Part shown: piece by piece, positions 1 through 64,000 of the stretch
How the letters are laid out: every line of letters starts with the position of its first letter
How positions within the stretch are numbered: the first letter of the stretch is position 1
Source of the DNA: Rhizophagus irregularis
Taxonomy: Eukaryota
Direction of reading: 5' to 3'
Assembly: GCF_026210795.1 (NCBI RefSeq)
Contig: NC_089430.1
Coordinates: 5,270,001-5,334,000, forward strand
DNA length: 64,000 nt
Made by a program: the position numbers and the translations under genes
Notes under the pieces: generated by a model
The model's database searches: none
The model's input: only the letters and a program-made list of their open reading frames with translations
Told to the model about the DNA's origin: nothing

Positions 1-3000
1 TTAAAAGGAGCTAATGTTCGTTGGATAGTTAATAAGTCATTTCTTGAAGTTGAAGAATCTAACAATTCCAAAATTATGTTATCTTGTATTTGTGGAGAAA
101 TTACGTGATTTTGCGTTAACGCTCGATGTATAATATCATATTTCTTTTTCGCAAAATCAAAAATGTTAAAAATATTAAATTCTATTAAGTTTGTAGGTTG
201 ACTAGGTGCAAATTGAGAATCTGTTAACAATGGTACTAAACATTCCCAGTCAGCAGAAAATGTACAAGGTGATCGTGTTGATAATGATGCATTAGCAGCA
301 CATCCATATTCCATACATTGATATATATAAGTATGTGTATCAGTACATTTAGACATATCAATATGAAAATGTTTAATAATAGGTCGTTGTGTTTCATCTA
401 TTCCTTGAATTTTACCAATAACTACGGAGTTAAATTGTGAATTATAAACTGCTATTAAAGATCTATTTTTTTAGTAATATTATATGATCGAGGCTCTTCC
501 ACATTGTCAACACGAGCGCTAAACAATTGTGTTATATTATGATTCAAATGAACACCATCTGAAGTAATTAAATTTCTAATATCAGAATACCATTTAGTTT
601 CTTTCCGTTGTGAAAAAACAGGAATATAAGCCTTAATAAGTATTTCTTTCCATAATAATAAACGAGATTTATCACCCGAAATAATTTGATCTAAAAATAA
701 AATATTTTTTTCACGAAGTCTCTTCCTATGTTTAGAATAATATGCATTATCTACCACATCTTCTAAAGGAATTTGACCACCTTTGATTGTTGGAAAAGTA
801 TTAATATCTAAATTTTCTAACGAAATATTATTATCGTAACATAATAGAAGCATATTAAGGATATAATTATTTTTTCGTGTATGCGGAACACGATTATAAG
901 GAAGTTTTTCTATCAATGGACGCGATGTCCATAATTGATCCTGTAAGGACTTTAAGTGAATTTCAGTAACTTTTCCTAATAGACCATTGTCGTTAAGTTG
1001 AATACAAAAATCTGTAATTTTGGATTGAAGTTGATTATCGTAAAAATCTCTATATCCATATATATATGGATTATCGAGTATAGCGTTAGGCGCAGAACGA
1101 GCGAATTTTAATTTGTTTTTAAACATCCTTCTAAAAGGAATAATTAAAGCTTCTGTTTGAGTTTTCGATAAAGCCATAACTTGCGACCAGTATTCAACTC
1201 TAGGAACGATAATTCTATTAAATATATATAAAATATGTTTATCAGTAATCTTCTTTTTGTACATAAGATTAACTAGATGATCTATTTCATTCTTGATCTT
1301 GAACATCAAATAATTTCCGTCATGTTTAATATTGAAATATACTTCCAGGATACACATAGGTTTGTGTGGATGTTTGGCTTTAATATTAATTTCTTCACGA
1401 CCAAACTTGATTAAAATTTTGTCATTATAATTATGAGAATATCTACGCTTCTCAGTTGTAGTCCTCATCATAAGCTCAGACTTTTCTTTGTTGATTTGAA
1501 TATCGTTAAGGCGATAAAATGTATCAGCAATGTATAACAACTTTTCCAATTTTGATTTTTCATCAGTAATCCATTGAGTATCATCCATGTACGCCATAAC
1601 GGAAACATGTTGTTGATTGAATACACCTTCTTCTTGAACCACTGATTTTGATATACAAGAAATATTATATCCCAATTGTTGTTGGTCAATTTCTGCCAAA
1701 AGAGGATCGTAATAAATATACCAAAGCAACGGTGAAATAACTTCTCCTTGATTGATTCCTGTAAGAACATCATAAGGTGCAGTTTTTCCATACGCAGTGA
1801 TAACTTGATTTTTTCTATCTTTAAAAAGCTCTAAAATAAGGGACGAAAAATCGTTAGGAATTTTAATTCTATCCATCGCTTTTCTGAGTTGAAAGATGTT
1901 CACACGATCATAAGCCTTTCCCATATCCTGAGAGAGTATCCATAATTCATTATTATTATCGATTGAATCTTGAATAACTTCGTTCATAATCCTTATCGGT
2001 TCAAACGTTGATTGTTTAGGCAAACCAGCAAATTGATTTGCCTTTAATACATTATTATCTTTCAAAATAATTGCTAAACGACGATTTAGCAAGGAATTCA
2101 ATGCTTTTCTAGTGGTTTCTAAAAGAGTAATAGGGCGAGAGTTCGACAATTCACAATTAAAGGGTTTAGGTTTAGCAATAGGAAAGACCGTCGCTTCTTT
2201 CCATTGTTTTGGTAAATATCCCAATTCTATAATCTTACAAATTAAATAATATAAAATATGATTACAATCATCACTTAAGTGTTTCAACATTTCATTCAAC
2301 ACGCCAGAGGGTCCTGTCGCTTTTCCATTAGACAATTGTCAGATAATATCTAACCATTCATCATAAGATGGAGCGTTCATAATGCCAGAATATATATTTT
2401 CGTTAATATGAGGCTGTGGTTTATATTGTTCTTTCCACCTGCCTTGTATTGGTTTCTTTCTATTAACAGAGCCCGCCACTGTTTGAAAATGATGATTTGT
2501 TTCTTCCATCACCTGATTCTCATCTGTAATTAAAACTTCATTACCATTATGATCTTTCTTATAAATTTTTTCAATTGAAATAGAAACCATTTCTTTTTCT
2601 GTAATAGATTGAATCATTCTCCCTTGATCATCTTTATAATTATCACATCGCTTCTTGATGCTAGAAATAATTTGTTCTTGTTCCATAATGTTAAGTTCAA
2701 GTTTAAAAACAATTCTCAATTGCTTTCTAATTTCATTAAGTTCATCAAGATATCTATGGAACTGATCATGATCTAAGAAATTAAAACTATTGTCAGAAGT
2801 AACTAACTCATACTTGTCTTTCAATTTAATTATCGCGTTTTGATAATTAATCCATTTGTCGATCGTTTTCTGATTTGGATAGTTTCTTAATCCTGTAATA
2901 CATGAGCGGATTTCTTGAATACGATTAATAATATATCTTAAGTCAAAGTATACGGACAACTTTTTCTCAGGAGCACATTTGAATTTCTGTTTAATAACCT

Positions 3001-4105
3001 TTTTATTTCTAATATTTTCGTTAGCAGATTTCATTATAAGTTGTCTAAGAGAATCCCACACATGATCAACATGTTTTCTTTTCGTGATCAATCAATTCTT
3101 TAATTTGAGTCTTTCGATTTCTTGATCCAAACCAGTACGGAACTTATCCCATGTGAATTCATCATCTTCCTGATCCATTTCCTCATATAAAAATACAGTA
3201 CGAGTTATTTTCTTTTTACTTTTGTTAATCTTAGGTAATGTTTTTTCTATAAACAATTGTGTATCAAGCGATAAAGTAACAGTATTATGATCCGTTGTAA
3301 AATGATCATTTTCTATTACAGTACTATTCAAACTTTGGCCAAGTATTGGTAATGAAGCCCAAATATAATCTATTCTTGATTTTTCATTAGAATCATTAGG
3401 CGGAATATAAGTATGTATATTTTCATCATCTTCATTAAATATTGGAATTGTATCTAAGAGGTGTCTATTTTCTAGCATTTTGAACAATTTGAAATACCAT
3501 CTATTATTAACAAATGCCATCAAGTATTTTCTATAATTAATATTGAAATCACCCATAATGATTATTTCCATATTCTTGTTTTTCGCATCATCGATAGTAT
3601 TTTCGATATATTGATACAACTCTTCAATTTGTGTTCTTTCTTTTTTATTAGCGTTAATGTACACCTGAATTAACCTAACATTTTTCTTTTGACTAAAATT
3701 TAAGTCTAGATATATAACACGGCCTTTATGACCAACCGCTTTATGAACAAATATATCGTATTTATCGCTAACGATAATTCCTACACCTTGACCTTTACCC
3801 CCTTGTTGTGAATAATCAAAATAACCATGGAAATCAAATTGTTGTTGCCATATTTTCGATTGTCTATAAGAAAGATTAGTCTCGGCTAATCCATATATGT
3901 CAATATCATTGTTTTTCATCGCGTCTAACGTGAAAATTAATTTGTCTTTACTAAGGGTACGAATATTCGTAGTAGCTATTTTCGTTATTGAAGAATTTTT
4001 TAAAGAATTTTTTGTAATTACTGGATTGTTATTTTCTATTTGGGGGAAATTTTTTTGTTGTTGTTGAGAAGAAGAAGGGAGAAAATTATTATAATTGTTC
4101 ATCAT
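1..4105 (-). pseudogene. LINE-A ORF2 (APE endonuclease + reverse transcriptase), disrupted
   Basis: APE motifs KIATTNIR, GLAETN, MGDFN, SRIDYIW, TDH; RT motifs RPITLLE, DMGKAYDRV, QGEVISPLL, AYMDDT. In-frame TGA at 3092-3094 and 2339-2341; frameshift in a T-run near 466-472, then an open frame to position 1. Confidence 0.93.
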
Positions 4106-4114
4106 TAAAAATAA

Positions 4115-6251
4115 TTAAACGACAGAATCATCAAAAACTTCATCATTATCCTCCAATAATGATGAAGCTGAAGGGCCGCCAGATAACATGTTGTAAAGAG
4201 ATGACAGTAAGGATTTAGTTTCCTGGTGATTTTGTTGTATTTGCTTTTGTTGGGCAACAATACTTTGGATATTTTGATCAGATTTTTGGAATTGTTGCGA
4301 TTGAATAATAGATTTATTCGCAAGTTCATCTTCATCTTCACTTGATTCAGAATCACTTTTACGGCGTCTTTTCGCTTTAACTTCTGCACTATTATCTGAT
4401 TATTGATTTTTCTTTTTCTTACTAACTAAAACTGGATGCGCTTTATCACATTTAAGCGCTTGTTGAGCCGTGACAACCTCACCAATTTGCTTGCCAGTAT
4501 CACTAATGAGTGACTCCATATTGAGCAATTTATCTTCAACCTTCCTTATGGAATTAATAATTTGTTCCTTGAATTTTAAAAACATCGGATGGTTATTAAA
4601 ATCTTCATTATCGTCCTCATCATTATTATGATTGCTGCGAGCTTTTCCTTGATCACGTAATCCAGAGGGGATATTCTTATTAGACTTAGAACTATTTCTG
4701 GGCTTTTGTTTAGATTTAGCCGCATCCGCATATGACTTTTTTAAATTTTTCCAATTATCAGCACCATTAACAAACCGTTTAGAATGAGATTTGTTAATAT
4801 CTTTGTTAGTACAGTCTTTGGCCATATGAGTGGGATTACTGCAAATATTACAAATGCGATCTTCCTCTTTACTCCAATATAACTGCCGAGTACCAGCATT
4901 GCCCTTTTTGAATTCAATATTCATTTGTCTGGCTGCTAACAAATCATCTCGCGAAGAAAAATGAATGTAAGCATAACGACATCTTTGATATTTACCATGA
5001 ATCATAACAGCTGGGATGAAACAAGTTTTCCCTTTACATTGTGTCATAACTTCCTTAAGATCATAACCACTAGTTTGATAATGTAAACCTGATAATCTTA
5101 ATGAGAATTGCTTCCTTATCTCGCGTTCCTCCTTGCTCAATAACAGGGGTAAGACTCTAACTATGTCTTTATTAATATGATAGCTCCATTGCTCCTTAAA
5201 GTAATTAATAGAAGTAGCATCCTTATAAGTAATGAAAGCAACTTGGTAAAGACCAGCACCTCTCGTATAAATTTTCTTAATTTCGCCAAGATCTTCAAAG
5301 GACTCACAAATTTTGCGTACCTGTCGAAACACGGGAATATCGATCACTTGAATTGTACGACTATTGGAATTTTGTGATGTATCACTATCCTTTTCATTTG
5401 TAACAACCACCTTTTCAGGCCTTAATGGGGTAGGTTGGAGTTTCACATTAAACACTTCACCTGAATCACCTTCTTTTTGCTCCTGAATAACAAGTTCCAT
5501 TTTATTTTTCTTTATCCAAAAATAATACCTTGGCCCCTTGTTTCCCCAACGGGGTAACTGGAAGTTGTTTGTTATACTGGATATTATAGGTTTGTAGCGC
5601 CTTTTTAATTTTAGTAGTTTTTAAACCTTTTCCTCCAATAAGCTCACCGAATGGAACAAGTGCAATGTGCTCTTTTACTTTTTCTATAGTAACGATCGAT
5701 GGGTCTTTGTTAGAAATACTAGGATCAACATCCATGGGCTGGGACCCTTGATCGGCTTGCAGATTAATCTTTTCCTGATTAGGCAATACAACAGATTGTT
5801 GTTGATCCGTATGAGGAGTTGAAGTAATTTCTTTGTTAAGAGTTGGAACCTTATTGGTTCCATTCACGTTGTTAACAATATTCTGCGGAGGTAAGGGAGG
5901 GTCACGTGACAAATCTTTCGCGACCGCCTTGGACTTTTCAGTAGCTATTCCTTTGACGTTACCAGAAGGAGATTTGGAGTTTAAGCCATAAGTATCCTGA
6001 ACAATACTTTTTTCCATGTCCATAGCACGTTCCGCTTCCATGGCTTCTGTCATCTTTTTATCAGAAGTTGGTTGCAGCTTTTTTTGATATGTTTTCCAAA
6101 TACTCTCATGACGAGAAGCAGTTTCCTTCGGTGCACTGAAGGTGAACTGGTTTTCAGGACTAGTTGGCCTACTTCCACCTGCTTGGGAATTACGGCTTGA
6201 GCTACGTGTTTGTCTACCACCTCTACCACCTCGTTTAGCGTTTCCAGACAT
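4115..6251 (-). pseudogene. LINE-A ORF1 (RRM-like domains + CCHC zinc knuckle), disrupted
   Basis: CNICSNPTHMAKDC = CX2CX4HX4C; RRM-like RTIQVIDIPV...RYAYIHF; frameshift near 5501-5510; premature TAA 4400-4402; frame continues to TAA 4115-4117. Confidence 0.88.
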
Positions 6252-6606
6252 TTTCTATAGATTGTTAGATATTTACTGCGGATTTTAAGCGATTTTAACA
6301 ATTTGTAAGAAAGAGTTTTTTTCGGGTTTACAAATTCCGTATATTAAAACAATAAAAAGATATTATTGGGCGTTTTTTATAAAACTAGTAACGATTTTGT
6401 TGATCATTTGTTGATCATTTATTTTAAATTTATTATAAATTTTGTCACGAGATTTTCTATGGAAATCATTTCTCAATTTGTTATTAAAACACCTGCTGAA
6501 TTGCCTCGAAATTGAAAATCATTTCCCTTTTTATAAAAAAATTTCCTTTTTGGTAAAAAACTCAGATTAATCTTATATAACTTTATGTAAATGTCAATGT
6601 CAATGT

Positions 6607-8539
6607 GAAAAATGTAAAAAAAAAAACTTCTTCCCCAAATTATTAAAAACATAACAATTCCGCAGTAAAAATAATATTTTTACTCAGTTTTTTATTAATA
6701 TGGAAGATAGTAGAAAATATCCTATAGCCGAACATAAATTTCCTTATGGCTCCGGCGACGAATATAATTTTTTATTAAAAACATATCACCATTTTATAAA
6801 ATTTTGTGAAAGTCTAGCTTCTTCATTTTTTTCAGGTCATGACACAGAAGTTCAGCGTAATATACTGCGCTCTAATTTTGGCCTTTCAGATGAAGATATT
6901 AATAGTTGGAAAGAAAGGGCTTCACGCTACAACATGTCAACTGAAAGTTTCACATTTTTTCTACATATAGCAATATCCTCTGCGGTGGATGGTTTCCAAG
7001 CACGAAGGAAAGAATTAGAAACTATTGTAGATCACGTGACTAAATATAGAGAGACATCTAGCAAAAAGTCCAAAAAAATCGACAAAAAAAAGAAAAAGTC
7101 AAATAAATCCAAACACCGTTCCATAATTAATTCTGACGTAGATTCAGATGAATTAGATGATTTTCTTGATAAGGCAAATGAAGAGTTCGCTCATTTAAAT
7201 TTTTCTTCCGATGATCGAGATTCTAATATAAATCGGCCGATCGCGACAGCCTCTGGATCAAAAATGGATGTTGATCATCCGATTAATACAAATGAGTCAT
7301 CAAATACGGTCTTACAATCGGTACCTAATAAGCCTCAGTCGCAGCCTATACAAATACCGGAGAAAAGTATTACCGATTCAACAAAATCTTCAAATAAAAA
7401 TAAGAAGTTGAATAAACACCTTATCGAAAAAGTTATTACAGGTCATAAGCCAGCTGATGATGATACATCAAGAGTTAGAGATATTCTGGTTTACGACGTC
7501 CCAGTATCCTGGACGGCAGAATATATTCTGCAACAGTTAACGCTGTGGGGAAAGCCTATCGATATTCAGATGAAACAACAAAGAAAATATCAGACTGTTC
7601 GTTTGAAGATAGAGTTAAGTACCTTTCGTCTTGCCCAATTTGAAGTTAATGAAAATCCTGTGTGGACAACAGATTTAGGGGGGATACCGGTAAGATGGTT
7701 TCCAGCAAGGTGGACTCTCAAAGAACGAAAACAACGTGAGAAATTCCAAGCTACGATTAGAAAAATTCCAGATTCTATGACGTATGCAGCCTTATGGGTC
7801 GACCGTCTCCCACATACTTTTCTTTCTTCGGTTAGAGGGTTGAAAAGTTTTAAAATTATTCAAACAGCTCGGGGTGAACGTAAACTTATTGGTTATTTCG
7901 AAAAGTGGGTTGATATGCGGAATGCATTAGATAATCAATTCGTTTGGGATCATCAGTACCTATCTTGGAACCGATACGAACCTCCGATGCAACAAACAAG
8001 GTCGCATGGTAGTAATGCCAACAAGAACCAAGGAACTTCACGAAGTCAATCGACTAACAAACATCAACGAAATTCAAAGAATTCGAAGAAGAAACCAGAA
8101 GAGACGAAGTCTGAAAAGCCAAAGAAGCACAAGAAAGACAAGTCCCGTAAATCATCGAGATCGAAGGTCTTAGCGGAATTTATAGATGTTTTGCGTAAAC
8201 TAATAATTTAGGTTTTAGAATTGAGGGTAAAATAGTGGTTCAAAGGTGCCAATTTTATTTTTTTTCATAAAATTTTTATTCCTCGTTATTTTATCCATTT
8301 ATTTTCTGTTTGTTCGCCCTTTAGGGTTGATTTATTTTTTGTTTTTGTTTTTTTTCCCCCTTCCCCTTTTTATGGTCATATTCTTTATCCCAATTTTTAA
8401 GCCAGTAGGTCTTTAAATATTCGTTATTTTTAGATTAGCTGTTGTAGGTTACTCGCTGTTTACTTTTGTATTTGCATTTTGTTAACTTACATAACCATGT
8501 AAATTTTTCTTTTCTATTTAATAAAGTGTGATCGGTTTG

Positions 8540-8572
<33 letters not shown>
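6607..8572 (+). mobile_element. ORF1-only polyA retroelement (HAL1-like non-autonomous LINE derivative)
   Basis: Single ORF; AATAAA near 8520; 30-nt polyA 8543-8572; flanking direct repeat AAATGTCAATGTCAATGT (6589-6606, 8570-8587); uninterrupted paralogous site at about 10824-10910. Confidence 0.85.
6700..8211 (+). CDS. LINE ORF1-like protein, 503 aa, intronless, two RRM-like domains, Lys-rich segments, no CCHC knuckle
   Basis: Aligns by eye with LINE-A ORF1: RDILVYDVPV~RTIQVIDIPV; KYQTVRL~LYQVAFI; VRWFPARWTLKERKQREKF~VRVLPLLLSKEEREIRKQF; LSW~LYW. Confidence 0.82.
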   Translation: MEDSRKYPIAEHKFPYGSGDEYNFLLKTYHHFIKFCESLASSFFSGHDTEVQRNILRSNFGLSDEDINSWKERASRYNMSTESFTFFLHIAISSAVDGFQARRKELETIVDHVTKYRETSSKKSKKIDKKKKKSNKSKHRSIINSDVDSDELDDFLDKANEEFAHLNFSSDDRDSNINRPIATASGSKMDVDHPINTNESSNTVLQSVPNKPQSQPIQIPEKSITDSTKSSNKNKKLNKHLIEKVITGHKPADDDTSRVRDILVYDVPVSWTAEYILQQLTLWGKPIDIQMKQQRKYQTVRLKIELSTFRLAQFEVNENPVWTTDLGGIPVRWFPARWTLKERKQREKFQATIRKIPDSMTYAALWVDRLPHTFLSSVRGLKSFKIIQTARGERKLIGYFEKWVDMRNALDNQFVWDHQYLSWNRYEPPMQQTRSHGSNANKNQGTSRSQSTNKHQRNSKNSKKKPEETKSEKPKKHKKDKSRKSSRSKVLAEFIDVLRKLII

Positions 8573-8574
<2 letters not shown>

Positions 8575-8924
8575 TCAATGTCAATGTCAATGACAATGAC
8601 AATGAAAAAAACTTTTAATGCCAACTTTTCGCAAAAACTCTTCCTGTGCCACTAAAAGTCCCTGTTAAATTGTTGCATCATTCAATATTTGCATAATTTC
8701 ATTTTTTTGTTGATCATTAAAATTTCATAAAATATTGCAAAAAAATAAAAAAATTGTAAAAAAAAACGTTTCAGCGTTTTTTCATATAATATTATTAAAA
8801 AAAAATGCCAAAAACTTTTTTTTTTGCATTACTATTAAGAAAAAAACGTTTTGGCATTTTTCCATATAAAATTATAAAAAAAATAACACAAAAACATTTT
8901 TTCTTCATTTTTTATTTTTTTAAC

Positions 8925-9550
8925 AAAAAATGTCAAGACTGACGTTTTTAATTAAAAAAAACCAATATTTTTTTGATTTTTAATCACAAAAATGTCAAGT
9001 CTGACGTTTTTAATTAAAAAAATCATTTTTTTTTGATTTTTTAATTACAAAAATGTCAAGTCTGACGTTTTTAATTTAAAAAAAACCAATATTTTTTTAA
9101 TTTTTATTTTTTAATCACAAAAATGTCAAGTCTGACGTTTTTTAATTAAAAAAATCATTTTTTTGATTTTTTAATAACAAAAACGTCAAGTCTGATGTTT
9201 TTAATCAAAAAAATCATTTTTTTTGATTTTTTAATTACAATAACGTCAAGTCTAACGTTTTTAATCAAAAAATCATTTTTTTTTAATTTTTTAATTACAA
9301 AAACATCAAGTCTGACATTTTTAATCAAAAAAATCATTTTTTTTGATTTTTAATCACAAAAACATCAAGTCTGACATTTTTAATTAAAAAAAACCAATAT
9401 TTTTTTTGATTTTTAATCACAAAAACGTCAAGTCTGACGTTTTTAATAAAAAAATCATTTTTTTTGATTTTTTAATTACAAAAATGTCAAGTCTGACGTT
9501 TTTAACTAAAAAAATCAATTTTTTTGATTTTTAATTACAAAATTGTCAAA
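8925..9550. repeat. About 60-bp tandem array with internal hairpin (AAAAACGTCAAGTCTGACGTTTTT)
   Basis: Roughly ten degenerate units; subterminal array of the partial element copy. Confidence 0.9.
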
Positions 9551-9556
9551 TCTAAC

Positions 9557-11930
9557 TAGAGTAACTTGGTAATTATTAGTGAGTTATAATCATTATACTG
9601 TCAGATTGACTCGAAAATTTTGGGTCGGGTCATCAAACGTTTTTATAATTAAATATAAAAAAAATTGATTTTTTTATTAAAAACGTCAGACTTGACGTTT
9701 TTATGATTAAAAAATCATTTTTTACGTTAGATTTGATTAAAAATCAAAAAAATTGATTTTGTTGGTTAAAAATGTAAGACTTGGCGTTTTTGTAATTAAA
9801 AAATCAAAAAAAAAAATGATTTTATTAATTAAAAATGTCAGACTCGACGTTTTTGTAATCAAAAAATCAAAAAAATGTTTTTTTTAGTTAAAAACGTCAG
9901 ACATGACATTTTTGTGATTAAAAATAAAAAAAAATGTCAGACTTGACGTTTTTGTAATTAAAAAATCAAAAAAATGACTTTTTTAGTTAAAAAACGTCAG
10001 GCTTGACGTTTTTGTAATTAAAAAATCAAAAAAATGACTTTTTTAGTTAAAAAATGTCAGGCTTGACGTTTTTGTAATTAAAAAATCAAAAAAATGACTT
10101 TTTTAGTTGAAAAACGTCAGGCTTGACGTTTTTGTAATTAAAAAATCAAAAAAATGACTTTTTTAGTTGAAAAACGTCAGGCTTGACGTTTTTGTAATTA
10201 AAAAATCAAAAAAATGACTTTTTTAGTTGAAAAACGTCAGGCTTGACGTTTTTGTAATTAAAAAATCAAAAAAATGACTTTTTTAGTTGAAAAACGTCAG
10301 GCTTGACGTTTTTGTAATTAAAAAATAAAAATCAAAAAAATATTGGTTTTTTTTAATTAAAAACGTCAGACTTGACGTTTTTGTTATTAAAAAATCAAAA
10401 AAAAATGATTTTTTTAATTTAAAACGTCAGACTTTGACATTTTTGTGATTAAAAATCAAAAAAATATTAGTTTTTTTAATTAAAAACGTCAGTCTTGACA
10501 TTTTTTGTTAAAAAAATAAAAAATGAAGAAAAAACGTTTTTGTGTTATTTTTTTTATAATTTTATATGGAAAAATGCCAAAACGTTTTTTTCTTAATAGT
10601 AATGCAAAAAAAAAGTTTTTGGCATTTTTTTTAATAATATTATATGAAAAAATGCTGAAACGTTTTTTTTACAATTTTTTTATTTTTTTGCAATATTTTA
10701 TGAAATTTTAATGATCAACAAAAAAATGAAATTATGCAAATATTGAATGATGCAACAATTTAACAGGGACTTTTAGTGGCACAGGAAGAGTTTTTGCGAA
10801 AAGTTGGCATTAGAAGTTTTTTTCATTGTCATTGACATTGACATTGACATTGACATTGACATTGACATTGACATTGTCACTGACATTGACATTGTCATTG
10901 ACATTTACAATAAAGTTATATAAGATTAATCTGAGAGTTTTTTACCAAAAAGGAAATTTTTTATAAAAAGGGAAATGATTTTCAATTTCGAGGCAATTCA
11001 GCAGGTGTTTTAATAACAAATTGAGAAATGATTTCCATAGAAAATCTCGTGACAAAATTTATAATAAATTTAAAATAAATGATCAACAAATGATCAACAA
11101 AATCGTTACTAGTTTTATAAAAAACGCCCAATAATATCTTTTTATTGTTTTAACGTAAAAAATAATTTTTTGAATCATAAAAATATCAAATCTGACGTTT
11201 TTAATTAAAAAATCATTTTTTTTTGATTTTTTAATTAAAAAACGTCAAGTCTGACGTTTTTTAACTAAAAAAGTCATTTTTTTTGATTTTTTAATAACAA
11301 AAACGTCAGGTCTGACGTTTTTTAACTAAAAAAGTCATTTTTTTTTGATTTTTTAATTACAAAAACGTCAAGTCTGACGTTTTTTAACCAAAAAAAGTCA
11401 TTTTTTGATTTTTTAATTACAAAAATGTCAAGTCTGACATTTTTTAACTAAAAAAGTCATTTTTTTGATTTTTTAATTACAAAAACATCAAATCTGACGT
11501 TTTTAATTAAAAAAATCATTTTTTTTATTTTTAATCACAAAAATGTCATGTCTGACGTTTTTTAACTAAAAAAGTCATTTTTTTTTGACTTTTTAATTAC
11601 AAAAACGTCAAGTCTGATGTTTTTTAACTGAAAAAGTCATTTTTTTTTTGATTTTTTAATTACAAAAACGTCAAGCCTGACATTTTTTAACTAAAAAAGT
11701 CATTTTTTTGATTTTTTAATTACAAAAACGTCAAGCCTGACATTTTTTAACTAAAAAAGTCATTTTTTTGTTTTTTTTAATTACAAAAACGTCAAGTCTG
11801 ACATTTTTAATAAAAAAATCAATTTTTTTTATATTTAATTATAAAAACGTTTGATGACCCGACCCAAAATTTTCGAGTCAATCTGACAGTATAATGATTA
11901 TAACTCACTAATAATTACCAAGTTACTCTA
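9557..11930. mobile_element. Non-autonomous foldback-like DNA transposon, probably hAT
   Basis: TIRs over 100 bp (TAGAGTAACTTGG...CCAAGTTACTCTA); inverted subterminal 60-bp arrays at about 9660-10500 and 11180-11830; no credible ORF; flanks do not form a TSD. Confidence 0.85.
10824..10906 (+). repeat. (CATTGA/CATTGT)n hexamer microsatellite
   Basis: Directly visible; its inverted counterpart is the target of the ORF1-only element. Confidence 0.95.
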
Positions 11931-12149
11931 GTTTAATAAACAATTCATTTTTGAACATTTTTTAAAAAAACTAATGTATAAGAAATGTATACGGAAAAAA
12001 TTAATCATGCGGAATGTATACGGAATTTTTAAACTTAATATTTTTAGAAGATAATTTTACAAAAATCCCGTATCATAACACGAGATCACATGATTGTTTA
12101 TTGTTTTGTTATGATACGTTTTTTGTTTTTTATATAAACCCTTTGATCT

Positions 12150-13100
12150 TTCGATCTACCTTTCTGTCTTTCCTTTCCTTTCTCTTTCTCTTGTCTTATT
12201 TTTGTTATTTTTTCTAAATTTTTTTTCTTTCTTCGTCACCCCCTTTTAAAAATAATTTTTTTTTTCGTACCTCACTTTAAAAAAAATTTTTTTTCGTCAC
12301 TCTCCTTTGAAAAAAAATTTTTTTTCGTCACTCCCTTAAAAAAAAATTTTTTCTTTTATTCCTACTCTTCTTTTTTTTAAAAAAAATTTCTTCTTTCTAT
12401 TTCTATTTCCTCTTTATAAAAAATTTTTTATTTTTCTAACTTTGACGTCCTCCCTTTAAAAAAAAATTTTTTTTTAACTTTCCTAACTTCATTACCCCTC
12501 TTTTTAAAAAAGTATTTTTTTTTGGTTTATTCTTTATTCCCCTTTCTTTTTTATTTATATTTAATTTCATAGGCCAGCAGGTTTTTTTTTTGTGAGAATA
12601 TTCAGTTTCTTTTTTCTTTTTTTAGATCAGTTTGGGAGTCCTTTTCTTTTTGTAGGATGATTCAGGATTTTTTCTTTTTTTAGGTCAGTTCAAATTTTCT
12701 TGTTTTTTTGTAAGCTGGGTTCAGATTCTTTTCTTTTTGTAAGTTGTTTCAGTTTTGTTGCTTCAGAGTCTTCTTTTTTTTGTAGGTCAGTTTTGGATTT
12801 ATTTTGTTGTTTTGGTTTCTTTTTCATTAGACGCCTCATTATTCTTTTCTTTTATGTAGATCAGACATTCTGGAGTTCTCTTTCTTTTTTGTAGGAATGC
12901 TGACCTTTGGTGACTTGGACGATTGCAGATACTATATAAGGGGGGGTTTTGTTTCCAATCTTTTTTTTTGTTCTTTTAGGTTGTTTGACTTCAAATGAAC
13001 CTAAACCTATAGATAATTTTGGTTGCAATAGGTGGTTTTAATAAGGAGGGAATTTTCATAATGTATTTGTACTTTGTTTATTTTTTATTTTTTATTTAAT
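12150..13100 (+). repeat. Pyrimidine-skewed degenerate repeat region, probably interior of a non-autonomous element
   Basis: Units like TTTTTTCGTCACYCCYTTTAAAAAAA (12230-12510), then TTCTTTTTTGTAGGTCAG-like units (12560-12980). Confidence 0.55.
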
Positions 13101-13507
13101 TTAATAAAGTAAAATTAGATTTATGTAAATACAATTATAGTAAACTGTAATACAAATAGTAAATTCAGTGACCAAATCGTATAAATTTCGTGATAAAATC
13201 AGTGATCAAATCATATAAATTCCATATAAATCCCGTGCAAATTCTGTATCCAAACCATATTTTTAGTGATACAGAATTGTGCATTTTTCCGTATCCTATT
13301 ATGATAAGGAAAAAAATCGTATAAAAACTTTATAAAAAATGTATCCAATTTTTTTATAGGGATATTGTATGATAATAAAGATAGATAAAATAAATTCATA
13401 TCTTGCGTTTATTCATATGCATATATAAAATCTTCTATAAAAGATTTCAAATTTTACTAAATAAATACATTAATTAAAATATTGTTAAAATCCTTACACG
13501 TTCTGTA

Positions 13508-14043
13508 CACAGGTCGAAAAGTGAAAAATCAGGCATCAATCAGTCACCAATCGGTCACCAATCAGGTACCTGATTGGTGACCGATTGGTGACTGATTGGC
13601 ATTTTTGCCAAATACCGTCACCAATCAGGCAGTTTGCTAACTTTTGATCCAGTGATCAGAAAAGAATGAAATATAGCTCATTGGAATCGTCTCAACAAGA
13701 CGAATCTAATGGTAGTAAAATCGCATCTCTAGGATTAATAGTTAATAAAATATTAAATAAAATATAAATGATACATTTTATTTTTATATTTTACTTAATT
13801 TCTCATCAAGTATTAATCCTAGAAATGCGATTTTACTACCATTAGATTCGTCTTGTTGAGATGATTCCAATGAGCTATATTTCATCCTTTTCTGATCACT
13901 GGATCAAAAGTTAGCAAACTGCCTGATTGGTGACGGTATTTGGCGAAAATGCCAATCAGGCACCAATCAGTCACCAATCAGTCACCAATCAGCTACCTGA
14001 TTGGTGACTGATTGGTGCCTGATTTTTCACTTTTCGACCTGTG
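13508..14043. mobile_element. 536-bp near-perfect palindromic MITE with CAC ends and 3-bp TSD (CACTA/CMC-like)
   Basis: CACAGGTCGAAAAGTG...CACTTTTCGACCTGTG; GTA on both sides; empty paralogous site CACGTTCTGTATTT near 44677. Confidence 0.9.
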
Positions 14044-14365
14044 GTATTTGTTTAAAATATTTAATAATTTATTTAATCAATAAAAATAAAATGAATACAT
14101 ATAATTTAAATAACTGATCATTAAATTTTAAAACCCTGTTTAACGTAATTCTCAATAATTTATAAAAAAAAAATTTACCCTTCTATTAGTGAAGAAAAGC
14201 AAAAAAAAAAAATACTCTATTTCAATATATCTCAACGTTAATATTTTTAAAACTGACGTTAAACAGAGTTTTAAATTGTAATGATTTAAATAAAAAAAAA
14301 AATAGGTTTATCTATATATACTACACATACAATAGTATTTGTAATATTTGTGACTAGCAACTAAA

Positions 14366-17300
14366 CTAGTTTATGATCTTTGTCCAAAACTTTTTTCTAT
14401 TCGATATTTTGAACCTAAAAAAAAAATAAAATAATATATTGAATACGAATAATATAAAACTTACATCTTAATATTCAGTTGAGAAATATTAATTTGTAAA
14501 GATTCTATTTAATAAAAAGTTTTATTAGTATCTTTAACTGATTTGCATTTTTAAAATAACAAAATTATTATTAATAATAATACCTGAAGATTCCTTGCTT
14601 ATTATATTATCATATTGTTCATCAGAATTTTTTATTTTAGGCCTACAAAAAAAAAATAGTATATTAAATATAAATAATATTATTAATCATTAATCAGATA
14701 ATTAAAAAACTTACATTTTATTATTATTCAATTGAGAAATATCAAGTTGTAAAGATTCTATTTAATAAAAAGTTTTATTAGTATCTTTAAAAACTGATTT
14801 GCATTTTAAATAACAAAATTATTAAATGATACCTGAAAATTTCTCGCTAATTATATTATCATTTTGTTCATAATAATCGTCGGAATTTTTTGGTTCAGGA
14901 AGATTATTAAAATCGAGTAATCTACTTGTATAAATAGCTTCTGAATGTGTATTATATGATATCCCTAAACTAGTTGAAGTTATACTGCTATTTGATGAAT
15001 TATTACTTATCTCATCTGCTTCCTTAATTTGTGCTCGTAATTCTATCGTTTGTTCATTATTAGATTCATATTGCCATCTAAATAAAATATTAATTATTTC
15101 TTTTGCTATTGGTCTGCTTAATGGGTTTGCATCTAAGCATCTTTTAATTAAATGTACAATTAATTGTGGTACTTTAATGTTAAACCTTGGTCTAAGTCCT
15201 TTGCAAATTTTTATTGCTAAATTATTATCATGTTTTAAATCATGATATGGGGGCAATCCAGAAATTACTTCATACATTATTATACCAAAACTATATATAT
15301 CGGCAGCTTTGGTATAATTTTGTCCTCTTAAAATTTCAGGAGCTATATAAGGTAAAACACCATATATCTTGTTTTTTGTACCTTCTAATTCATTAAATTC
15401 ATTATAATTTGCAGGTTTACATAATCCCATATCAGTTATAGCAGTTTTATATTTAAACTTTAAAATATTTCCAATATGCAAATCTCGATGAATAAATTCC
15501 TTTTCATGAATACATTTAAGTCCAACAATAATATACTGTAAATATTCAAACATTTTATTCCAGTTAAGCATATTATGTTCTTTGTCTAAATAATTTCGTA
15601 GATTTCCATCTTCTGCATATTCTAGGACCATTATATAATTTTTCGTTTTTGGATCCTGAGTTATTCCATAGAATCTAACAATTATATCATTATCCATTTT
15701 CACTTTATTATGCAGCATGATCTATGATGTAAATGTAAATATACAGTATATATTAGTAAAGCTAACAAAATCAAAAGTAATATTAGATTTATAAGATTAA
15801 TCAAATTATACCTCATTTATAAATTCTAATGTAACATTTTTTGAATTATCTAAACTTTTCAGAGCTACAAGCATATTTTCATTATACCTTTTCCGATTTT
15901 GATGTTCATTATTCCAATTAGTCATATACCCATCAATCCAATTTGCTCTATACACTTTGCCAAATCCACCTTTAGCAATATATTCAATATTATAAAATCT
16001 ATCATAAGGTATCCATTCTAATACTTCTTTTACATCTTTATGGGATGATAGCTGAGTATCTTGAATAAATTTATCAATATCATCATTACCACTAGTCCAA
16101 TCTATGAATTTATATTGAAAATTTATTGTGTTACATATACTATTACATTTTTTACATTTATTTTTCAAAACCAATAAATAACTTTTTGTTTCCAGATCTT
16201 GAGTTATCCCATAAAATTCATATTTTATTTTAATCTATAAATGTAATAATATTTAGTAAAATTAAAGTATTCAAAATTTACTAAATAATTTTATCATACC
16301 TTATTTGTAAATTTTAATGTAAGAGTAGTATTTAAGCTCTTCAAATTCACAATCATATTGTGACCTTCTCTTTTCCAATTTTGTTTTTTATAATCCCATT
16401 CACTTATGTATCCATCAATCCAATTTGCTCTATACACTTTTCCAAATTTATCTTTTGCTATATATTTAATATCATACAATCTATTGTTAGGTATCCATTC
16501 TAATGCTTTTCCTGTATTATCATGAGCTGATAGCTGAGTATCTTGAATAAATTTATCAATATAATTATTACCACTAGTCCAATCTATGAATTTATGTTGA
16601 AAGTTTATTGTGTTACATATACTATTACACTTTTTACATTTATTATTCAAAATCATTAAATAATAATTCTTTGTTTCTGGATATTGAGTTATTCCATAAA
16701 ATTTATATTCTATTTTAATCTATAAATGTAATAATACTTAGTAGAAATTAAAATATTCAAAATTTTGCTAAATAAATTTATCATACCTTATTTGTAAATT
16801 CTATTGTAACATTTTTTGAATTATTTAAATTCTTCAAGTTTACAAACATATTATAATTTTCTCTTTTCCAATTTTGATTTTTGCTATCCCAATTAGTTAT
16901 ATAACCATCAATCCAATTTGCTCTATACACTTTGCCAAATTCATCTTCTGCAATATATTTAATATTATATAATCTATCATAAGGTATCCATTCTAATGCA
17001 TCTTTTAAATCATTATGAGATGATGACTGAGTATCTTGAATAAATTTATCAATATCATTATAACCACTGGTCCAATCTATGAATTTATGTTGAAAGTGTA
17101 TTGTATTACATATACTATCACACTTTTTGCAATCATAATTCAAAACTATCATATAATTATCTGTTTCTGGATCTTGAGTTATTCCAAAAGGTATATTGAT
17201 CTACAAATACAAATATATTAGTAGAAATTAGAAACTTCAAAATTTTGTTAAATAAAAATTTATTACAGTACCTCATTTTCAAATTCTATTGTAATATTTT

Positions 17301-19128
17301 TTAAATTATTTACTCTCTTCAAATTTACAAGCCTATTATGATCTCTTTTCCAATTTTGATTATTATCATCCCAATAACTTATATTTCCATCAATCCAATT
17401 TGCTTTATACACATTACCAAACTTATTTTTTGCAATATCATCTAATCTATCATAAGGTATCCATTCTAATGCATTTGATATTTTACTATATCTATGAGCT
17501 AATAGCTGAGTATTTTGAATAAATTTATCAATATCATTATTACCACTAGTCCAATCTATAAATTTATGTTGAAAGTTTATTGTGTTACATATACTGTCAC
17601 ATTTTTTACATTTTTTATTCAAAACCATCATATAATTATTTGTTTCTGGATCCTGAGTTATTCCATAAAATTCATATTTTATTTTAATCTATAAAATGTA
17701 TTAATATTTAGTAGAAATTAAAATATTCAAAATTTTGCTAAATAAATTTATTATACCTTATTTGTAAATTCTATTGTAACATTTTTTGAATTATTTAAAT
17801 TCTTCAAATTCACAAACATATTATAATCTTCTCTTTTCCAATTTTGATTTTTGCTATCCCAATTATTTATACTACCATCAATCCAATTTGCTCTATACAC
17901 TTTGCCAAATTCATCTTCTGCAATATATTTAATATTATATAATCTATCATAAGGTATCCATTCTAATGCTTTCTTTATATTATTATGGGCTGACAGCTGA
18001 GTATCTTGAATCAATTTATCAATATCATTATTACCACTAGTCCAATCTATAAATTTATATTGAAAGTGTATTGTATCACACATTCTACTGTAACACTTTT
18101 TACATTTATTATTTAAAACCATCATATAATTTTTTGTTTCTGGATCTTGAGTTATTCCAAAAGGTATATTAATCTACAAATACAAATATCTTAGTAGAAT
18201 TAAAAACTTCAAAATTTATTGTATTAAATTTATTATACCTCATTTTCAAATTCTATTTTAATATTTTTTAAAGAATTTACTCTCTTCAAATTCACAAGCC
18301 TATTATGACCTTCTCTTTTCCAATTTTGATTTTTATCATCCCAATGTTTTATATTTCCATTAATCCAATTTGCTTTATACACGTTGCCAAACTTATTTTT
18401 TACAATATCATCCAGTCTATCATAAGGTATCCATTCTAATGCTTCATTTATATCTGCATTATCATGAGCTGATAGCTGAGTCTCTTGAATCAATATATCA
18501 ATATCATTATTACCACTAGTCCAATCTATAAATTTATGTTGAAAGTTTATTGTGTTACACACATTTCTATTACACTTTTTACATTTATTATTCAAAACCA
18601 TCATATAATTTTTTGTTTCTGGATCTTGAGTTATTCCAAAAGGTATATTGATCTACAAATACAAATATATTAGTAGAAATTAGAAACTTCAAAATTTTGT
18701 TAAATAAAAATTCATTATAGTACCTCATTTTCAAATTCTATTTTAATATTTTTTAAAGAATTTACTCTCTTCAAATTCACAAGCCTATTATGACCTTCTC
18801 TTTTCCAATTTTGATTTTTATCATCCCAATGTTTTATATTTCCATTAATCCAATTTGCTTTATACACGTTGCCAAACTTATTTTTTACAATATCATCCAT
18901 TCTATCATAAGGTATCCATTCTAATGCATTTGATATTTCACTGTTTTTATGAGCCATTAGCTGAGTATGTTGAATAAATTCATCAATATTATTATTACCA
19001 CTAGTCCAATTTTCAAAATTTTGTTGAAAATGAATTGCATTACATGTATAATTACATTTATTACATTTTTTAACATGTGATGATTTAATTAATTTATTAA
19101 TAACTTTGATAAAAGGGTTCATTGACAT
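14366..19128 (-). CDS. TKL-type kinase A with 7 tandem N-lobe modules (about 1329 aa)
   Basis: Exons 19128-18724, 18652-18239, 18173-17757, 17688-17272, 17200-16787, 16719-16300, 16234-15812, kinase exon 15721-14833, tail 14757-14715, 14642-14584, 14504-14465, 14414-14366; all GT-AG and in frame; GGFGKVY, VALK, HRDLHIGN, DMG, APE, DIYSFG. Confidence 0.9.
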
Positions 19129-19200
19129 TTTTAAACTATAAATGAATTCAAGTTAATAGGATATCAAGGATAAATGAAAAAATTTTAAACCTTATTATAA

Positions 19201-19352
19201 CGAATTAATTGAATTATGCAATGATGCGTTGTGTAACAATTTTTTTTTACACCGTGGAATGCGGATGTTGATCAAAATCAATACGGAATTTTTCGGATGT
19301 CATTGTTTAACAAATTATGCAATGATGCATTGTGTAACAAATTTTTTTTCAC
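19201..19352 (-). promoter_or_regulatory. Upstream block shared by the kinase paralogs (candidate promoter)
   Basis: GAATTATGCAATGATGCRTTGTG and/or GAATTTTTCGGATG recur at about 28660/29911, 53465-53520 and 56020-56055; locally duplicated here; function not shown. Confidence 0.4.
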
Positions 19353-19354
19353 GT

Positions 19355-19580
19355 ATAATAAGAAGTTCTAAGTGTATGGTCTCCTATGTGACAGTTACAC
19401 AGGTGATAAATAACATGACGGTCAAACACGTGATTTAGAGTGGCCAAAATGCTATTAATCACCTGTGTATTGTTCACACCCCTTATTTTACACACTGTTA
19501 CACACTGCTAAATATCACCATACACCACACAGGTGGTCGACCCTACACCACTGGTCCACCTGGTATTCGTCTTACCGGTA
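19355..19580. mobile_element. Possible degenerate MITE
   Basis: Absent from paralogous upstream regions; internal inverted repeat ACACAGGTGAT...ATCACCTGTGT; GTATAATA at both edges. Confidence 0.35.
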
Positions 19581-20479
19581 TAATAAATGGTAAAAAGTTA
19601 TATCGTGAATTTAATTTTCGTAAATAATAAAGAATAAATTTTGTAAGTTCAAATTTTGGAATCGGTTAATACTTAATACTATCAAATGGTTAAAGATTCA
19701 AAAAAAAATTGTTTTTTTTAGAGAAAAGAAAACTTATGAAATAAAAATAATTTACCAAAAAAATAAAATATTTGTGAAATACACGTAGAAACTTTTAGGA
19801 AAAAAAAAAGATTTAGGGAAGATGGTTATATACAGATAATTTAAATCACGTCTTAATAACAAATAAGAAAACGCCTATTTTTCTTATTACTAATTTTTAA
19901 TTTTTGCATCATTTCGCAGTATGAGTTATTCGCCAGTTAGCTAAAATACCATATACTGTAATAGCACATGATATTCATGCTAAATACTAATAAAAATTTA
20001 GTACGATTGCTAAACTTAACTATTAAGAATTTTTGTTTTAAAAAAATATTCTGATTTAACTTCTTAATAGTTTCTTTATGTAACATAATATAAAAAGTAT
20101 TTATTATCCATATTGATTGATTTATTAATTTTAGATATTAACTTTATCAAATTGGGTTTTAAAACATTATGGCCATTCTAAATTGTGAGAAGCTTGGAGA
20201 GCAAAGTTTAGAATAACGTAAAAATTCTGCATTTGTATTTACGAAATCAGATAAATTTTTATCATACTGAGCTTTATGACATTAGATGTTTAACAAGAAA
20301 TTATCATGCATATATTATAGTTAAAACACTAATTGATATAATGATACTTTTAACTTTGTTTTTTGCAAATTATTTATTAGATATTTCTTAATGGAAGCTT
20401 ACCATTTTCAAAAAATTCAACCAGTATTAATATTTGTTACATGATAGTCTGATTACGTAGTACTGCTGTTTATATAGTG

Positions 20480-20868
20480 TAAAGTTTGGAATCGATTAAG
20501 GTTAATCGATTAATTAATCGACTAAGACGGTTAATCGATTAAGGTATCTCAAAAATCGGTTAATCGATTAAAATTATCAACCCATAATTCCGGTCAAATT
20601 ATCTAATGCGGCCCAGAGCTGTGAATTTTTGGTCACGTGTTCTCCGAACTTGGAAGAATTTGTATTAATTTTTTAATGATCATAATAATAAATAAGACTT
20701 TCCTATAACTAAATGTATGATCAAAAACAATTTGGTGCAATCTGCGGTCAAAAAAAAAAAAAAAAAAAAATTTTTAATATTTTAATATTAATTGATTATT
20801 AATCGATTAGGGCCCTTGGTTAATCGATTATTAATCGATTAAGGTTTTTTGGTCGGTTCTAACATCTA
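20480..20868. mobile_element. hAT-type MITE
   Basis: 8-bp TSD ATATAGTG (20472-20479, 20869-20876); imperfect TIRs; subterminal TTAATCGATTA repeats; absent from paralogous site near 56940. Confidence 0.8.
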
Positions 20869-23800
20869 ATATAGTGTATATATATATATAGTTTTTTAGT
20901 AATAAGAATTAATTTTTGGATTTAAATAAACTATCCAACGTGTCAAACTTGCGAAATAAGTATTAAATAATTTTGCTTCAAACCCAATCCGTAAGATGCG
21001 TACTTTTTTTTGGATATGGCTTTACAGGAATTATAGATTGAAGTTAAACATTCACCTAATATATCATGAAAAAGTAGTATGTATATAATATGATACGTTA
21101 CATACTAAATTGAAGAGCCATACAAATTTAACGATATTTTTCGATTCGTTTAGTTTGAAGTATGCAGATTATTATTTAAACATTTTAATGAATCCGTATA
21201 GAATATCTATATTAACTGAACGTATTTTATCACTATACATTAAAATTCTTACATACTCTTCATGATGGCTAGTAATAATTTCGGTTATGTGAAAATAAAT
21301 TGTAAGTTAAACTGTCTGTAATAACGTTGCTATATCAATTATTACAAACTACCAGACATGTTTATCTTGTTTTTCTTGTATACAACTCTTTATTACTGGA
21401 AAGAGAATTTAGAAGTTACGTAGGATAGGTATAAGCTAATAGTTAGAAGAATTTCTTCAATTACCTTAGTGTTGTGCAATAGAATAAAATCAGTATCAAT
21501 TTATGATTATTATCATAAAATTACAACAAACGAAAAATAATACATTCCGGCAATGATTTTACCTTCAGTTCTGTGAGACATTTGTATTCTGAACTGAATT
21601 TCATGAGCATACTTTTATGTTTGCTCTTTCGAAAAATCGGTAAGGATTTCCATATCTTAAATAAAATCTGCGAATAAGAATAATATATCATATTTAAGTC
21701 CTGAGGGAATGAAAATGTAAATTTTATAAAAAGGTGATTTAGTATTTATGAGAAATCTGTCGCACAGACCTGTTGTAAACTTGTCATGTGATTATGAAGA
21801 TGGATCAAGATTTGATGCATAGTATAGGTCAAAAATTAACAAAGCTACATGAATAATTTTACTGTATAATGTTCTATAACTATAAGTCTTATAAATGAAA
21901 AATTGGATTTCTATGTTATTAACATGTAAATTATCTTGAACCTCATACTTCAAAATGTTTATATAAATCTCAAACCAAATTTATTACGCAGTGCTACTGT
22001 ACAATACATTATTACAATCTCAAAAATATTTTATGATGATAAAAAATGTGTTAATAAATTTTCTAAACTATAGATGATACAGATTAGCAGAATAAGAGTT
22101 ATTCAAAAAATATAATTTCACTCCGATATCAAATATCATGTATTTATTTTGGCAATGATTAAAATTTTCACAACTAAATTTGCTTAATATCTACTGTATA
22201 TTCCAATTTAAAAAATAAATTTATCCTTTTATAAGTTAAAATCTTACTGCCTCTCTAAAAATTTAACGGAGAAAAAGACTAAATCTTTTAATACTTACAG
22301 AGAAAAAAATAAAAACAAAAAATAGATGAGAAATATATACAATTTTTTGTTTAGTAAATCAGACAATGTTACGTACGTACTGACTACGTACTGTAAATCT
22401 GGTTTCAAAAAAATTATCAGCGAAGGTAGTAAAAAAAATCACGGATCTGTCTAGTGGATAAGAAAACTTTCATTTAGGCGATATTTATCACATGTAGCAT
22501 TTTTTAGGCATTAAACTGATTTTCTTACTTAATTTTCGTGCTAGGTTACTAACTATGGATGGGCTCTTGTTATTATAACTTAAAATATTTAAATGAAATT
22601 GTTAAAAAAGACACTTCCATTTCGGAAAATTTTAATTTTTGCAATTCATGTAATTTATATTTTCACTAACTTACTATGGTTGTATTATTACGTCATTTAC
22701 TTTATGACGCAGCATTTATTTTTTTATATAAAGCCGACGATTCTGAATTAACGAGAGGGTGGCATGATACTATTTCTTGATTGAGTTTAACCAAAATATC
22801 TTATTTGTTTAATAAATCAATTATCAATTCGCTAAAAAATTTAATTCTTCATTTTTGAAAATGCAAAATACAATGAAAAGATAAAGATAGTGACTAAATC
22901 TTAATCAGTCTACAAAATAGTAATGTGATTTTATGGTTTAAAATATTTTTTTTAAAAATTCATACCTACTAAAAGCAGACGATGCTGATGATGTTGAGAT
23001 CATAAGAAGCATGACGATTAATAATCGAAACATACTTAACTTCCAACTTCCAAGGAGTAAACGAAAAAAAAATTGATTAATTGTTGTGTTTCTTTAAATA
23101 CGAATTGCTAACGCCTCAAATAAAATTAAAAAGTATTTTTAAAAACTTTTTGGAGAACATTAATGATGGAGATAGTCAAAAGGTAAATAAATATTTTATA
23201 TTGTATGGTTGCGACAAAAGTTATTTGAATACAGAATATATTTAATTATTTACAATCGTGCTTAATGAAATTATCGTAATATGGTGAATATAATGATTAT
23301 TATAAAACCTCATGTATTTTTTGCGCTTAATTATTCTTAATAAATTATGATCAATATAAATAAGATCGAATTAATTTGAGTACAAATAATAATAAATATG
23401 AAAGAATTAATATTGATATAATTGTTATTTTGGAGGAGATGAGGCCATCATGGATGTTTCAACTTGGCGTTACCACCATTGTTATCATTTCACTTTGGTT
23501 CTTTGGGTTTCTTGACCTTGTTTGATTTGAATAATCATTGATATGATGTTTTATGCAACATTATTGAAGGAGTGTACAGTACATGTTAAGAATGAGCCTT
23601 AATTGTTCAATTTTAGGAGTAATATAAAAAAGAATGAATCTAACGACAATTAATTTCTGAAATGTTTAAACTGTTGAACGATTTATGCATAAACCATTAT
23701 GCTGGAAATATTTTATAAATGATATTGGTTAGTACTTATTATTTATTGTAATTATAATAGTATTTATTAAAATTATTATTTAATTATATTCTTAAAAAGT

Positions 23801-24089
23801 GTATGGATGTTTGCCAATTTAGGTTAATCTAGGTAAATTAAGTTTATCTTAAAAAATTCCATTGTAGCATTAAAAAAAATTACATCCTCTAGAAAAAAAA
23901 TATCTTACTAATTAATATGAAAAAAAATTTCCAGAAAAATTAATTATAACGATCTATTGTCATGAAAAAAAGAAAAATTCCCCAGAAAAATTAATTATAA
24001 CGATCTATTGTTACAAAAATTAAATATTATGTAAGTCTATTATTGAGCTTGATACAAAAAAAAATATTATTATTATTAATAATAAGAAT

Positions 24090-24700
24090 CGGGAAAAAAG
24101 GTAATTGCCGTGGCGCCCGCACCATTGATCTGATCACCGATCCAAACCTAAATGGTGAAAGAATGTATTCGGAAAAATAAATTCGGTTTGAAAGAAAAAA
24201 AAGCCAACCGAAAAAGGAAAAGAGGAAAAAAAGACAACTGAAAAAAAAATAGAAAAAATAGAAAAAAAAAATTTGTGGGGAGGGACAAAGAGAAGAATCG
24301 GGTTGAAAAAAGAAACCGAAAGGAATAAAAAAGAAAAAATAAAAAAATTCAAAAAAAAATTAATATGGATATGGTCTAAAAAAAAAGACCAAAAAAATAA
24401 TATAAGTCTTAAAAGATTATTTAATAAAAAAAAATAATAATTTTTAAAAAAAACCAAAAAAAAAGAGGAAAAAAAAATTCGAAAAAAAAGAAAGAACCAT
24501 CGGTTCAAGAAAAAAAAATGAAAATTAAAAAAGGGGGAACCGAAAAAATTTAGATCGGTTGGAAAAAATTTGAAAAAAAAAATAAATATTTGAAAAAACG
24601 ATTAATATTTCATTAACCGGAATTGGATGGGTCTTAACTATAAAGAATACGGATCAGCAATTCAAAATTAATTTATACAGGCGTTTGTCACACAAACACC
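24090..24700. repeat. A-rich low-complexity repeat segment
   Basis: Strong purine skew with recurring AACCGAAAAA/TCGGTT motifs; no credible ORF. Confidence 0.4.
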
Positions 24701-25147
24701 ATTTTTTGAAATGCGTTTATTCATATATAAAATCTTCTATAAAATAATTTTAAAAGATTTCGAATTTTATCAAATAAATACAATAATAATAAAATGAATA
24801 CAAATATAATTTAAATAACTGATCATTAAAATTTAAAACCCTGTTTAACGTAATTCTCAAAAAAAAATTTGCCTATTAGTGAAAAAAAAACAAAAAAAAA
24901 AAATACACTAACTCAACGTTAATATTTAAAAAAACTGATGTTAAACAGAGCTTTAAATTGTAATGATTTAAATAAAAAAAAAGTTTTCAAAAAAAAAAAA
25001 AAAAAATAGTAAACTAGTTTATAACCTTGTTTAAACCTTTATCTGTGGTTATTAAATTCGATATTTTGAACCTAAAAAAAAAAATAATATAATATATTGA
25101 ATATGAATAATACTCATTATTAACCACATGAATTAAAAACTCACATC

Positions 25148-28100
25148 TTAATTAATACCTCCATTGAGGAAATTAATTTGTAAAGATTCTATTTAATAAA
25201 AAGTCTTATTAGTAACTTTAAAAAACTGATTTGCATTTTAATAACAAAATTATTAGATGATACCTGAAAATTCCTTGCTAATTATATTATCATTTTGTTC
25301 ATAATAATCGTCAGAATTTTTTGGTTCAGAAAGATTATTAAAATTGAGTAATCTACTTGTATAAATAGCTTCTGAATGTGTATTATATGATATCCCTGAA
25401 TTAGTTGAAATTATACTGCTATTTGATGAATTATTGTTTTTCTCATCTGTTTCTTTAATTTGTGCTCGCAATTTTACTGTTTGTTCTTTATTTGGTTCAT
25501 ATTGCCATATGTATAAAATGTCGTTAATTTTTTCCGCTTTCGGTCGATTTGATGGAACAGCATCTAAACATTCCTTAATTAAAGATACAATTAATTGTGG
25601 CACTTTAATGTTAAACCAAGGTCTTAACCCTTGGCAAATTTTTAATGCCAAATTATTATCATGTTCTAAATTGTGATATGGGGGCAATCCAGATATTACT
25701 TCATATATTATTATGCCAAAACTATAAATATCAGAAGCTTTGGTATAATTTTGTCCTCTTAAAACTTCAGGAGCTATATAAGGTAAAACACCATATATGT
25801 TGTTTTTTGCATTTTCTAATTCATTATAATTTGCAGGTTTACATAATCCCATGTCAGCTATAGCAGTTTTATATTTAAACTTTAATATATTTCCAATATG
25901 CAAATCTCGATGAATTAATTCCTTTTCATGAATACATTTAAGTCCAAGTATAATATCTCGTAAATAATCAATTTTTTTACTCCAATTAAGCTTACTATAT
26001 TCTTTATCTAAGTAATTTCGTAAACTTCCATTTTCCGCATAATTTAAAACCATCATATAATTTTTTGTTTCTGGATCTTGAGTTACTCCATAAAATTCAG
26101 CAATATAATTAGTATTTATTCCTCCTTTGTTATGTGACGCAATCTATGTGAAAGTAATAATATAAAATATATTGGCAAAATTAAAATTTTAGGTATTATG
26201 AATATAACAATAAATTTATTTAATCAATTACCTCATTCATAAATTCTAATGTAACATTTTTTGAATTATCCAAACTTTTCAGAGCTATAATCATATTTTG
26301 ATTATATCTTTTCCAATTTTGATCTTTAATATTCCAATTAGACATATATCCATCAATCCAATTTGCTTTATATATTTTGCCAAATCCACCTTTTGCAATA
26401 TATTCAATATTATAAAATCTATCGTAGGGAATCCATTCTAATACGTTCTTTATATCGTCATCGTCGTGAGCTAATAGTTGAGTATCTTGTATAAATTTAT
26501 CAACATTATTATTACCGCTAGTCCAATCTAAAAATTTCTGTTGAAAGTGAATTGTATTACATATATCATTACATTTTTCACATATATTATTTAAAACCAT
26601 CATGTAACTTGTTGTTTCTGGATCTCGTGTTATACCATAAATTCTATATTCCATTTTAATCTATAAATGTAATAATGTTTTAGTAAAATCTAAATATTTA
26701 AAATTCATTAAATATATATATAATAAGTTTATCATACCTTATTTGTAAATTCTAATGTAAGATTACCCGAATTATTTAAACTTTTCAAATTCACAAACAT
26801 ATTATGACCTTTTCTTTCCCAATTTTGATTTTTATCATCCCAATTATTTATATTTCCATCAATCCAAATTACTCTATACGCTTTGCCAAATTCATCTTTT
26901 GTAATATGCAATCTTTCATAAGGTATCCATTCTAACGCTTCATTTACATCTCTAACAGATAATAGCTGAGCATCTTGAATAAATTTATCAATATCATCAT
27001 TACCACTGGTCCAATTTTTAAAATTTTGTTGAAAATGTATTGCATAACACGCGCAATTACATTTTTTACATTTATTACTATCCAAAACCATCATATAATG
27101 TTTTGTTTCTGGATCTCGAGTTATTCCATAGGGTTGATTGATCTACACATACAAAATATATTAGTAAAAATTAAGAACTTCAAAATTTTGTTAAATAAAA
27201 ATTTATTATAGTACCTCATTTTCAAATTCTTCTGCAATATTTTTTAAATCATTTACTCTCTTCAAATTCACAAGCCTATTATGACCTTCTCTTTTCCAAT
27301 TTTGATTTTTATCATCCCAATAACTTATATTTCCATCAATCCAATTTACTTTATGCACTTTACCAAATTCATCTTTTGTAATATGCAATCTATCATAAGG
27401 TATCCATTCTAACGCTTTATTTACATCATTAGCAGAAAATAGCTGAGCATCTTGAATAAATTTATCACTATCATCATCACCGCTGGTCCAATTTTTAAAA
27501 TTTTGTTGAAAATGTATTGCATAACATGCATAATTACATTTTTTACATTTATTACTATCCAAAACCATCATATAATGTTTTGTTTCTGGATCTTGAGTTA
27601 TTCCATAGGGTTTACGGATCTAACACACACAAAATATATTTAGTAAAAATTAAGAACTTCAATTTTGTAATAAGAAATTATTATACCTCATCATTAAATT
27701 CTGTAATATTTTTTGGATCATTTAAATTCTTCAAATACACTAACATATTACAACCTTCTCTTTTCCAACATTGATTTTTATCATCCCAATAACTTATATT
27801 TCCATCGATCCAATTTACTCTATCTTTTGTAATATGCAATCTATCATAAGGTATCCATTCTAACACTTCATTTACATCTTTAGCAGAAAATAGCTGAGTA
27901 TCCTGAATAAATTTATCAATATCATCATTACCACTGGTCCAATTTTCAAAATTTTGTTGAAAATGTATTGCATAACATGCACAATTACATTTTTCACATT
28001 TATTACTATCCAAAACCATCATATAATGTTTTGTTTCTGAATCTCGAGTTATTCCATTGGGTTTATTGATCTACACATACAAAATGTATTAGTAAAAATT

Positions 28101-28537
28101 AAGAACTTCAAAATTTTTGTTAAATTAAAGACTTATTATACCTCATTTGTTAATTCTATTGTAATATTTTTTAGATTATTTAAATTCTTCAAATATATTA
28201 ACATATTATGACCTTCTCTTGTCCAATTTTGATTTTTATCATCCCAACAACTTATTTTTCCATCAATCCAATTTGCTTTATATACTTTGCCAAGCTTATT
28301 TTTTGTAATATCATCCAGTCTATTATAAGGTATCCATTCTAATGCATTTGATATTTCATTGTCTTTATGAGCCATTAGCTGAGTATGTTGAATAAATTCA
28401 TTAATATCATTATTACCACTAGTCCAATTTTCAAAATTTTGTTGAAAATGTTTTGCATTACATGTATAGTTACATTTTTCACATTTCTCAACATGTGATG
28501 ACTTAATTGGTTCCTTATCTTTGATAACAGTACTCAT
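25148..28537 (-). CDS. TKL-type kinase B with 5 tandem N-lobe modules (about 979 aa)
   Basis: Exons 28537-28142, 28070-27687, 27619-27215, 27142-26738, 26660-26232, kinase exon 26143-25264, tail 25188-25148; GGFGKIY, IALK, HRDLHIGN, DMG, APE. Confidence 0.9.
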
Positions 28538-28672
28538 TGACTTTTTTAAATTATAAATGAATTCGAGTTAATAGGATATTTGAAGAATAATGAAATAAAA
28601 AAAAAATTTACACCTCATTAAAAAGAACTATTATAATTATGCGGGTGTACATTGCTTAACGAATTATGCAAT

Positions 28673-29910
28673 TGTTACGAAATTGTAGTAATACAGAATT
28701 GGTTTTTTGTATCATATTATTTGTATTATTTATGTTACGTTGTTTATTTATTGGTGTCATCGGAATTATCGGAATTCCACATTTCTGCAATACAACATAT
28801 GTCGTAAAAATGATGATTATCACGTGACTTGTACAATACAAAATGATCAATAAGAAATTTCCTTTTTTGGAATCTCGCGTAACCTCGTGTAACCATTTCT
28901 TCGATTTTATTGAGGGACAAAATTTCCATTTTTTTGAAATTAGTGTAACGTCACGTGATTTAACGCGAAAAAAAAAAATTTTTTTGACCCGGCATTACGA
29001 ACTTGGCTCAGTCATTTACGGCATATATTTACGACATTACAGGTTACGGCGTCAAATTAAATTACGGCGTTACAGTATTTACATTTAATTACGGCGTTAC
29101 GACACGTCGACACGTGCCGTAACCGTAAAAAATAATTCTGACAGCATCTATATTAATAGTTTTACTAGTTAGAATATTTATTATTTTAGTTAGATTTTTA
29201 TACATGAATTAATGATTAGCCGGTTGATGACCTTGATTATATAAGTAGGACAACTTGTCCATGGGACAAAGTGACTGGTGTACAAGCTGACCCATGGTCA
29301 AGTTTGACGCATAGTCAAAGTTAGCCCGCTGAGATTTTTCGTTATATATATCCCTCAAGATTGAGAAGGGAGTGAGCAGTTTAAGTTTTTCAGTTAGTTT
29401 TGCACAGGTTTTTAGAACGGATTTTCAAATCTTTTGGTAGAAACAACTTTTACTTTTAAGAAAAGATTGTTTAGCAGATTTTATTATTGAGAAAAATTTG
29501 CCAGAAAATTTATCTTTGTGCTTGATAATGTTATTACTAGGTTTATTACCGAGCTCCGTAGTGAGCAGTAATAAAATTTTTGCGACTATCAACGAGCATC
29601 CAAATAAAATTGATTATCATTTCCACTTTTGTCTGAAACCCAGTCTGTAAAGGTTATATTAATTTCGCTCCTACTTCCATTGATTCTGGCTGGTGAACCG
29701 GGTCCGATTGATCAACATTTGAAATTTGTAATCATTTGTAATCATCCGCCCATGTCTTCTGCCGTCATTATATATGGAATCCGAGCTAATCCCACGTTGG
29801 ATTTAATGAAAATTAGTATAACTCATTATAAACGTTTGTAAACGCATAAGCCATCACCATTTTGATCATCATTATTTTTTGTAACGTAAATTTGTGGCAA
29901 CACAAGTACA
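28673..29910 (+). mobile_element. Probable solo LTR inserted upstream of kinase B
   Basis: Splits the conserved upstream motif GAATTATGCAAT|GATGC; begins TGTT, ends CA; CAAT on both sides (28669-28672, 29911-29914); internal TATATATA near 29343; right end could instead be 29902. Confidence 0.6.
28751..29150. mobile_element. Degenerate hAT-like MITE nested in the putative LTR
   Basis: Right TIR (revcomp TAGATGCTGTCAGAATTAT) resembles left TTGGTGTCATCGGAATTAT; TTACGGC subterminal repeats; no clean TSD. Confidence 0.4.
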
Positions 29911-31309
29911 CAATGATGCATTGTGTAACAAATTTTTTTTACACAGAATTTTTTCGGATGTCGATCAAAATCAATGGTGAAAAGTTAGAGTAGGATTTTG
30001 ATTTTTATATATACAGTAATACTAAATAATAAATTTTGTGAGTTCAAATTTGGGTATCGGTTAATACTAACAAATGGTCAAATTTAGATATCTTAAATCA
30101 TGACTTAATAATAGATTGAGAGTTGCCTATTTTTTTCTCATTTGCATCATTTCGCAACACAAGTTATTTTACCAGTCAGCTAATATACCATATAAACTGG
30201 TGAAATAACACATGAATTTCATAATCATGTTACATACCAACAAAAATTTAGTATTATTGCTAAACTTAACTATAAACGTTTCTATATCAGTTATTGCAAA
30301 ACTATTGGATTGTGTGTTTATCTCTTCGTAATCCATTTATGTATAAAGAAAAACGAGAAAAATGGAAAGAGAATTTTAGAAGTGATATAGGATAACTGAA
30401 GGTATAAGCTAATAATTAGAAGAATCTCTTCAATAATCGATTTGTGATCTTACTCGTATAGTGGATAACCTCAATGCTGTACAGTGTCACAGAATTTGGA
30501 ATGAAAACAATAAGAGGAATCTAGAGTTATGGACGTGTGAATTTTAATAGGAATTTACTATAAGTTATGTAAAAGTATCATATAAAAGATTATTATTAGA
30601 GATTTTTTTTTGACGATTATAAGTTTTGGTTTAATTAGTTGATGGTACACCGTACACCCAACGTTTTATTAATACTAGTAATTCACAAATTGAAATTAAC
30701 GAAGTTGTTTTATATTTTTTTGTTAAATTATATGACACAAATTGATCCTTCACCAAAAGAATTCTTACTTCTGGTCAGTGGACAGTGATTACTGACTGCT
30801 AAGATAAGAAAATATGCGTTTTTTATATTTTCATATAATATTGTACTTTGTCAATAGTAAATATAAATAAATAATATAAAATCTGAAACTTTTATTTTCC
30901 TTTATTTGTATATAAAATTTGCGATTAAAAATTGATTTAAATTAGATCAAATAAATACATTAATTAAAATATTTCAAGTCATAAATAAATATTGAGTTAA
31001 TTCTTGACCTTATTTTGCGTCTTATATATCGTTAAAATTTATAATTTATTTAACCAATTAATAACTATATAGTTCAATATATGATTATGATTTAAAATTT
31101 AAAATCCTGTTTAGCGTAATTCTCAATATAATGTAAAAAAAAAATGTCATATTAATCGTTAGAAAAGCAAAAAAAAACTATTTTGAATGTACTAAAGCAA
31201 AGGTTAAGAAAAACCAACGTTAAACAGAATTTTCGAAAAATATAAAATTCTTAAAATAATAATATCATAATATATAAACATTGATTAATTATAACTTTTA
31301 GGCTATGAC

Positions 31310-32600
31310 CTTTGCTCAAAACATTTTTACCTACAAACAATAAAATAATATATTGAATACGAATCATTAACCATATAGATTAAAAAATTTACATCTTAAT
31401 CAATATTCAATTAAGATATATCAATTCAATTTGTAAAGATTCTATTTAACAAATTAAAAGTTTTATTAGTATCTTTAAAAACTGATTTTCATTTTTAAAA
31501 TAATAAAATTATTTAAATAGAAAATTTCTTAATTTACACGTGCACTTTCACGTGACTGTAAAAAATTTGTTAATAAATACAATTTAAAAAGAAACATATG
31601 GTATGTGCAATTCGATTTTGTTTAAAGCAGCAAAGTTGATTTTGAACGTCAATTTTGACTTATTTAACAAATTCGATTCGTTATTTTTTTGCCCAGCATC
31701 AAATCATTCAAATGATCAGTATAGAAAATTTAAAACCAGTATTTGAAACACCCCATATACAAATAAATTACAAATTCCTCGCTAATTATATAATCGTTGG
31801 AATTTTTGGTTCAGGAAGATTATTAAAATTGAGTAATCTATTTGTATAAATAGCTTCTGAATGTGTATTATACTATGATATGCCTAAAATAGTTAAAGTT
31901 ATATTGTTATTTAACAAATTATTGTTTATTTCATCCGTTTCCTTAATTTGTGATCATAATTCAATTGTTTTTGAGTTGTATCACATCTTCGTAAAACATT
32001 GTTAATTCCTAAACAGGTCTAAATCCTTTATTGCTATATCCTTATTATGGCTTAAATCATAATATAGTAGGGTGATCCAGAAATTATATCAACAGCTTTG
32101 GTGTCAGGAGCTGTATAAGGTATGTAAAACAATATATGTATTATTTTTCGTACTTTCTGATATATAACAATCCGCAGGTTATAATTTAAGTTTTAATATT
32201 TTTTTAATTTGTACTCGATGAATTATTCCTTTTCATGAATAAATCCAAGTTCAAGTATAGCATTTTATAACAATCTTTCGTCTAAATAATTTCGTAAACT
32301 TCCATCATATAATTTTTGTTTCGTTATTAAATTAATGAAAAAATTGTCTATTTTTGTATATTAACAATTTTAGTAAACCTAATAAATTACCAATTATGTA
32401 AATCACTCCATTCATAAATAATATCATGAAAATCTATTACAAGGTATTCATTATTTATTTATATAATTGTAATGAGCTGATAGTTGAGTGTCTTGAATAA
32501 ATTTATCAATATTATCATTGCCACTAGTCCAATTTTTGAAAACGTATTACGTAACATATGCGATTACATTTCTCACAACTTTCAACATGTTGATGACTTT
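31310..32600 (-). pseudogene. Deletion-riddled kinase paralog
   Basis: Remnants of exon 1 (CEKCNRIC, WTSGNDNIDKFIQDTQLSAH), kinase (GSLRNYLD, PYTAPD, HSEAIYTNRLLNFNNLPEP) and the ESLQ tail exon, with many indels. Confidence 0.85.
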
Positions 32601-32604
32601 ATAT

Positions 32605-33290
32605 TATACTAGTCTGATCTTTTAAAACTTCTTACTATAAAAGTATGTATTAAGAAACTAATTAAAGATCAGTAATAGAAAGATGAAATAGCAAGAAATT
32701 TATTTAAAAGATTTAAAGTCAATGGAATATAATTAATTACAACTTGTTAATAGGCAAATATATAACGATATAATAGTAGATTGGGAATTTAGAAGATGAA
32801 TAAAAGAAGTTTCTTTTTTTCATTGACAAAAAAGCTATTATTATGGATCTAGATAGTTTGCAAAATATTTTATATATCAAGAAATTGATTAAAATTTTAT
32901 AAACAACGAAAATAGACTTAGTAAAATTGATTCAGTAAAAAGGTGCTATAAATAGTAGAAAGAACTGAAGTGTAGATTATAACGGCCTATGGGCTATTAT
33001 TTGGAAAAGAAGTATATGGAATAATGAAAAGTATGTGTCTAAAATTCAAGAAGGAAGGAGATTGAAAACATATATGGAAAGTTACGGAAGAAGAAATAAT
33101 TTTGGATACTCTGATGGAGATGAAAGTAACAAAAGTTGGTGAAAGAGGAAGAAACAAGTCTTAGAAATTTAAATGTTAATATTATTCTAAAATATTGAAA
33201 GATATAGAGAAATTTCAATTATTATTATTGAAGTTATTTGAATAACATCAAGGGTAGAATTTGGAACAAGCGAAATGTATATGGAATAGA
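32605..33290 (+). mobile_element. Degraded LINE ORF2 3' fragment
   Basis: Interrupted peptides YNDIIVDWEFRR, KHIWK, IWNKRN resemble the post-RNase H/zinc region of LINE-B. Confidence 0.45.
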
Positions 33291-33312
33291 TCAGCGCAGA
33301 TCCAGGTCACAC

Positions 33313-33672
33313 ACTGATTGGAATCGATAATCGAATCAAAATCGAATAAGAGAAAATTGAAATTAAACAAAAAAAATTAATTGCATCCAAGAATTAAATG
33401 CATGGTTTAAAATATTTTCAAAAAAGAAAAATTGATCGATAATGGCCTTCAAAAACTCAAAAATGACGAAATGATCGGCAAATGATCAGCAACGATGTTA
33501 TAGTTGAGTATTAGTAACGATACATAATTTCTTAATAATAGATTTTACAATTTTAATTCAGAATTTATATATTTACTAATCACGAAATTAATTATTAAAG
33601 CTTAAAATGGATTATCTTTTAAGGAACAAACAATCGAATCTACAAAGATTCGATAATCGATTCCAATCTCTA
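33313..33672. mobile_element. hAT-type MITE about 160 bp upstream of the MLKL-like gene
   Basis: 8-bp TSD GGTCACAC (33305-33312, 33673-33680); TIR GATTGGAATCGAT...ATCGATTCCAATCTCTA. Confidence 0.8.
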
Positions 33673-33834
33673 GGTCACACGCCACTATAAACATTGTGCG
33701 TGGGATTTCTGATCACGATGGTATCACAGCACATAAATGAATAAATAAAACGATGATTGTACTGTGTAGTTTCGTAAAAAAAAAAAAAATTCTCTTTTTT
33801 TTTGATTAAATTATTTATTAGTAAATTATTAGTA

Positions 33835-36180
33835 ATGGAAGATGATGGATCAAAAAATAATAAAAAAGATGATTTCGCTGAAAATTTAAAAGACAGTTCT
33901 TTAATGGTTGTTCCATTTGCAAGATTTCTTCCTTTAATTAATGAAATTGAAAATTTTTTTAACGAAATCATCGAATTAGTGGAAGCTGCTGAACATAATC
34001 AACGAACTTGTGAAATATTAAAAAATCGAGTTCGTGTTGCAGAATTAGCCGTACGAGATCTTAGAGATAAAAAAAAAGACAGAGAAGATTTTTTTAATAA
34101 AATAAATTATATACGTTTACAAGAATTATCTACTATTATAAAACAAATTAAAAAATTTATATCAGAAATCTCTCTAATGAAAACTTTGATAAAATACCTT
34201 AAAGAGAAAAGTGTTGAGAAAATTTTTAAAAAATTATGTATGGAATTCGACAGTTGTATTAACTTATTGTCTTTTTCTTTTAACGTTGAAATTGCTGATG
34301 AACTTGAACAATTAAAATCCGATCAAGATGATTTATTTAAAGTAAGATTAAAAAAATTGAGTTTTATTATTGAAACATAAAATTAATTTATATTATTTTA
34401 ATAAATTATAGTATCTACAAGGAATGGTGGCTGGTATTGATGATAACGACTGCTTCGCAGACTCAAGTAAAAAGTTTTTTTCAACAATTGTAAAAGTTAA
34501 TGCAATGAATAATACAATGATAGGAAAATTTAAAAGTCAAACAAAAATTAGTGATGTCTTTCAGGTACATCCACTAGAATTTTCTGATTATGAAATTGAT
34601 GATAATGGGAAAACAGATGAATATAGACGTGTAAATAAATGGTATAAAAAAACAAATAAAGGTGCTGAATTCGCTTTTAAAACTATCTCTGGAGAGGACG
34701 AAGTGATTGTACAAAAACAAGTTGCAATTCTTAAAGAACTTCATGATTGGCAAAACATCATAAAATTTCACGGAATGATTTCTGATGGAAATCAATGGTA
34801 TTTGGTGACTGAATGGGCCGAACGTGGAAATTTGCGTGAATTTTATCAAAATAAAAATTATATCGACCTTAAATCAAAATTACGTATATCTCTTGATATT
34901 GCTCGTGGATTAAATTTTTTAAGAACTGTAGAGGTAATTATATAACCAGCTTTTATTTAATTAACGAAAAATTTTTTTTTTAATTTTTTTTTTTAGATTT
35001 TTCATCGAGATATTAGGGCTGAAAATATATTAATTACACTTAATGAGACAGCAAAACTTGCAAATTTCAAATTAATTCGTTCCCAACCCGGCGGACAGGC
35101 TATATGTTTTCCAAACCTAAACTTAGACCAAACTCGTTATTGTGCACCTGAATTGTTGGAGGGGGTGCTAAATTACAAACATGAACAAAGATGTGGTGAG
35201 GTTTATAGTTTTGGAATCTTACTTTGGGAAATTGCTGAAGAAAGAATTCCACATCAGGGTATTAATGGTATTAGGGATATAATTGATAAGGTATGTAATA
35301 AAAAGTATAGAGAACCATTTTCTGAAAATAGTCAAATGCCAGAAAAATTCAAACAATTAGAAATTGAAGGTATGTAAAAGAAAATATTTTAAATTACAAT
35401 TTTATTTGTTGTACTTAATTGGTTTCTTTTTTTTTACATATTTTTTTAGCCGTTCATCATGATCCAGATTTTAGGCCAAAAATCACGAAAATATTTGAAG
35501 TTCTTAATAATTGTTTCAAGGAATATTCACAAGTTACATCAAGTTCTAGTGGCCCAAACCTAAGAGGAAACAGTAGAAACAACTCTATGCAAAAGTCTCG
35601 TCCAAAACGAGCAGACAACATTGATGCATACGCCCTTCCAGATCTTGAATCATTTAAATATATGACACTTGCTGATGCAGAAAAACAACATAAGTTGTAT
35701 AATAATCATGATAAACTAGTTGGAGATGTAATAACTGCATATAAATGTTTTGAAGCTTATGCAAACCTTGGTAATACAGGAGGTACAGCAAACCGTAATC
35801 AAATCAAAGCAAAATATTATAAAGCATATTACATTTCAAAAGAATTGATTGAGGACCCTACAAATAAAGATGAAATTGTTGCTGAATTATTTAAAGAAGT
35901 TGCTAATGATGAAGCAAATGGATTCCCTGAAGCAAAATTAAGATATGGAGATTGTTTGTATCATGGCAAAGGTGTTGATCAAAATTTTTCAGAAGCTCTT
36001 AAATATTTAGAAAAAGCTGCTGAAGATGGTTTTAAAGTAGCAATGTATAACACTGGAGGTATGTATTACAATGGTATTGGTTGTACGAAAGATATAGAAA
36101 AAGCTAAATATTATATGAAATTAGCTGCTTATGGTGATTATGAACTTGCTATTAAATTTTGTAAGGAACATGACATATAA
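33835..36180 (+). CDS. MLKL-like protein: N-terminal four-helix bundle (HeLo-like) + pseudokinase + Sel1-like repeats (710 aa)
   Basis: Exons 33835-34341, 34412-34933, 34997-35369, 35450-36180, in frame; helical NTD LINEI...AEHNQRTCEILKNRV; kinase fold FAFK, HRDIRAEN, NFK for DFG, YCAPE, EVYSFG; Sel1 YGDCLYHGKGVDQNFSEA and GGMYYNGIGCTKDIEKA. NTD identity is recognition, not a search result. Confidence 0.85.
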
Positions 36181-37054
36181 AAATTTTTTTCTTATTTGTT
36201 AAATGATTGTTATTTTATTTTAAAAAACAAAAATTATTTTTTTATCTGATTTTTTTTTTATCAATAAATATAAGTTTTTACTAGGATGATTTTAACGCTT
36301 ACTATCGAATTATACTATTACTTTTTGTGTAAAATGTGATTTTAAATAATTATTCCAGTTAAAAAATTTAAGAAATACAAGAAATAACATTTTTTTTTTA
36401 TCTTTGTAGCGCTCTTGTCTTTGACTTGTTTTGTTAAATTTAATAAATAAATAAACGTCAATTACTTCTTTGCTATAAAAAAAAATGTATTTTTCTTGAT
36501 TTTGATTGGTATTTCTTTAAAATACTTATAAAATAAAGTCTTTGTTGTTAAAGATTGTAAAATAAATTTTGCTTTTGATCGTTCATTAAGTTTTTTTTTT
36601 TCTAATCAAAAACATAAATAAATATCCCGTGTAGTGTTAATTAGCCAATCAACGTTTAGAGGTGAGGAATAACTTTACCCTTTTTTTAATAACATGAAAA
36701 TTAAAAATTTTTAAATGAAAATAAAAAAATTATTTATGGACCAAATAGTAGCCCCCTACTATAGATAAGACAGCGATATTTACAGAGAGAATTTTTACAC
36801 TTGAACAAACTTCTTTTCATTTTATAAGTTATTTTCTTGTAAGTTACCTAAGAATTCAAAATCAACACGAACGTAACTTTTGTCTTTGGATAGTTATTTG
36901 ATATAAAATTATTGAATATATTTGTAAATCATAGCTTCACTGTTATTTGTTACAATAGGTTTCACGTCTTTATCCTACTTAATGTGATTGATACAAAGAT
37001 TAATTTCGACAACCGCGTATGACTACAAATGAAAAATCCATGGTTGTATGTTTA

Positions 37055-37306
37055 TGAGTGTATTCGCAAATTCAGCACATAATCCAATTCGTATTCACTA
37101 CTATTTCACATTTAATATAAAATCTATAATTCAATCCATTTATTTGTGGTAAATGGTGGTTGATATGATGGTGGATGGTGGTAAACGCACGGTAAATAGT
37201 GTGCATACCCTACCTGGATTGGAAAATTTAATAGTAAAATACAATCCAAATGGATCCAAATCAATTTGTAAACTGTGAACGTGGATTGGATTTGTGAGTG
37301 CACCTA
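37055..37306. mobile_element. Possible degenerate MITE
   Basis: Imperfect TIRs GTGTATTCGCAAATTCA / TGGATTTGTGAGTGCAC; internal AATCCA/TGGATT repeats. Confidence 0.35.
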
Positions 37307-40300
37307 TGTGATTTAACTTGCGGAATACTTGCTACTACTAATAATCTCATATTTCTTAACACCTCGCTTAAAATTACATGTAACGAGAATAATCACCTTG
37401 GTTTGCTAAAAGGGCTTAAGACTTTATATGATTCTTGTAACGAATCATATTAGGAAAGTAAGGCCAATAAATTTCCATTTTATAGAAAGTATCATCGAAA
37501 TGATTCTCTTTGAGCTTTAAGATTCAGTTACTCTTCCAAAAATTTGATAATAATTTTTATATATGTTTTTGACTAAATAAATCTTTCGATATGTAAGTTC
37601 TGAGAGGATGAAAATGAAATTTTACAAAAAAAAAAAGAAAGAAAGAAACCAAGAAAAAGTTCTGTCGCACAAACCTGTCGTTAAAAGTTCAGTCACGTGA
37701 TTTTAAAGATTTGTCGTTGGTAGTACGAAAAAAATTCAATGATTCAGAAACTATGATTCTTTCAAATTATTTTTAATTTTCAGGATCATGAATTTATTCT
37801 ACTATATCCTGCTTTGAATATGATAAAAAATACGTTAAGAATTTTTTATACTATAAGTGAAACGAGTTGGAAGAATAAGAAAAATGAAGTGAATTTGGTA
37901 CATTCAAGAAAACATTATTTTGAATGTTATAATTTAAGCTTGAGGCAAAGGAATAAATAAAATTACATGTTTTTTTCTACTATCAAGTTTCATATCTATA
38001 TATTTAAAATTTTATTATAAATAATTAAAAAATTTGATTTGTTTACTTTGTATTAATTCAACAGAAAAGTCCTATGGAAAAAGAGTATATTCATTAACTT
38101 GAAAAATTAATTAAATCAGAACAATCAATACTGTTGCGGTATCACAGTAAGCGTTTTAACTTTTATTGCTAATATTTTTTTTTTTAAAAAAAATTCTTTT
38201 TACTTCTAGAATCTTCATAATTTTTTATTAATTTTTACTCATAATTTTTTTGGAAAATCGAGAATCACTTAACCGAAAAAATTTACTAAAGAAAAAATTG
38301 AGAAAAATGTTTAAAATAAATAAAGAGTCAAAAATAGAGACATATTGTGTATTGTACATGCATGAAAAGAGTTTAGTGATGTATATTTTTTAATGAAACT
38401 AACTGTTTATAAAAATAAATATTTTTAAAATATTGGTATGAACTTTTGAAAATTAAATAGATTAAACGTGGGAACAGATGAACCTTTTACAGATTGAGGG
38501 AGAGATTTTTTATATTTTTCTTTATATTTTTTTTTTATTATTTAGATTGGTATTAATTCACTATTTAATTTTGACATTATTAATTTTTTTAGGAATGAAA
38601 CGAGTGAAGAGAATATTAAAAATATGACTTTTTTTTTAATTACTAAATGCAGAATGAAATATAGTAAGTAATAAATTTATTTACATTTTGTTCTGTAGAA
38701 AAATTTCTAAGAAAAATTGGAATAAAAAATATTTTAATGCATGATCAGAACCTTTAGGTATAAGGCTGATTAAATGTTAAATCAGATATAATTAACTCGA
38801 TGATTTGTTTCATTTAAAATTATTAAATCTGGATAACCAAAGGAAATCCTAAAATTTTGTCTACTTTTTGGTATTAATGGTATCATGATATTGTTTTTTT
38901 CTTATAAATTTTTAGCTAAGACTTGTCAGGTATTAATACGAATTTATCTTAAATCACAATATATGTCATATAATTATTAAGTCAATTTCCTTTAAATATA
39001 CATATATATATTAGTAAATAGATAGATAGGTAGAGTATTAAACTGTATTTATTGCTAATTAGAATAATTTATTTATTATTACTAGCTGATCTCAAAAAAT
39101 ATTTATTTAAATCTAATTATATCTAATAATTAAAATAATTTTTAAAATAAATAAAGTTCGATTTATTTTTCTTTTGTTAAATCTTATTTTTTTTTTGTAT
39201 GAAAGTATCTCTATATTTATATGAATATTAATTCTATTAGGAGAACAGTAGAAAAATCGTGGAATATATCTATATCTTAAAATACGATCTATTATAATAA
39301 TAAAAGTTTATATTTTTTTAAAAAAATTTAAATTTTGAATTAAAGTAAAAAGTCGTATGATGTTTAGTCCATGTATTTATACTTTTTTTTCAAAAAAAGG
39401 TTCGAAAGAAAATATGCATATTATGAATATTTTTATAAAAATTAAATTTCTTAAAAAAATTAATGATTCGTATATTATTAATCAAATTTTCGTTTTGAAA
39501 TATCATATTTGATATTTTGTAATGACCATATCATTCGATTCCTTATTGACAAGGTAATAAATAATAAATTAAGGTTGAAATTTATTAATGTGACCTGATC
39601 AATGATTATCATAACGCCGTTGAAAATAAAATAAATTTGAAAGTTTTAAAGACCGATACTACAAATGGTCAAAAGACCGGTCTGGTCCGATTCCATCCCT
39701 ACCTTTTCATCAAAGATTCAAAAATAACAAAAATTTTTCCATCTGATATCATTTTCCTTTAATTTGGCAAGATATTTATGGAGTATTGATACATCGTTAC
39801 TTATGCATATTGATTAATATTATTCTTGATAAATTAATATATCAATCTATTTGAAATGATCTTTTGATTTTTTTGAATTGTTTATTTTATTTGTTTGCAG
39901 TTCAGTTAATGGTTTTCTATACTTTGCCGACATTTTGATAAATATTTCGATATTCTTACGTTCGGAATGATTTAAGTGTGTTTTCCCCGAGTACTACAAA
40001 ATTCCATAAAGCAAGTTATTCAATATAACGTTGTTGTTGCTCATCAGGACATGTAGAACTTGTCATCTTTCAATGATCTTGCAATACGCATGTTTTTTAT
40101 ATTTAACGACTTTATTTGAGTGCTTTTATTGAAGTAATAATATTAAATTTTTTAAAATTAATACAGTAATCATATAAATTTCAACTTATTATCTAAACGA
40201 ATGAAAAGAAATCGAAAAAATTTAATTAGAAATACAAAAAAAAAAGAATGGTTAATTAATAGAATGATGCCAATTTATAGAATACTGATGAAGCGGAATG

Positions 40301-41167
40301 CTATTTCTAAAAAAAAAAAATGAAATTATTTACCATAAGAGAAGTGAAAAGCCGTACCCGAATTACAGGAGAAGTAGAGAGTCGTACTGAAAAAACTAAA
40401 AAAAAAAAGGATGTGAAATCAGCAACAAAATAAATGACAAGAAAAAGCATTGTCCTCATATCATCATATTTCTATATTAACGTGTCATTTGCATCAAATA
40501 CCTAGTTTATAATTAAAAGGTTCACAACTAAAATTACTTAATATCTATCGACTACGTATTGTAAATCTAATAATGATGATCTCAAAAAACCTGCAAGGTA
40601 TTAAAAAAATTATGAATCTGTCTAGTGGTTTCCATTTTAGACGATATTTATCACGTATTTTTGAGAGTAATAATATTTAAATAAAATGTTACACAATCGT
40701 GCTTTCAGAAAATTTTTGTAATTCATGTACTAACTTAACTTAACAGTTAATATGGTTGAAATATTACGTCTATATAACTAAAAAAATTTAGTGATGTTTA
40801 TAAATAATTTGAAATTTTGAATCGTGTAACATAAAACGCGTGATGTGTCAGAAGAGGTAAAATAATTATAAATTTTTGAAAACTAAAAAGTTTTTGTACG
40901 GATATATGATGTGATGTATATATCTTCGGCTATTCCTATCCTTTTGAGATGATGCAATCAGCCGCAGCAGATCGCATTGCTGTGTTTGCCTTTTTTTTAT
41001 TTGTTTTTTTTCAAATGCCTTTTTTTACCGGTTTTTAATGATTATTTAAATATTTTTCAAACCGAAAAAAAATATTTTTATTTTTTATTTCCAATTTTTT
41101 ATTTAAATATTGCAGTATTCGAATAATGTGATTTAGCATTATAATAAAAAAAACAAGAAAATTTTAA

Positions 41168-41406
41168 GAAAATTTGGGATTACTTAAATTTTATTGCATT
41201 TTCAGATTGAGAAGATGCGATTATAAACTAAAAATTTTTGATTTTTAAACAAGCTTATAAGTAACTTTTAAACAGCAATGTTATACAAAAATTTAAAGTT
41301 GCTTGGAAGTGAACTTACTTAAAAATTGTGATTTGCAGATTAGAATTAAAAATCGCATCTTATCAATCTGAAAATACAATAAAATTCAAGTAATCCCAAA
41401 TTTCTC
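41168..41406. repeat. About 240-bp imperfect palindrome (MITE-like)
   Basis: AAATTTGGGATTACTT...AAGATGCGAT / ATCGCATCTT...AAGTAATCCCAAATTT. Confidence 0.75.
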
Positions 41407-41622
41407 AAAAAAAATTTTAGTTAGATCTTTTTTAATTCTTTTTTATTTTCAGTTTTTTATTTCAACATCAAAAAATAAATTTTTTTAATTTTAAGTCATT
41501 TTTTTATTTTGGTTTTAGTTCGATACATTTATTTTTTATTATTTTCTTGGTTCAAATCAACGAATAAATCTTTTTTAGTTGGTTAATTTTATGATTTTTT
41601 TTTTATTTTTCGGGTTTTTCAT

Positions 41623-41760
41623 TAGTGTTACTAAATATCACCGGTAGTGAATTTATTATGTAATGCCGGCCAGTAATTTATTAGATTTTTAATTCTGCCC
41701 AAAAGTAAATCATAATGCTGGTATGGTGACCATCATTACCGGTGAGCTTTAGTGATACCC
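41623..41760. mobile_element. Short TIR element related to the ends of 54468-55624
   Basis: TACTAAATATCACCGGTAGTGA / TCATTACCGGTGAGCTTTAGTGATACCC. Confidence 0.5.
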
Positions 41761-42094
41761 TTTTTATTATCATTCGTTCTTGATTTTGTGATTTTTTCTT
41801 ATTGTTAAATGACTTTTTTTTACTATTATTATACATTTGTTGAATTTTTATTTATTAATTCGTGATCCGTCTCCGAACCAGTGAAAACTACTAATAAATT
41901 TCAGGGAACTGGTTTTACAAATTAATTATAACTTAAATGGCTTTTGAGCTGATTCGCCCAGAATTTTTATTTTTTTAAGTGTTATATAATAATGTTCTGG
42001 GTATATTGAATGATAAATTTGCATCATCAAATATTAATATCACAAGTTTGATCAATATATACTTGCCATTTAAGGCTACGTTGTTATACAAATT

Positions 42095-42484
42095 TATGGA
42101 AAGCCATCCTTGACAAAAGGTTGATGTCCAGACATCATGTTGGATAATGTCTAGACATCATGTTTGATATATGTAGAATAATGTTTGTACACCATTCAAC
42201 ATGATGCTCAAGCATCAACCGACATGATGTCTTAGACATGTTACCAAATATAGTAAATTTTATTTTGTGTAACTCATAAATATACTATATTTGGTAATTT
42301 GATCAGCATGATGTCTAGACATCATGTCGTGATGTCGGTTGATGTCTTTCACATCATGTTAAATAATGTACAAACATCATCCTACATATATCAAACATGA
42401 TGTCTAGACATACCATCATGATGTCTAAATATTATATTTCATGATGTTTGGACATCAACCTTTTGTCAAGGACGGCTTTCCATA
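42095..42484. mobile_element. 390-bp palindromic MITE
   Basis: TATGGAAAGCCATCCTTGACAAAAGGTTGATGTCCA and its reverse complement; GACATCATG repeats; CAAATT on both sides; superfamily unclear. Confidence 0.85.
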
Positions 42485-45021
42485 CAAATTGGCGATATTG
42501 CCTAAAAAGTAACCAGCCAAATTTGTATTACAACCCGGCTGAAAAATAGTGTAACCAATTGCTTAAAACCGAGGGAATCAGGATCCATTAAAAATTTTTA
42601 CATTGAACGATTAGTTAAAAAACTTTTTCTTTAGCGACGCTGGATTCCGGCCTTTAAAAATGCCATAATTATTCAATACAAGAGGTGTGACAATCACAAA
42701 ATTGATATTTTTTTATTAAAATGTTATTTATTTGCTGGTAAATAATTTATTTAAAGGTTATAAATAAGAAAAAACAAAAAAAAAAGTATTAAAATTATTT
42801 ATTTCTATTAAACACAGGTCATACTATATTTTGCTTATATTGAGTGGTGTATCTAGTAATTTTGCAGTTCTTCTAAACTACTTTTCTCTAATAATTTGTA
42901 AGTTCATTTCACATTTCCTGCGTGCTATATCTATTGCTCTTATCTGAATTTCCCACTAAATTAATTTGCAAAATAATTCCCCAAAATGTATTAGTAGATT
43001 TCACTGGTTTGGAGACGGATCACGAATTAATTATTATCGATGATAATGCCAATAAAAAAGACTTTTTTTCTTTTTTTTTTTTTGTTGTTATTTTTTTTTA
43101 TTTGTTCATTCTTTATTGTAATTTTTTTTGGTTGTCTCCATCATCTAACATAAGTTATAGTAGTAAAATTCTTTTAATGAATAAAATAGAATATTTGAAA
43201 ATATTGATTATAAATCATAAATTAGAATGAAATTAATGTGGCCACCATACTTCTTTCGTATATTAATATATTACGCATCAATATTTCTATAAATATAATA
43301 AGTTTTTTGTCAATGCTATAGTCCAAATGACCTCTTTTCAGGAAATATTTGAAGTTAAGGTGCCTGGACAAACATAAAAAAGTTTATGTAAAGTAAAACA
43401 AGCCTTAAAAGGAAAAGGCTATAGATATTAATTTTTTAATCCTGTTGCAATACAACAGGCTACAGCTAGTTATTTTTAAATAAGGTAGAATCAAAATTGG
43501 ACATTGACTTTTCGAAATTGAATGTTTATGACGTGCATTTGTTTTTTATAAGGTTATAATATAGTTTAAAATATACTTACTATTACTTAATTCAGTTGGT
43601 TTTAACAAAAAATATCAACTTTAAAAAAAAATTATGATATTAAATAACGAAATAATATTAATTTATATTTTTTTTATTTCATCAATACTTTTTTTGGATA
43701 CATTTTCGTCAAGAGCGTAGATCTAGAAATTTTTTCTTAATGTTTTAATTATATTTTATTTTTATTTTATTTTTTTCTCTTTTAAATTACAAGATATTAA
43801 TGATTTAGATTTTTAGCGTAGTCGATGCCTTTCGCGTTTTAGAAAATTTTAGAAATTACAAAAAGATGGGATAATATTGAAAAATAAAAAAACTTTAAAA
43901 CATTTTAGATTAGTAATGCTTTTACACACAGGATAGATTTCGAAAATAAATTTTATTTTTAGATTTATCATAGTTTTAGTATAGATCGGTTAGTTATACT
44001 AGAGGGTAATATATTTTTATATTATTTTCTAGGTGTTTGTATAATTATTATGTAATTATTCATATATACATGACTAATAAACGCGTTACTAATTTTTTTT
44101 TAAAAAAAAAAAAATATCCGATATAGTGAAAAATTTAATTTCATCGTTCCTAAAAATGTAAAATACGATGGAAAAGATCAAGATGGTGACTGGATCTCAT
44201 GGAAAAGAGGTAATTATATATCAACCTCGATATAGTTTTTGATTAAAAGAATTCAATATAATTATTTAAATTCGCAATCATTAATTCCAGATGATGCTGA
44301 TGATGTTGATTTTAATAAGATCTTAAAAAGCATGATGAAAATAATCAAACATACTTAACTTCCGAGGAGTTATCACCGACCATGTGGTAACGAAATTTAT
44401 TTTTTTTAAAAAAATGGATTACTCATCTTTAACAAATTTAAAAAAAAAAATTCTCTATAATTAGCTGGAAATATTAACGGTAGATATTTATTTAGTTGCA
44501 ATCATGCACCTAAAATTTGTATACACTTTTCTTTATATTGCCTGATAGTAAATCTTATAAAATTTGAAAATTTTATCCTACCATTATTTATGCATAAATT
44601 TGCTATAAAATAATTTCAAATTGCACCAAATAGATACATTAAATAAAATAAGATATTTCAATTTTTAGGATCCTTTCACGTTCTGTATTTTCTTAATTTC
44701 AATACCAATTTTATTTAACCAATAATAAAAATAAATAAATATATAATTTAAAACCCTATTTAACGTAATTCTTAATAATTTATAAAAAAAAAAATTGCCC
44801 CTCTATTAGTGAAGAAAAGCAAAAAAAAAAAAAATACTCTATTTCAACGTTAATATTTTTAAAAAAAACCGGACGTTAAACAGAGTTTTAAATAAATTGT
44901 AATAATTTAAATAAAAAAAAGGTTTCAAAAAAAAAACAAAATAGTTTTATCTATATACACTACAACACATAGTATTTATAATATTTGTGATTAGCAACTA
45001 AACTAGTTTAGGATCTTTGTT

Positions 45022-48000
45022 CTAACTTTTTCTGTTCGATATTTTGAACCTTAAAAAAATAAAATAATATATTGAATACGAATAATATAAAATTTACATC
45101 TCAATATTCAATTGAGATATATCAATTTGTAAAGATTCTATTTAATAAAAGTTTTATTAGTAACTTTAAAACTGATTTACATTTTTAAAATAACAAAATA
45201 TTAATAATAATACCTGAAGATTCATTGCTTATTATATTAATATTATCATATTGTTCATCAGAATTTTTTATTTTGGGCCTACAAAAAAAAAATAGTATAT
45301 TAAATATAAATGATATTATTAATCAATAATCATATAAGTTAAAAAACTTACATTTTATTATTATTCAATTGAGAAATATCAATCTGTAAAGATTCTATTT
45401 AATAACAAGATTTATTAGTATCTTTAAAACTGATTTGCATTTTTAAAATAACAAAATTTTTATTATTAATAATACCTGAAGATTCCTTGTTTATTATATT
45501 ATCATATTGTTCATCAGAATTTTTTATTTTGGACCTACAAAAAAAAAATAGTATATTAAATATAAATAATATTATTATTAATCATTAATCAAATAAATTA
45601 AAAAACTTACATTTTATTATTATTTAATTGAGATAGTATATTAATTTGTAAAGTTTCTATTTAATAAAAGGATTTATTAGTATCTTTAAAAAACTAGTAA
45701 TTTACATTTTAAATAACAAAATTATTAAATGATACCTGAAAATTTCTTGCTAATTATATTATCATTTTGTTCATAATAATCGTCAGAATTTTTTTGTTCT
45801 GGAAGATTATTAAAATCAAGTAATCTACTTGCATAAGTGGCTTCTGAATGTGTATTATATGATATTCCTAAGTTATTTGAAGTTATATCGCTATTTGACG
45901 AATTATTGTTTATTTCATCTGCTTCCTTAATTTGTGCTTGTAATTCTATTGTTTGTTTATCATTTGGTTCATATTGCCATTTAAGTAAAATTTTGTATAT
46001 GTCTTCTGCTGTTGGTCGATTTAGCGGATTGGAATCCAAGCACTTTTTAATTAAGTGCACAATTAATTGTGGTACTTTAATGTTAAACATTGGTCTAAGT
46101 CCTTTGCAAACTTTTATTGCTAAATTATTATCATGATTTAAATCATGATATGGGGGTAATCCAGAAATTACTTCATACATTATTATACCAAAACTATAAA
46201 TATCGGCAGCTGTTGTATAATTTTGTCCTCTTAAAATTTCAGGAGCTATATAAGGTAAAACGCCATATGTCTTATTTTTCGTATTTTCTGATGTATAACA
46301 ATCTGCAGGTTTACATAATCCCATATCAGTTATAGTAGTTTTATTTTTAAACTTTAAAATATTTCCAATATGTAAATCTCGATGGATTAATTCCTTTTCA
46401 TGAATACATTTAAGTCCAATAATAGTATAATGTAAATATTTAAACATTTCAATCCAATTAAGCTTATTATATTCTTTATCTAAATAATTTCGTAAACTTC
46501 CATCTTCTGCATATTCTAAGACCATTATATAATTTTTCGTTTTTGGATCCTGAGTTATTCCATAGAATCTGACAATTGCATTATTATCCATTTTCACTTT
46601 ATTATGCAGCATGATCTATGATGTAAATGTAAAAATAAAAATATATTAGTAAAACCGACAATCTAGGTATTATGATCAAAATTATCAAACTAAATTAATC
46701 AAATTATACCTCATTCATAAATGCTAATGTAACATTTTTTGAATTGTCTAAACTTTTCAGAGCTACAAACATAGTATCTTTATTATATCTTTTCCAATTT
46801 TGGTTACTATCATCCCAATCAATTAGATAACCATCAATCCAATTTGCTCTATACACTTTACCAAACCCACCTTTTGCAATATATATAATATCATAAAATC
46901 TATCATAAGGTATCCATTCTAAAGCATTTGTAAATAGTTCAATGTTATTATGTACTGATAACTGACTGTCTTGAATAAATATATCAATATTATTATTATC
47001 ACTGGTCCAATTTTCAAAATTTTGTTGAAAATGCATTGCATGACATGCATAATTACATTTTTTACATATAGTATTATTCAAAACCATCATATAACTTTTT
47101 GTTTCTGGATCTTGAGTTATTCCAAAAGGTATATTGATCTACAAATACAAATATATTAGTAGAAATTAAAAATTTCAAAATTTTATTAGTATTTTTTATT
47201 ATACCTCATCAATAAGTTTTATTCTAATATTCTTTAAATTATTTAAACTTTTTAGAATTACTACTCTACTTCCATATCTTATCCACTTTTCATTTTTATT
47301 ATCCCAACTCTCTATTTCTCCACCAATCCAATTTGCTCTATACATTTTACTAAATTCATCAGCATCTGCAATATATTTAATATTATATAATCTACTATAA
47401 GGTATCCATTCTAACACTTCTTTCAAATCATTATGAGCTGATAACTGAGTATCTTGAATAAATTTATCAATATCATTATTACCACTAGTCCAATCCATAA
47501 ATTTATGTTGGAAGTGCATTGTATTACATATACTATTACACTTTTTACAATTATAATTCCAAACCATAATATAATTTCTTGTTTCTGGATCTTGAGTTAT
47601 TTCAAAAGGTACATTGATCTACAAATACAAATATATTAGTGGAAATTAAGAACTTCAAAATTTTATTGACATTTAATTTATTATACCTCATTTGTGAATT
47701 TTATTGTAATATTTTTTGAATTGCATAAACTTTTCAGAATTATATCCTCACTTCTATATCTTATCCAATTATGATTTGTATTATTCAATTTGTATATTTC
47801 TCCATCAATCCAATTTGCTTTATACACTTTGACAAACTTATTTTTTGAAATATCACTATCATAAGGTATCTGTTCTAATGTATATTTTTTTACTAAGCAA
47901 TAAGTATGTTCTGACAGCTCGGTATCTTGAATAAATTTATCATTATCACTAGTACAATTTTCAAAATTTTGTTGAAAATCCATTGGATTGCATATTGCAT

Positions 48001-51000
48001 TACACTTTTTACATTTATTATTCAAAACTATCATATAATTTTTTGTTTCTGAATCTTGAGTTATTCCATAAAATTCATAATCTATTTTAATCTACAAATG
48101 TAATAATACTTAGTAAAAATTAAAATATTCAAATTATGCTAAATAATTTTACCATACCTTATTTGTAAATTTTATTGGAATATTTTTTGAATTATTTAAA
48201 CTTTTCAAATTCACAAACATATTACAACCTTCTCTTTTCCAATTTTGATATTTATTATCCCAATCACTTATATTTCCATCAATCCAATTTGCTCTATACA
48301 CTTTGCCAAATTCATCTTCTGCAATATATTTAATATTATAAAAACTATCATAAGGTATCCATTCTAATACTTCTTTTAAATCTTTATGAGATGATAACTG
48401 AGTATCTTGAATAAGTTTATCAATATCATTATTACCACTAGTCCAATCTATGAATTTATGTTGAAAGTGAATTGCATTACACATCTTATTACATTCTTTA
48501 CATTTATTATTCAAAATCATTAAATAGTTTTTTGTTTCTGGATCTTGAGTTATTCCATAAAATTCATATTCTATTTCAGTCTATAAATGTAATAACACTT
48601 AGTAGAAATTAAAATATTCAAAATTTTGCTAAATAGATTTATCATACCTTGTTTGTAAATTCTATTGTAATATTTTTTGAATTATTTAAACTCTTCAAAT
48701 TCACAAACATATTACAACATTCTTTTTTCCAATTTTGACTTTTGCTATCCCAATTAGTTATATATCCATCAATCCAATTTGCTCTATACACTTTGCCAAA
48801 TTCATCTTCTGCAATATATTTAATATTATATAATCTATCATAAGGTATCCATTCTAATACTTCTTTTAAATCTTTATGAGATGATAACTGAGTATCTTGA
48901 ATAAATTTATCAATATCATTATTACCACTAGTCCAATCTATGAATTTATATTGAAAGTGTATTGTATTACATATACTACTGCACTTTTTACATTTATAAT
49001 TCAAAACTATCATATAATTATCTGTTTTTGGATCTTGAGTTATTCCAAAAGGTATATTGACCTACAAATATAATTATATTAGTAGAAATTAAAAACTTTA
49101 AAACTTTATTGATATTAAATTTATATACCTCATTTGTAAATTCTATTGCAATGTTTTTTAAATTATTTAAACTCTTCAGAATTACATTCCCACTTCTATT
49201 TCTTTTCCAATTTTGATTTACACTATTCCAATATTCTATTTTTCCATCAATCCAATTTGCTTTATATACTTTACCAAACTTATTTTTCGAAAAATCATCC
49301 AGTCTATCATAAGGTATCCATTCTAATGCTTTTGTTGCATCATGAGCTGATAACTGAGTATCTTGAATAAATTTATCAATATCATTATTACCACTAGTCC
49401 AATCTATGAATTTATGTTGAAAGTGAATTGCATTACATATCTTATTACATTCTTTACATTTATTATTCAAAATCATTAAATAATTTTTTGTTTCTGGATC
49501 TTGAGTTATTCCATAAAATTCATATTCTATTTTAATCTGTAAATGTAATAATACTTAGTAAAAATCAAAATATTCAAATTTTGATAAATAATTTTACCAT
49601 ACCTTATTTGTAAATTTTGTTGTAACATTTTTTGAATTATTTAAACTTTTCAAATTCACAAACATATTACAATCTTCTCTTTTCCAATTTTGATATTTAT
49701 TTTTCCAACCACTTATATTTCCATCAATCCAATTTGCTCTATATATTCCAGATTCTTCAATATATTTAATATCATATAATCTATTATAAGGAATCCATTC
49801 TAATGCTTTTTTTGTACTATCATCATGAGCTGATAGCTGAGAATCCTGAATAAATTTATCAATATCATTATTACCACTGGTCCAATCTAAGAATTTATGT
49901 TGAAAGTGAATTGCATTACACATCTTATTACATTCTTTACATTTGTTATTCAAAATTATTAAATAGTTTTTTGTTTCTGGATCTTGAGTTATTCCATAAA
50001 ATTCATAATCTATTTTAATCTATAAATGTAATAATACTTAGTAAAAATTAAAATATTTAAATTTTGCTAAATAAGTTTACTATACCTTATTTTTAAATTT
50101 TATTGTAACATTTTTTGAATTATTTAAATTCTTCAAATTTACAAACATATTATAACCTTCTCTTTCCCAATTTTGATTATGGCTAACCCAATTAGTTATA
50201 TATCCATCAATCCAATTTGCTCTATACACTTTGCCAAATTCATCTTCTGCAATATATTTAATATTATATAATCTATCATAAGGTATCCATTCTAATACTT
50301 CTTTTAAATCTTTATCATGAGATGATAACTGAGTAACTCGAATAAGTTTATCAATACCATTATTACCACTAGTCCAATCTATGAATTTATGTTGAAAGTG
50401 AATTGCATTACACATCTTATTACATTCTTTACATTTGTTATTCAAAACTATTAAATAGTTTTTTGTTTCTGGATCTTGAGTTATTCCATATAATTTATAA
50501 TCTATTTTAATCTATAAATGTAATAATACTTAGTGAAAATTAAAATATTTAAATTTTGCTAAATAAGTTTACTGTACCTTATTTGTAAATTTTATTGTAA
50601 TATTTTTTGAATTAAAACTCTTCAAATTTACAAACATATTATAACCTTCTCTTTCCCAATTTTGATTATGGCTAACCCAATTAGTTATATATCCATCAAT
50701 CCAATTTGCTCTATACACTTTGCCAAATTTATCTTCTGCAATATATTTAATATTATATAATCTATCATAAGGTATCCATTCTAATACTTCTTTTAAATCT
50801 TTATAATGAAATGATAACTGAGTATCTCGAATAAGTTTATCAATACCATTATTACCACTAGTCCAATCTATGAATTTATGTCGAAAGTGAATTGCATTAC
50901 ACATCTTATTACATTCTTTACATTTATTATTCAAAACTATTAAATAGTTTTTTGTTTCTGGATCTTGAGTTATTCCATATAATTTATAATCTATTTTAAT

Positions 51001-53380
51001 CTATAAATGTAATAATACTTAGTAAAAATTAAAATATTTAAATTTTGCTAAATAAGTTTACTGTACCTTATTTGTAAATTTTATTGTAATATTTTTTGAA
51101 TTATTTAAACTCTTCAAATTTACAAACATATTATAACCTTCTCTTTTCCAATTTTGAATTTTGCTATCAAAATTAGTTATATATCCATCAATCCAATTTG
51201 CTCTATACACTTTGCCAAATTCATCTTCTGCAATATATTTAATATTATATAATCTATCATAAGGTATCCATTCTAACATTTCTTTTAAATCTTTATGAGA
51301 TGATAACTGAGTATCTTGAATAAATTTATCAATATCATTATTACCACTAGTCCAATCTATGAATTTATATTGAAAGTATAATGCATTACATTTACTGTTA
51401 CACTTTTTACATTCATTATTCAAAACCATCATGTAATTGTTTGTTTCCGGATCTTGAGTTATTCCAAAAGGTATATCGATCTATAAATACAAATAAATTA
51501 GTAGAAATTAAAAAAATCAAATTTTACTGGTATTAAATTTATTATACCTCATTTGTAAATTCTATTGTAATGTTTTTTAAATTACTTAAATTTTTCAGTA
51601 TTACATCCTCACTTCTATATCTTTTCCAATTTTGATTTTCATTATCCCAATATTCTATTCTTCCATCAATCCAATTTGCTTTATACACTTTACCAAACTT
51701 ATTTTTTGAAAAATCATCCAGTCTATCATAAGGTATCCATTCTAATGCATTTCCTGCCCAATAATTATGTACTGATAACTGAGTATCTTGAATAAATTTA
51801 TCAATATCATTATTACCACTAGTCCAATCTATGAATTTATATTGAAAGTGTAATGTATTACATTTACTGTTACACTTTTTACATTTATTATTCAAAACCA
51901 TCATGTAATTGTTTGTTTCCGGATCTTGAGTTATTCCAAAAGGTATGTCGATCTATAAATACAAATAAATTAGTAAAAATTAAAAAAATCAAATTTTACT
52001 GGTATTAAATTTATTATACCTCATTTGTAAATTCTATTGCAATATTTTTTAAATTACTTAAATTTTTCAGTATTACATCCTCACTTCTATATCTTTTCCA
52101 ATTTTGATTTTCATTATCCCAATATTCTATTCTTCCATCAATCCAATTTGCTTTATACACTTTACCAAACTTATTTTTTGAAAAATCATCCAGTCTATCA
52201 TAAGGTATCCATTCTAATGCATTTCCTACCCAATAATTATGTACTGATAACTGAGTATTTTGAATAAATTTATCAATATCACTATTACCACTAGTCCAAT
52301 CTATGAATTTATGCTGAAAGTATATTGCGTCACATTTACTGTTACATGTTTTACATTCATTACTATTTAAAACCATAATGTAATTGTTTGTTTCCGGATC
52401 TTGAGTTATTCCAAAAGGCATATTGATCTACAAATACAAATATATTAGTAGAAATTAAAAAACTTCAAAATTTATTGGTCGGTATTAAGTTTATTATACC
52501 TCATTTGTAAATTCCATTGCAATGTTTTTTAAATTACTTAAACTTTTCAGAAAAACATCCTCATTTTTATATCTTGCCCAATTTTTATTTTCATTATTCC
52601 AATGTATTATTTTTCCATCAATCCAATTTGCTTTGTACACTTTGCCAAACATATATTTTGCAATATCGTCCAGTCTATCATAAGGTATCCATTCCAATGC
52701 ATTTGATATTTCACTATCTTTATGAGATGATAATTGAGTATCCTGAATAAATTTATCAATATCGTTATTACCACTAGTCCAATCTATGAATTTATATTGA
52801 AAGTGTATTGCATTACATATACTGTTACACTTTTTACATATATTACTATTTTTTAAAACCATAATATAATTATCTGTTTCCGGATCTTGAGTTATTCCAA
52901 AAGGTATATTGACCTACAAATACAAGCATATTAGTAGAAATTAAAAACTTCAAAATTTTACTGGTATTAAATTTATTATACCTCCTCATTTTTAAATTTT
53001 ATTGTAATATTTTTTGAATTATTTAAACTTTTCAGAATTACATCCTTACTTCCATATCTTATCCAATTTTTATTTTTATTATCCCAATATTTTATTTTTC
53101 CATCGATCCAATTTGCTTTATACACTTTGCCAAATTTATTTTTTGCAAAATTATCTAGTCTATCATAAGGTATCCATTCCAATGCATTTGATATTTCACT
53201 ATCTTTATGAGCTGATAACTGAGTATCTTGAATAAATTTATCAATATTGTCATTACCACTAGTCCAATTTTTGAAATTTCGCTGAAAATGCATTGCGTGA
53301 CATGCATAATTACATTTTTCACAACTCTTGACACGTGATAACTTAGTTATCTTCTTAATACTTTTGATAAAGGGATCCAT
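45022..53380 (-). CDS. TKL-type kinase C with 14 tandem N-lobe modules (about 2319 aa)
   Basis: Exons 53380-52982, 52913-52500, 52427-52020, 51952-51548, 51480-51067, 51000-50578, 50511-50086, 50019-49603, 49536-49129, 49061-48648, 48580-48158, 48091-47687, 47618-47205, 47138-46710, kinase exon 46615-45736, six tail exons to about 45022; all module exons are multiples of 3. Confidence 0.9.
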
Positions 53381-54467
53381 TGACTTTTAAGTTATTTCTA
53401 ATGAATTCAGGTTTATAGGATATCTAAAGGATGTATGAATAAAATTTTTTTAAGCTTAATAAATATACGGAATTTTTCGGATGTACACTAATTAACGAAT
53501 TACGCAATGATGCATTGTGCAACAAAGTCTATTTTGTTTACGGATGTCTATCCCAAACACTTATTAGTTTAGGAATATTCTATGTAGATCACGTCAAACT
53601 ACTATGTAGTTCGTCTAACCCATTGTCCCAGCCTATGATCAGTCAATAGTAAATAAGCACATGATTTTTACCTTTCATACGACTGTTATTTATTAAAGTC
53701 ACCTTAATTGATCAATCAATGAATTTGATTTTGGATAATAAGAACTAATTTTGTGGATTCTAGTTTGTAAAATAGTTAACACTAGTAAATGGTCAAATCG
53801 TGGCATCTTAAAATTTTGTCTTAATAACAAGTTATTACTAACTAATTAGGGTTCTTTAAGACAATGTGAGTTTTATAATTATAAACAATTTTTTACTGTA
53901 TATTGTGAACATTTATTATTCCAAAATGTTTTAGATTTACAGTTTTACACACAAAACTTATAAACTAGATAAGTAAGACATTAAAAAGATCGAGTCTGAT
54001 ATTTTAATAAAAAAAAGTCATATATTTTTTATTTCTCAATTAAAAATGTCAAGTTTATAACCTTTTGATTTTTATTTTTTTGATTAATCTATATGACAAC
54101 GTCACATCTAGACGTACCCTCTGTAAAAAATAATTTTGAATTGTCTAACGTATTACGTTTGCGCCTGGTCTATAGATTTTTGTTCTCTATTATTATGGTT
54201 AAAGTGGTTTGATTGGTAAATTCATAACATAAATGCCAATTATCTCTTTATTTCACCAAAATTTAATGATTTTAATCATGATTGAAGGTCCCAGAAAGAT
54301 CAATTCATGTGACTTTTTGGGCGGACCAAAATAATCAGGTTGGGTCAGTTAATTATTAATGACCAAAAGTTATTTTTTTTTTAATTATACACATGTGTAT
54401 ACGCTTATTCATTGTTTTAACTGTTTTTAAATTTTTTACCTATTTTTTTAGTAAGATATTTTTTTGT

Positions 54468-55624
54468 GGGTATTGCTAAATCTCACCAGCAGTGATTATC
54501 ACCACCGGTGATTGTCACACTTAATTTCAGCTAAAAATTAAAATTTGGCCAGAGTTATAAAATGCCGGTTTATAATTTTGGCCGGAGTTAAAAAATACTG
54601 ATCTCTAAATTTTATTCTAAAATAACTAGTTGTAACCTGTTGCGTTGCAACAGAATCAAATGAGTTTAAATCAATATAACCAGCGTGAAAAAAAAGTTTG
54701 CAAAAATTGTGGAATTTTACCGGCAAAGCATAACAATTCCGGAAATTTATTTTTTCAACCGGAATATGACCAGAATTAAAAATATCTTCGATAAACTTAA
54801 TTTATTTTTAAAATATACCGGAAATCTGGCCGGGATCATAAAATTTTACCGGATTTATCAAAAATTTACCGGAAAAACCGGCTAAATTACAATAGATTTT
54901 TCACGCTGAATATAACAATAAAATATTTAAATAAGATAAAAATTCATAAAAAAAATATGTATAAAAATAAATGAAAAATTTCAAAAAAACCGGAATGAAA
55001 AATATTAAAAATTATTAAAATTTCGGTTAAAAGATCCGGTCTATCGAAAAAAGAATAATATTAAAAAAAAGATCCGATCTTCAAAAGTGACCGAAAAAAG
55101 GTGGATGATGCGATCAACCGCAGCAGCGATTGAATGTTCGGAACGTACACGTGACCCTACAGCCAATCAAATTATTTAAATCATAATAATCGTCAACCTA
55201 TGTCAAACGAGGTGTGTCAGGTGCGTCGAATGATTAGCTTTCCAAAAATCAGCCCATACGCGCAGACGAATCACAATTCAGTAATATTTATGCAGATTAA
55301 TCTAAACGTTACCGGATACACATGAATTTTTTTAATTATATAGATGAATACGTTAAAAAATATTGATTTGATGTTAACCATGACAAAATTTTGAAATTTT
55401 TCTCAAAAAAAAAAAAAACTTTTAGTAAAGTAAAAAAATTAAAAAAATCAAAATTTTACATTTTAGCGTTAGATATATTGTTTCTTGTAAATTTACATAA
55501 AAATAACTGTTTAATATGTGTAGTTGATTATTTAATTTAATATTAATCATATAAAATCCAAAAAACAGGACTGGTAAAAACCACCAGTGGTGACAATCAT
55601 CACTGATGACATTTTGACATTCTC
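54468..55624. mobile_element. Old non-autonomous TIR element with nested insertions
   Basis: Degenerate TIRs GGGTATTGCTAAATCTCACCAGCAGTGATTATCACCACCGGTG vs revcomp GAGAATGTCAAAATGTCATCAGTGATGATTGTCACCACTGGTG. Confidence 0.4.
54681..54908. mobile_element. 228-bp hAT-type MITE
   Basis: TIR CAGCGTGAAAAA/TTTTTCACGCTG; 8-bp TSD AATATAAC; ACCGG subterminal repeats. Confidence 0.88.
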
Positions 55625-55736
55625 AAGATTTTTTTTATAGCAATAGAGATTTATAAAGAATTTTGAGAATTTTTTTTTTTTTATAATAGATTGGTATAAA
55701 AAAATTATCTGGGATTTTTTTTTTAATAACAATAAA

Positions 55737-55888
55737 ATAAATTTATCAATATTATCATTACCACTGGTCCAATTTTTGAAGTTTTTTTGAAAACATATTT
55801 CGTAATATATGCGATTATATTTTTCACATTTCTTAACATGTGACGACTTAATTAGTTTCTTAATACTTTTGATAAAAGAATAATCCAT
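55737..55888 (-). pseudogene. 5' fragment of a fifth kinase paralog
   Basis: MDYSFIKSIKKLIKSSHVKKCEKY...WTSGNDNIDKFI then abrupt loss of homology; paralogous upstream region retained at 55890-56996. Confidence 0.85.
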
Positions 55889-56993
55889 CAACTTTTTTTA
55901 AAAAAAATTACAAATTAATTCTGTATTTAAAGATAAAAAATTGACTAAAAAAGATTTTTTTTTTAAACAAGGAAAGACTAATAAATGTTTTAATAAATAT
56001 ACAGAATATTTCGGGCATACGAATTAATCGAATTATGCAACGGATGCATTGTGTTTTCGGATTTTGATCAAAATCAATTGTTAACGTGAATTTGATTTTT
56101 GTTTGTGAATCCAAATTTGGGTTTTCTTATTAATTATTTTTGCATCACTTCGCTGCGCAAGTTATTTAGTTAGTTAGCTAATGCGAATATTAACATAATT
56201 ATGCATATAAGTGATATAACGATATCTATATAAACCCATACGAAAGTTTTAAAAGAGAAATATTAGTTGTTAATGATATTAGCAAATTATTATTAAGTAT
56301 AATTGCATCAATAGTATTAATTCCTAAAAATAGTCACATTAGTAGATTAATAGGAGATAAAGAAATTAAAATATTAATCAAGAAATTTATAAAAGAAAAT
56401 AGCGTGAGAGGAGAAATGGATTATAGTAATCATTTCTGTCTCAATTATTTAGCAGCCTGAACTAAGAAAAACAATATCAACTTAATCTTAGAGGATTAGG
56501 AATATAAGAAGAATAACAATATAAATTAGATAAAGAAATGATTATGATGCAGATAACACATCAATAACAATTTAATGTGATTGTTAAACTTGACTACAGT
56601 TGTGATTTAGAAAAAATTTTCCTTGATAGTTTCTTTGAATAAAAAAAGTATTTGTTGTCAATATTAACTTGGCCAATTGAGCTAGATGTAATATTTGGTC
56701 TAATTTTGCGAAATGAACACGATATAATACTTCAAGTTCGATAATGGCGAAATTTTTTAAACTTTAACGTTAAATCATACTTACTTACTTATTTTTGCAA
56801 ATTATCCATCAAGATATTTCTTCAAATAGCTTTCTCATAATGCAGTAATGTAAAATGTAAATGTCTTTAAGAAGCTTACCATTTTCAATAAATTCAACCA
56901 GTATAAATATTAGTTGCATAGCCTGATTATTTACTGCTGTTTATAATAAGAATTAACTTTTGGATTTAAATAATACTGTCACTTGCGGAATAA

Positions 56994-57031
<38 letters not shown>

Positions 57032-57311
57032 GAAGTCAACTTTATTTAGAAATAAGAAAAATTACAAAAAAGGAAAAGATCTACATTATATAACATTTAG
57101 TAAAGAACACGATCGAACTAGTACTATAATATTATTAGGGACTTAAGATTTTATGTTCAAAAGAACTATCTACCATCCTGCTCACCCAAATAGGTTCACT
57201 AAACTATCCGCATAACTACTACTATTCGTATGGACTTCGGTAATGTTATATAAAAACTCACCACAACTCCTTTAATTACTACTACAACATCAAAAGATAA
57301 TAAAAATAATA

Positions 57312-60300
57312 CTACAAAACACTACCGTAATCAACAATATTATAGTAATCTATTGTATTACCCCCAAAATAAATATGACTTTGAAGACTTTGTAGATTAA
57401 AGTATTTCTTATTTTTTGATTTACGCGTTTTGTCAATAAACTGCTCTTTACCAAAATGTTGTTTTTTAACATTTTTATCAATTCCCAAACCTCTATCAAT
57501 TTCATTAAGTTTATTACACCTCACTTTCCAAAAAATCATAGATTTATCCAAAATTTCATTCCTAAAATTATATGACAAAATTTCAACTTTTGATTTCGTA
57601 GATAATAATTGTTTAAAAAAATTAATTAACGAACAAGGAAAGAAACCTTTAATTAAATCTATGAAAGTTATGTGATCCTCTGATACTTCAAGTTTCCAAA
57701 TATCATTGAGATTTTTAATATGTTCAAGAGTAATATGATTAATAGGATCTAAAATTTTATTAATTTCTAAAAGAAGCCAATTTTGTACTCCTGAAATTAA
57801 ATCATCCATATCCTCTCGTCTTTCTTCACAAAACCAGATATGATTGAAATCTTCTTCATCCTCTTTACACATAGGACAAAACCTTTCTTTATATAATGAA
57901 AATAAAGTTCTTTTAATTTGTTCAATGCAAGGAAGTTCTTCAATCATCAACTGAATTTTGCGTCTTCTAATTTTTGATTCTTTGAAATCAGTGTATAATT
58001 TTTGTTTTTCTCCCAAAAAATTATTAAAAAAAATTGACCAATCTATTTCACATTTTCTATACTTATCATTTCTATTTAAATTTAAAAACCTTTCCAAATT
58101 TTTCGTATTGGTTGTTAATGTAATTAACTTTCTTAAAGATTTTTCTATAACTATGCCATTCCATTTGGGAATCCAAGGAAGATCATAAAAATTATTATAA
58201 TTTAAATTAATTCCTAAATTTTGATCATTATGTGCCAAAGAAACAATATTGTCGACATAATTATTTAAAGAATCATCTGTATGAGCATTAACTTTAAATA
58301 TATTAACAGATAAATTATTTTCTTTAATAATATCCATAATTATTTTCCAAAGAATGTTGTTATTACTAATTTTAAAAATTTGTCTAGTAACTAAAGTAAA
58401 ATTATAAAATTTAAATTTTTCAAAATTACTAATAACGCTAGCACTAGAGCTCCGAATGGGTCAGGTCAGGTCAGGTTAATTGATAAACCTGACCTGAAAT
58501 TTTTTTTCAGGTCAGGTCAGGTCAGGTTATATCAGGTTGTCTGTTTGACCTGACCTGACCTGAAACCTGAAAATTTTCAGGACTATTTTTATTAAAGTAT
58601 TGAAAAAAAACAGTACAAAACTTTTTTTTTTAATATAATATTATGAAAAAAAAACGTTTTTGCAACGTTTTTTATTAAAATATTGAAAAAAAATATTGCA
58701 AAACATTTTTTTTAATATAACATTATGAAAAAAATGTTTTCACAACGTTATTATTGAAATATCAAAAAAAAAAACGTTACGAAACATTTTTTTAATATAA
58801 TATTATGAAAAAACGTTTTCGCAATATTTTTTCTCAAAATATTGCGATTCAACATTTTTATATTAAAATCATATAAAAAAGTGAATCCCAATACTGCAAT
58901 TCACTTTTTTATATTGATTTTGTATAAAAAAAGTGAGTTGCGGTGTTGCGATTCACTTTTTTATATAGATTCTATATAAAAAAAAGTGAGTTGCGGTATT
59001 GCGATTCACTTTTATTATATAAAATCAATATAAAAAAGTGAATCGCAATACCGCAACTCACTTTTATTATATAAAATCAATATAAAAAAGTGAATCGCAA
59101 TGCCGCAACTCACTTTTTTTATATAGAATCTATATAAAAAAGTGAATCGCAATACTGCAACTCACTTTTATTATATAAAATCAATATAAAAAAGTTAATC
59201 GCAATACTGCAACTCACTTTTATTATATAAAATCAATATAAAAAAGTTAATCGCAATACTGCAACTCACTTTTATTATATAGTAGAATCAATAGTTTCAG
59301 GTCAACAGGTCAATCAGGTCAGGTCAATCTTCATACCTGACCTGAATTTCAGGTCAGGTCAGGTCAGGTTACCTGAATTTGGCTGACCTGTTCGGAGCTC
59401 TAGCTAGCACTATCTGTATAAACTGTTAAATTACTATTAGAAGGTGCTATTAGCAAAGTAATTAATAAAGCAAAAATTTCTGCACGTGTTGATGAAATCC
59501 AATTATTATAAGATGATATTAATTCCAAAATTTTTTGCAAGGACAAATTATAAAAAGTTGTTCCAAAAGTAGCTGATACATATTCTTTGGTAATATCTTT
59601 AATTGAACCATCTGTATAGCAAACAAAATCTTTAACATTTGAATCATATAAAATTTTTCTTGAATCAAATAATTTCTGTTTATCTAATGATAAATCTATA
59701 TATTTTTCAATAATATCTAAACTATTTTCATCAAAACGTAATTGATAATTATCATATGAAGAGTAATATAAAGGGTTTCGTTTAAAAAATTGATCATATC
59801 TTATAATATTTTCCATATAATTATGTTGTGCTTCCTTTAGAAGATATGCCTTATATCCCTTCCATTTAATAAGTCTTTTATATCTCACTTCATATATTTC
59901 AGTTTTCATTGATTCTATTATACATTTACCTTCTATTTGACCAATATTATATTCACAACCATTACACACTTTAATAAACAAATTAATTTCACTTGTGTTC
60001 GATATTCTTTTAAAATGTTCAAAAATATATGTAAAGGGCTTTTCTTCAATTATTTTTCCATAAATATTTTCAAAATGAAACATATTAAAAGATGTTATAA
60101 TATTATTAATATGAATATTAATTGGTAAAAATTCATAACCACCCAAATTTGTCACTACATTATTATCTATATATTCCTCTTTAACATTATAATTTTTTCC
60201 ATTAGTTGTAACTAAAGACTGAATTTTTTTATATATATTTGGCGTATTAACTACATTACTATTTCTATTATTACTAAGAGCAAATATCTTATTTTTTATA

Positions 60301-63300
60301 TTCCACCATTTCAGAAGAGTTTTGTTATCAGGAGATAAAAATTGGTCCAAAAAGTATAAATTATTCATACGTAAAATTTTTATATTTTTCAAAAAACTTT
60401 CAGTTCCAACAATTTCCATAATATGACGACCCCTTCCTAATACAGTACTATTTTTCCCAATATTGTGTTTATTAAATTCTATACTAAAATTATAACTTTT
60501 CATTAATAATAAATTATTAATAATAAAATTATTTCGCAAATGTTGACCCATAAAGATTAAATCTTTATTAGAAAAAGGAAAATTAATTAAAGGATTGAAA
60601 GGTAAAAGTAGTTTATTTTGAATATCTACTAAACGAATCTCCATTATTTTTCCTAGAATTCCTTGATCATTAATTTGAATTATAAAATTATTAACCTTAG
60701 CTTGCAATTGATTATCAAAAATTGAACGAATATTATATAATAAATTCAATTCCATAATTATATTTGGTGCAGTTGAAGCTAACTTTAATTTATTTTTAAA
60801 ATTTTTTCTATAAGGAACCATGATTTTTTCACAATCTTTTTCTGATAGTATTATCGTTTGTGTCCTATATTCGATACGTGGTAATATTACAGCATTAAAA
60901 ATATAGGAACTAATTTTATCTGTTATGCATTTGTTCTTCAGCAGGTTATTACTTAAATTTTTGACTTCATCAAAGGCTTGTTGTTTGATAAAATTGTTAT
61001 CATTATATATATTGAACCAAACACCCAAGATTCTAAGACTTTCTGTTTTTCCTTTAGGTTTGATTTTGATTTTCTGATTGCCAAATTCTAACTCTATTTT
61101 TTCATTAAAATTAAAATTCTTTTTCTTAAGTAACAATTCAGATTTTTCTTTATTTATTTATATCGTTAAGAGTATAGAAGTCATCAGCTGTTTTTAATAT
61201 TTTTTCTAATTCTTCTTTATTGCCAGCTAACATATTAGTATCATCCATATATGCCATGCTGGTAATGTTTTGTTTTACTTCTACCTCTATATTTTCATAT
61301 AAATTGATTTTCTTTTTTGCCTTTACACGATATCCAAAGTGTTCTTGCTGTATGGCAGTAAGAAGTGGATCATAATATATACACCACAAAAGTGGTGAGA
61401 TTATTTCCCCTTGATCGATTCCAACCATTACATCATATGGATTACTTAATCCTCCTGCTGTAAATACACTATTTTTCCGTCCTAAAAACAACTCTTTTGT
61501 TAAATTAATAAAAGAACTTGGTATTTTAAGACGTTGCATTGCTTTTTCTAACATAAAAATATTAACACGATCATACGCTTTTGACATGTCTAATGATAAA
61601 ATCCACAGTTCCTTATCATTCTCATTAGCATCTTGAATTATTTCATTAATAATTCTTAATGGTTCAAAAGTTGAACTGAAAGGCAATCCAGCAAATTGTA
61701 AACCTTTAAGAATTTTGTTTTTCTGAAGAATTGTTGATAATCTTGCATTCATTATTGATACCATTAATTTCCTAGCCGTTTCCAATAAAGTTATTGGGCG
61801 TGTATTAACTAGTTGACAACCCCATGGCTTTGGTTTTGGTATAGGATAAACATTAGCATATTTCCATTCTAATGGTATCTCTTGATTATTAAAAATTAAA
61901 ATAATTAATTTTCTAATAATTTCTTTAAATTCTGGAGATGTGTGTTTCAACATTTCATTACTAATACCCGTAGGTCCAGAAGCTTTATTATTAGATAATT
62001 TATTTAAAGCTTCATTCAATTCATCATTTGTAGGCTCTACCATCAAATCTTTATAAATTTTATCATTAATTTCATCTTGTGGAAAATAAAATTTTGCCCA
62101 ATATTCTGATAAAATCTTAGGTTGGTTTGTTGATCCTGCAATATTTTGAAAATGATCATTTACAATATCTTTTATTTTTTCTTTATCAGTGATTAATTTA
62201 TCTTCATTATTTTCTTTAATTAGAACTCTGTCTAATACAATGGATTTAATTTCACGTTCCATTACACTATTAATCATACGTTTTTGATTTTCTAATAAAT
62301 CTTCACAGCGTTGGTCAATTGCTAGTTTAATTTTTTCTTCTTTGAATTGTAAAAGATCGTGATTATATAGGATTAAATAAATTTGATATAAATTTTTTAT
62401 TTCTTCAAAAATTTCCTTGACACTTTTATCATCCTTAGGAATTTTATTCCAACAATAATCACTTTTTTCTCTTCCAATTTCCAATAATTTTTTTCTATAT
62501 GTAATCCAATTTCTGATCACATGATTTCTTTTTCTTGAATCTTTAATTGAACGTCTGAAATTTATTAAAAATTTCATTACTTTATATGCATTAGATATTT
62601 TCATTGGGTTGACTCGACTTTTAGTTAATTTGATTTTTTCTATTGGAATACAATTTTTACTAGCTTGAACAAGACCTTTTTTGATCTTATCCCATATATG
62701 ATTAATATTATTTTTATCGTTAAAATTAAATTTTAAAATTTCTGAATTTGAAATGTATTTATTAAGATCATTCTGAAATAATTCCCACTGCTCTCCATCC
62801 ATTTTATCATACTTATAAACTTCTTTAAATCCTTCCTTCCATTTGATATTAGCAATATTCCCAATCAAATCTTCTGACCATATTGAATACACTAACATTC
62901 TATGATCAGTATTAATTGTTGTTGTATTAACAATTTTGCATTCTTGTATTTCTGAAAATAAATTTTCTGTTACCCAAATGTAATCTATTCTAGAAGAATT
63001 TTGATTTGTATTAAAAGGATAGAAAGTATTTAAGGAATGTTGTGATAAATTATCGAACATGATATAGAAAGGATCATAAAAATTTTGTTCATCTTCAATC
63101 CATTCAAAAAGTTTATGTTCTTTTTTCATTTTACGATTATTATTTTTATCATCCAGATATTTTTCATAATGAAGATTAAAATCACCAAGAAGAATAATTT
63201 CTGCATTTTGTGCTTTACTTTCTCTAACCAATTCTTTGATTTTATCAAAATAAATTTTAACTTCTTGATTAAAATTATCTAAAGTAACTCGTCCAGATTT

Positions 63301-63768
63301 TCCATAATAATTAATGATTCTCATTTTTTTATTTCCACTAAAAATAAAATTAACATATATAATTCTTCCTTTGAAGCTATTATAATTGACTATATGCCGT
63401 GCATAATTTTTCTTAATAATAAGACCTACGCCATTTCCCCTATAATTAGTTTCCTCATTTGCAAAATAAGTAACATAATTATTTCTATAAAAATTAAAAG
63501 AATGTTTTGCCATTTTGTTCGATATATTAGTTTCTGATAGACCCAAAATAGTTATATTATATTCACCTAATATATCAATTAAGAATTGTTTTTTAACATC
63601 AGTTATACCTTTAAGCTATTTTAATTATATCTGATAAATTGAGTCGTTGACGTGTTTTCGGATGATAAATTTGTTGATTATTTAAATTTGAACGTGATTT
63701 TTGATTAACAGGGGAAGGATTATTATAATGTTTTTCTTAAAAGAATGTGTTTTTTTATTGTTCATCAT
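57312..63768 (-). pseudogene. LINE-B ORF2 (APE, RT, RNase H, C-terminal Cys/His motif), disrupted
   Basis: GLSETN, LGDFN, SRIDYIW, TDH; GIDQGE, AYMDDT; RNase H YTDGS, RAE, YTDS, KVNAH; CPMC-X8-H-X3-C. Frameshifts near 63730 and 61150, a deletion near 63613 removing the APE TxN motif, and a MITE at 58445. Confidence 0.93.
58445..59402. mobile_element. 958-bp hAT-type non-autonomous element
   Basis: TIR TAGAGCTCCGAA; perfect 8-bp TSD GCTAGCAC; (CAGGT)n subterminal repeats; internal ~52-bp hairpin units AAAAGTGAATCGCAATACYGCAACTCACTTTT. Confidence 0.95.
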
Positions 63769-63791
63769 TAAAGATAATATTTAAAGGGTAT

Positions 63792-64000
63792 TTAATCCTC
63801 ATGGGATTCATTATTGTCAATAATTTTATCCCCTTGAAAATTATTAACGTCATTATTATTGTCAGAAGTAAAATATTCCATAATTTTTGAGATATTTTTA
63901 CTCATAGTTGATAAAGCATCACCGAATCTATTGATTTCGTTATTTTGTTTATTTAAACTATTTTCTATATCTGAAGATCCTGAGGCTTCAAGTTGTTCAT
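63792..64000 (-). CDS. LINE-B ORF1 C-terminus (partial)
   Basis: Open frame EQLEASGSSDIENSLNK...NESHED ending TAA 23 nt before the ORF2 ATG. Confidence 0.7.
   Translation of the reverse strand, partial: EQLEASGSSDIENSLNKQNNEINRFGDALSTMSKNISKIMEYFTSDNNNDVNNFQGDKIIDNNESHED

What the first reader, a model, noticed from the sequence alone, without database searches (positions are those of the whole stretch)
6607..8572. Intact ORF1-only retrotransposon (HAL1-like half-LINE) in a fungus
Seen: intronless 503-aa ORF homologous to but very divergent from the adjacent LINE ORF1, no ORF2, ~330-nt 3' UTR, AATAAA, pure 30-nt polyA, ~18-bp TSD, and an empty paralogous site inside the window. The ORF is intact while both LINEs are broken, suggesting a recent insertion. 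Known: HAL1 elements encode only ORF1 and borrow LINE ORF2. Inference: an independent fungal family that annotation would call a hypothetical host gene.
Basis: partly seen in the sequence, partly recalled or inferred. Interest (0 to 1): 0.8.

Follow-up and report, generated by a model that had tools for sequence, protein, structure and literature searches.

The report
Half-LINE retrotransposons of mycorrhizal fungi
A 2-kb piece of DNA in a mycorrhizal fungus, filed in databases as a hypothetical host gene, carries the marks of a retrotransposon insertion but encodes only one protein, predicted to bind RNA, so it likely borrows its copying enzyme from full-length LINE elements, a way of life so far described in animals.

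Summary
Observation confirmed; interpretation supported, with corrections. Window 6607-8572 holds an intact 503-aa ORF, a 331-nt 3' UTR, AATAAA, A30 and an exact 18-bp duplication; an empty paralogous site lies 2 kb away. The protein belongs to a large, old family of Rhizophagus and Glomus 'hypothetical proteins' (696 hits), with 8 near-identical models on 6 contigs of one assembly. It is predicted to hold two RRMs, is remotely related to the neighbouring LINE's ORF1 (profile E 3e-7) and lacks that ORF1's zinc knuckle (0 of 318). It shares a 5' motif with the LINE at the same spacing. A relative is 5'-truncated with its own poly(A) and 14-bp duplication; no relative shows ORF2 downstream. It works like HAL1 or HeT-A but is not shown to be HAL1. 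Not shown: distinct flanks of the near-identical copies, or mobilisation in trans. My literature searches found no fungal case; this scan noted such elements before only in animal genomes.

The parts
6589..6606 (+). Left copy of the 18-bp target-site duplication, inside an (AATGTC)n microsatellite of a host repeat
6607..6699 (+). 5' UTR: 9 extra bases (6607-6615), A11 (6616-6626), C/T-rich stretch, conserved motif
   Evidence: homologous 5' UTR with another flank in L002
6659..6667 (+). Motif TCCGCAGTA, CCGCAG core 33 nt after the A-run; candidate internal-promoter element (inferred)
   Evidence: 2 matches in 64 kb, here and in the LINE1 5' UTR; 0.04 expected; same spacing in L002, L005
6700..8211 (+). 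Intact 503-aa ORF1-like protein
6760..7068 (+). Predicted N-terminal helical region (aa 21-123) ending in a long helix
   Evidence: AlphaFold2, pLDDT about 60-93
7474..7965 (+). Two predicted tandem RRM domains (aa 259-335 and 349-422); no CCHC knuckle after them
   Evidence: (PABP RRM1-2, Z 9.6, 163 aligned, rmsd 4.5)
8158..8199 (+). Conserved C-terminal helix (aa 487-500) after a basic disordered linker
8212..8542 (+). 3' UTR, 331 nt, AATAAA at 8520-8525
8543..8572 (+). Pure A30 tail
8570..8587 (+). Right copy of the 18-bp target-site duplication
6344..6588 (+). Left flank: unique core of a host repeat into which the element is inserted
10450..11153 (-). Empty paralogous copy of the host repeat core (microsatellite 10824-10909 uninterrupted)
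6274..6322 (-). 5' UTR of the neighbouring full LINE (LINE1): A7, C/T-rich stretch, TCCGCAGTA at the same spacing
4400..6251 (-). LINE1 ORF1 (broken by frame changes; RRM region plus CCHC knuckle), the remote homologue and candidate partner family

Best explanation
This is a likely young copy of an old family of ORF1-only elements of Glomeraceae fungi: it carries a poly(A) tail, a target-site duplication and one intact gene for a predicted two-RRM protein, and it likely moves by borrowing the endonuclease and reverse transcriptase of a full-length LINE. Steps. (1) Shown: insertion marks, empty site, many copies, no ORF2, purifying selection on the ORF. (2) Shown by profiles: the RRM region is related to the ORF1 of the LINE family next door, and both 5' UTRs begin with the same A-run, C/T-rich stretch and motif. 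(3) Inferred: the family arose once, long ago, from a LINE by loss of ORF2 and of the ORF1 zinc knuckle. (4) Inferred: it is transcribed by RNA polymerase II from an internal promoter and polyadenylated at AATAAA; its protein coats its own RNA in cis, which is why selection keeps it; LINE ORF2p nicks T-rich DNA and primes on the poly(A) tail (target-primed reverse transcription).
For: Exact 18-bp duplication, A30, empty paralogue with 244 of 244 and 374 of 378 matching positions. 8 models of one assembly on 6 contigs differing by 1-14 of 369 aa; full-length database copies 96.2-98.8% identical. 696 proteins at E<=0.001; named members in R. irregularis, R. diaphanus, R. clarus and Glomus cerebriforme. 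L007: 5'-truncated at about aa 325, A-tail, 14-bp duplication (chance of a 12-nt match about 1e-4). L002: homologous 5' UTR, unrelated flank. Of 7 loci, 4 hold 270-382 nt after the stop, with no same-strand ORF2 and no open frame over 69 aa; in LINE1 the last piece of ORF1 ends about 13 nt before the ORF2 start. Core profile hits LINE1 ORF1 at E 3.1e-7 (25.9 bits; next frame 4.1) and 31 of 41 of its relatives; best of 861 shuffled or reversed controls 5.2 bits; HHalign 83%, E 9e-6. Motif: 2 found, 0.04 expected. dN/dS 0.03-0.21 in 6 of 6 comparisons, 0.13 in the two with dS under 1. A poly(A)-RNA library holds an unspliced 843-nt contig over 7341-8183 (not proof of transcription).
Against: No genome was held, so the flanks of the near-identical copies were not seen. 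In 2 of 4 runs laid (X1, X5) one contig runs from the same left flank into the element, which fits one copy, one preferred site, or spread with the host repeat. The 18-bp duplication lies in a microsatellite. L001 ends in (TAAA)n with no duplication, and L003 lacks the A-run and motif. The ORF1 homology is remote and covers about 96 columns. No shared 3' tail with a LINE is shown: whole 3' UTR against LINE2 p 0.70; last 62 nt p 0.0025, but that stretch holds AATAAA, the general poly(A) signal of this fungus; LINE1's 3' end lies outside the window. Only 7 metagenome loci were found, all on contigs of 1.3-3 kb.
Confidence: 0.84

Rival explanations
1. The ORF is the ORF1 of an autonomous LINE not seen here; these inserts are recurrent products of early polyadenylation between ORF1 and ORF2.
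For: ORF1 homology and a LINE-like 5' UTR. Only short contigs were available, so full elements could be missed.
Against: 4 of 4 informative loci plus the window have a long non-coding 3' UTR and no ORF2. None of 93 candidates of 882-2515 aa matched the core (weak by the tool's own note), whereas the LINE1 family has a 1223-aa ORF1-ORF2 fused model (P0376). 0 of 318 family proteins carry a CCHC knuckle (182 of them reach at least 25 aa past RRM2), against 20 of 41 LINE1 ORF1 relatives.
Confidence: 0.06
2. The copies are processed retrocopies of a host RNA-binding gene (possibly an ORF1 domesticated long ago), not a self-propagating family.
For: Purifying selection, presence in RNA libraries, ordinary mRNA-like 3' end, and database models that show introns.
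Against: Several divergent subfamilies are each multi-copy (clusters of 11-26 members). The 'introns' are pieces of the same open frame with differing borders, and RNA contigs cross them unspliced. The 5' motif is shared with a LINE. Full-length family profiles hit no solved host RRM protein up to E 10.
Confidence: 0.06
3. One retrotransposition put this copy into a foldback-like DNA repeat, and the young near-identical copies were spread with that repeat or by segmental duplication. This concerns the spread of this subfamily only.
For: The host repeat is itself repeated and young (161-bp terminal repeats about 98% alike). Contigs of 2 of 4 runs cross the same left junction. Another database locus has a 98.8% copy with an accession number next to an ORF1 model of the LINE1 family.
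Against: At that locus the LINE ORF1 is only 88-89% identical to the window's while the element is 98.8%, which a single recent duplication would not give. L002 and L007 show independent insertions of relatives.
Confidence: 0.15

Closest known systems
HAL1 (half-L1) of mammals (passages of PMC5753468; Bao and Jurka 2010 not held)
   Same: Non-autonomous, encodes only ORF1p; poly(A) tail, target-site duplication and 5' truncation fit the same route of insertion.
   Different: Fungal; protein has two RRMs related to a type I (RRM plus CCHC) ORF1, not the mammalian coiled-coil/RRM/CTD type (types from passages of PMC4120745); no Pfam family at E<=0.1; parent clade not shown to be L1; very deep divergence from any LINE seen.
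ORF1-present bipartite non-autonomous LINEs: HeT-A, HAL1, Ag-Sponge (passage of PMC5786205)
   Same: One ORF1-type protein, no RT; the paper suggests such proteins multimerise with those of the autonomous partner.
   Different: Those named are from insects and mammals. Here a shared 5' motif is seen but a shared 3' part is not shown, and the zinc knuckle is lost.
EKA family of Blumeria powdery mildew (abstract and section 6 of PMC4641428)
   Same: Fungal multi-copy gene family that comes from LINE ORF1 and was first taken for host genes.
   Different: As described there, EKA members are full or truncated ORF1s of degenerate Kryze/Satine LINE copies, with signs of positive selection; here the unit is a discrete 1.9-kb element with its own 3' end and duplication, under purifying selection.

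Membership tests
HAL1 (half-L1) | Encodes only ORF1p, no ORF2 | tested here: met
   Window and 4 informative loci; no long fused protein (weak)
HAL1 (half-L1) | Derived from an L1-clade LINE | tested here: inconclusive
   The window's LINE2 ORF2 scores 60 bits to human L1 ORF2p and 56 to R2: no clade call. No RT tree was built; LINE1's RT was not searched.
HAL1 (half-L1) | Mammalian L1-type ORF1p (coiled coil, single RRM, CTD) | tested here: not met
   Model shows two tandem RRMs; related LINE ORF1 has a CCHC knuckle
HAL1 (half-L1) | Mammalian host | tested here: not met
   Named homologues are Glomeraceae fungi, apart from two labels that look like contamination
ORF1-present non-autonomous LINE (HeT-A/HAL1/Ag-Sponge type) | Protein corresponds to a LINE ORF1p | tested here: met
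   Profile E 3.1e-7 against controls of at most 5.2 bits; HHalign 83%; remote, RRM1 plus linker only
ORF1-present non-autonomous LINE (HeT-A/HAL1/Ag-Sponge type) | Keeps the 5' part of an autonomous LINE | tested here: met
   5' UTR alignment p 0.0015 without the A-run; shared 9-mer at equal spacing
ORF1-present non-autonomous LINE (HeT-A/HAL1/Ag-Sponge type) | Keeps the 3' part of an autonomous LINE | tested here: inconclusive
   Against LINE2: whole UTR p 0.70, last 62 nt p 0.0025 but includes the general poly(A) signal; LINE1 3' end not in the window
ORF1-present non-autonomous LINE (HeT-A/HAL1/Ag-Sponge type) | Dispersed copies with marks of target-primed reverse transcription (poly(A), duplication, 5' truncation) | tested here: met
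   Window and L007; 8 models on 6 contigs; flanks of those 8 not seen; L001 lacks a duplication
ORF1-present non-autonomous LINE (HeT-A/HAL1/Ag-Sponge type) | Mobilised in trans by a LINE's ORF2p | not testable with these tools
   Needs a retrotransposition assay

The most novel reading that the evidence does not exclude
An ancient, self-standing lineage of LINE parasites, older than the Rhizophagus-Glomus split, that has kept a knuckle-less two-RRM ORF1 under selection across many subfamilies, is tied to its helper LINE by a shared promoter motif rather than by a shared tail, and follows the helper into the same host repeats; its copies make up hundreds of supposed lineage-specific 'orphan genes' of mycorrhizal fungi.
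Probability: 0.35. Interest if true: 0.75.

Novelty: new variant of a known kind. Interest (0 to 1): 0.58.

Why it matters
ORF1-only retrotransposons are described from mammals and insects. A fungal lineage that is old, diverse and likely still active would show that this parasitic strategy can last as a lineage of its own, and it offers a clean system to ask why a passenger RNA keeps its own ORF1. It also matters for mycorrhizal genomics: about two-thirds of repeats in R. irregularis are unclassified, the curated library keeps only elements with a transposition domain (section 5 of PMC11075540) and so would be expected to drop this family, and its copies stand in databases as hypothetical genes with introns drawn through the RRMs, which can inflate counts of lineage-specific genes.

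Tried and rejected
No genome held, so no genome-wide BLASTN. Pfam: no family for the ORF, and only scattered low-complexity hits among 65 members. First profile from a loose 65-sequence alignment did not reach LINE ORF1 (domain E 0.05); first HHalign gave 35%, E 4e-4; both improved only with more diverse members. ESM Atlas: best score 0.83, a lead only. AlphaFold model of LINE1 ORF1 too poor to compare (mean pLDDT 43); its strand and helix order resembles two RRMs, a hint only. No human L1 ORF1p structure stood among the listed fold matches; that excludes nothing. Viral and prokaryote collections held no relative. Rfam: 0 matches in 6300-12000. Read depth cannot give copy number. In one search none of 4 RNA-labelled runs showed a splice joint, and none covered the host-repeat flanks or the last 230 nt of the element; absences in contigs prove nothing. 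Several unnamed contigs with near-full ORFs are 1.8-1.9 kb, about one element long, but needing a whole ORF biases lengths, so this was given little weight. 3' UTRs of L003 and L007 do not align with the window's better than shuffles (p 1.0, 0.48). The tree shows the family as one group far from LINE1 ORF1s, but with one LINE family as outgroup it cannot name the parent. Literature: searches found no ORF1-only element in Glomeromycota; 'ORF1' does not occur in the main text of the four AM-fungal papers searched by term nor in the one supplement held for PMC11075540. Repbase, Dfam, the GitHub repeat library, bioRxiv supplements and subscription journals were not searchable and may hold a consensus of this repeat.

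Full report
Setting. The window is A+T-rich (mostly 18-30% G+C), holds kinase and Sel1 genes and two broken LINEs, and its proteins match Rhizophagus irregularis records. No genome was held for it.

The insert. The ORF at 6700-8211 is open for 503 codons and is 37% G+C, like LINE1 ORF1 (37%) and unlike the flank (22%). A 331-nt UTR with one AATAAA leads to A30. An 18-bp sequence is repeated exactly at 6589-6606 and 8570-8587. It lies in an (AATGTC)n microsatellite, so I checked the empty site: the reverse strand of about 10450-11153 matches the left flank at 244 of 244 and the right flank at 374 of 378 aligned positions and has an unbroken, longer microsatellite where the insert sits. Loose ends at 6606 in runs X5 and X8 continue as microsatellite, as an empty site would. 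Nothing like ORF2 follows in 8212-14000.

The family. A protein search gave 93 hits among 5078 candidates, named from R. irregularis, R. diaphanus, R. clarus and Glomus cerebriforme; a profile search gave 696 at E<=0.001 and 150 at 1e-30. One cluster holds 8 models of one assembly on 6 contigs, differing by 1-14 of 369 residues; full-length copies elsewhere are 96.2-98.8% identical to the window's. Other subfamilies, about 60% identical or far less, are multi-copy too (clusters of 11-26 members). dN/dS was 0.03-0.21 in 6 of 6 pairs; four have dS above 1.5, the other two give 0.13.

The protein. AlphaFold2 predicts an N-terminal helical part, a long disordered stretch, two compact domains (aa 259-335, 349-422, pLDDT about 90), a basic linker and a conserved last helix. 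Fold searches return tandem-RRM proteins (NONO/SFPQ, PABP; best Z 9.6, 163 aligned, rmsd 4.5). Pairwise similarity to LINE1 ORF1 is marginal (E 0.006). A core profile from 72 members and the query finds LINE1 ORF1 as the only other significant frame in the window (25.9 bits, E 3.1e-7; next 4.1) and 31 of 41 of its relatives, while 861 shuffled or reversed controls reach 5.2 bits. Profile against profile gives 83%, E 9e-6, over RRM1, the linker and the first strand of RRM2. Full-length family profiles hit no solved RRM protein up to E 10 (a looser control, as the profiles differ). No family protein has a CCHC knuckle (0 of 318; 182 extend past RRM2), against 20 of 41 LINE1 ORF1 relatives. Type I ORF1s have RRMs directly before a knuckle (passages of PMC4120745), so this looks like a type I ORF1 that lost its knuckle (inference).

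Relatives in DNA. Seven metagenome loci were found. L007 begins near residue 325, ends in an A-tail and is bounded by a 14-bp duplication; random pairs from its flank gave a 12-nt match about once in 10,000. L002 has a homologous 5' UTR that starts at the same A-run behind an unrelated flank. Four loci hold 270-382 nt after the stop without same-strand ORF2; one holds only 11 nt and two end inside the ORF. L001 ends in (TAAA)n, has no duplication and abuts 42 nt of RT-like sequence on the opposite strand (E 0.003-0.008). No protein of 882-2515 aa matched the core (0 of 93 candidates, weak), whereas LINE1's family has an ORF1-ORF2 fused model.

The element and LINE1 lie head to head, and both 5' UTRs start with an A-run, a C/T-rich stretch and TCCGCAGTA; that 9-mer occurs twice in 64 kb against 0.04 expected. 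Its core lies 33, 34, 36 and 33 nt after the A-run in the element, LINE1, L002 and the distant L005; L001 has a variant and L003 has none. An internal promoter element near +30 is known for Drosophila LINEs (recalled, from no call), so that is my reading; a splice-acceptor-like role is not excluded. The 3' ends give no such link: whole UTR against LINE2 p 0.70, last 62 nt p 0.0025, and AAUAAA is the usual signal in this fungus (section 7 of 10.1101/2022.10.19.511543).

Expression and the 'introns'. Database models P0003 and P0108 equal the window protein with residues 269-402 or 259-402 left out, at GT..AG borders; other models skip other stretches. A contig from a poly(A) RNA library covers 7341-8183 without a gap, across both borders, and contigs of two more runs cross the acceptor. 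These introns are therefore likely artefacts of prediction, though minor splicing is not excluded, and contigs in RNA libraries do not prove transcription.

Mechanism. Shown: insertion marks, copies, ORF1 kinship, shared 5' motif, selection. Inferred: transcription from an internal promoter, binding of the protein to its own RNA, and reverse transcription primed on the poly(A) tail by a LINE's ORF2p. Open: whether the near-identical copies have different flanks. In runs X1 and X5 a contig runs from this same flank into the element, and another database locus has a 98.8% copy numbered next to a LINE1-family ORF1 that is only 88-89% identical; L003 and L005 carry divergent members behind one shared flank (87.5% over 144 nt). 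Together these hint at preferred target repeats shared with the LINE, but accession order gives no distance.

Comparison. HAL1 encodes only ORF1p and arose several times in mammals (passages of PMC5753468); HeT-A and Ag-Sponge are the insect cases (passage of PMC5786205). This element works like them but is not HAL1 by host or ORF1 type, and its parent clade is unresolved. The fungal EKA family is ORF1-derived but is described as degenerate LINE copies (abstract and section 6 of PMC4641428). Ten literature searches found no ORF1-only element in these fungi; repeat databases were not searchable. Of PMC8647823, PMC11952901 and PMC11075540 I saw passages, and of the last also section 5 and a term search of its supplement. 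Earlier notes of this scan describe ORF1-only families in octopus, shark, ray and mammals; look-ups by sequence, place and fungal words found nothing.

Verdict. Real, and very likely an ORF1-only retrotransposon family of Glomeraceae: a known strategy in a kingdom where I found no record of it, with its own features (age, lost knuckle, shared 5' motif). Confidence 0.84, interest 0.58.

Noticed in passing
window 9554-11933: Foldback-like, non-coding repeat of 2.4 kb: terminal inverted repeats about 98% alike over 161 bp, long arms of 60-bp tandem units, a unique core with the microsatellite. A second copy to its left took both LINE1 and the ORF1-only insert about 280 bp apart. Likely a non-autonomous DNA transposon; family not identified.
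   Followed up: partly
window 7504-7905 and 7474-7905: Many database gene models of this family draw GT..AG introns through the RRMs (for example 342, 359 and 369 aa forms); an RNA-library contig crosses the stretch unspliced.
   Followed up: partly
L003 1-131 and L005 1222-1365: Two divergent family members sit behind the same flank sequence (87.5% over 144 nt), a hint of a preferred target repeat.
   Followed up: no
window 56997-64000 (minus strand): LINE2: endonuclease, RT, RNase H and zinc-binding pieces, split by a frame change and stops, with a pure A32 tail; its 5' part lies beyond the window.
   Followed up: partly
window 14450-19070, 25060-28490, 45340-53320: Three paralogous kinase genes, each preceded by 4-14 tandem units of about 480 bp that encode a repeated exon block.
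   Followed up: no
window 33835-36180: Gene pieces with MLKL N-terminal-like, kinase and Sel1 domains, a possible cell-death or immune-type kinase.
   Followed up: no
L001 2334-2375: The member's (TAAA)n tail abuts an RT-like fragment on the opposite strand.
   Followed up: no
proteins P0064 and P0126: Family members labelled Anthurium amnicola ('EAF3') and Acinetobacter baumannii (365-bp contig); both are likely fungal contamination and mis-naming.
   Followed up: no

Follow-up and report, generated by a model that had tools for sequence, protein, structure and literature searches.

Organization of the locus

The window, a 64,000-nucleotide stretch of the Rhizophagus irregularis contig NC_089430.1 (positions 5,270,001 to 5,334,000), contains three neighbouring minus-strand genes, G1, G2 and G3 (Table 1), with 7, 5 and 14 modules, respectively. 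These counts, and the variation in copy number from gene to gene, agree with the first-pass annotation, each figure including the catalytic N-lobe; without it, the isolated N-lobes number 6 in G1, 4 in G2 and 13 in G3, and each gene ends in one complete TKL-type kinase with its single C-lobe. All exons were also said to be open and in frame, and splicing indeed yields in-frame products of 1269, 969 and 2229 residues for G1, G2 and G3 (last exon translated up to the first stop), with every exon open. The G1 protein is 100% identical over 1266 residues to the public R. irregularis model P0428, whose 1316 residues G1 probably reaches with short tail exons beyond those traced, and the G2 protein is 100% identical to the public model P0030, while no identical public model of G3 is present among the 437 proteins fetched. 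Except for an 81-residue tail, the G1-G3 proteins are made of modules and C-lobe throughout. All 26 array introns are of phase 0 and GT-AG type, and are located in helix αC. Indel lengths are divisible by three in 35 of 47 calls between exons versus 1 of 23 between introns, so the open module exons are not due to chance. The window further contains LINE remnants and, at about 31000-32600, a decayed family copy riddled with stops.

Table 1. Coordinates of the three genes and their features within the window
Feature	Position	Strand	Description
G1	14825..19128	-	6 isolated N-lobe repeats and complete TKL-type kinase; 8 exons traced
G1 exons	19128-18724, 18652-18239, 18173-17757, 17688-17272, 17200-16787, 16719-16300, 16234-15812, 15721-14825	-	
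G1 example internal repeat exon	17272..17688	-	phase 0-0
G1 catalytic domain	14825..16234	-	GGFG, VALK, αC Glu, HRDLHIGN, DMG, APE
G1 catalytic-domain αC intron	15811-15722	-	90 nt, phase 0
G2	25256..28537	-	4 isolated N-lobe repeats and complete kinase; 6 exons
G2 exons	28537-28142, 28070-27687, 27619-27215, 27142-26738, 26660-26232, 26143-25256	-	
G2 catalytic domain	25256..26660	-	GGFG, IALK, HRDLHIGN, DMG, APE; αC intron 26231-26144
G3	45728..53380	-	13 isolated N-lobe repeats and complete kinase; 15 exons, 2229 aa
G3 intron 3	51953..52019	-	67 nt, GT-AG; zero-mismatch X4 contig ends at exon end 52020
G3 intron 9	49062..49128	-	67 nt, GT-AG; zero-mismatch X4 contig ends at 49127
G3 catalytic domain	45728..47138	-	GGFG, VALK, HRDLHIGN, DMG, APE; αC intron 46709-46616

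Transcripts starting near the last module only, which the first-pass annotation had named as an outcome contrary to its reading, are not clearly what the reads indicate: zero-mismatch contigs of the run X4 (probably RNA) fall in upstream repeat exons, and two of them end at predicted donors, the two extra letters (GT) of the contig ending at 49127 being equal to the start of the next exon. No intron-skipping joint occurs among the 15 listed of 415 joints (runs including X4 and X23), and no raw-run joint among the 15 listed of 77 for G1 and G2 in three raw-read runs and one contig run. The reads of the raw run X23 mostly come from paralogues (2897 of 3864 under 90% alike); for G1 and G2, three raw-read runs return 658-772 reads per run, 86-89% of which continue unlike the stretch.

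The terminal kinases of all three genes hold the motifs GGFG, (V/I)ALK, NE, HRDLHIGN, DMG and APE. Pfam analysis of G2 reports the kinase alone, with neither NACHT nor NB-ARC found; PF07714 scores 148 bits (curated cut-off 23.1), ahead of PF00069 at 129, and the C-terminal part of G1 reaches 127.7 bits with PF07714. By the profile matches of G1 and G2 and the motifs of all three, the terminal domain is a TKL-type protein kinase (PF07714), and it is predicted to be active.

Anatomy and predicted fold of the repeat module

The intron lies in αC, at EFxNE|I, in each module, and an internal exon encodes β4-β5 of one module and then the next module as far as αC. In the example exon of Table 1, β4-β5 of module 3 precede the part of module 4 that comprises the CxxC-x3-C knuckle, the WTSGN helix, LEWIPY, β1-β2, an inserted hairpin, β3 and αC. 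The restart of the chain from the hinge to the next CxxC, as first annotated, is thus present, but the equation of exon with module does not hold, the restart falling within an exon and the intron within αC. In the repeats, which are 128-142 residues long, the αC end and αC-β4 loop are also shorter by 10 or 13 residues (5 or 8 residues versus 18), and Pfam assigns the repeats to no family. They exhibit 58-64% identity with their own catalytic lobe and average 69-72% with one another. As previously noticed, GGFG and (V/I)ALK are confined to the last module of each gene. Both motifs are altered in the repeats, with a wider variety than the AEDEFG or KNKFG and VNLK or VILK first listed, as KNKLG, KDEFG, KYMFG and EESG, and IYLK, VFLK and IILK, also occur. 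Similarly, the last position of the annotated CX2CX3CX3(H/N) pattern is H in 19 and N in 4 of the 26 modules, but Y in 2 and D in 1.

AlphaFold models the G2 repeats with a pLDDT of about 60-90 along the chain, and a three-module relative with a mean pLDDT of 86 and a pTM of 0.67, the latter value hinting at a partly fixed packing of the modules. All 50 of the 50 listed VIA structural matches are kinases, most of them aligned on the N-lobe of single modules, such as PTK7 (Z 9.0, rmsd 2.7 over 74 residues) and RIP3 (Z 8.8, rmsd 2.4 over 71 residues). These single-module matches span about 65-80 N-lobe residues and barely cover the cap, which corresponds to the first ~60 residues. According to these models, each repeat would adopt the fold of a kinase N-lobe bearing a helical cap, the outcome anticipated for the structure-prediction check, and the proposal that a half-kinase serves as the repeat unit is backed by fold prediction, structural matches and the conservation pattern described below. 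A PDB sequence search with the repeat profile returns a best E of 1.2, and a Foldseek search with a module-only model returns no hit with E below 0.001 in the PDB and a viral library. A necroptosis-like function, suggested by RIPK1, RIP3 and MLKL as best structural matches, was rejected, as scores are nearly tied among TK/TKL folds.

Conservation, selection and recombination

The glycine loop is retained in 6 of 1213 upstream modules versus 214 of 252 last modules. Comparison of 852 repeats with 121 catalytic lobes indicates that the G-loop glycines and the β3 Ala, conserved at 0.98 and 0.95 in the catalytic lobes, are non-consensus in the repeats, and that EW, AxW, R93, QL and YG remain at 0.81-0.99. 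Repeats and catalytic lobes conserve the SGN..ID.FI..QL and EW motifs to the same degree, and the variable loops of the catalytic lobes are about as variable as those of the repeats.

For 23 window repeats, omega is 0.58 or 0.39 depending on the model (LRT versus 1 of 29 and 76), which indicates purifying selection on the repeats as a whole. The cap half (CxxC-WTSGN-EWIPY) displays an omega of 0.44 (LRT 24.5), indicative of purifying selection and the strongest constraint of the module, and the β1-αC half, which is relaxed, an omega of 0.79, indistinguishable from 1. A dN/dS near 1 across conserved positions, which the first-pass annotation regarded as fatal to its reading, is thus contradicted by the conserved positions, well below 1, but not by the β1-αC half taken alone. 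Pairwise NG86 estimates, which this AT content biases upward, have a median omega of 0.98 (kappa 2.5), and pooled pairwise values of 2.3-3.2 for the β2-β3 insert were discarded as non-independent and recombination-prone. Positive selection appears when M2a is compared with M1a on one tree (p 5e-8 and 0.015), but this signal is lost when recombination is allowed for by giving each module half its own tree (p 0.11 and 0.15). The two halves yield trees that are mutually incompatible (p-AU 4e-11 and 2e-75), and the repeats G1_m5 and G3_m10, located in different genes, are reciprocal nearest neighbours (88%); therefore, the repeats have been shuffled. A single clade of all repeats is also rejected (p-AU 6e-83). 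These sequence comparisons demonstrate a mosaic history of the repeats.

Distribution of the architecture

The same architecture is present in 257 of the 437 fetched proteins, which belong to Rhizophagus, Glomus, Acaulospora and Gigaspora and to three kinase lineages. A further 110 models are module-only, many of them terminating at the αC intron, and 6 other family members are true tandem kinases. The models comprise 2 to 17 modules, with multiple paralogues per locus, and in the Gigaspora relatives 2-4 modules follow a long N-terminal region that contains hydrophobic segments. In every lineage examined the chain restarts just after β5, and repeats group with the catalytic lobes of their own lineage. 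In Acaulospora and Gigaspora, the repeats cluster on a single branch (SH-aLRT 99), separate from their catalytic lobes, which indicates that this array is old. Identical C-lobes are associated with unequal module counts between annotations (e.g. 9 versus 7, 9 versus 5), which may be annotation noise, and a tabulation of copy number by isolate was dropped as gene models disagree on module count. An Atlas search returns clusters that are unnamed or kinase, all eukaryotic, with Mucoromycota the commonest. MLKL-like 4HB-pseudokinase-Sel1 proteins are also encoded among these kinases.

Comparison with known systems

The architecture was first annotated as undescribed, and no such arrays were found in the literature searched; however, a single partial N-terminal kinase duplication has been published, the KDup of wheat RWT4, which the available text reports as required for effector binding and composed of a short helix and a β-sheet, part of the ATP-binding motif, without the active site (10.1101/2024.04.30.591956). 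The repeats are likewise partial copies of the N-terminal region of their own kinase, placed N-terminal to an active or predicted-active kinase and devoid of the active site. RWT4, as far as this source describes it, is a plant kinase-pseudokinase protein with one copy and a proven effector, whereas the fungal arrays make up the entire N-terminus with 4-13 copies (relatives have up to 17 modules), no full pseudokinase is present, and a bait role is suggested by analogy. Plant tandem kinase and kinase-fusion resistance proteins, in the accounts available, also fuse a dead kinase-derived module to a kinase, with a proposed decoy or sensor logic, but tandem kinase proteins have two whole kinase folds; G1-G3 do not contain two whole (pseudo)kinase domains per chain, their extra units being many and without a C-lobe. 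In the available text of PMC13519141, pseudokinases are defined by one or more missing catalytic residues. The repeats lack such residues (no HRD, no DFG, a decayed G-loop) but also the bilobed kinase fold, as the chain restarts after β5.

Fungal NLRs are marked by shuffled, internally conserved sensor repeats, according to the available part of PMC13449251. The HIC-repeat NLRs described there (e.g. Podospora HNWD WD40) share with G1-G3 repeats that are about 70% or more alike and exchanged within and between genes, nearby transposons and several independent origins. The likeness concerns repeat similarity and exchange (a mean identity of 69-72%, a measure other than the Psim index of that paper, and incongruent half-trees), hypervariable selected sites and allele-length polymorphism being further HIC NLR traits. 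In contrast with HIC-repeat NLRs, G1-G3 carry neither NACHT nor NB-ARC ATPase domain, and their repeat is a half-kinase. The terminal domain of G1-G3 belongs to the tyrosine-kinase-like family PF07714 expanded in Glomeromycota (PMC6123716, PMC8647823); the accessible portions of both papers count this domain and do not mention repeats.

The JAK JH2-JH1 pair and MLKL/RIPK, which are structural neighbours, resemble the arrays in having a TK/TKL-type fold, with a non-catalytic kinase-fold unit upstream of a catalytic one. JAK JH2 is one whole bilobed domain, whereas the N-lobes are isolated here, and a common fold proves no common function.

Possible roles of the arrays

Each gene joins one kinase predicted to be active to an upstream chain made of copies of the kinase's own N-lobe that have decayed catalytically. 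By analogy with the systems above, we give a probability of roughly 45% to the chain being a variable bait array that catches proteins aimed at the kinase N-lobe surface and thereby switches the terminal kinase on. Exon shuffling at intron boundaries is ruled out as the first event, as the restart falls inside an exon. Instead, a duplication with breakpoints inside exons and ending at the hinge may have produced a phase-0 hybrid exon, which unequal crossing-over and conversion would then have multiplied and shuffled. Each repeat would display a slightly different version of the surface targeted by an inhibitor or effector, possibly originating from endobacteria, viruses, mycoparasites or the plant, and binding to a repeat would relieve autoinhibition or cluster kinases, resulting in a non-self response. 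The predicted folding, the selective decay of the glycine loop, the purifying selection on the repeats, their shuffling, the age of the Acaulospora-Gigaspora array and the precedents of RWT4 and the fungal NLRs speak for this reading; the loss of positive selection under separate trees, loops that vary about as much in the catalytic lobes, and the omega of the β1-αC half weigh against it.

The strongest constraint on the cap fits a fixed endogenous partner equally well. The array might accordingly be an internal regulatory scaffold, an explanation that we consider possible but rather unlikely, in which the capped N-lobe offers a docking or dimer surface to a partner of the fungus itself (an activator, a chaperone, a substrate or the kinase; compare JAK-type pseudokinase domains) and the number of copies adjusts avidity, autoinhibition or spacing. 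The motifs conserved equally in repeats and catalytic lobes, the pTM of the three-module model and the extended N-terminal region of the Gigaspora relatives argue for such a scaffold; yet the range of module numbers, the several paralogues per locus and the mosaic shuffling would be odd for a fixed stoichiometry, and window-type repeats lack the αC-β4 loop, a TKL dimer element. It is less probable still that the arrays are a tolerated by-product of a phase-0 intron and unequal crossing-over, which multiply the cassette in a repeat-rich genome while selection does no more than preserve production of the terminal kinase, by purging frameshifted or misfolded versions. The symmetric phase-0 exons, the LINE remnants and decayed copy in the window, the omega of the lobe half and the pairwise NG86 median, with its upward bias, are consistent with this explanation, and an open upstream frame is required for the kinase in any case; such kinase families are described as repetitive and as carrying more methylation than core genes in the available text of PMC8647823, which favours drift. 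Amino-acid constraint on cap and core, the recurrent restart after β5, the repeat branch common to Acaulospora and Gigaspora, and the presence of this form in 257 of the 437 fetched proteins speak against it. Finally, it is very improbable that the arrays stem from errors of assembly or gene modelling, or that they are strings of exon copies that remain untranscribed in front of a one-lobe kinase: module counts do vary by annotation and many module-only models end at the αC intron, but G1 and G2 equal public models letter by letter, indels preserve the frame, X4 contigs in upstream exons end at donors, and the protein sequences of the repeats diverge by 8-48%, which excludes duplicated reads of a single exon as their source.

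Taking the bait array further, it is conceivable, if doubtful, that a new class of intracellular non-self receptor has arisen repeatedly in arbuscular mycorrhizal fungi, with the half-kinase as a shuffling repeat and each protein a bait library for kinase-targeting proteins of endobacteria, viruses or plants, connected to its own kinase and perhaps also to MLKL-like 4HB-pseudokinase-Sel1 proteins. If the bait reading is true, the arrays would be a fungal parallel of plant kinase-fusion immune receptors. The data indicate that the N-lobe of a kinase can survive on its own as a multiplied domain, cut at the same hinge in three lineages. This is unexpected, as the two lobes of the fold are usually regarded as inseparable. 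What these kinases sense becomes testable with small single modules. The arrays also give structure to part of the kinase expansion, so far unexplained, in arbuscular mycorrhizal fungi, the commonest plant symbionts; public models of the family carry only the name kinase-like domain-containing protein or yeast kinase names.

Gene structures and module architecture

G1, G2 and G3, three genes carrying 6, 4 and 13 isolated kinase N-lobe repeats ahead of one complete TKL-type kinase each, splice into open proteins (table below), as expected from the first-pass annotation, which had described their exons as open and in frame. The introns are GT-AG and 65-94 nt long in a window of 25% GC, and all 26 are in phase 0 at one common position in helix alphaC. 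The final exon of each gene was taken to end at its first stop; judging by public models, short tail exons probably follow. The G1 protein is identical to model P0428 across 1266 aa and the G2 protein to P0030 and P0426, three models that carry the label Rhizophagus irregularis, while G3 has no identical model among 437 fetched proteins, two of the three homolog searches having reached only ~2000 aa.

Features of the G1-G3 cluster and its surroundings
Feature	Position	Strand	Description
G1	19128-14825	minus	8 exons, 1269 aa
G2	28537-25256	minus	6 exons, 969 aa
G3	53380-45728	minus	15 exons, 2229 aa
3' tails of G1, G3	14450-14880; 45080-45780	minus	second small repeat, ~250 nt: two mini-exons with introns
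MLKL-like gene	33778-36180	plus	four exons, between G2 and G3
Decayed family copy	~31000-32600	minus	one N-lobe remnant, many stops
Another family copy	55736-56053	minus	5' fragment
LINE-type remnant	455-6254	minus	endonuclease, reverse transcriptase
LINE-type remnant	57312-63615	minus	endonuclease, reverse transcriptase, weak RNase H
Tandem repeats	8884-11850		~60 bp, direct and inverted
Inverted copy	6344-6609		98% to 10886-11153
Open frame	6655-8211	plus	518 aa, partly basic and low-complexity; no Pfam match

Each module comprises a CxxC-x3-C knuckle, a WTSGN..IDKFIQ helix, LEWIPY, beta1-beta2, an inserted hairpin, beta3, alphaC, beta4 and beta5; the chain then starts over at the hinge, where a complete kinase goes on with VL(E/N)Y. 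Exon and module are circularly permuted relative to each other, which suggests a founding duplication with breakpoints within exons, leaving a symmetric hybrid exon able to multiply. The alphaC-to-beta4 stretch, which includes the alphaC-beta4 loop, has 5 or 8 residues in window repeats versus 18 in catalytic lobes. This shortening is lineage-specific, since the median beta3-to-beta4 distance is 24 in 261 repeats versus 33 in 68 catalytic lobes of the window lineage, and 31 versus 32.5 in a second lineage. The unit front also differs by lineage: a three-Cys knuckle in the window type, a four-Cys finger in others, and none in P0122-like arrays.

AlphaFold analysis of G2 (P0030, 99-row alignment; mean pLDDT 77.8, pTM 0.51) predicts an identical element order in every repeat; P0104, a three-module relative without C-lobe, reaches pLDDT 86.3 and pTM 0.67 (111 rows). 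Structure comparison against 48,161 chains reports kinases for 50 of the 50 matches listed, mostly on residues 64-153 or 197-290, among them PTK7 (Z 9.0, rmsd 2.7, 74 aa), RIP3 (8.8), the MLKL pseudokinase (8.6) and JAK2 JH2 (8.6). As a Z near 8 is modest by itself, the predicted N-lobe fold, which agrees with the initial view of the modules as half-kinases, draws on this uniform list together with sequence homology. Foldseek with the module model returned a best E of 0.008, the rest being worse.

Expression

Four of the eight listed contigs (out of 200 aligned records) of sequencing run X4, whose RNA nature is a guess, are identical to G3, in exons 3, 6, 9 and 15. The exon-3 match ends at the donor (52020) with 66 letters remaining, and the exon-9 match ends at 49127, two letters beyond the exon end, the same two that open the next exon. 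A contig of run X1 reads unspliced through intron 47686-47619, as expected of DNA. The exon contigs thus favour, piecewise, transcription and splicing of upstream repeats; those in exons 3, 6 and 9, if RNA, speak against transcripts starting only near the last module, which had been named as a refuting outcome.

Spread and origins

Homolog searches gave 458, 67 and 683 matches (best 120, 67 and 120 listed) and a profile search 3104 (best 150 listed). In the resulting set, redundant between assemblies and skewed to long arrays, 257 of 437 proteins have 2 to 17 full modules followed by one C-lobe; 110 are module-only, 63 have fewer than two full modules, and seven are other, including six true tandem kinases (P0314, P0315, P0318, P0320, P0321 and P0328, with two or three whole-kinase domains, accompanied in P0328 by Sel1 repeats and a weak fungal MACPF-like match under the cut-off). 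The longest array in this set, P0286 (R. clarus, 2709 aa), has 17 modules ahead of a single C-lobe. Array-bearing proteins are labelled R. irregularis, R. clarus, R. diaphanus, Glomus cerebriforme, Acaulospora morrowiae and Gigaspora rosea; none lies outside Glomeromycota among the named matches, the smaller part of the profile matches. The architecture is real and widespread in these fungi. Seven Gigaspora rosea proteins (P0288, P0292, P0294, P0296, P0305, P0309, P0322) have 2-4 full modules behind an N-terminal region of 250-880 aa, with hydrophobic segments in those inspected, and are possibly receptor-like kinases or fused gene models.

In a 52-row tree sample, three starred branches each hold repeats and catalytic lobes together, and a single clade uniting all repeats is rejected. 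Judged from these sequences, arrays would therefore have arisen either at least three times, or once with long later conversion by catalytic lobes. A 76-row quick tree places 19 Acaulospora and Gigaspora repeats (Diversisporales) in one branch (99), separate from their own catalytic lobes.

Conservation and selection

Comparison of 852 repeats with 121 catalytic lobes (277 fetched proteins plus G1-G3) indicates decay of the G-loop and beta3 Ala in repeats; Lys stands at 0.82 in repeats against 0.97 in catalytic lobes and alphaC Glu at 0.57 against 0.93, with cap and core positions equally conserved in both. Among proteins with at least three module matches and a C-lobe, G[GS]F[GSA] is kept in 6 of 1213 upstream versus 214 of 252 last modules. 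The terminal kinase of G1-G3 retains the full set of catalytic motifs.

In custom codon models, omega over the 23 window repeats is 0.58 (MG) or 0.39 (GY), both below 1, a value near which, across conserved module positions, had been named as a refuting outcome, and the cap half gives 0.44; the lobe half, at 0.79, is indistinguishable from 1 (the final ~25 codons lie outside both halves). NG86 omega is 0.40-0.53 for C-lobes versus 0.75-1.04 for repeats. M2a is preferred over M1a with a single tree (p 5e-8, 0.015); with an own tree per module half, p is 0.11 and 0.15. The trees of the two halves differ in 36 splits and each rejects the other, which marks the repeats as mosaics. Indel calls are multiples of 3 in 35/47 cases between exons versus 1/23 between introns. 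Under neutral simulation 16% of exons are still open at 0.05 changes/site, the real exons being non-independent through shared ancestry.

Possible function of the arrays

An ATP site requires the C-lobe, so none can form in the repeats, which retain the surface, not the site. Our hypothesis, with a probability of roughly 0.45 the best fit, is that the array would be a bait library presenting the N-lobe surface of its own kinase in many shuffled versions; a repeat would then catch foreign proteins that have evolved to grip such a kinase, and the kinase would be switched on. A scaffold serving an endogenous partner would account for the conserved cap equally well, but less well for the variable module number, and seems a weaker candidate. 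Tolerated drift would explain the relaxed lobe half; constraint on the cap and the old Diversisporales branch are hard to accommodate, making such a by-product rather unlikely. That the arrays are an artefact is very improbable.

The arrays are a variant of the integrated partial-kinase idea, outside plant tandem kinases and NLRs. In RWT4, residues of KDup, a partial kinase copy, are reported to be required for effector binding (10.1101/2024.04.30.591956); KDup is single, whereas the arrays hold many N-lobe copies. Podospora NLR repeats are described as shuffled inside and among genes (PMC13449251). Other literature consulted was PMC10197012 and PMC13519141. Accessible portions of work on kinase expansion in these fungi give domain counts only (PMC8647823, PMC6123716, PMC8778642, PMC10234402). 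The initial remark that no description of the architecture was known holds for N-lobe arrays in the top matches of full-text searches over openly readable main texts, a set that takes in neither the original genome papers nor supplements; it does not extend to the single partial copy of RWT4.

Genomic neighbourhood

The gene between G2 and G3 encodes an MLKL_N four-helix bundle (E 7e-6), a kinase-like domain without clear G-loop and with NFK replacing DFG, then Sel1 repeats, and is an MLKL-like candidate partner of the array kinases; since both families are highly expanded, their adjacency may be chance. MLKL-like Sel1 proteins exist in Glomeromycotina according to PMC8778642, and a plant helper MLKL is the subject of 10.64898/2026.08.07.743466. 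LINE-type remnants lie on either side of the cluster.

What the first reader, a model, noticed from the sequence alone, without database searches (positions are those of the whole stretch)
14366..55888. MLKL-like executioner embedded among N-lobe-array kinases: candidate necroptosis-like immune locus
Seen: one intact helical-bundle + pseudokinase + Sel1 gene sits between three catalytically intact-looking array kinases and two dead paralogs in a TE-rich birth-and-death cluster. Known: animal MLKL (4HB + pseudokinase) is activated by the TKL kinase RIPK3, and fungal HeLo/HeLo-like cell-death effectors are often encoded next to their sensors. Inference: variable kinases sense, and the MLKL-like protein executes membrane damage. 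Linkage could be chance, because both families may be large in this genome.
Basis: inference. Interest (0 to 1): 0.85.

Follow-up and report, generated by a model that had tools for sequence, protein, structure and literature searches.

The report
Stray MLKL-like gene among array kinases
A mycorrhizal fungus has an intact gene resembling the animal cell-death protein MLKL next to three unusual kinases built from long rows of repeated kinase half-domains; both gene types are real and interesting, but they are likely neighbours through a recent gene duplication rather than as a sensor-killer pair.

Summary
The anatomy is confirmed. The window is Rhizophagus-type DNA. It holds an intact, spliced 710-aa gene (four-helix bundle, brace, pseudokinase, Sel1) whose best full-length sequence and fold match is MLKL. 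Around it lie three intact kinases with 7, 5 and 14 exon-encoded N-lobe repeats, and two relics.

The locus hypothesis is not supported:
- The MLKL-like gene is a young dispersed copy (90% identical, SH-aLRT 100) of one member of a seven-gene tandem cluster on another chromosome-scale record.
- In partial lists, 142 MLKL-like and 116 array-kinase contigs share only 6; four of these are this locus, and none is shared in R. clarus or R. diaphanus.
- MLKL-like genes span Glomeromycota; all 120 listed array kinases are Rhizophagus.
- No RHIM core was found, and this copy lacks the family's activation-loop serine.

The Glomeromycotina MLKL+Sel1 family is already noted in print. Two features were not found in my searches. 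The first is the N-lobe array: only the last lobe keeps its glycine loop (68 of 77 versus 2 of 377). The second is a hypervariable activation loop among young MLKL-like paralogues (24% identity versus 84-93% in flanks). No genome-wide test or complex prediction was available.

The parts
14366..19128 (-). K1: array kinase, 7 repeat exons + kinase exon + short tail exons, 1329 aa
   Evidence: gene model; database protein P0122 96%; RNA-like contigs end at exon edges 18724 and 17272
25148..28537 (-). K2: array kinase, 5 repeat exons + kinase exon + tail exon, 979 aa
   Evidence: identical over 966 aa to P0153/P0467; intron 27620-27686 spliced in X18; AlphaFold model pLDDT 74.9
31300..32602 (-). 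decayed array-kinase paralogue (first-repeat, kinase and tail remnants with frameshifts and stops)
33835..36180 (+). MLKL-like gene, 4 exons, 710 aa: four-helix bundle (about 32-144), brace helices (156-206), pseudokinase (about 220-495), Sel1/TPR (about 540-710)
   Evidence: spliced RNA-like contigs
35071..35140 (+). activation loop of the pseudokinase (about residues 368-389), diverged from the family pattern; family Ser replaced by Ile370
   Evidence: nucleotide bounds approximate
45022..53380 (-). K3: array kinase, 14 repeat exons + kinase exon + repeated tail exons, 2319 aa
55736..55888 (-). 5' fragment of a further array-kinase paralogue (about 50 codons of the first repeat)

Best explanation
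The window holds two real but likely independent members of large, fast-turnover gene families: a young duplicate of an MLKL-like gene that likely landed inside an older cluster of N-lobe-array kinases. Shown: the MLKL-like gene is intact, spliced, and sister to a gene in a tandem cluster on another record. Inferred mechanism for it: the pseudokinase is a conformational switch that holds the helical bundle in check. A ligand or modifying enzyme acting on its variable activation loop or on its Sel1 repeats would release the bundle to oligomerise at a membrane, with no need for a neighbouring gene. Shown for the kinases: each has one complete catalytic domain preceded by 4-13 extra N-lobes that have lost the glycine-rich loop. 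Inferred: the extra lobes are non-catalytic binding or decoy modules that gate the kinase, with unknown substrates.
For: Tree: the window gene pairs with OCT59_019977 (SH-aLRT 100, 90% identity), nested among cluster members 019963-019984; 026970 is a second dispersed copy (quick tree, no bootstrap). Seven cluster tags lie on a 3.30-Mb record and the window gene on a 6.14-Mb record; 18 family tags fall on 9 records. Contig sharing: 6 shared of 142 and 116. Four are this locus in other assemblies, one is a 4.9-Mb record with the genes about 770 tags apart, one pairs two fragments. R. clarus: 0 of 8 MLKL-like contigs are among 12 array contigs, about 1 expected by chance (assumed genome size). 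Range: MLKL-like hits in Funneliformis, Glomus, Gigaspora, Dentiscutata, Cetraspora, Ambispora; arrays 120 of 120 listed are Rhizophagus. Pseudokinase state is conserved: DFG Asp is Asn in 65 of 65, alphaC Glu in 0 of 65. Glycine loop kept in 68 of 77 last repeats and 2 of 377 internal ones. Kinase and Sel1 families are known to be high-copy in non-core regions of this species (PMC8647823 passages).
Against: The comparison is partial: 120 of 582 array clusters plus 30 members, one contig per record, no gene-level maps. A second near pair exists: a 119-aa bundle-only fragment (POG74958) lies 15 accessions from an array-family fragment (POG74973). The rough chance of at least one such adjacency per genome is only 0.04-0.28 (assumed inputs). 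The copy is retained and near-identical in several annotation sets, and K1, K2 and the MLKL-like gene appear transcribed in the same runs. 26 of 333 bundle-bearing records also carry a DFG/DLG kinase, so kinase control of this family is plausible. Membrane activity is untested.
Confidence: 0.6

Rival explanations
1. Dedicated locus: K1-K3 sense a non-self ligand through their N-lobe arrays and phosphorylate the neighbouring MLKL-like protein, which kills the compartment; the duplicate was kept here because it was recruited.
For: Intact genes, transcribed in the same runs. Arrangement shared by four assembly records. [quoted passage not shown] RIPK3:MLKL pairs are selective and co-evolve (PMC7305131 passages), so a changed activation loop could match a new kinase.
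Against: Young dispersed copy. No recurrence in R. clarus or R. diaphanus lists. Family Ser, present in 51 of 64 parsed rows, is Ile here. No RHIM or PP core in K1-K3 or the MLKL-like protein. The K2 kinase shows no special likeness to RIPK3: RIP3 ranks 31 of 50 listed folds, Z 23.2 (rmsd 2.4, 238 aligned) against 26.5 for the top row; best sequence hits are PKC-theta.
Confidence: 0.12
2. Family-level coupling in trans: TKL-type kinases, possibly including array kinases, activate MLKL-like paralogues wherever they are encoded, and the variable activation loops set which kinase matches which effector. Position is irrelevant, but the pathway is necroptosis-like.
For: Bundle/pseudokinase modules are fused to DFG/DLG kinases in several genera. 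OCT59_006904 fuses a degenerate single-lobe relative of the array kinases to bundle and pseudokinase modules. A conserved activation-loop Ser in most of the family.
Against: None of the 144 array records carries a bundle. The fused kinases with intact DFG/DLG score only about 100-180 against the array-kinase profile. Some fusions may be gene-model merges. MLKL-like genes exist in genera where no array kinase was listed.
Confidence: 0.16
3. The window copy is a drifting or non-lytic duplicate: the loop changes reflect relaxed selection, or the bundle serves as a scaffold rather than a membrane-damaging domain.
For: Loop identity 24% with insertions and deletions; no codon test could be run on these paralogues. 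The bundle scores just under the Pfam cut-off. Kinase and Sel1 genes are often highly methylated in this species (PMC8647823 passages).
Against: The open frame, introns and all other domains are conserved (bundle 89%, alphaF 93%, alphaH/I 93% among six paralogues), and the gene is spliced. Drift would not be expected to concentrate on one loop.
Confidence: 0.12

Closest known systems
Vertebrate MLKL (RIPK3-activated necroptosis executioner)
   Same: Bundle, brace and pseudokinase in the same order; the family profile aligns to human MLKL 6lk5 in one stretch (47-503 to 6-469, E 1.3e-39); top Foldseek hit is full-length mouse MLKL 4btf.
   Different: Extra C-terminal Sel1 repeats; keeps HRD but has NF[K/S] for DFG and no alphaC Glu; multi-copy; no RHIM-bearing partner found; the 4btf match has rmsd 14 A, so domain packing is not shown to be the same.
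Glomeromycotina MLKL family with Sel1 repeats (Orlowska and Muszewska 2022, PMC8778642)
   Same: This gene is a member: the paper reports MLKL-family (TCDB 1.A.105) homologues exclusively in Glomeromycotina, with Sel1 repeats (passages).
   Different: The passages seen give no motif analysis, cluster organisation, activation-loop variation or partner; supplements not seen.
Fungal HeLo/HELL effectors and NLR-effector gene pairs (het-S/nwd2, HELLP/PNT1)
   Same: Related membrane-targeting bundle; some HELL domains occur with kinase/pseudokinase domains (PMC12881547 and PMC10197012 passages).
   Different: Those pairs couple by amyloid motifs to an adjacent NLR; no NLR domain among the 17 ORFs scanned and no RHIM/PP core.
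Plant MLKLs (bioRxiv 10.1101/681015)
   Same: Bundle plus pseudokinase outside animals, tied to immunity (start of abstract only).
   Different: Plant proteins lack Sel1 repeats (recalled); three genes in Arabidopsis against at least 18 tags here.
Plant ZED1/ZRK decoy pseudokinases and tandem kinase-pseudokinase resistance proteins (recalled, no call)
   Same: Tandem clusters of pseudokinases with variable surfaces used as effector baits; a conceptual match to both the variable loop and the dead N-lobes.
   Different: Those use whole kinase folds and an NLR partner; the arrays here repeat only the N-lobe.
High-copy TKL-type kinases of Rhizophagus
   Same: Catalytic domain and the Cys/WTSGN lead-in belong to this expansion (expansion described in PMC8647823 passages).
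   Different: 3-13 tandem repeats in the 120 listed proteins and 14 in K3; I found no description of this architecture.

Membership tests
MLKL family | N-terminal four-helix bundle homologous to MLKL 4HB | tested here: met
   Pfam MLKL_N 26.7 bits, E 4.3e-6 (cut-off 27); paralogues P0045 and P0299 pass at 35 and 36.6; four helices, block pLDDT 73-93; profile aligns from MLKL residue 6. The bundle was not folded or searched alone.
MLKL family | Brace helices between bundle and pseudokinase | tested here: met
   Predicted helices 156-175 and 184-206
MLKL family | Catalytically deficient kinase domain | tested here: met
   DFG Asp is Asn in 65 of 65, alphaC Glu 0 of 65, no glycine loop; Lys kept 61 of 65, HRD Asp 64 of 65. 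Activity not assayed.
MLKL family | Activation-loop Ser/Thr as activating phosphosite | tested here: inconclusive
   Family Ser in 51 of 64 parsed rows, Ile370 in this copy; two other S/T remain in the loop
MLKL family | Oligomerises and permeabilises membranes | not testable with these tools
   Amphipathic first helix only (hydrophobic moment 1.8-2.1)
RIPK3-MLKL necroptosis pathway | Upstream kinase carries a RHIM amyloid motif | tested here: not met
   No match to recalled RHIM or PP core patterns in K1, K2, K3 or the MLKL-like protein (pattern search only)
RIPK3-MLKL necroptosis pathway | Kinase binds and phosphorylates the pseudokinase | not testable with these tools
Fungal sensor-effector gene clusters | Linkage recurs across independent loci and species | tested here: inconclusive
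   6 shared contigs of 142 and 116, four being this locus; none in R. clarus or R. diaphanus. Leans against, but the lists are partial.
Fungal sensor-effector gene clusters | Adjacent NLR with amyloid signalling motif | tested here: not met
   No NACHT/NB-ARC hit among 17 ORFs scanned (shorter ORFs not scanned); tblastn of fetched proteins found only kinase relics between genes
Active TKL-type protein kinases (K1-K3) | Glycine loop, beta3 Lys, HRD, DFG-like, APE intact | tested here: met
   All present in 3 of 3; family HRD 77 of 77, DxG 74 of 77
Kinase N-lobe array | Repeats are homologous to, and fold like, the kinase N-lobe | tested here: met
   Internal repeats align to the catalytic last repeat, beta3 Lys 26 of 26; the model repeats the same strand/helix order (pTM 0.49, so repeat packing is unknown)

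The most novel reading that the evidence does not exclude
Rhizophagus runs a combinatorial necroptosis-like immune system without amyloids. Array kinases use rows of dead, exon-shuffled N-lobes as decoy sensors, and MLKL-like paralogues use hypervariable activation loops as matching locks. This locus would be a newly formed sensor-effector pairing caught soon after the effector gene was duplicated into a sensor cluster.
Probability: 0.12. Interest if true: 0.9.

Novelty: new variant of a known kind. Interest (0 to 1): 0.5.

Why it matters
Arbuscular mycorrhizal fungi are coenocytic, host endobacteria and have hundreds of unexplained kinases, and how they limit infection or non-self fusion is an open question. 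A full-architecture MLKL family with a paralogue-specific activation loop gives a directly testable death or defence switch. The N-lobe array is a kinase architecture I could not find described, and it offers a concrete sensor or decoy hypothesis for part of the kinase expansion. The result also cautions that adjacency between high-copy families in this genome is weak evidence of function.

Tried and rejected
Not available: whole genome, gene-neighbourhood look-up, complex prediction. Metagenome scans: no answer, no relative, three loci of which two are 1.2 and 1.6 kb and one is a weak kinase hit; uninformative for linkage. Positive selection in the repeats: pairwise counting gave dN/dS 1.4-3.1 in four-part variable segments, but likelihood fits put omega near 1, best 1.0-1.5, gain of 0.7 lnL for the hairpin (kappa fixed at 2; the free fits did not move from their start values). 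So I reject a claim of diversifying selection; the core is purifying (omega 0.34). No listed holder is on record as RNA; RNA status rests on intron-skipping joints. Run X21 holds almost none of the locus; its kind is unknown, so I draw no presence/absence claim. Terminal inverted repeats around the MLKL-like gene (Pack-MULE style): none convincing. VIA re-alignment listed only kinase-domain matches, with MLKL tied among many kinases (Z 25.4 against 26.3); the bundle was barely tested there. Rfam: no match. Earlier findings: four look-ups empty. Atlas: only unnamed Mucoromycota kinase clusters for the repeat. Literature searches (MLKL in these fungi; kinase expansion, tandem N-lobes) found no description of the arrays or of a kinase-MLKL pairing; subscription journals and supplements were not seen.
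Full report
Setting. The window is AT-rich (about 20-35% GC) intron-containing DNA. Exon 1 of the central gene is 100% identical to a Rhizophagus irregularis protein (P0001, named OCT59_012477).

The MLKL-like gene. Four exons give 710 aa with canonical introns, identical to P0039. Pfam finds MLKL_N just under its cut-off, a kinase and Sel1 repeats. Against solved structures the best kinase-type sequence match is MLKL (85 bits against 74 for the next), and the family profile aligns to human MLKL over bundle and pseudokinase in one stretch. The model (pLDDT 78, pTM 0.72) has four long helices, two brace helices, a kinase fold and helical repeats. Its top Foldseek hit is full-length mouse MLKL (E 9.8e-13, 472 columns, rmsd 14), while VIA ranks many kinases level with MLKL. 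In 65 aligned homologues the DFG Asp is always Asn, the alphaC Glu is never present and the glycine loop is gone, while Lys and HRD are kept. This is a conserved pseudokinase state, not decay. Introns 1 and 3 are skipped in contigs from three RNA-like runs of two studies, with most intergenic bins empty; intron 2 was not listed as a joint.

The array kinases. K1, K2 and K3 have 7, 5 and 14 repeats, each on its own phase-0 exon, followed by one exon with the rest of the kinase. An internal exon runs beta4-beta5 of one lobe, a CxxCxxxC linker, the WTSGN helix, then beta1-beta2-hairpin-beta3-alphaC of the next lobe. Exon duplication therefore adds a whole, chimeric N-lobe. Only the lobe next to the C-lobe keeps KGGFG: 3 of 26 repeats in the window, and 68 of 77 last against 2 of 377 internal repeats among the 77 of 120 listed proteins that have a C-lobe. 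The beta3 Lys is kept in 26 of 26 and the alphaC Glu in 16 of 26. The repeat core is under purifying selection (omega 0.34) and the variable parts are near neutral, so adaptive diversification is not shown. The family is large: 582 clusters at E 1e-10 or better, with 3-13 repeats in the 120 listed, all Rhizophagus.

Is the adjacency meaningful? Locus tags show a tandem MLKL-like cluster (OCT59_019963, 964, 971, 974, 975, 977, 984) on a 3.30-Mb record, whereas the window gene lies on a 6.14-Mb record; 18 family tags fall on 9 records. In a 25-row tree the window gene is sister to 019977 (SH-aLRT 100, 90% identity) inside the cluster clade, and 026970 is a second dispersed copy (quick tree). The K1-K3 kinase exons are 77-83% identical to K1, so the kinase cluster is probably older than the arrival of this copy (inference).

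Contig comparison. Using contig length as an identifier, 193 MLKL-list records (177 confirmed by profile or motif) lie on 142 contigs and 144 array records on 116. Six are shared: four are this locus, one is a 4.9-Mb record with the genes about 770 tags apart, and one pairs a 119-aa bundle fragment with an array fragment 15 accessions away. None of the cluster's contigs appears in the array list. In R. clarus 0 of 8 MLKL-like contigs coincide with 12 array contigs, against about 1 expected by chance. Dropped before counting: non-Rhizophagus rows and rows with no contig. The array list is 120 of 582 clusters plus 30 members, with one contig per record. MLKL-like hits span six further genera. 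No RHIM or PP core occurs in any of the four proteins, and K2 is not especially RIPK3-like.

Evidence the other way. The arrangement is shared by several R. irregularis assembly records, and the genes appear transcribed in the same runs. Bundle modules are fused to intact-looking kinases in 26 of 333 bundle-bearing records from several genera, and OCT59_006904 carries a degenerate single-lobe relative of the array kinases. This supports kinase control of the family in general, but none of the 144 array records has a bundle.

Among the window gene and five cluster paralogues (74-90% identical to it) the activation loop is only 24% identical, against 84% and 93% in flanking kinase segments and 89% in the bundle; older members in three Rhizophagus species share one loop sequence. 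The family's loop Ser (51 of 64 parsed rows) is Ile in this copy. Because vertebrate RIPK3:MLKL pairs are selective and co-evolve (PMC7305131, passages), this looks like a specificity switch or a decoy surface, but relaxed selection is not excluded without DNA for the paralogues.

What is known. MLKL-family proteins with Sel1 repeats were reported as exclusive to Glomeromycotina (PMC8778642, passages). Reviews note HELL-kinase/pseudokinase architectures and clustered death genes in fungi (PMC12881547, PMC10197012, passages). The NLR survey passages seen do not treat this family. I found no description of N-lobe arrays or of a kinase-MLKL pairing in these fungi; the library lacks most subscription journals and I read no supplements.

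Verdict. The MLKL-like protein most likely works like MLKL as a pseudokinase-gated membrane effector (inferred, untested), controlled through its own loop and Sel1 repeats or by kinases in trans. The lasting value lies in the N-lobe-array architecture and the loop-variable MLKL-like cluster. Interest 0.5.

Noticed in passing
window 455-6254 (-): LINE-type element: two ORF1-like frames, an endonuclease-like frame and RT (Pfam RVT_1), broken by in-frame stops.
   Followed up: partly
window 6344-11933: 216-bp arms 97% inverted (6344-6559, 10938-11153) enclose a 518-codon ORF (6655-8211; no Pfam hit, weak likeness to the LINE ORF1, an 82-member Mucoromycota cluster) and nested inverted arrays of a 60-bp satellite; looks like nested foldback-type elements.
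   Followed up: partly
window 13508-14043: Near-perfect 536-bp palindrome (261-bp arms, 91%) just past the 3' end of K1.
   Followed up: no
window 41170-43036: Small inverted-repeat elements between the MLKL-like gene and K3 (58-bp arms at 41170/41346; 80-bp arms at 41849/42957 around a palindromic core).
   Followed up: no
window 57312-63615 (-): Second LINE-type element (endonuclease, RT, RNase H-like frame) interrupted at about 58586-59293 by a tandem/inverted repeat insertion.
   Followed up: no
window 14366-14833 and 45022-45736 (-): The kinase tails also expand by exon duplication: an Asn/Gln/Ser-rich two-exon unit occurs once more in K1 and twice more in K3 than in K2; no RHIM core.
   Followed up: partly
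proteins P0013/P0045 (OCT59_023827): A dispersed MLKL-like paralogue has an extra N-terminal domain with a Pfam Tse2 ADP-ribosyltransferase hit (31.2 bits, above cut-off).
   Followed up: no
proteins P0103, P0098, P0238, P0299: Large modular relatives combine kinases, a MACPF-like segment (weak Pfam MACPF_1), one to three bundles, tandem pseudokinases, LRR or Sel1, suggesting a shuffled toolkit of pore-forming and switch domains. Some may be gene-model merges.
   Followed up: partly
window repeats K1_r5/K3_r10, K3_r6/r7, K3_r3/r4: The repeat tree mixes genes (K1 repeats group with K3 repeats) while first and last repeats form their own clades, consistent with internal exon shuffling or conversion.
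   Followed up: partly
window 24027-24601: Purine-rich, A-run low-complexity tract between K1 and K2 that gives spurious long frames.
   Followed up: no

What the first reader, a model, noticed from the sequence alone, without database searches (positions are those of the whole stretch)
33835..36180. 4HB-pseudokinase-Sel1 architecture
Seen: no Gly-rich loop, DFG replaced by NFK, subdomain IX D to E, but beta3 Lys and HRD kept; Sel1-like repeats at the C-terminus. Known: loss of the DFG Asp usually means a pseudokinase; animal MLKL has no Sel1 repeats. Inference: an MLKL-like switch with its own ligand-binding repeats, i.e. effector-switch-sensor in one chain, organised like an NLR.
Basis: partly seen in the sequence, partly recalled or inferred. 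Interest (0 to 1): 0.7.

Follow-up and report, generated by a model that had tools for sequence, protein, structure and literature searches.

The report
Fungal MLKL with hypervariable activation loop
This gene of a mycorrhizal fungus encodes a look-alike of the animal cell-death protein MLKL with an added Sel1-repeat tail; its close duplicates differ mostly in the pseudokinase loop that triggers animal MLKL, so that loop, not the repeats, is likely what tells each copy when to act.

Summary
A four-exon gene encodes 710 aa, identical to Rhizophagus irregularis GBC40451.1: four-helix bundle, brace, pseudokinase, Sel1-type tail. The bundle's best structural match is the human MLKL N-terminal domain (Z 14.1, rmsd 2.5 Å). 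The kinase C-lobe exon alone ranks MLKL first among solved structures. NFK and the subdomain-IX Glu are family-wide, and MLKL has that Glu too. The family spans Glomeromycota, and MLKL homologues with Sel1 were already noted there in one sentence (PMC8778642).

The 'Sel1 = NLR-like sensor' reading is not supported: the tail has near-fixed length and is conserved. Among seven paralogues of one isolate, the activation loop is 25% identical, against 79-89% for Sel1 and bundle. Most family members keep a Ser/Thr at a position matching an MLKL phosphosite (75 of 90); this copy has lost it.

Best model: an MLKL-like death or defence switch whose input specificity lies in the pseudokinase activation segment, with Sel1 as a constant adaptor. 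Killing, catalytic inactivity, the trigger, positive selection and orthology to animal MLKL are all untested.

The parts
33835..34341 (+). Exon 1, residues 1-169: N-terminal extension, four-helix bundle, start of brace
33835..33927 (+). Residues 1-31, an extension ahead of the position of MLKL Met1; 1-20 disordered in the model; F31 and the following P33 conserved (103 and 100 of 119)
33928..34266 (+). MLKL-type four-helix bundle, residues 32-144 (predicted membrane-targeting effector)
   Evidence: Pfam MLKL_N E=4e-6; VIA Z 14.1, rmsd 2.5, 134 aligned to 6ux8; Foldseek ranks 1-2 MLKL, E 0.2
34291..34558 (+). Brace helices, about residues 153-218 (spans intron 1)
   Evidence: helices in the model of paralogue P0003; collinear with the MLKL brace
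34412..34933 (+). Exon 2, residues 170-343: brace and pseudokinase N-lobe; no Gly-rich loop; K259 at 34679-34681; alphaC Glu position Q272 at 34718-34720
34997..35369 (+). Exon 3, residues 344-468: HRD (35003-35011), NFK (35063-35071), activation loop, APE, subdomain IX E411 (35198-35200)
35069..35134 (+). Activation loop, residues 368-389: paralogue-specific; lacks the family's conserved Ser at +4 and Ser/Thr at +11
35450..36180 (+). Exon 4, residues 468-710: end of pseudokinase, linker, C-terminal helical repeats, stop codon
35515..35649 (+). Low-confidence, likely disordered linker, residues 490-534
   Evidence: pLDDT under 50 over 498-531 in the P0003 model
35650..36177 (+). Sel1/TPR-like C-terminal domain, residues 535-710: about four helix pairs, two passing Pfam Sel1 (best at 35926-36030)

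Best explanation
The protein has the MLKL layout (four-helix bundle, brace, pseudokinase) plus a fixed Sel1 tail, and it likely works as a cell-death or defence switch whose bundle would be released when a partner binds or modifies the pseudokinase activation segment. Shown: the layout, the family-wide loss of DFG-Asp, alphaC-Glu and Gly-rich loop, a conserved loop Ser/Thr in most relatives, and the replacement of the loop in this gene and its near-duplicates while bundle and tail stay conserved. Inferred: the ancestral type is switched by phosphorylation, as MLKL is by RIPK3, probably by one of the fungus's many active TKL-type kinases. Recent duplicates such as this one have retuned the loop to a different kinase or to a foreign modifying enzyme or binder, in the manner of a bait. 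The Sel1 tail is a constant adaptor, for a shared partner, localisation or restraint, rather than a variable receptor. Membrane damage by the bundle is inferred from homology only.
For: Bundle. Collinear 4HB-brace-pseudokinase alignment to full-length human and mouse MLKL as one stretch, E=9e-40 and 2e-56. Exon 3 alone ranks eight MLKL sequences first of 455 matches (50 vs 43 bits); an active kinase from the same window has no MLKL among its best 60 of 1001. Foldseek on the full model ranks MLKL 1-3. Loop Ser/Thr at +11 in 75 of 90 and Ser at +4 in 65 of 90; +11 falls on the second Ser of mouse MLKL's 'SIS', which I take to be the S347 site named in PMC11476962. Seven paralogues of one isolate, 21 pairs: loop 0.25 (lowest 22-aa window; minimum elsewhere 0.53), Sel1 0.79, 4HB 0.89, disordered linker 0.67, and each loop type near-identical across isolates. 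Control kinases in the window: loop 0.60-0.76 against flanks 0.75-0.84. In RNA reads, 10 of 10 loop substitutions are non-synonymous, against 2 of 6 just upstream. Ten AMF proteins among 221 bundle-bearing ones also carry a kinase with HxD and DFG intact, all ten in one AMF kinase clade.
Against: No functional data exist for any member. The bundle is preceded by 31 extra residues, and Wojciechowski et al. caution that N-terminally extended MLKL-like bundles may not kill. Arabidopsis MLKL immunity is separable from cell death. The HRD Asp and catalytic Asn are almost invariant (89 of 90), unlike animal MLKL, so residual catalysis is open. With the broad 119-sequence profile, isolated MLKL pseudokinase chains (156-160 bits) score below MLT/ZAK and BRAF (163-167), and the VIA search puts BTK, ALK and FES level with or above rat MLKL. 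The 10 of 10 count rests on 3-5 unphased reads per site and is not significant against neutrality (P=0.065). Gene conversion could homogenise the flanks and mimic loop acceleration. Loop divergence is clade-specific: many other pairs keep it at 0.75-1.0. The kinase fusions may be merged gene models.
Confidence: 0.55

Rival explanations
1. All-in-one receptor: the Sel1 repeats bind a ligand, the pseudokinase relays the signal and the bundle kills, as in an NLR.
For: The tail is kept across Glomeromycota orders, in 142 of 221 bundle-bearing proteins. It occurs in two types that are shuffled against the kinase part among paralogues. Fungal NLRs use C-terminal repeats as sensors.
Against: Length is near-fixed (median 166 aa, IQR 158-173, 1 of 109 over 200). 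Only 2 of 176 sites have four or more states among seven paralogues. There is no NOD domain. Diversity maps to the activation segment instead.
Confidence: 0.17
2. Non-lethal signalling scaffold or atypical, weakly active kinase: the bundle and brace only oligomerise the protein, and the variable loop sets substrate or partner choice.
For: HRD Asp and catalytic Asn in 89 of 90 and beta3 Lys in 79 of 90; 31-residue extension before helix 1; plant MLKLs act partly without cell death.
Against: DFG-Asp, alphaC-Glu and the Gly-rich loop are lost family-wide. The bundle is the closest structural match to the MLKL executioner domain. Invertebrate MLKL N-terminal domains with about 20% identity to mouse still kill.
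Confidence: 0.16
3. This copy is an inhibitor or a drifting duplicate: having lost the conserved loop Ser/Thr, it sequesters the upstream kinase (as poxviral MLKL does) or is simply released from constraint.
For: The window protein has Ile at +4 and Gln at +11; two paralogues have no Ser/Thr in the loop. Viral MLKL decoys lost the loop phosphosites. Few RNA reads cover this loop.
Against: Viral decoys also lose the bundle, whereas here it is the most conserved region (0.89). The frame is intact and the loop identical in four database records of this gene. The loop diverges far more than the disordered linker in the same pairs (for example 0.14 vs 0.89).
Confidence: 0.12

Closest known systems
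Animal MLKL (human 6LK5/6UX8, mouse 4BTF)
   Same: Collinear 4HB-brace-pseudokinase; DFG-Asp lost (xFxL); Glu at subdomain IX; Ser/Thr at a matching loop position in most relatives.
   Different: HRD Asp kept; Asn rather than Gly at the DFG-Asp position; 31-residue N-terminal extension; Sel1 tail; large multigene family; loop replaced in recent duplicates; no RIPK3 or RHIM partner known.
Glomeromycotina 'MLKL family 1.A.105' homologues with Sel1 (PMC8778642)
   Same: Very likely the same family: reported as exclusive to Glomeromycotina, with Sel1 PF08238 and no clear function.
   Different: In the passages I read there is one sentence and no analysis of fold, motifs, phosphosites or paralogue divergence; its supplements were not read.
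Plant MLKLs (AtMLKL1-3, 6KA4)
   Same: HeLo/4HB, brace, pseudokinase and an extra C-terminal region; activation-loop Ser regulates activity; Z 10.7 to the bundle.
   Different: The plant tail is a Ser-rich region, not Sel1; three genes in Arabidopsis; weaker structural match than animal MLKL.
Fungal NLRs with HeLo, HeLo-like, Goodbye or BaMLKL N-termini
   Same: MLKL-related bundle at the N-terminus and repeats at the C-terminus.
   Different: No NACHT or NB-ARC domain; the middle is a pseudokinase; the repeats are short and conserved.
Plant decoy or bait pseudokinases (ZED1/RKS1 with ZAR1; tandem kinase-pseudokinase proteins)
   Same: A pseudokinase surface serves for effector recognition (tandem kinases; the ZED1/RKS1 mechanism is recalled, not read).
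   Different: Here the putative bait is in one chain with the death domain; no effector is known.

Membership tests
MLKL | N-terminal four-helix bundle of the MLKL fold | tested here: met
   VIA Z 14.1, rmsd 2.5, 134 aligned, top of 48161 chains; Pfam MLKL_N E=4e-6 but 0.3 bit under the cut-off
MLKL | Brace helices linking the bundle to a kinase-fold domain, collinear | tested here: met
MLKL | Pseudokinase by sequence (DFG-Asp lost) | tested here: met
   N366; 86 of 90 relatives have Asn and none has Asp
MLKL | Catalytic HRD Asp also lost, as in mammalian MLKL | tested here: not met
   D348 kept; 89 of 90
MLKL | Activation-loop Ser/Thr at the RIPK3 site positions | tested here: not met
   This protein has Q at +11 and no Ser/Thr at +8 or +9; the wider family keeps Ser/Thr at +11 in 75 of 90
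MLKL | Pseudokinase monophyletic with animal MLKL | tested here: inconclusive
   MLKL is best hit but not in 54 or 69; no animal MLKL sequence was available for the tree
MLKL | N-terminal domain kills cells or permeabilises membranes | not testable with these tools
   needs experiment
MLKL | No catalytic activity; activation by an upstream kinase | not testable with these tools
   needs experiment
NLR (fungal, plant or animal) | Central NACHT or NB-ARC domain | tested here: not met
   no such Pfam hit in the four exons or in 23 scanned proteins
NLR (fungal, plant or animal) | C-terminal repeats variable in number and hypervariable in sequence | tested here: not met
HeLo / RPW8 (CC-R) domains | Bundle closer to HeLo or RPW8 than to MLKL | tested here: inconclusive
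   NRG1.1 CC-R Z 7.3 and MLA13 Z 7.2, against 14.1 for MLKL; no Pfam HeLo or RPW8 hit

The most novel reading that the evidence does not exclude
Arbuscular mycorrhizal fungi carry true orthologues of animal MLKL, placing the necroptosis executioner before the animal-fungal split, and have expanded them into an immune or non-self receptor repertoire in which the pseudokinase activation loop is a positively selected, built-in bait wired directly to the pore-forming bundle.
Probability: 0.25. Interest if true: 0.85.

Novelty: new variant of a known kind. Interest (0 to 1): 0.6.

Why it matters
Fungal MLKL-like death domains are known mostly on NLRs and amyloid-controlled effectors, and the relation of full fungal MLKLs to animal MLKL is stated to be unclear (PMC11476962). 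AM fungi are coenocytic symbionts of most land plants; I found no characterised cell-death executioner for them in my searches. This family offers a concrete candidate. The paralogue set is a natural loop-swap series (near-identical bundle, kinase core and tail, different loops), which makes the question of what sets MLKL trigger specificity directly testable in yeast.

Tried and rejected
Complex prediction of residues 23-492 with 533-710 gave no answer (score 0.00, alignment not used); this is no evidence either way on an intramolecular latch.

No genome is held for the window, so paralogue DNA, synteny and a proper dN/dS were not available. The metagenome scan returned 2 distant loci from 109 stretches, not used. 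The ESM Atlas was never reachable.

Single-sequence phmmer of exon 1 against PDB found nothing up to E=10, and Foldseek on the bundle gave no hit at E<=0.001. HET-s HeLo was not among the 50 VIA rows, which does not exclude kinship.

Searches meant to reach non-Glomeromycota relatives were filled by the family itself. Of 20 representatives looked up, 18 were Glomeromycota, one a plant multi-kinase and one unnamed. Absence elsewhere is therefore not shown, and PMC11476962 names a Basidiobolus MLKL.

No run was on record as an RNA holder. The 688-aa database model with an extra intron in the last Sel1 repeat (P0001) was rejected: no such joint, and relatives keep the segment. A 708-aa splice alternative was rejected by the loose ends at 34933.

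Adjacency to the three active kinases in the window was rejected as evidence of partnership, since the species has about 2,500 kinase genes. Kwon et al. 2019 (pseudokinase survey) was not held. The search of earlier findings returned nothing.

Full report
Gene and observation. The window is AT-rich eukaryotic DNA with short introns. Splicing 33835-34341, 34412-34933, 34997-35369 and 35450-36180 gives 710 aa, identical to Rhizophagus irregularis GBC40451.1 (P0283). Joints for introns 1 and 3 occur in runs X1, X20 and X23, and loose ends at 34933 continue into exon 3 in 46 and 47 reads. Only 44 of 817 and 49 of 513 laid reads were at least 99% alike, so most come from paralogues or other strains. 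A 176-nt contig of X1 spans this gene's own loop without a difference; X1 is RNA by guess but shows spliced joints.

The N-terminal domain is an MLKL-type bundle. Pfam MLKL_N matches residues 43-160 at E=4e-6, 0.3 bit under the cut-off. An AlphaFold2 model of exon 1 (119 sequences, pLDDT 84) matches the human MLKL N-terminal domain best of 48161 chains (Z 14.1, rmsd 2.5, 134 aligned), then mouse MLKL (12.3), an unrelated helical protein (11.0) and AtMLKL3 (10.7); NRG1.1 CC-R scores 7.3. Foldseek ranks MLKL 1-2 with weak E-values. MLKL residue 1 corresponds to residue 32, so there is a 31-residue extension. Family profiles align to full-length human and mouse MLKL as one stretch through bundle, brace and pseudokinase.

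The pseudokinase is a family trait and resembles MLKL's. In 90 full-length relatives: beta3 Lys 79, alphaC Glu 11, HRD Asp 89, catalytic Asn 89, Asn for DFG-Asp 86 (Asp 0), IX Glu 85, GxGxxG 1. Human and mouse MLKL also have Glu at IX and an xFxL motif. Exon 3 alone ranks eight MLKL sequences first of 455 PDB matches, whereas an active kinase from the window has none in its best 60 of 1001. Against orthology: with the broad profile, MLKL pseudokinase chains fall below MLT/ZAK and BRAF, and by VIA they tie with or trail tyrosine kinases. In a quick tree of 93 kinase domains, 45 pseudokinases sampled from 154 form one side of a branch (SH-aLRT 100), apart from the AMF HxDLH kinases; no animal MLKL could be included. 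I therefore call it an MLKL structural homologue, not a proven orthologue.

Distribution. The 120 hits listed (of 171) are all named from Glomeromycota: Rhizophagus, Glomus, Funneliformis, Gigaspora, Dentiscutata, Cetraspora, Diversispora, Acaulospora, Entrophospora, Ambispora, Paraglomus. Of 266 proteins gathered, 221 have the bundle and 142 of those the tail. The searches were saturated by the family, so absence elsewhere is not shown.

Where the diversity lies. Locus tags show five close paralogues near each other (OCT59_019971, 019974, 019975, 019977, 019984) plus 026970 and this gene (012477) in one isolate. For these 7 of 36 aligned proteins (21 pairs), mean identity is: 4HB 0.89, C-lobe 0.86, proximal tail 0.81, Sel1 0.79, N-lobe 0.69, linker 0.67, P+1/alphaEF 0.63, activation loop 0.25. 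The loop is the lowest 22-aa window, with 0.53 the minimum elsewhere, and each loop type is near-identical across isolates. Sites with four or more states: loop 12 of 22, tail 2 of 176, 4HB 0 of 128. The ancestral loop stays 0.85-1.0 identical between species even where the 4HB is about 0.6. A second clade also shows low loop identity (0.15-0.55), while many other pairs do not. Three active kinase paralogues in the window show only a mild dip (0.60-0.76 vs 0.75-0.84). Read differences inside the loop are 10 of 10 non-synonymous and spell the loop of paralogue P0293 (P=0.065 against neutrality; 2 of 6 upstream, Fisher P=0.008; few unphased reads). The tail is near-fixed in length and comes in two types shuffled against the kinase part.

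Phospho-switch. Counting from the Asn of NFx, Ser is at +4 in 65 of 90 and Ser/Thr at +11 in 75 of 90. In the alignment mouse MLKL has Ser at +4, +9 and +11; I read +9 and +11 as S345 and S347, the sites named in PMC11476962 (an inference from spacing). The human sites T357/S358 fall at +8 and +9, where the family has Ser/Thr in 26 and 6 of 90. This protein has Ile at +4 and Gln at +11 and keeps only S372 and T389; two paralogues have no loop Ser/Thr.

Mechanism. Most likely (0.55) an MLKL-like switch gated at the activation segment, with paralogue-specific inputs and a constant Sel1 adaptor. Architecture, motif loss and the pattern of divergence are shown; killing, inactivity, the trigger and selection are inferred. 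Ten AMF proteins combine the bundle with an intact kinase of one clade, a weak pointer to an upstream kinase that may reflect merged gene models. Rivals: Sel1 sensor (0.17), non-lethal scaffold or atypical kinase (0.16), inhibitor or drifting copy (0.12).

Literature seen. PMC8778642 (passages): MLKL homologues exclusive to Glomeromycotina, with Sel1, function unclear. PMC11476962 (parts 1-2 of 5): names a Basidiobolus MLKL and says the relation to metazoan MLKL is unclear. PMC12881547 (passages): some HELL domains sit on kinase/pseudokinase proteins. 10.1101/2022.03.16.484565 (passages), PMC10197012, 10.1101/681015, PMC13519141, PMC10211241, PMC10234402: passages. PMC4725247: outline only, not used. 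Kwon et al. 2019 was not held; from recall it describes pseudokinase expansions in R. irregularis and may cover this family. No supplements were read; those of PMC8778642 and PMC11476962 may list these proteins. In ten searches (listings, plus the passages above) I saw no report of the loop diversification or the phosphosite match; subscription journals are largely not covered.

Verdict. A real feature. The architecture has been noted in print but not analysed; the new element is that specificity appears to evolve in the pseudokinase loop rather than the repeats. New variant of a known kind; interest 0.6.

Noticed in passing
window 14822-19152, 25253-28567, 45725-53386 (all minus strand): Three paralogous kinases with intact HRD and a DFG-type Asp, each preceded by tandem repeats of about 140 aa, one per exon, in 7, 5 and about 14 copies. 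The repeats hold CxxC pairs and what look like kinase N-lobe pieces (a GxGGFG-like loop and an ALK strand in the last copy). Four repeats tested had no Pfam hit. A variable-number repeat kinase is a candidate sensor kinase.
   Followed up: partly
P0253 (unnamed protein): 1427-aa protein with MLKL_N (E=6e-18), a degenerate and an intact kinase domain and ankyrin repeats; it looks bacterial by my reading.
   Followed up: partly
P0002, P0015, P0027, P0135, P0138, P0171, P0196, P0013: Family members with tandem bundle-pseudokinase units, repeated bundles, or fused MACPF-like or Tse2 ADP-ribosyltransferase-like domains; some may be merged gene models.
   Followed up: no
window 8908-11850: Three arrays of a 60-bp repeat (10-11 copies each) in alternating orientation, and a 269-bp inverted repeat at 6344-6609 / 10886-11153 (98% alike) flanking a 518-codon open frame without Pfam hit at 6655-8211.
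   Followed up: no
window 455-6254 and 57312-63615 (minus strand): Two non-LTR retroelement-like regions; the right one has endonuclease and reverse transcriptase Pfam hits, and the left one is split over several frames.
   Followed up: no
window 36058-36123: The database model OCT59_012477 (688 aa) removes 22 residues of the last Sel1 repeat as an intron; reads show no such joint and GBC40451.1 keeps them.
   Followed up: yes
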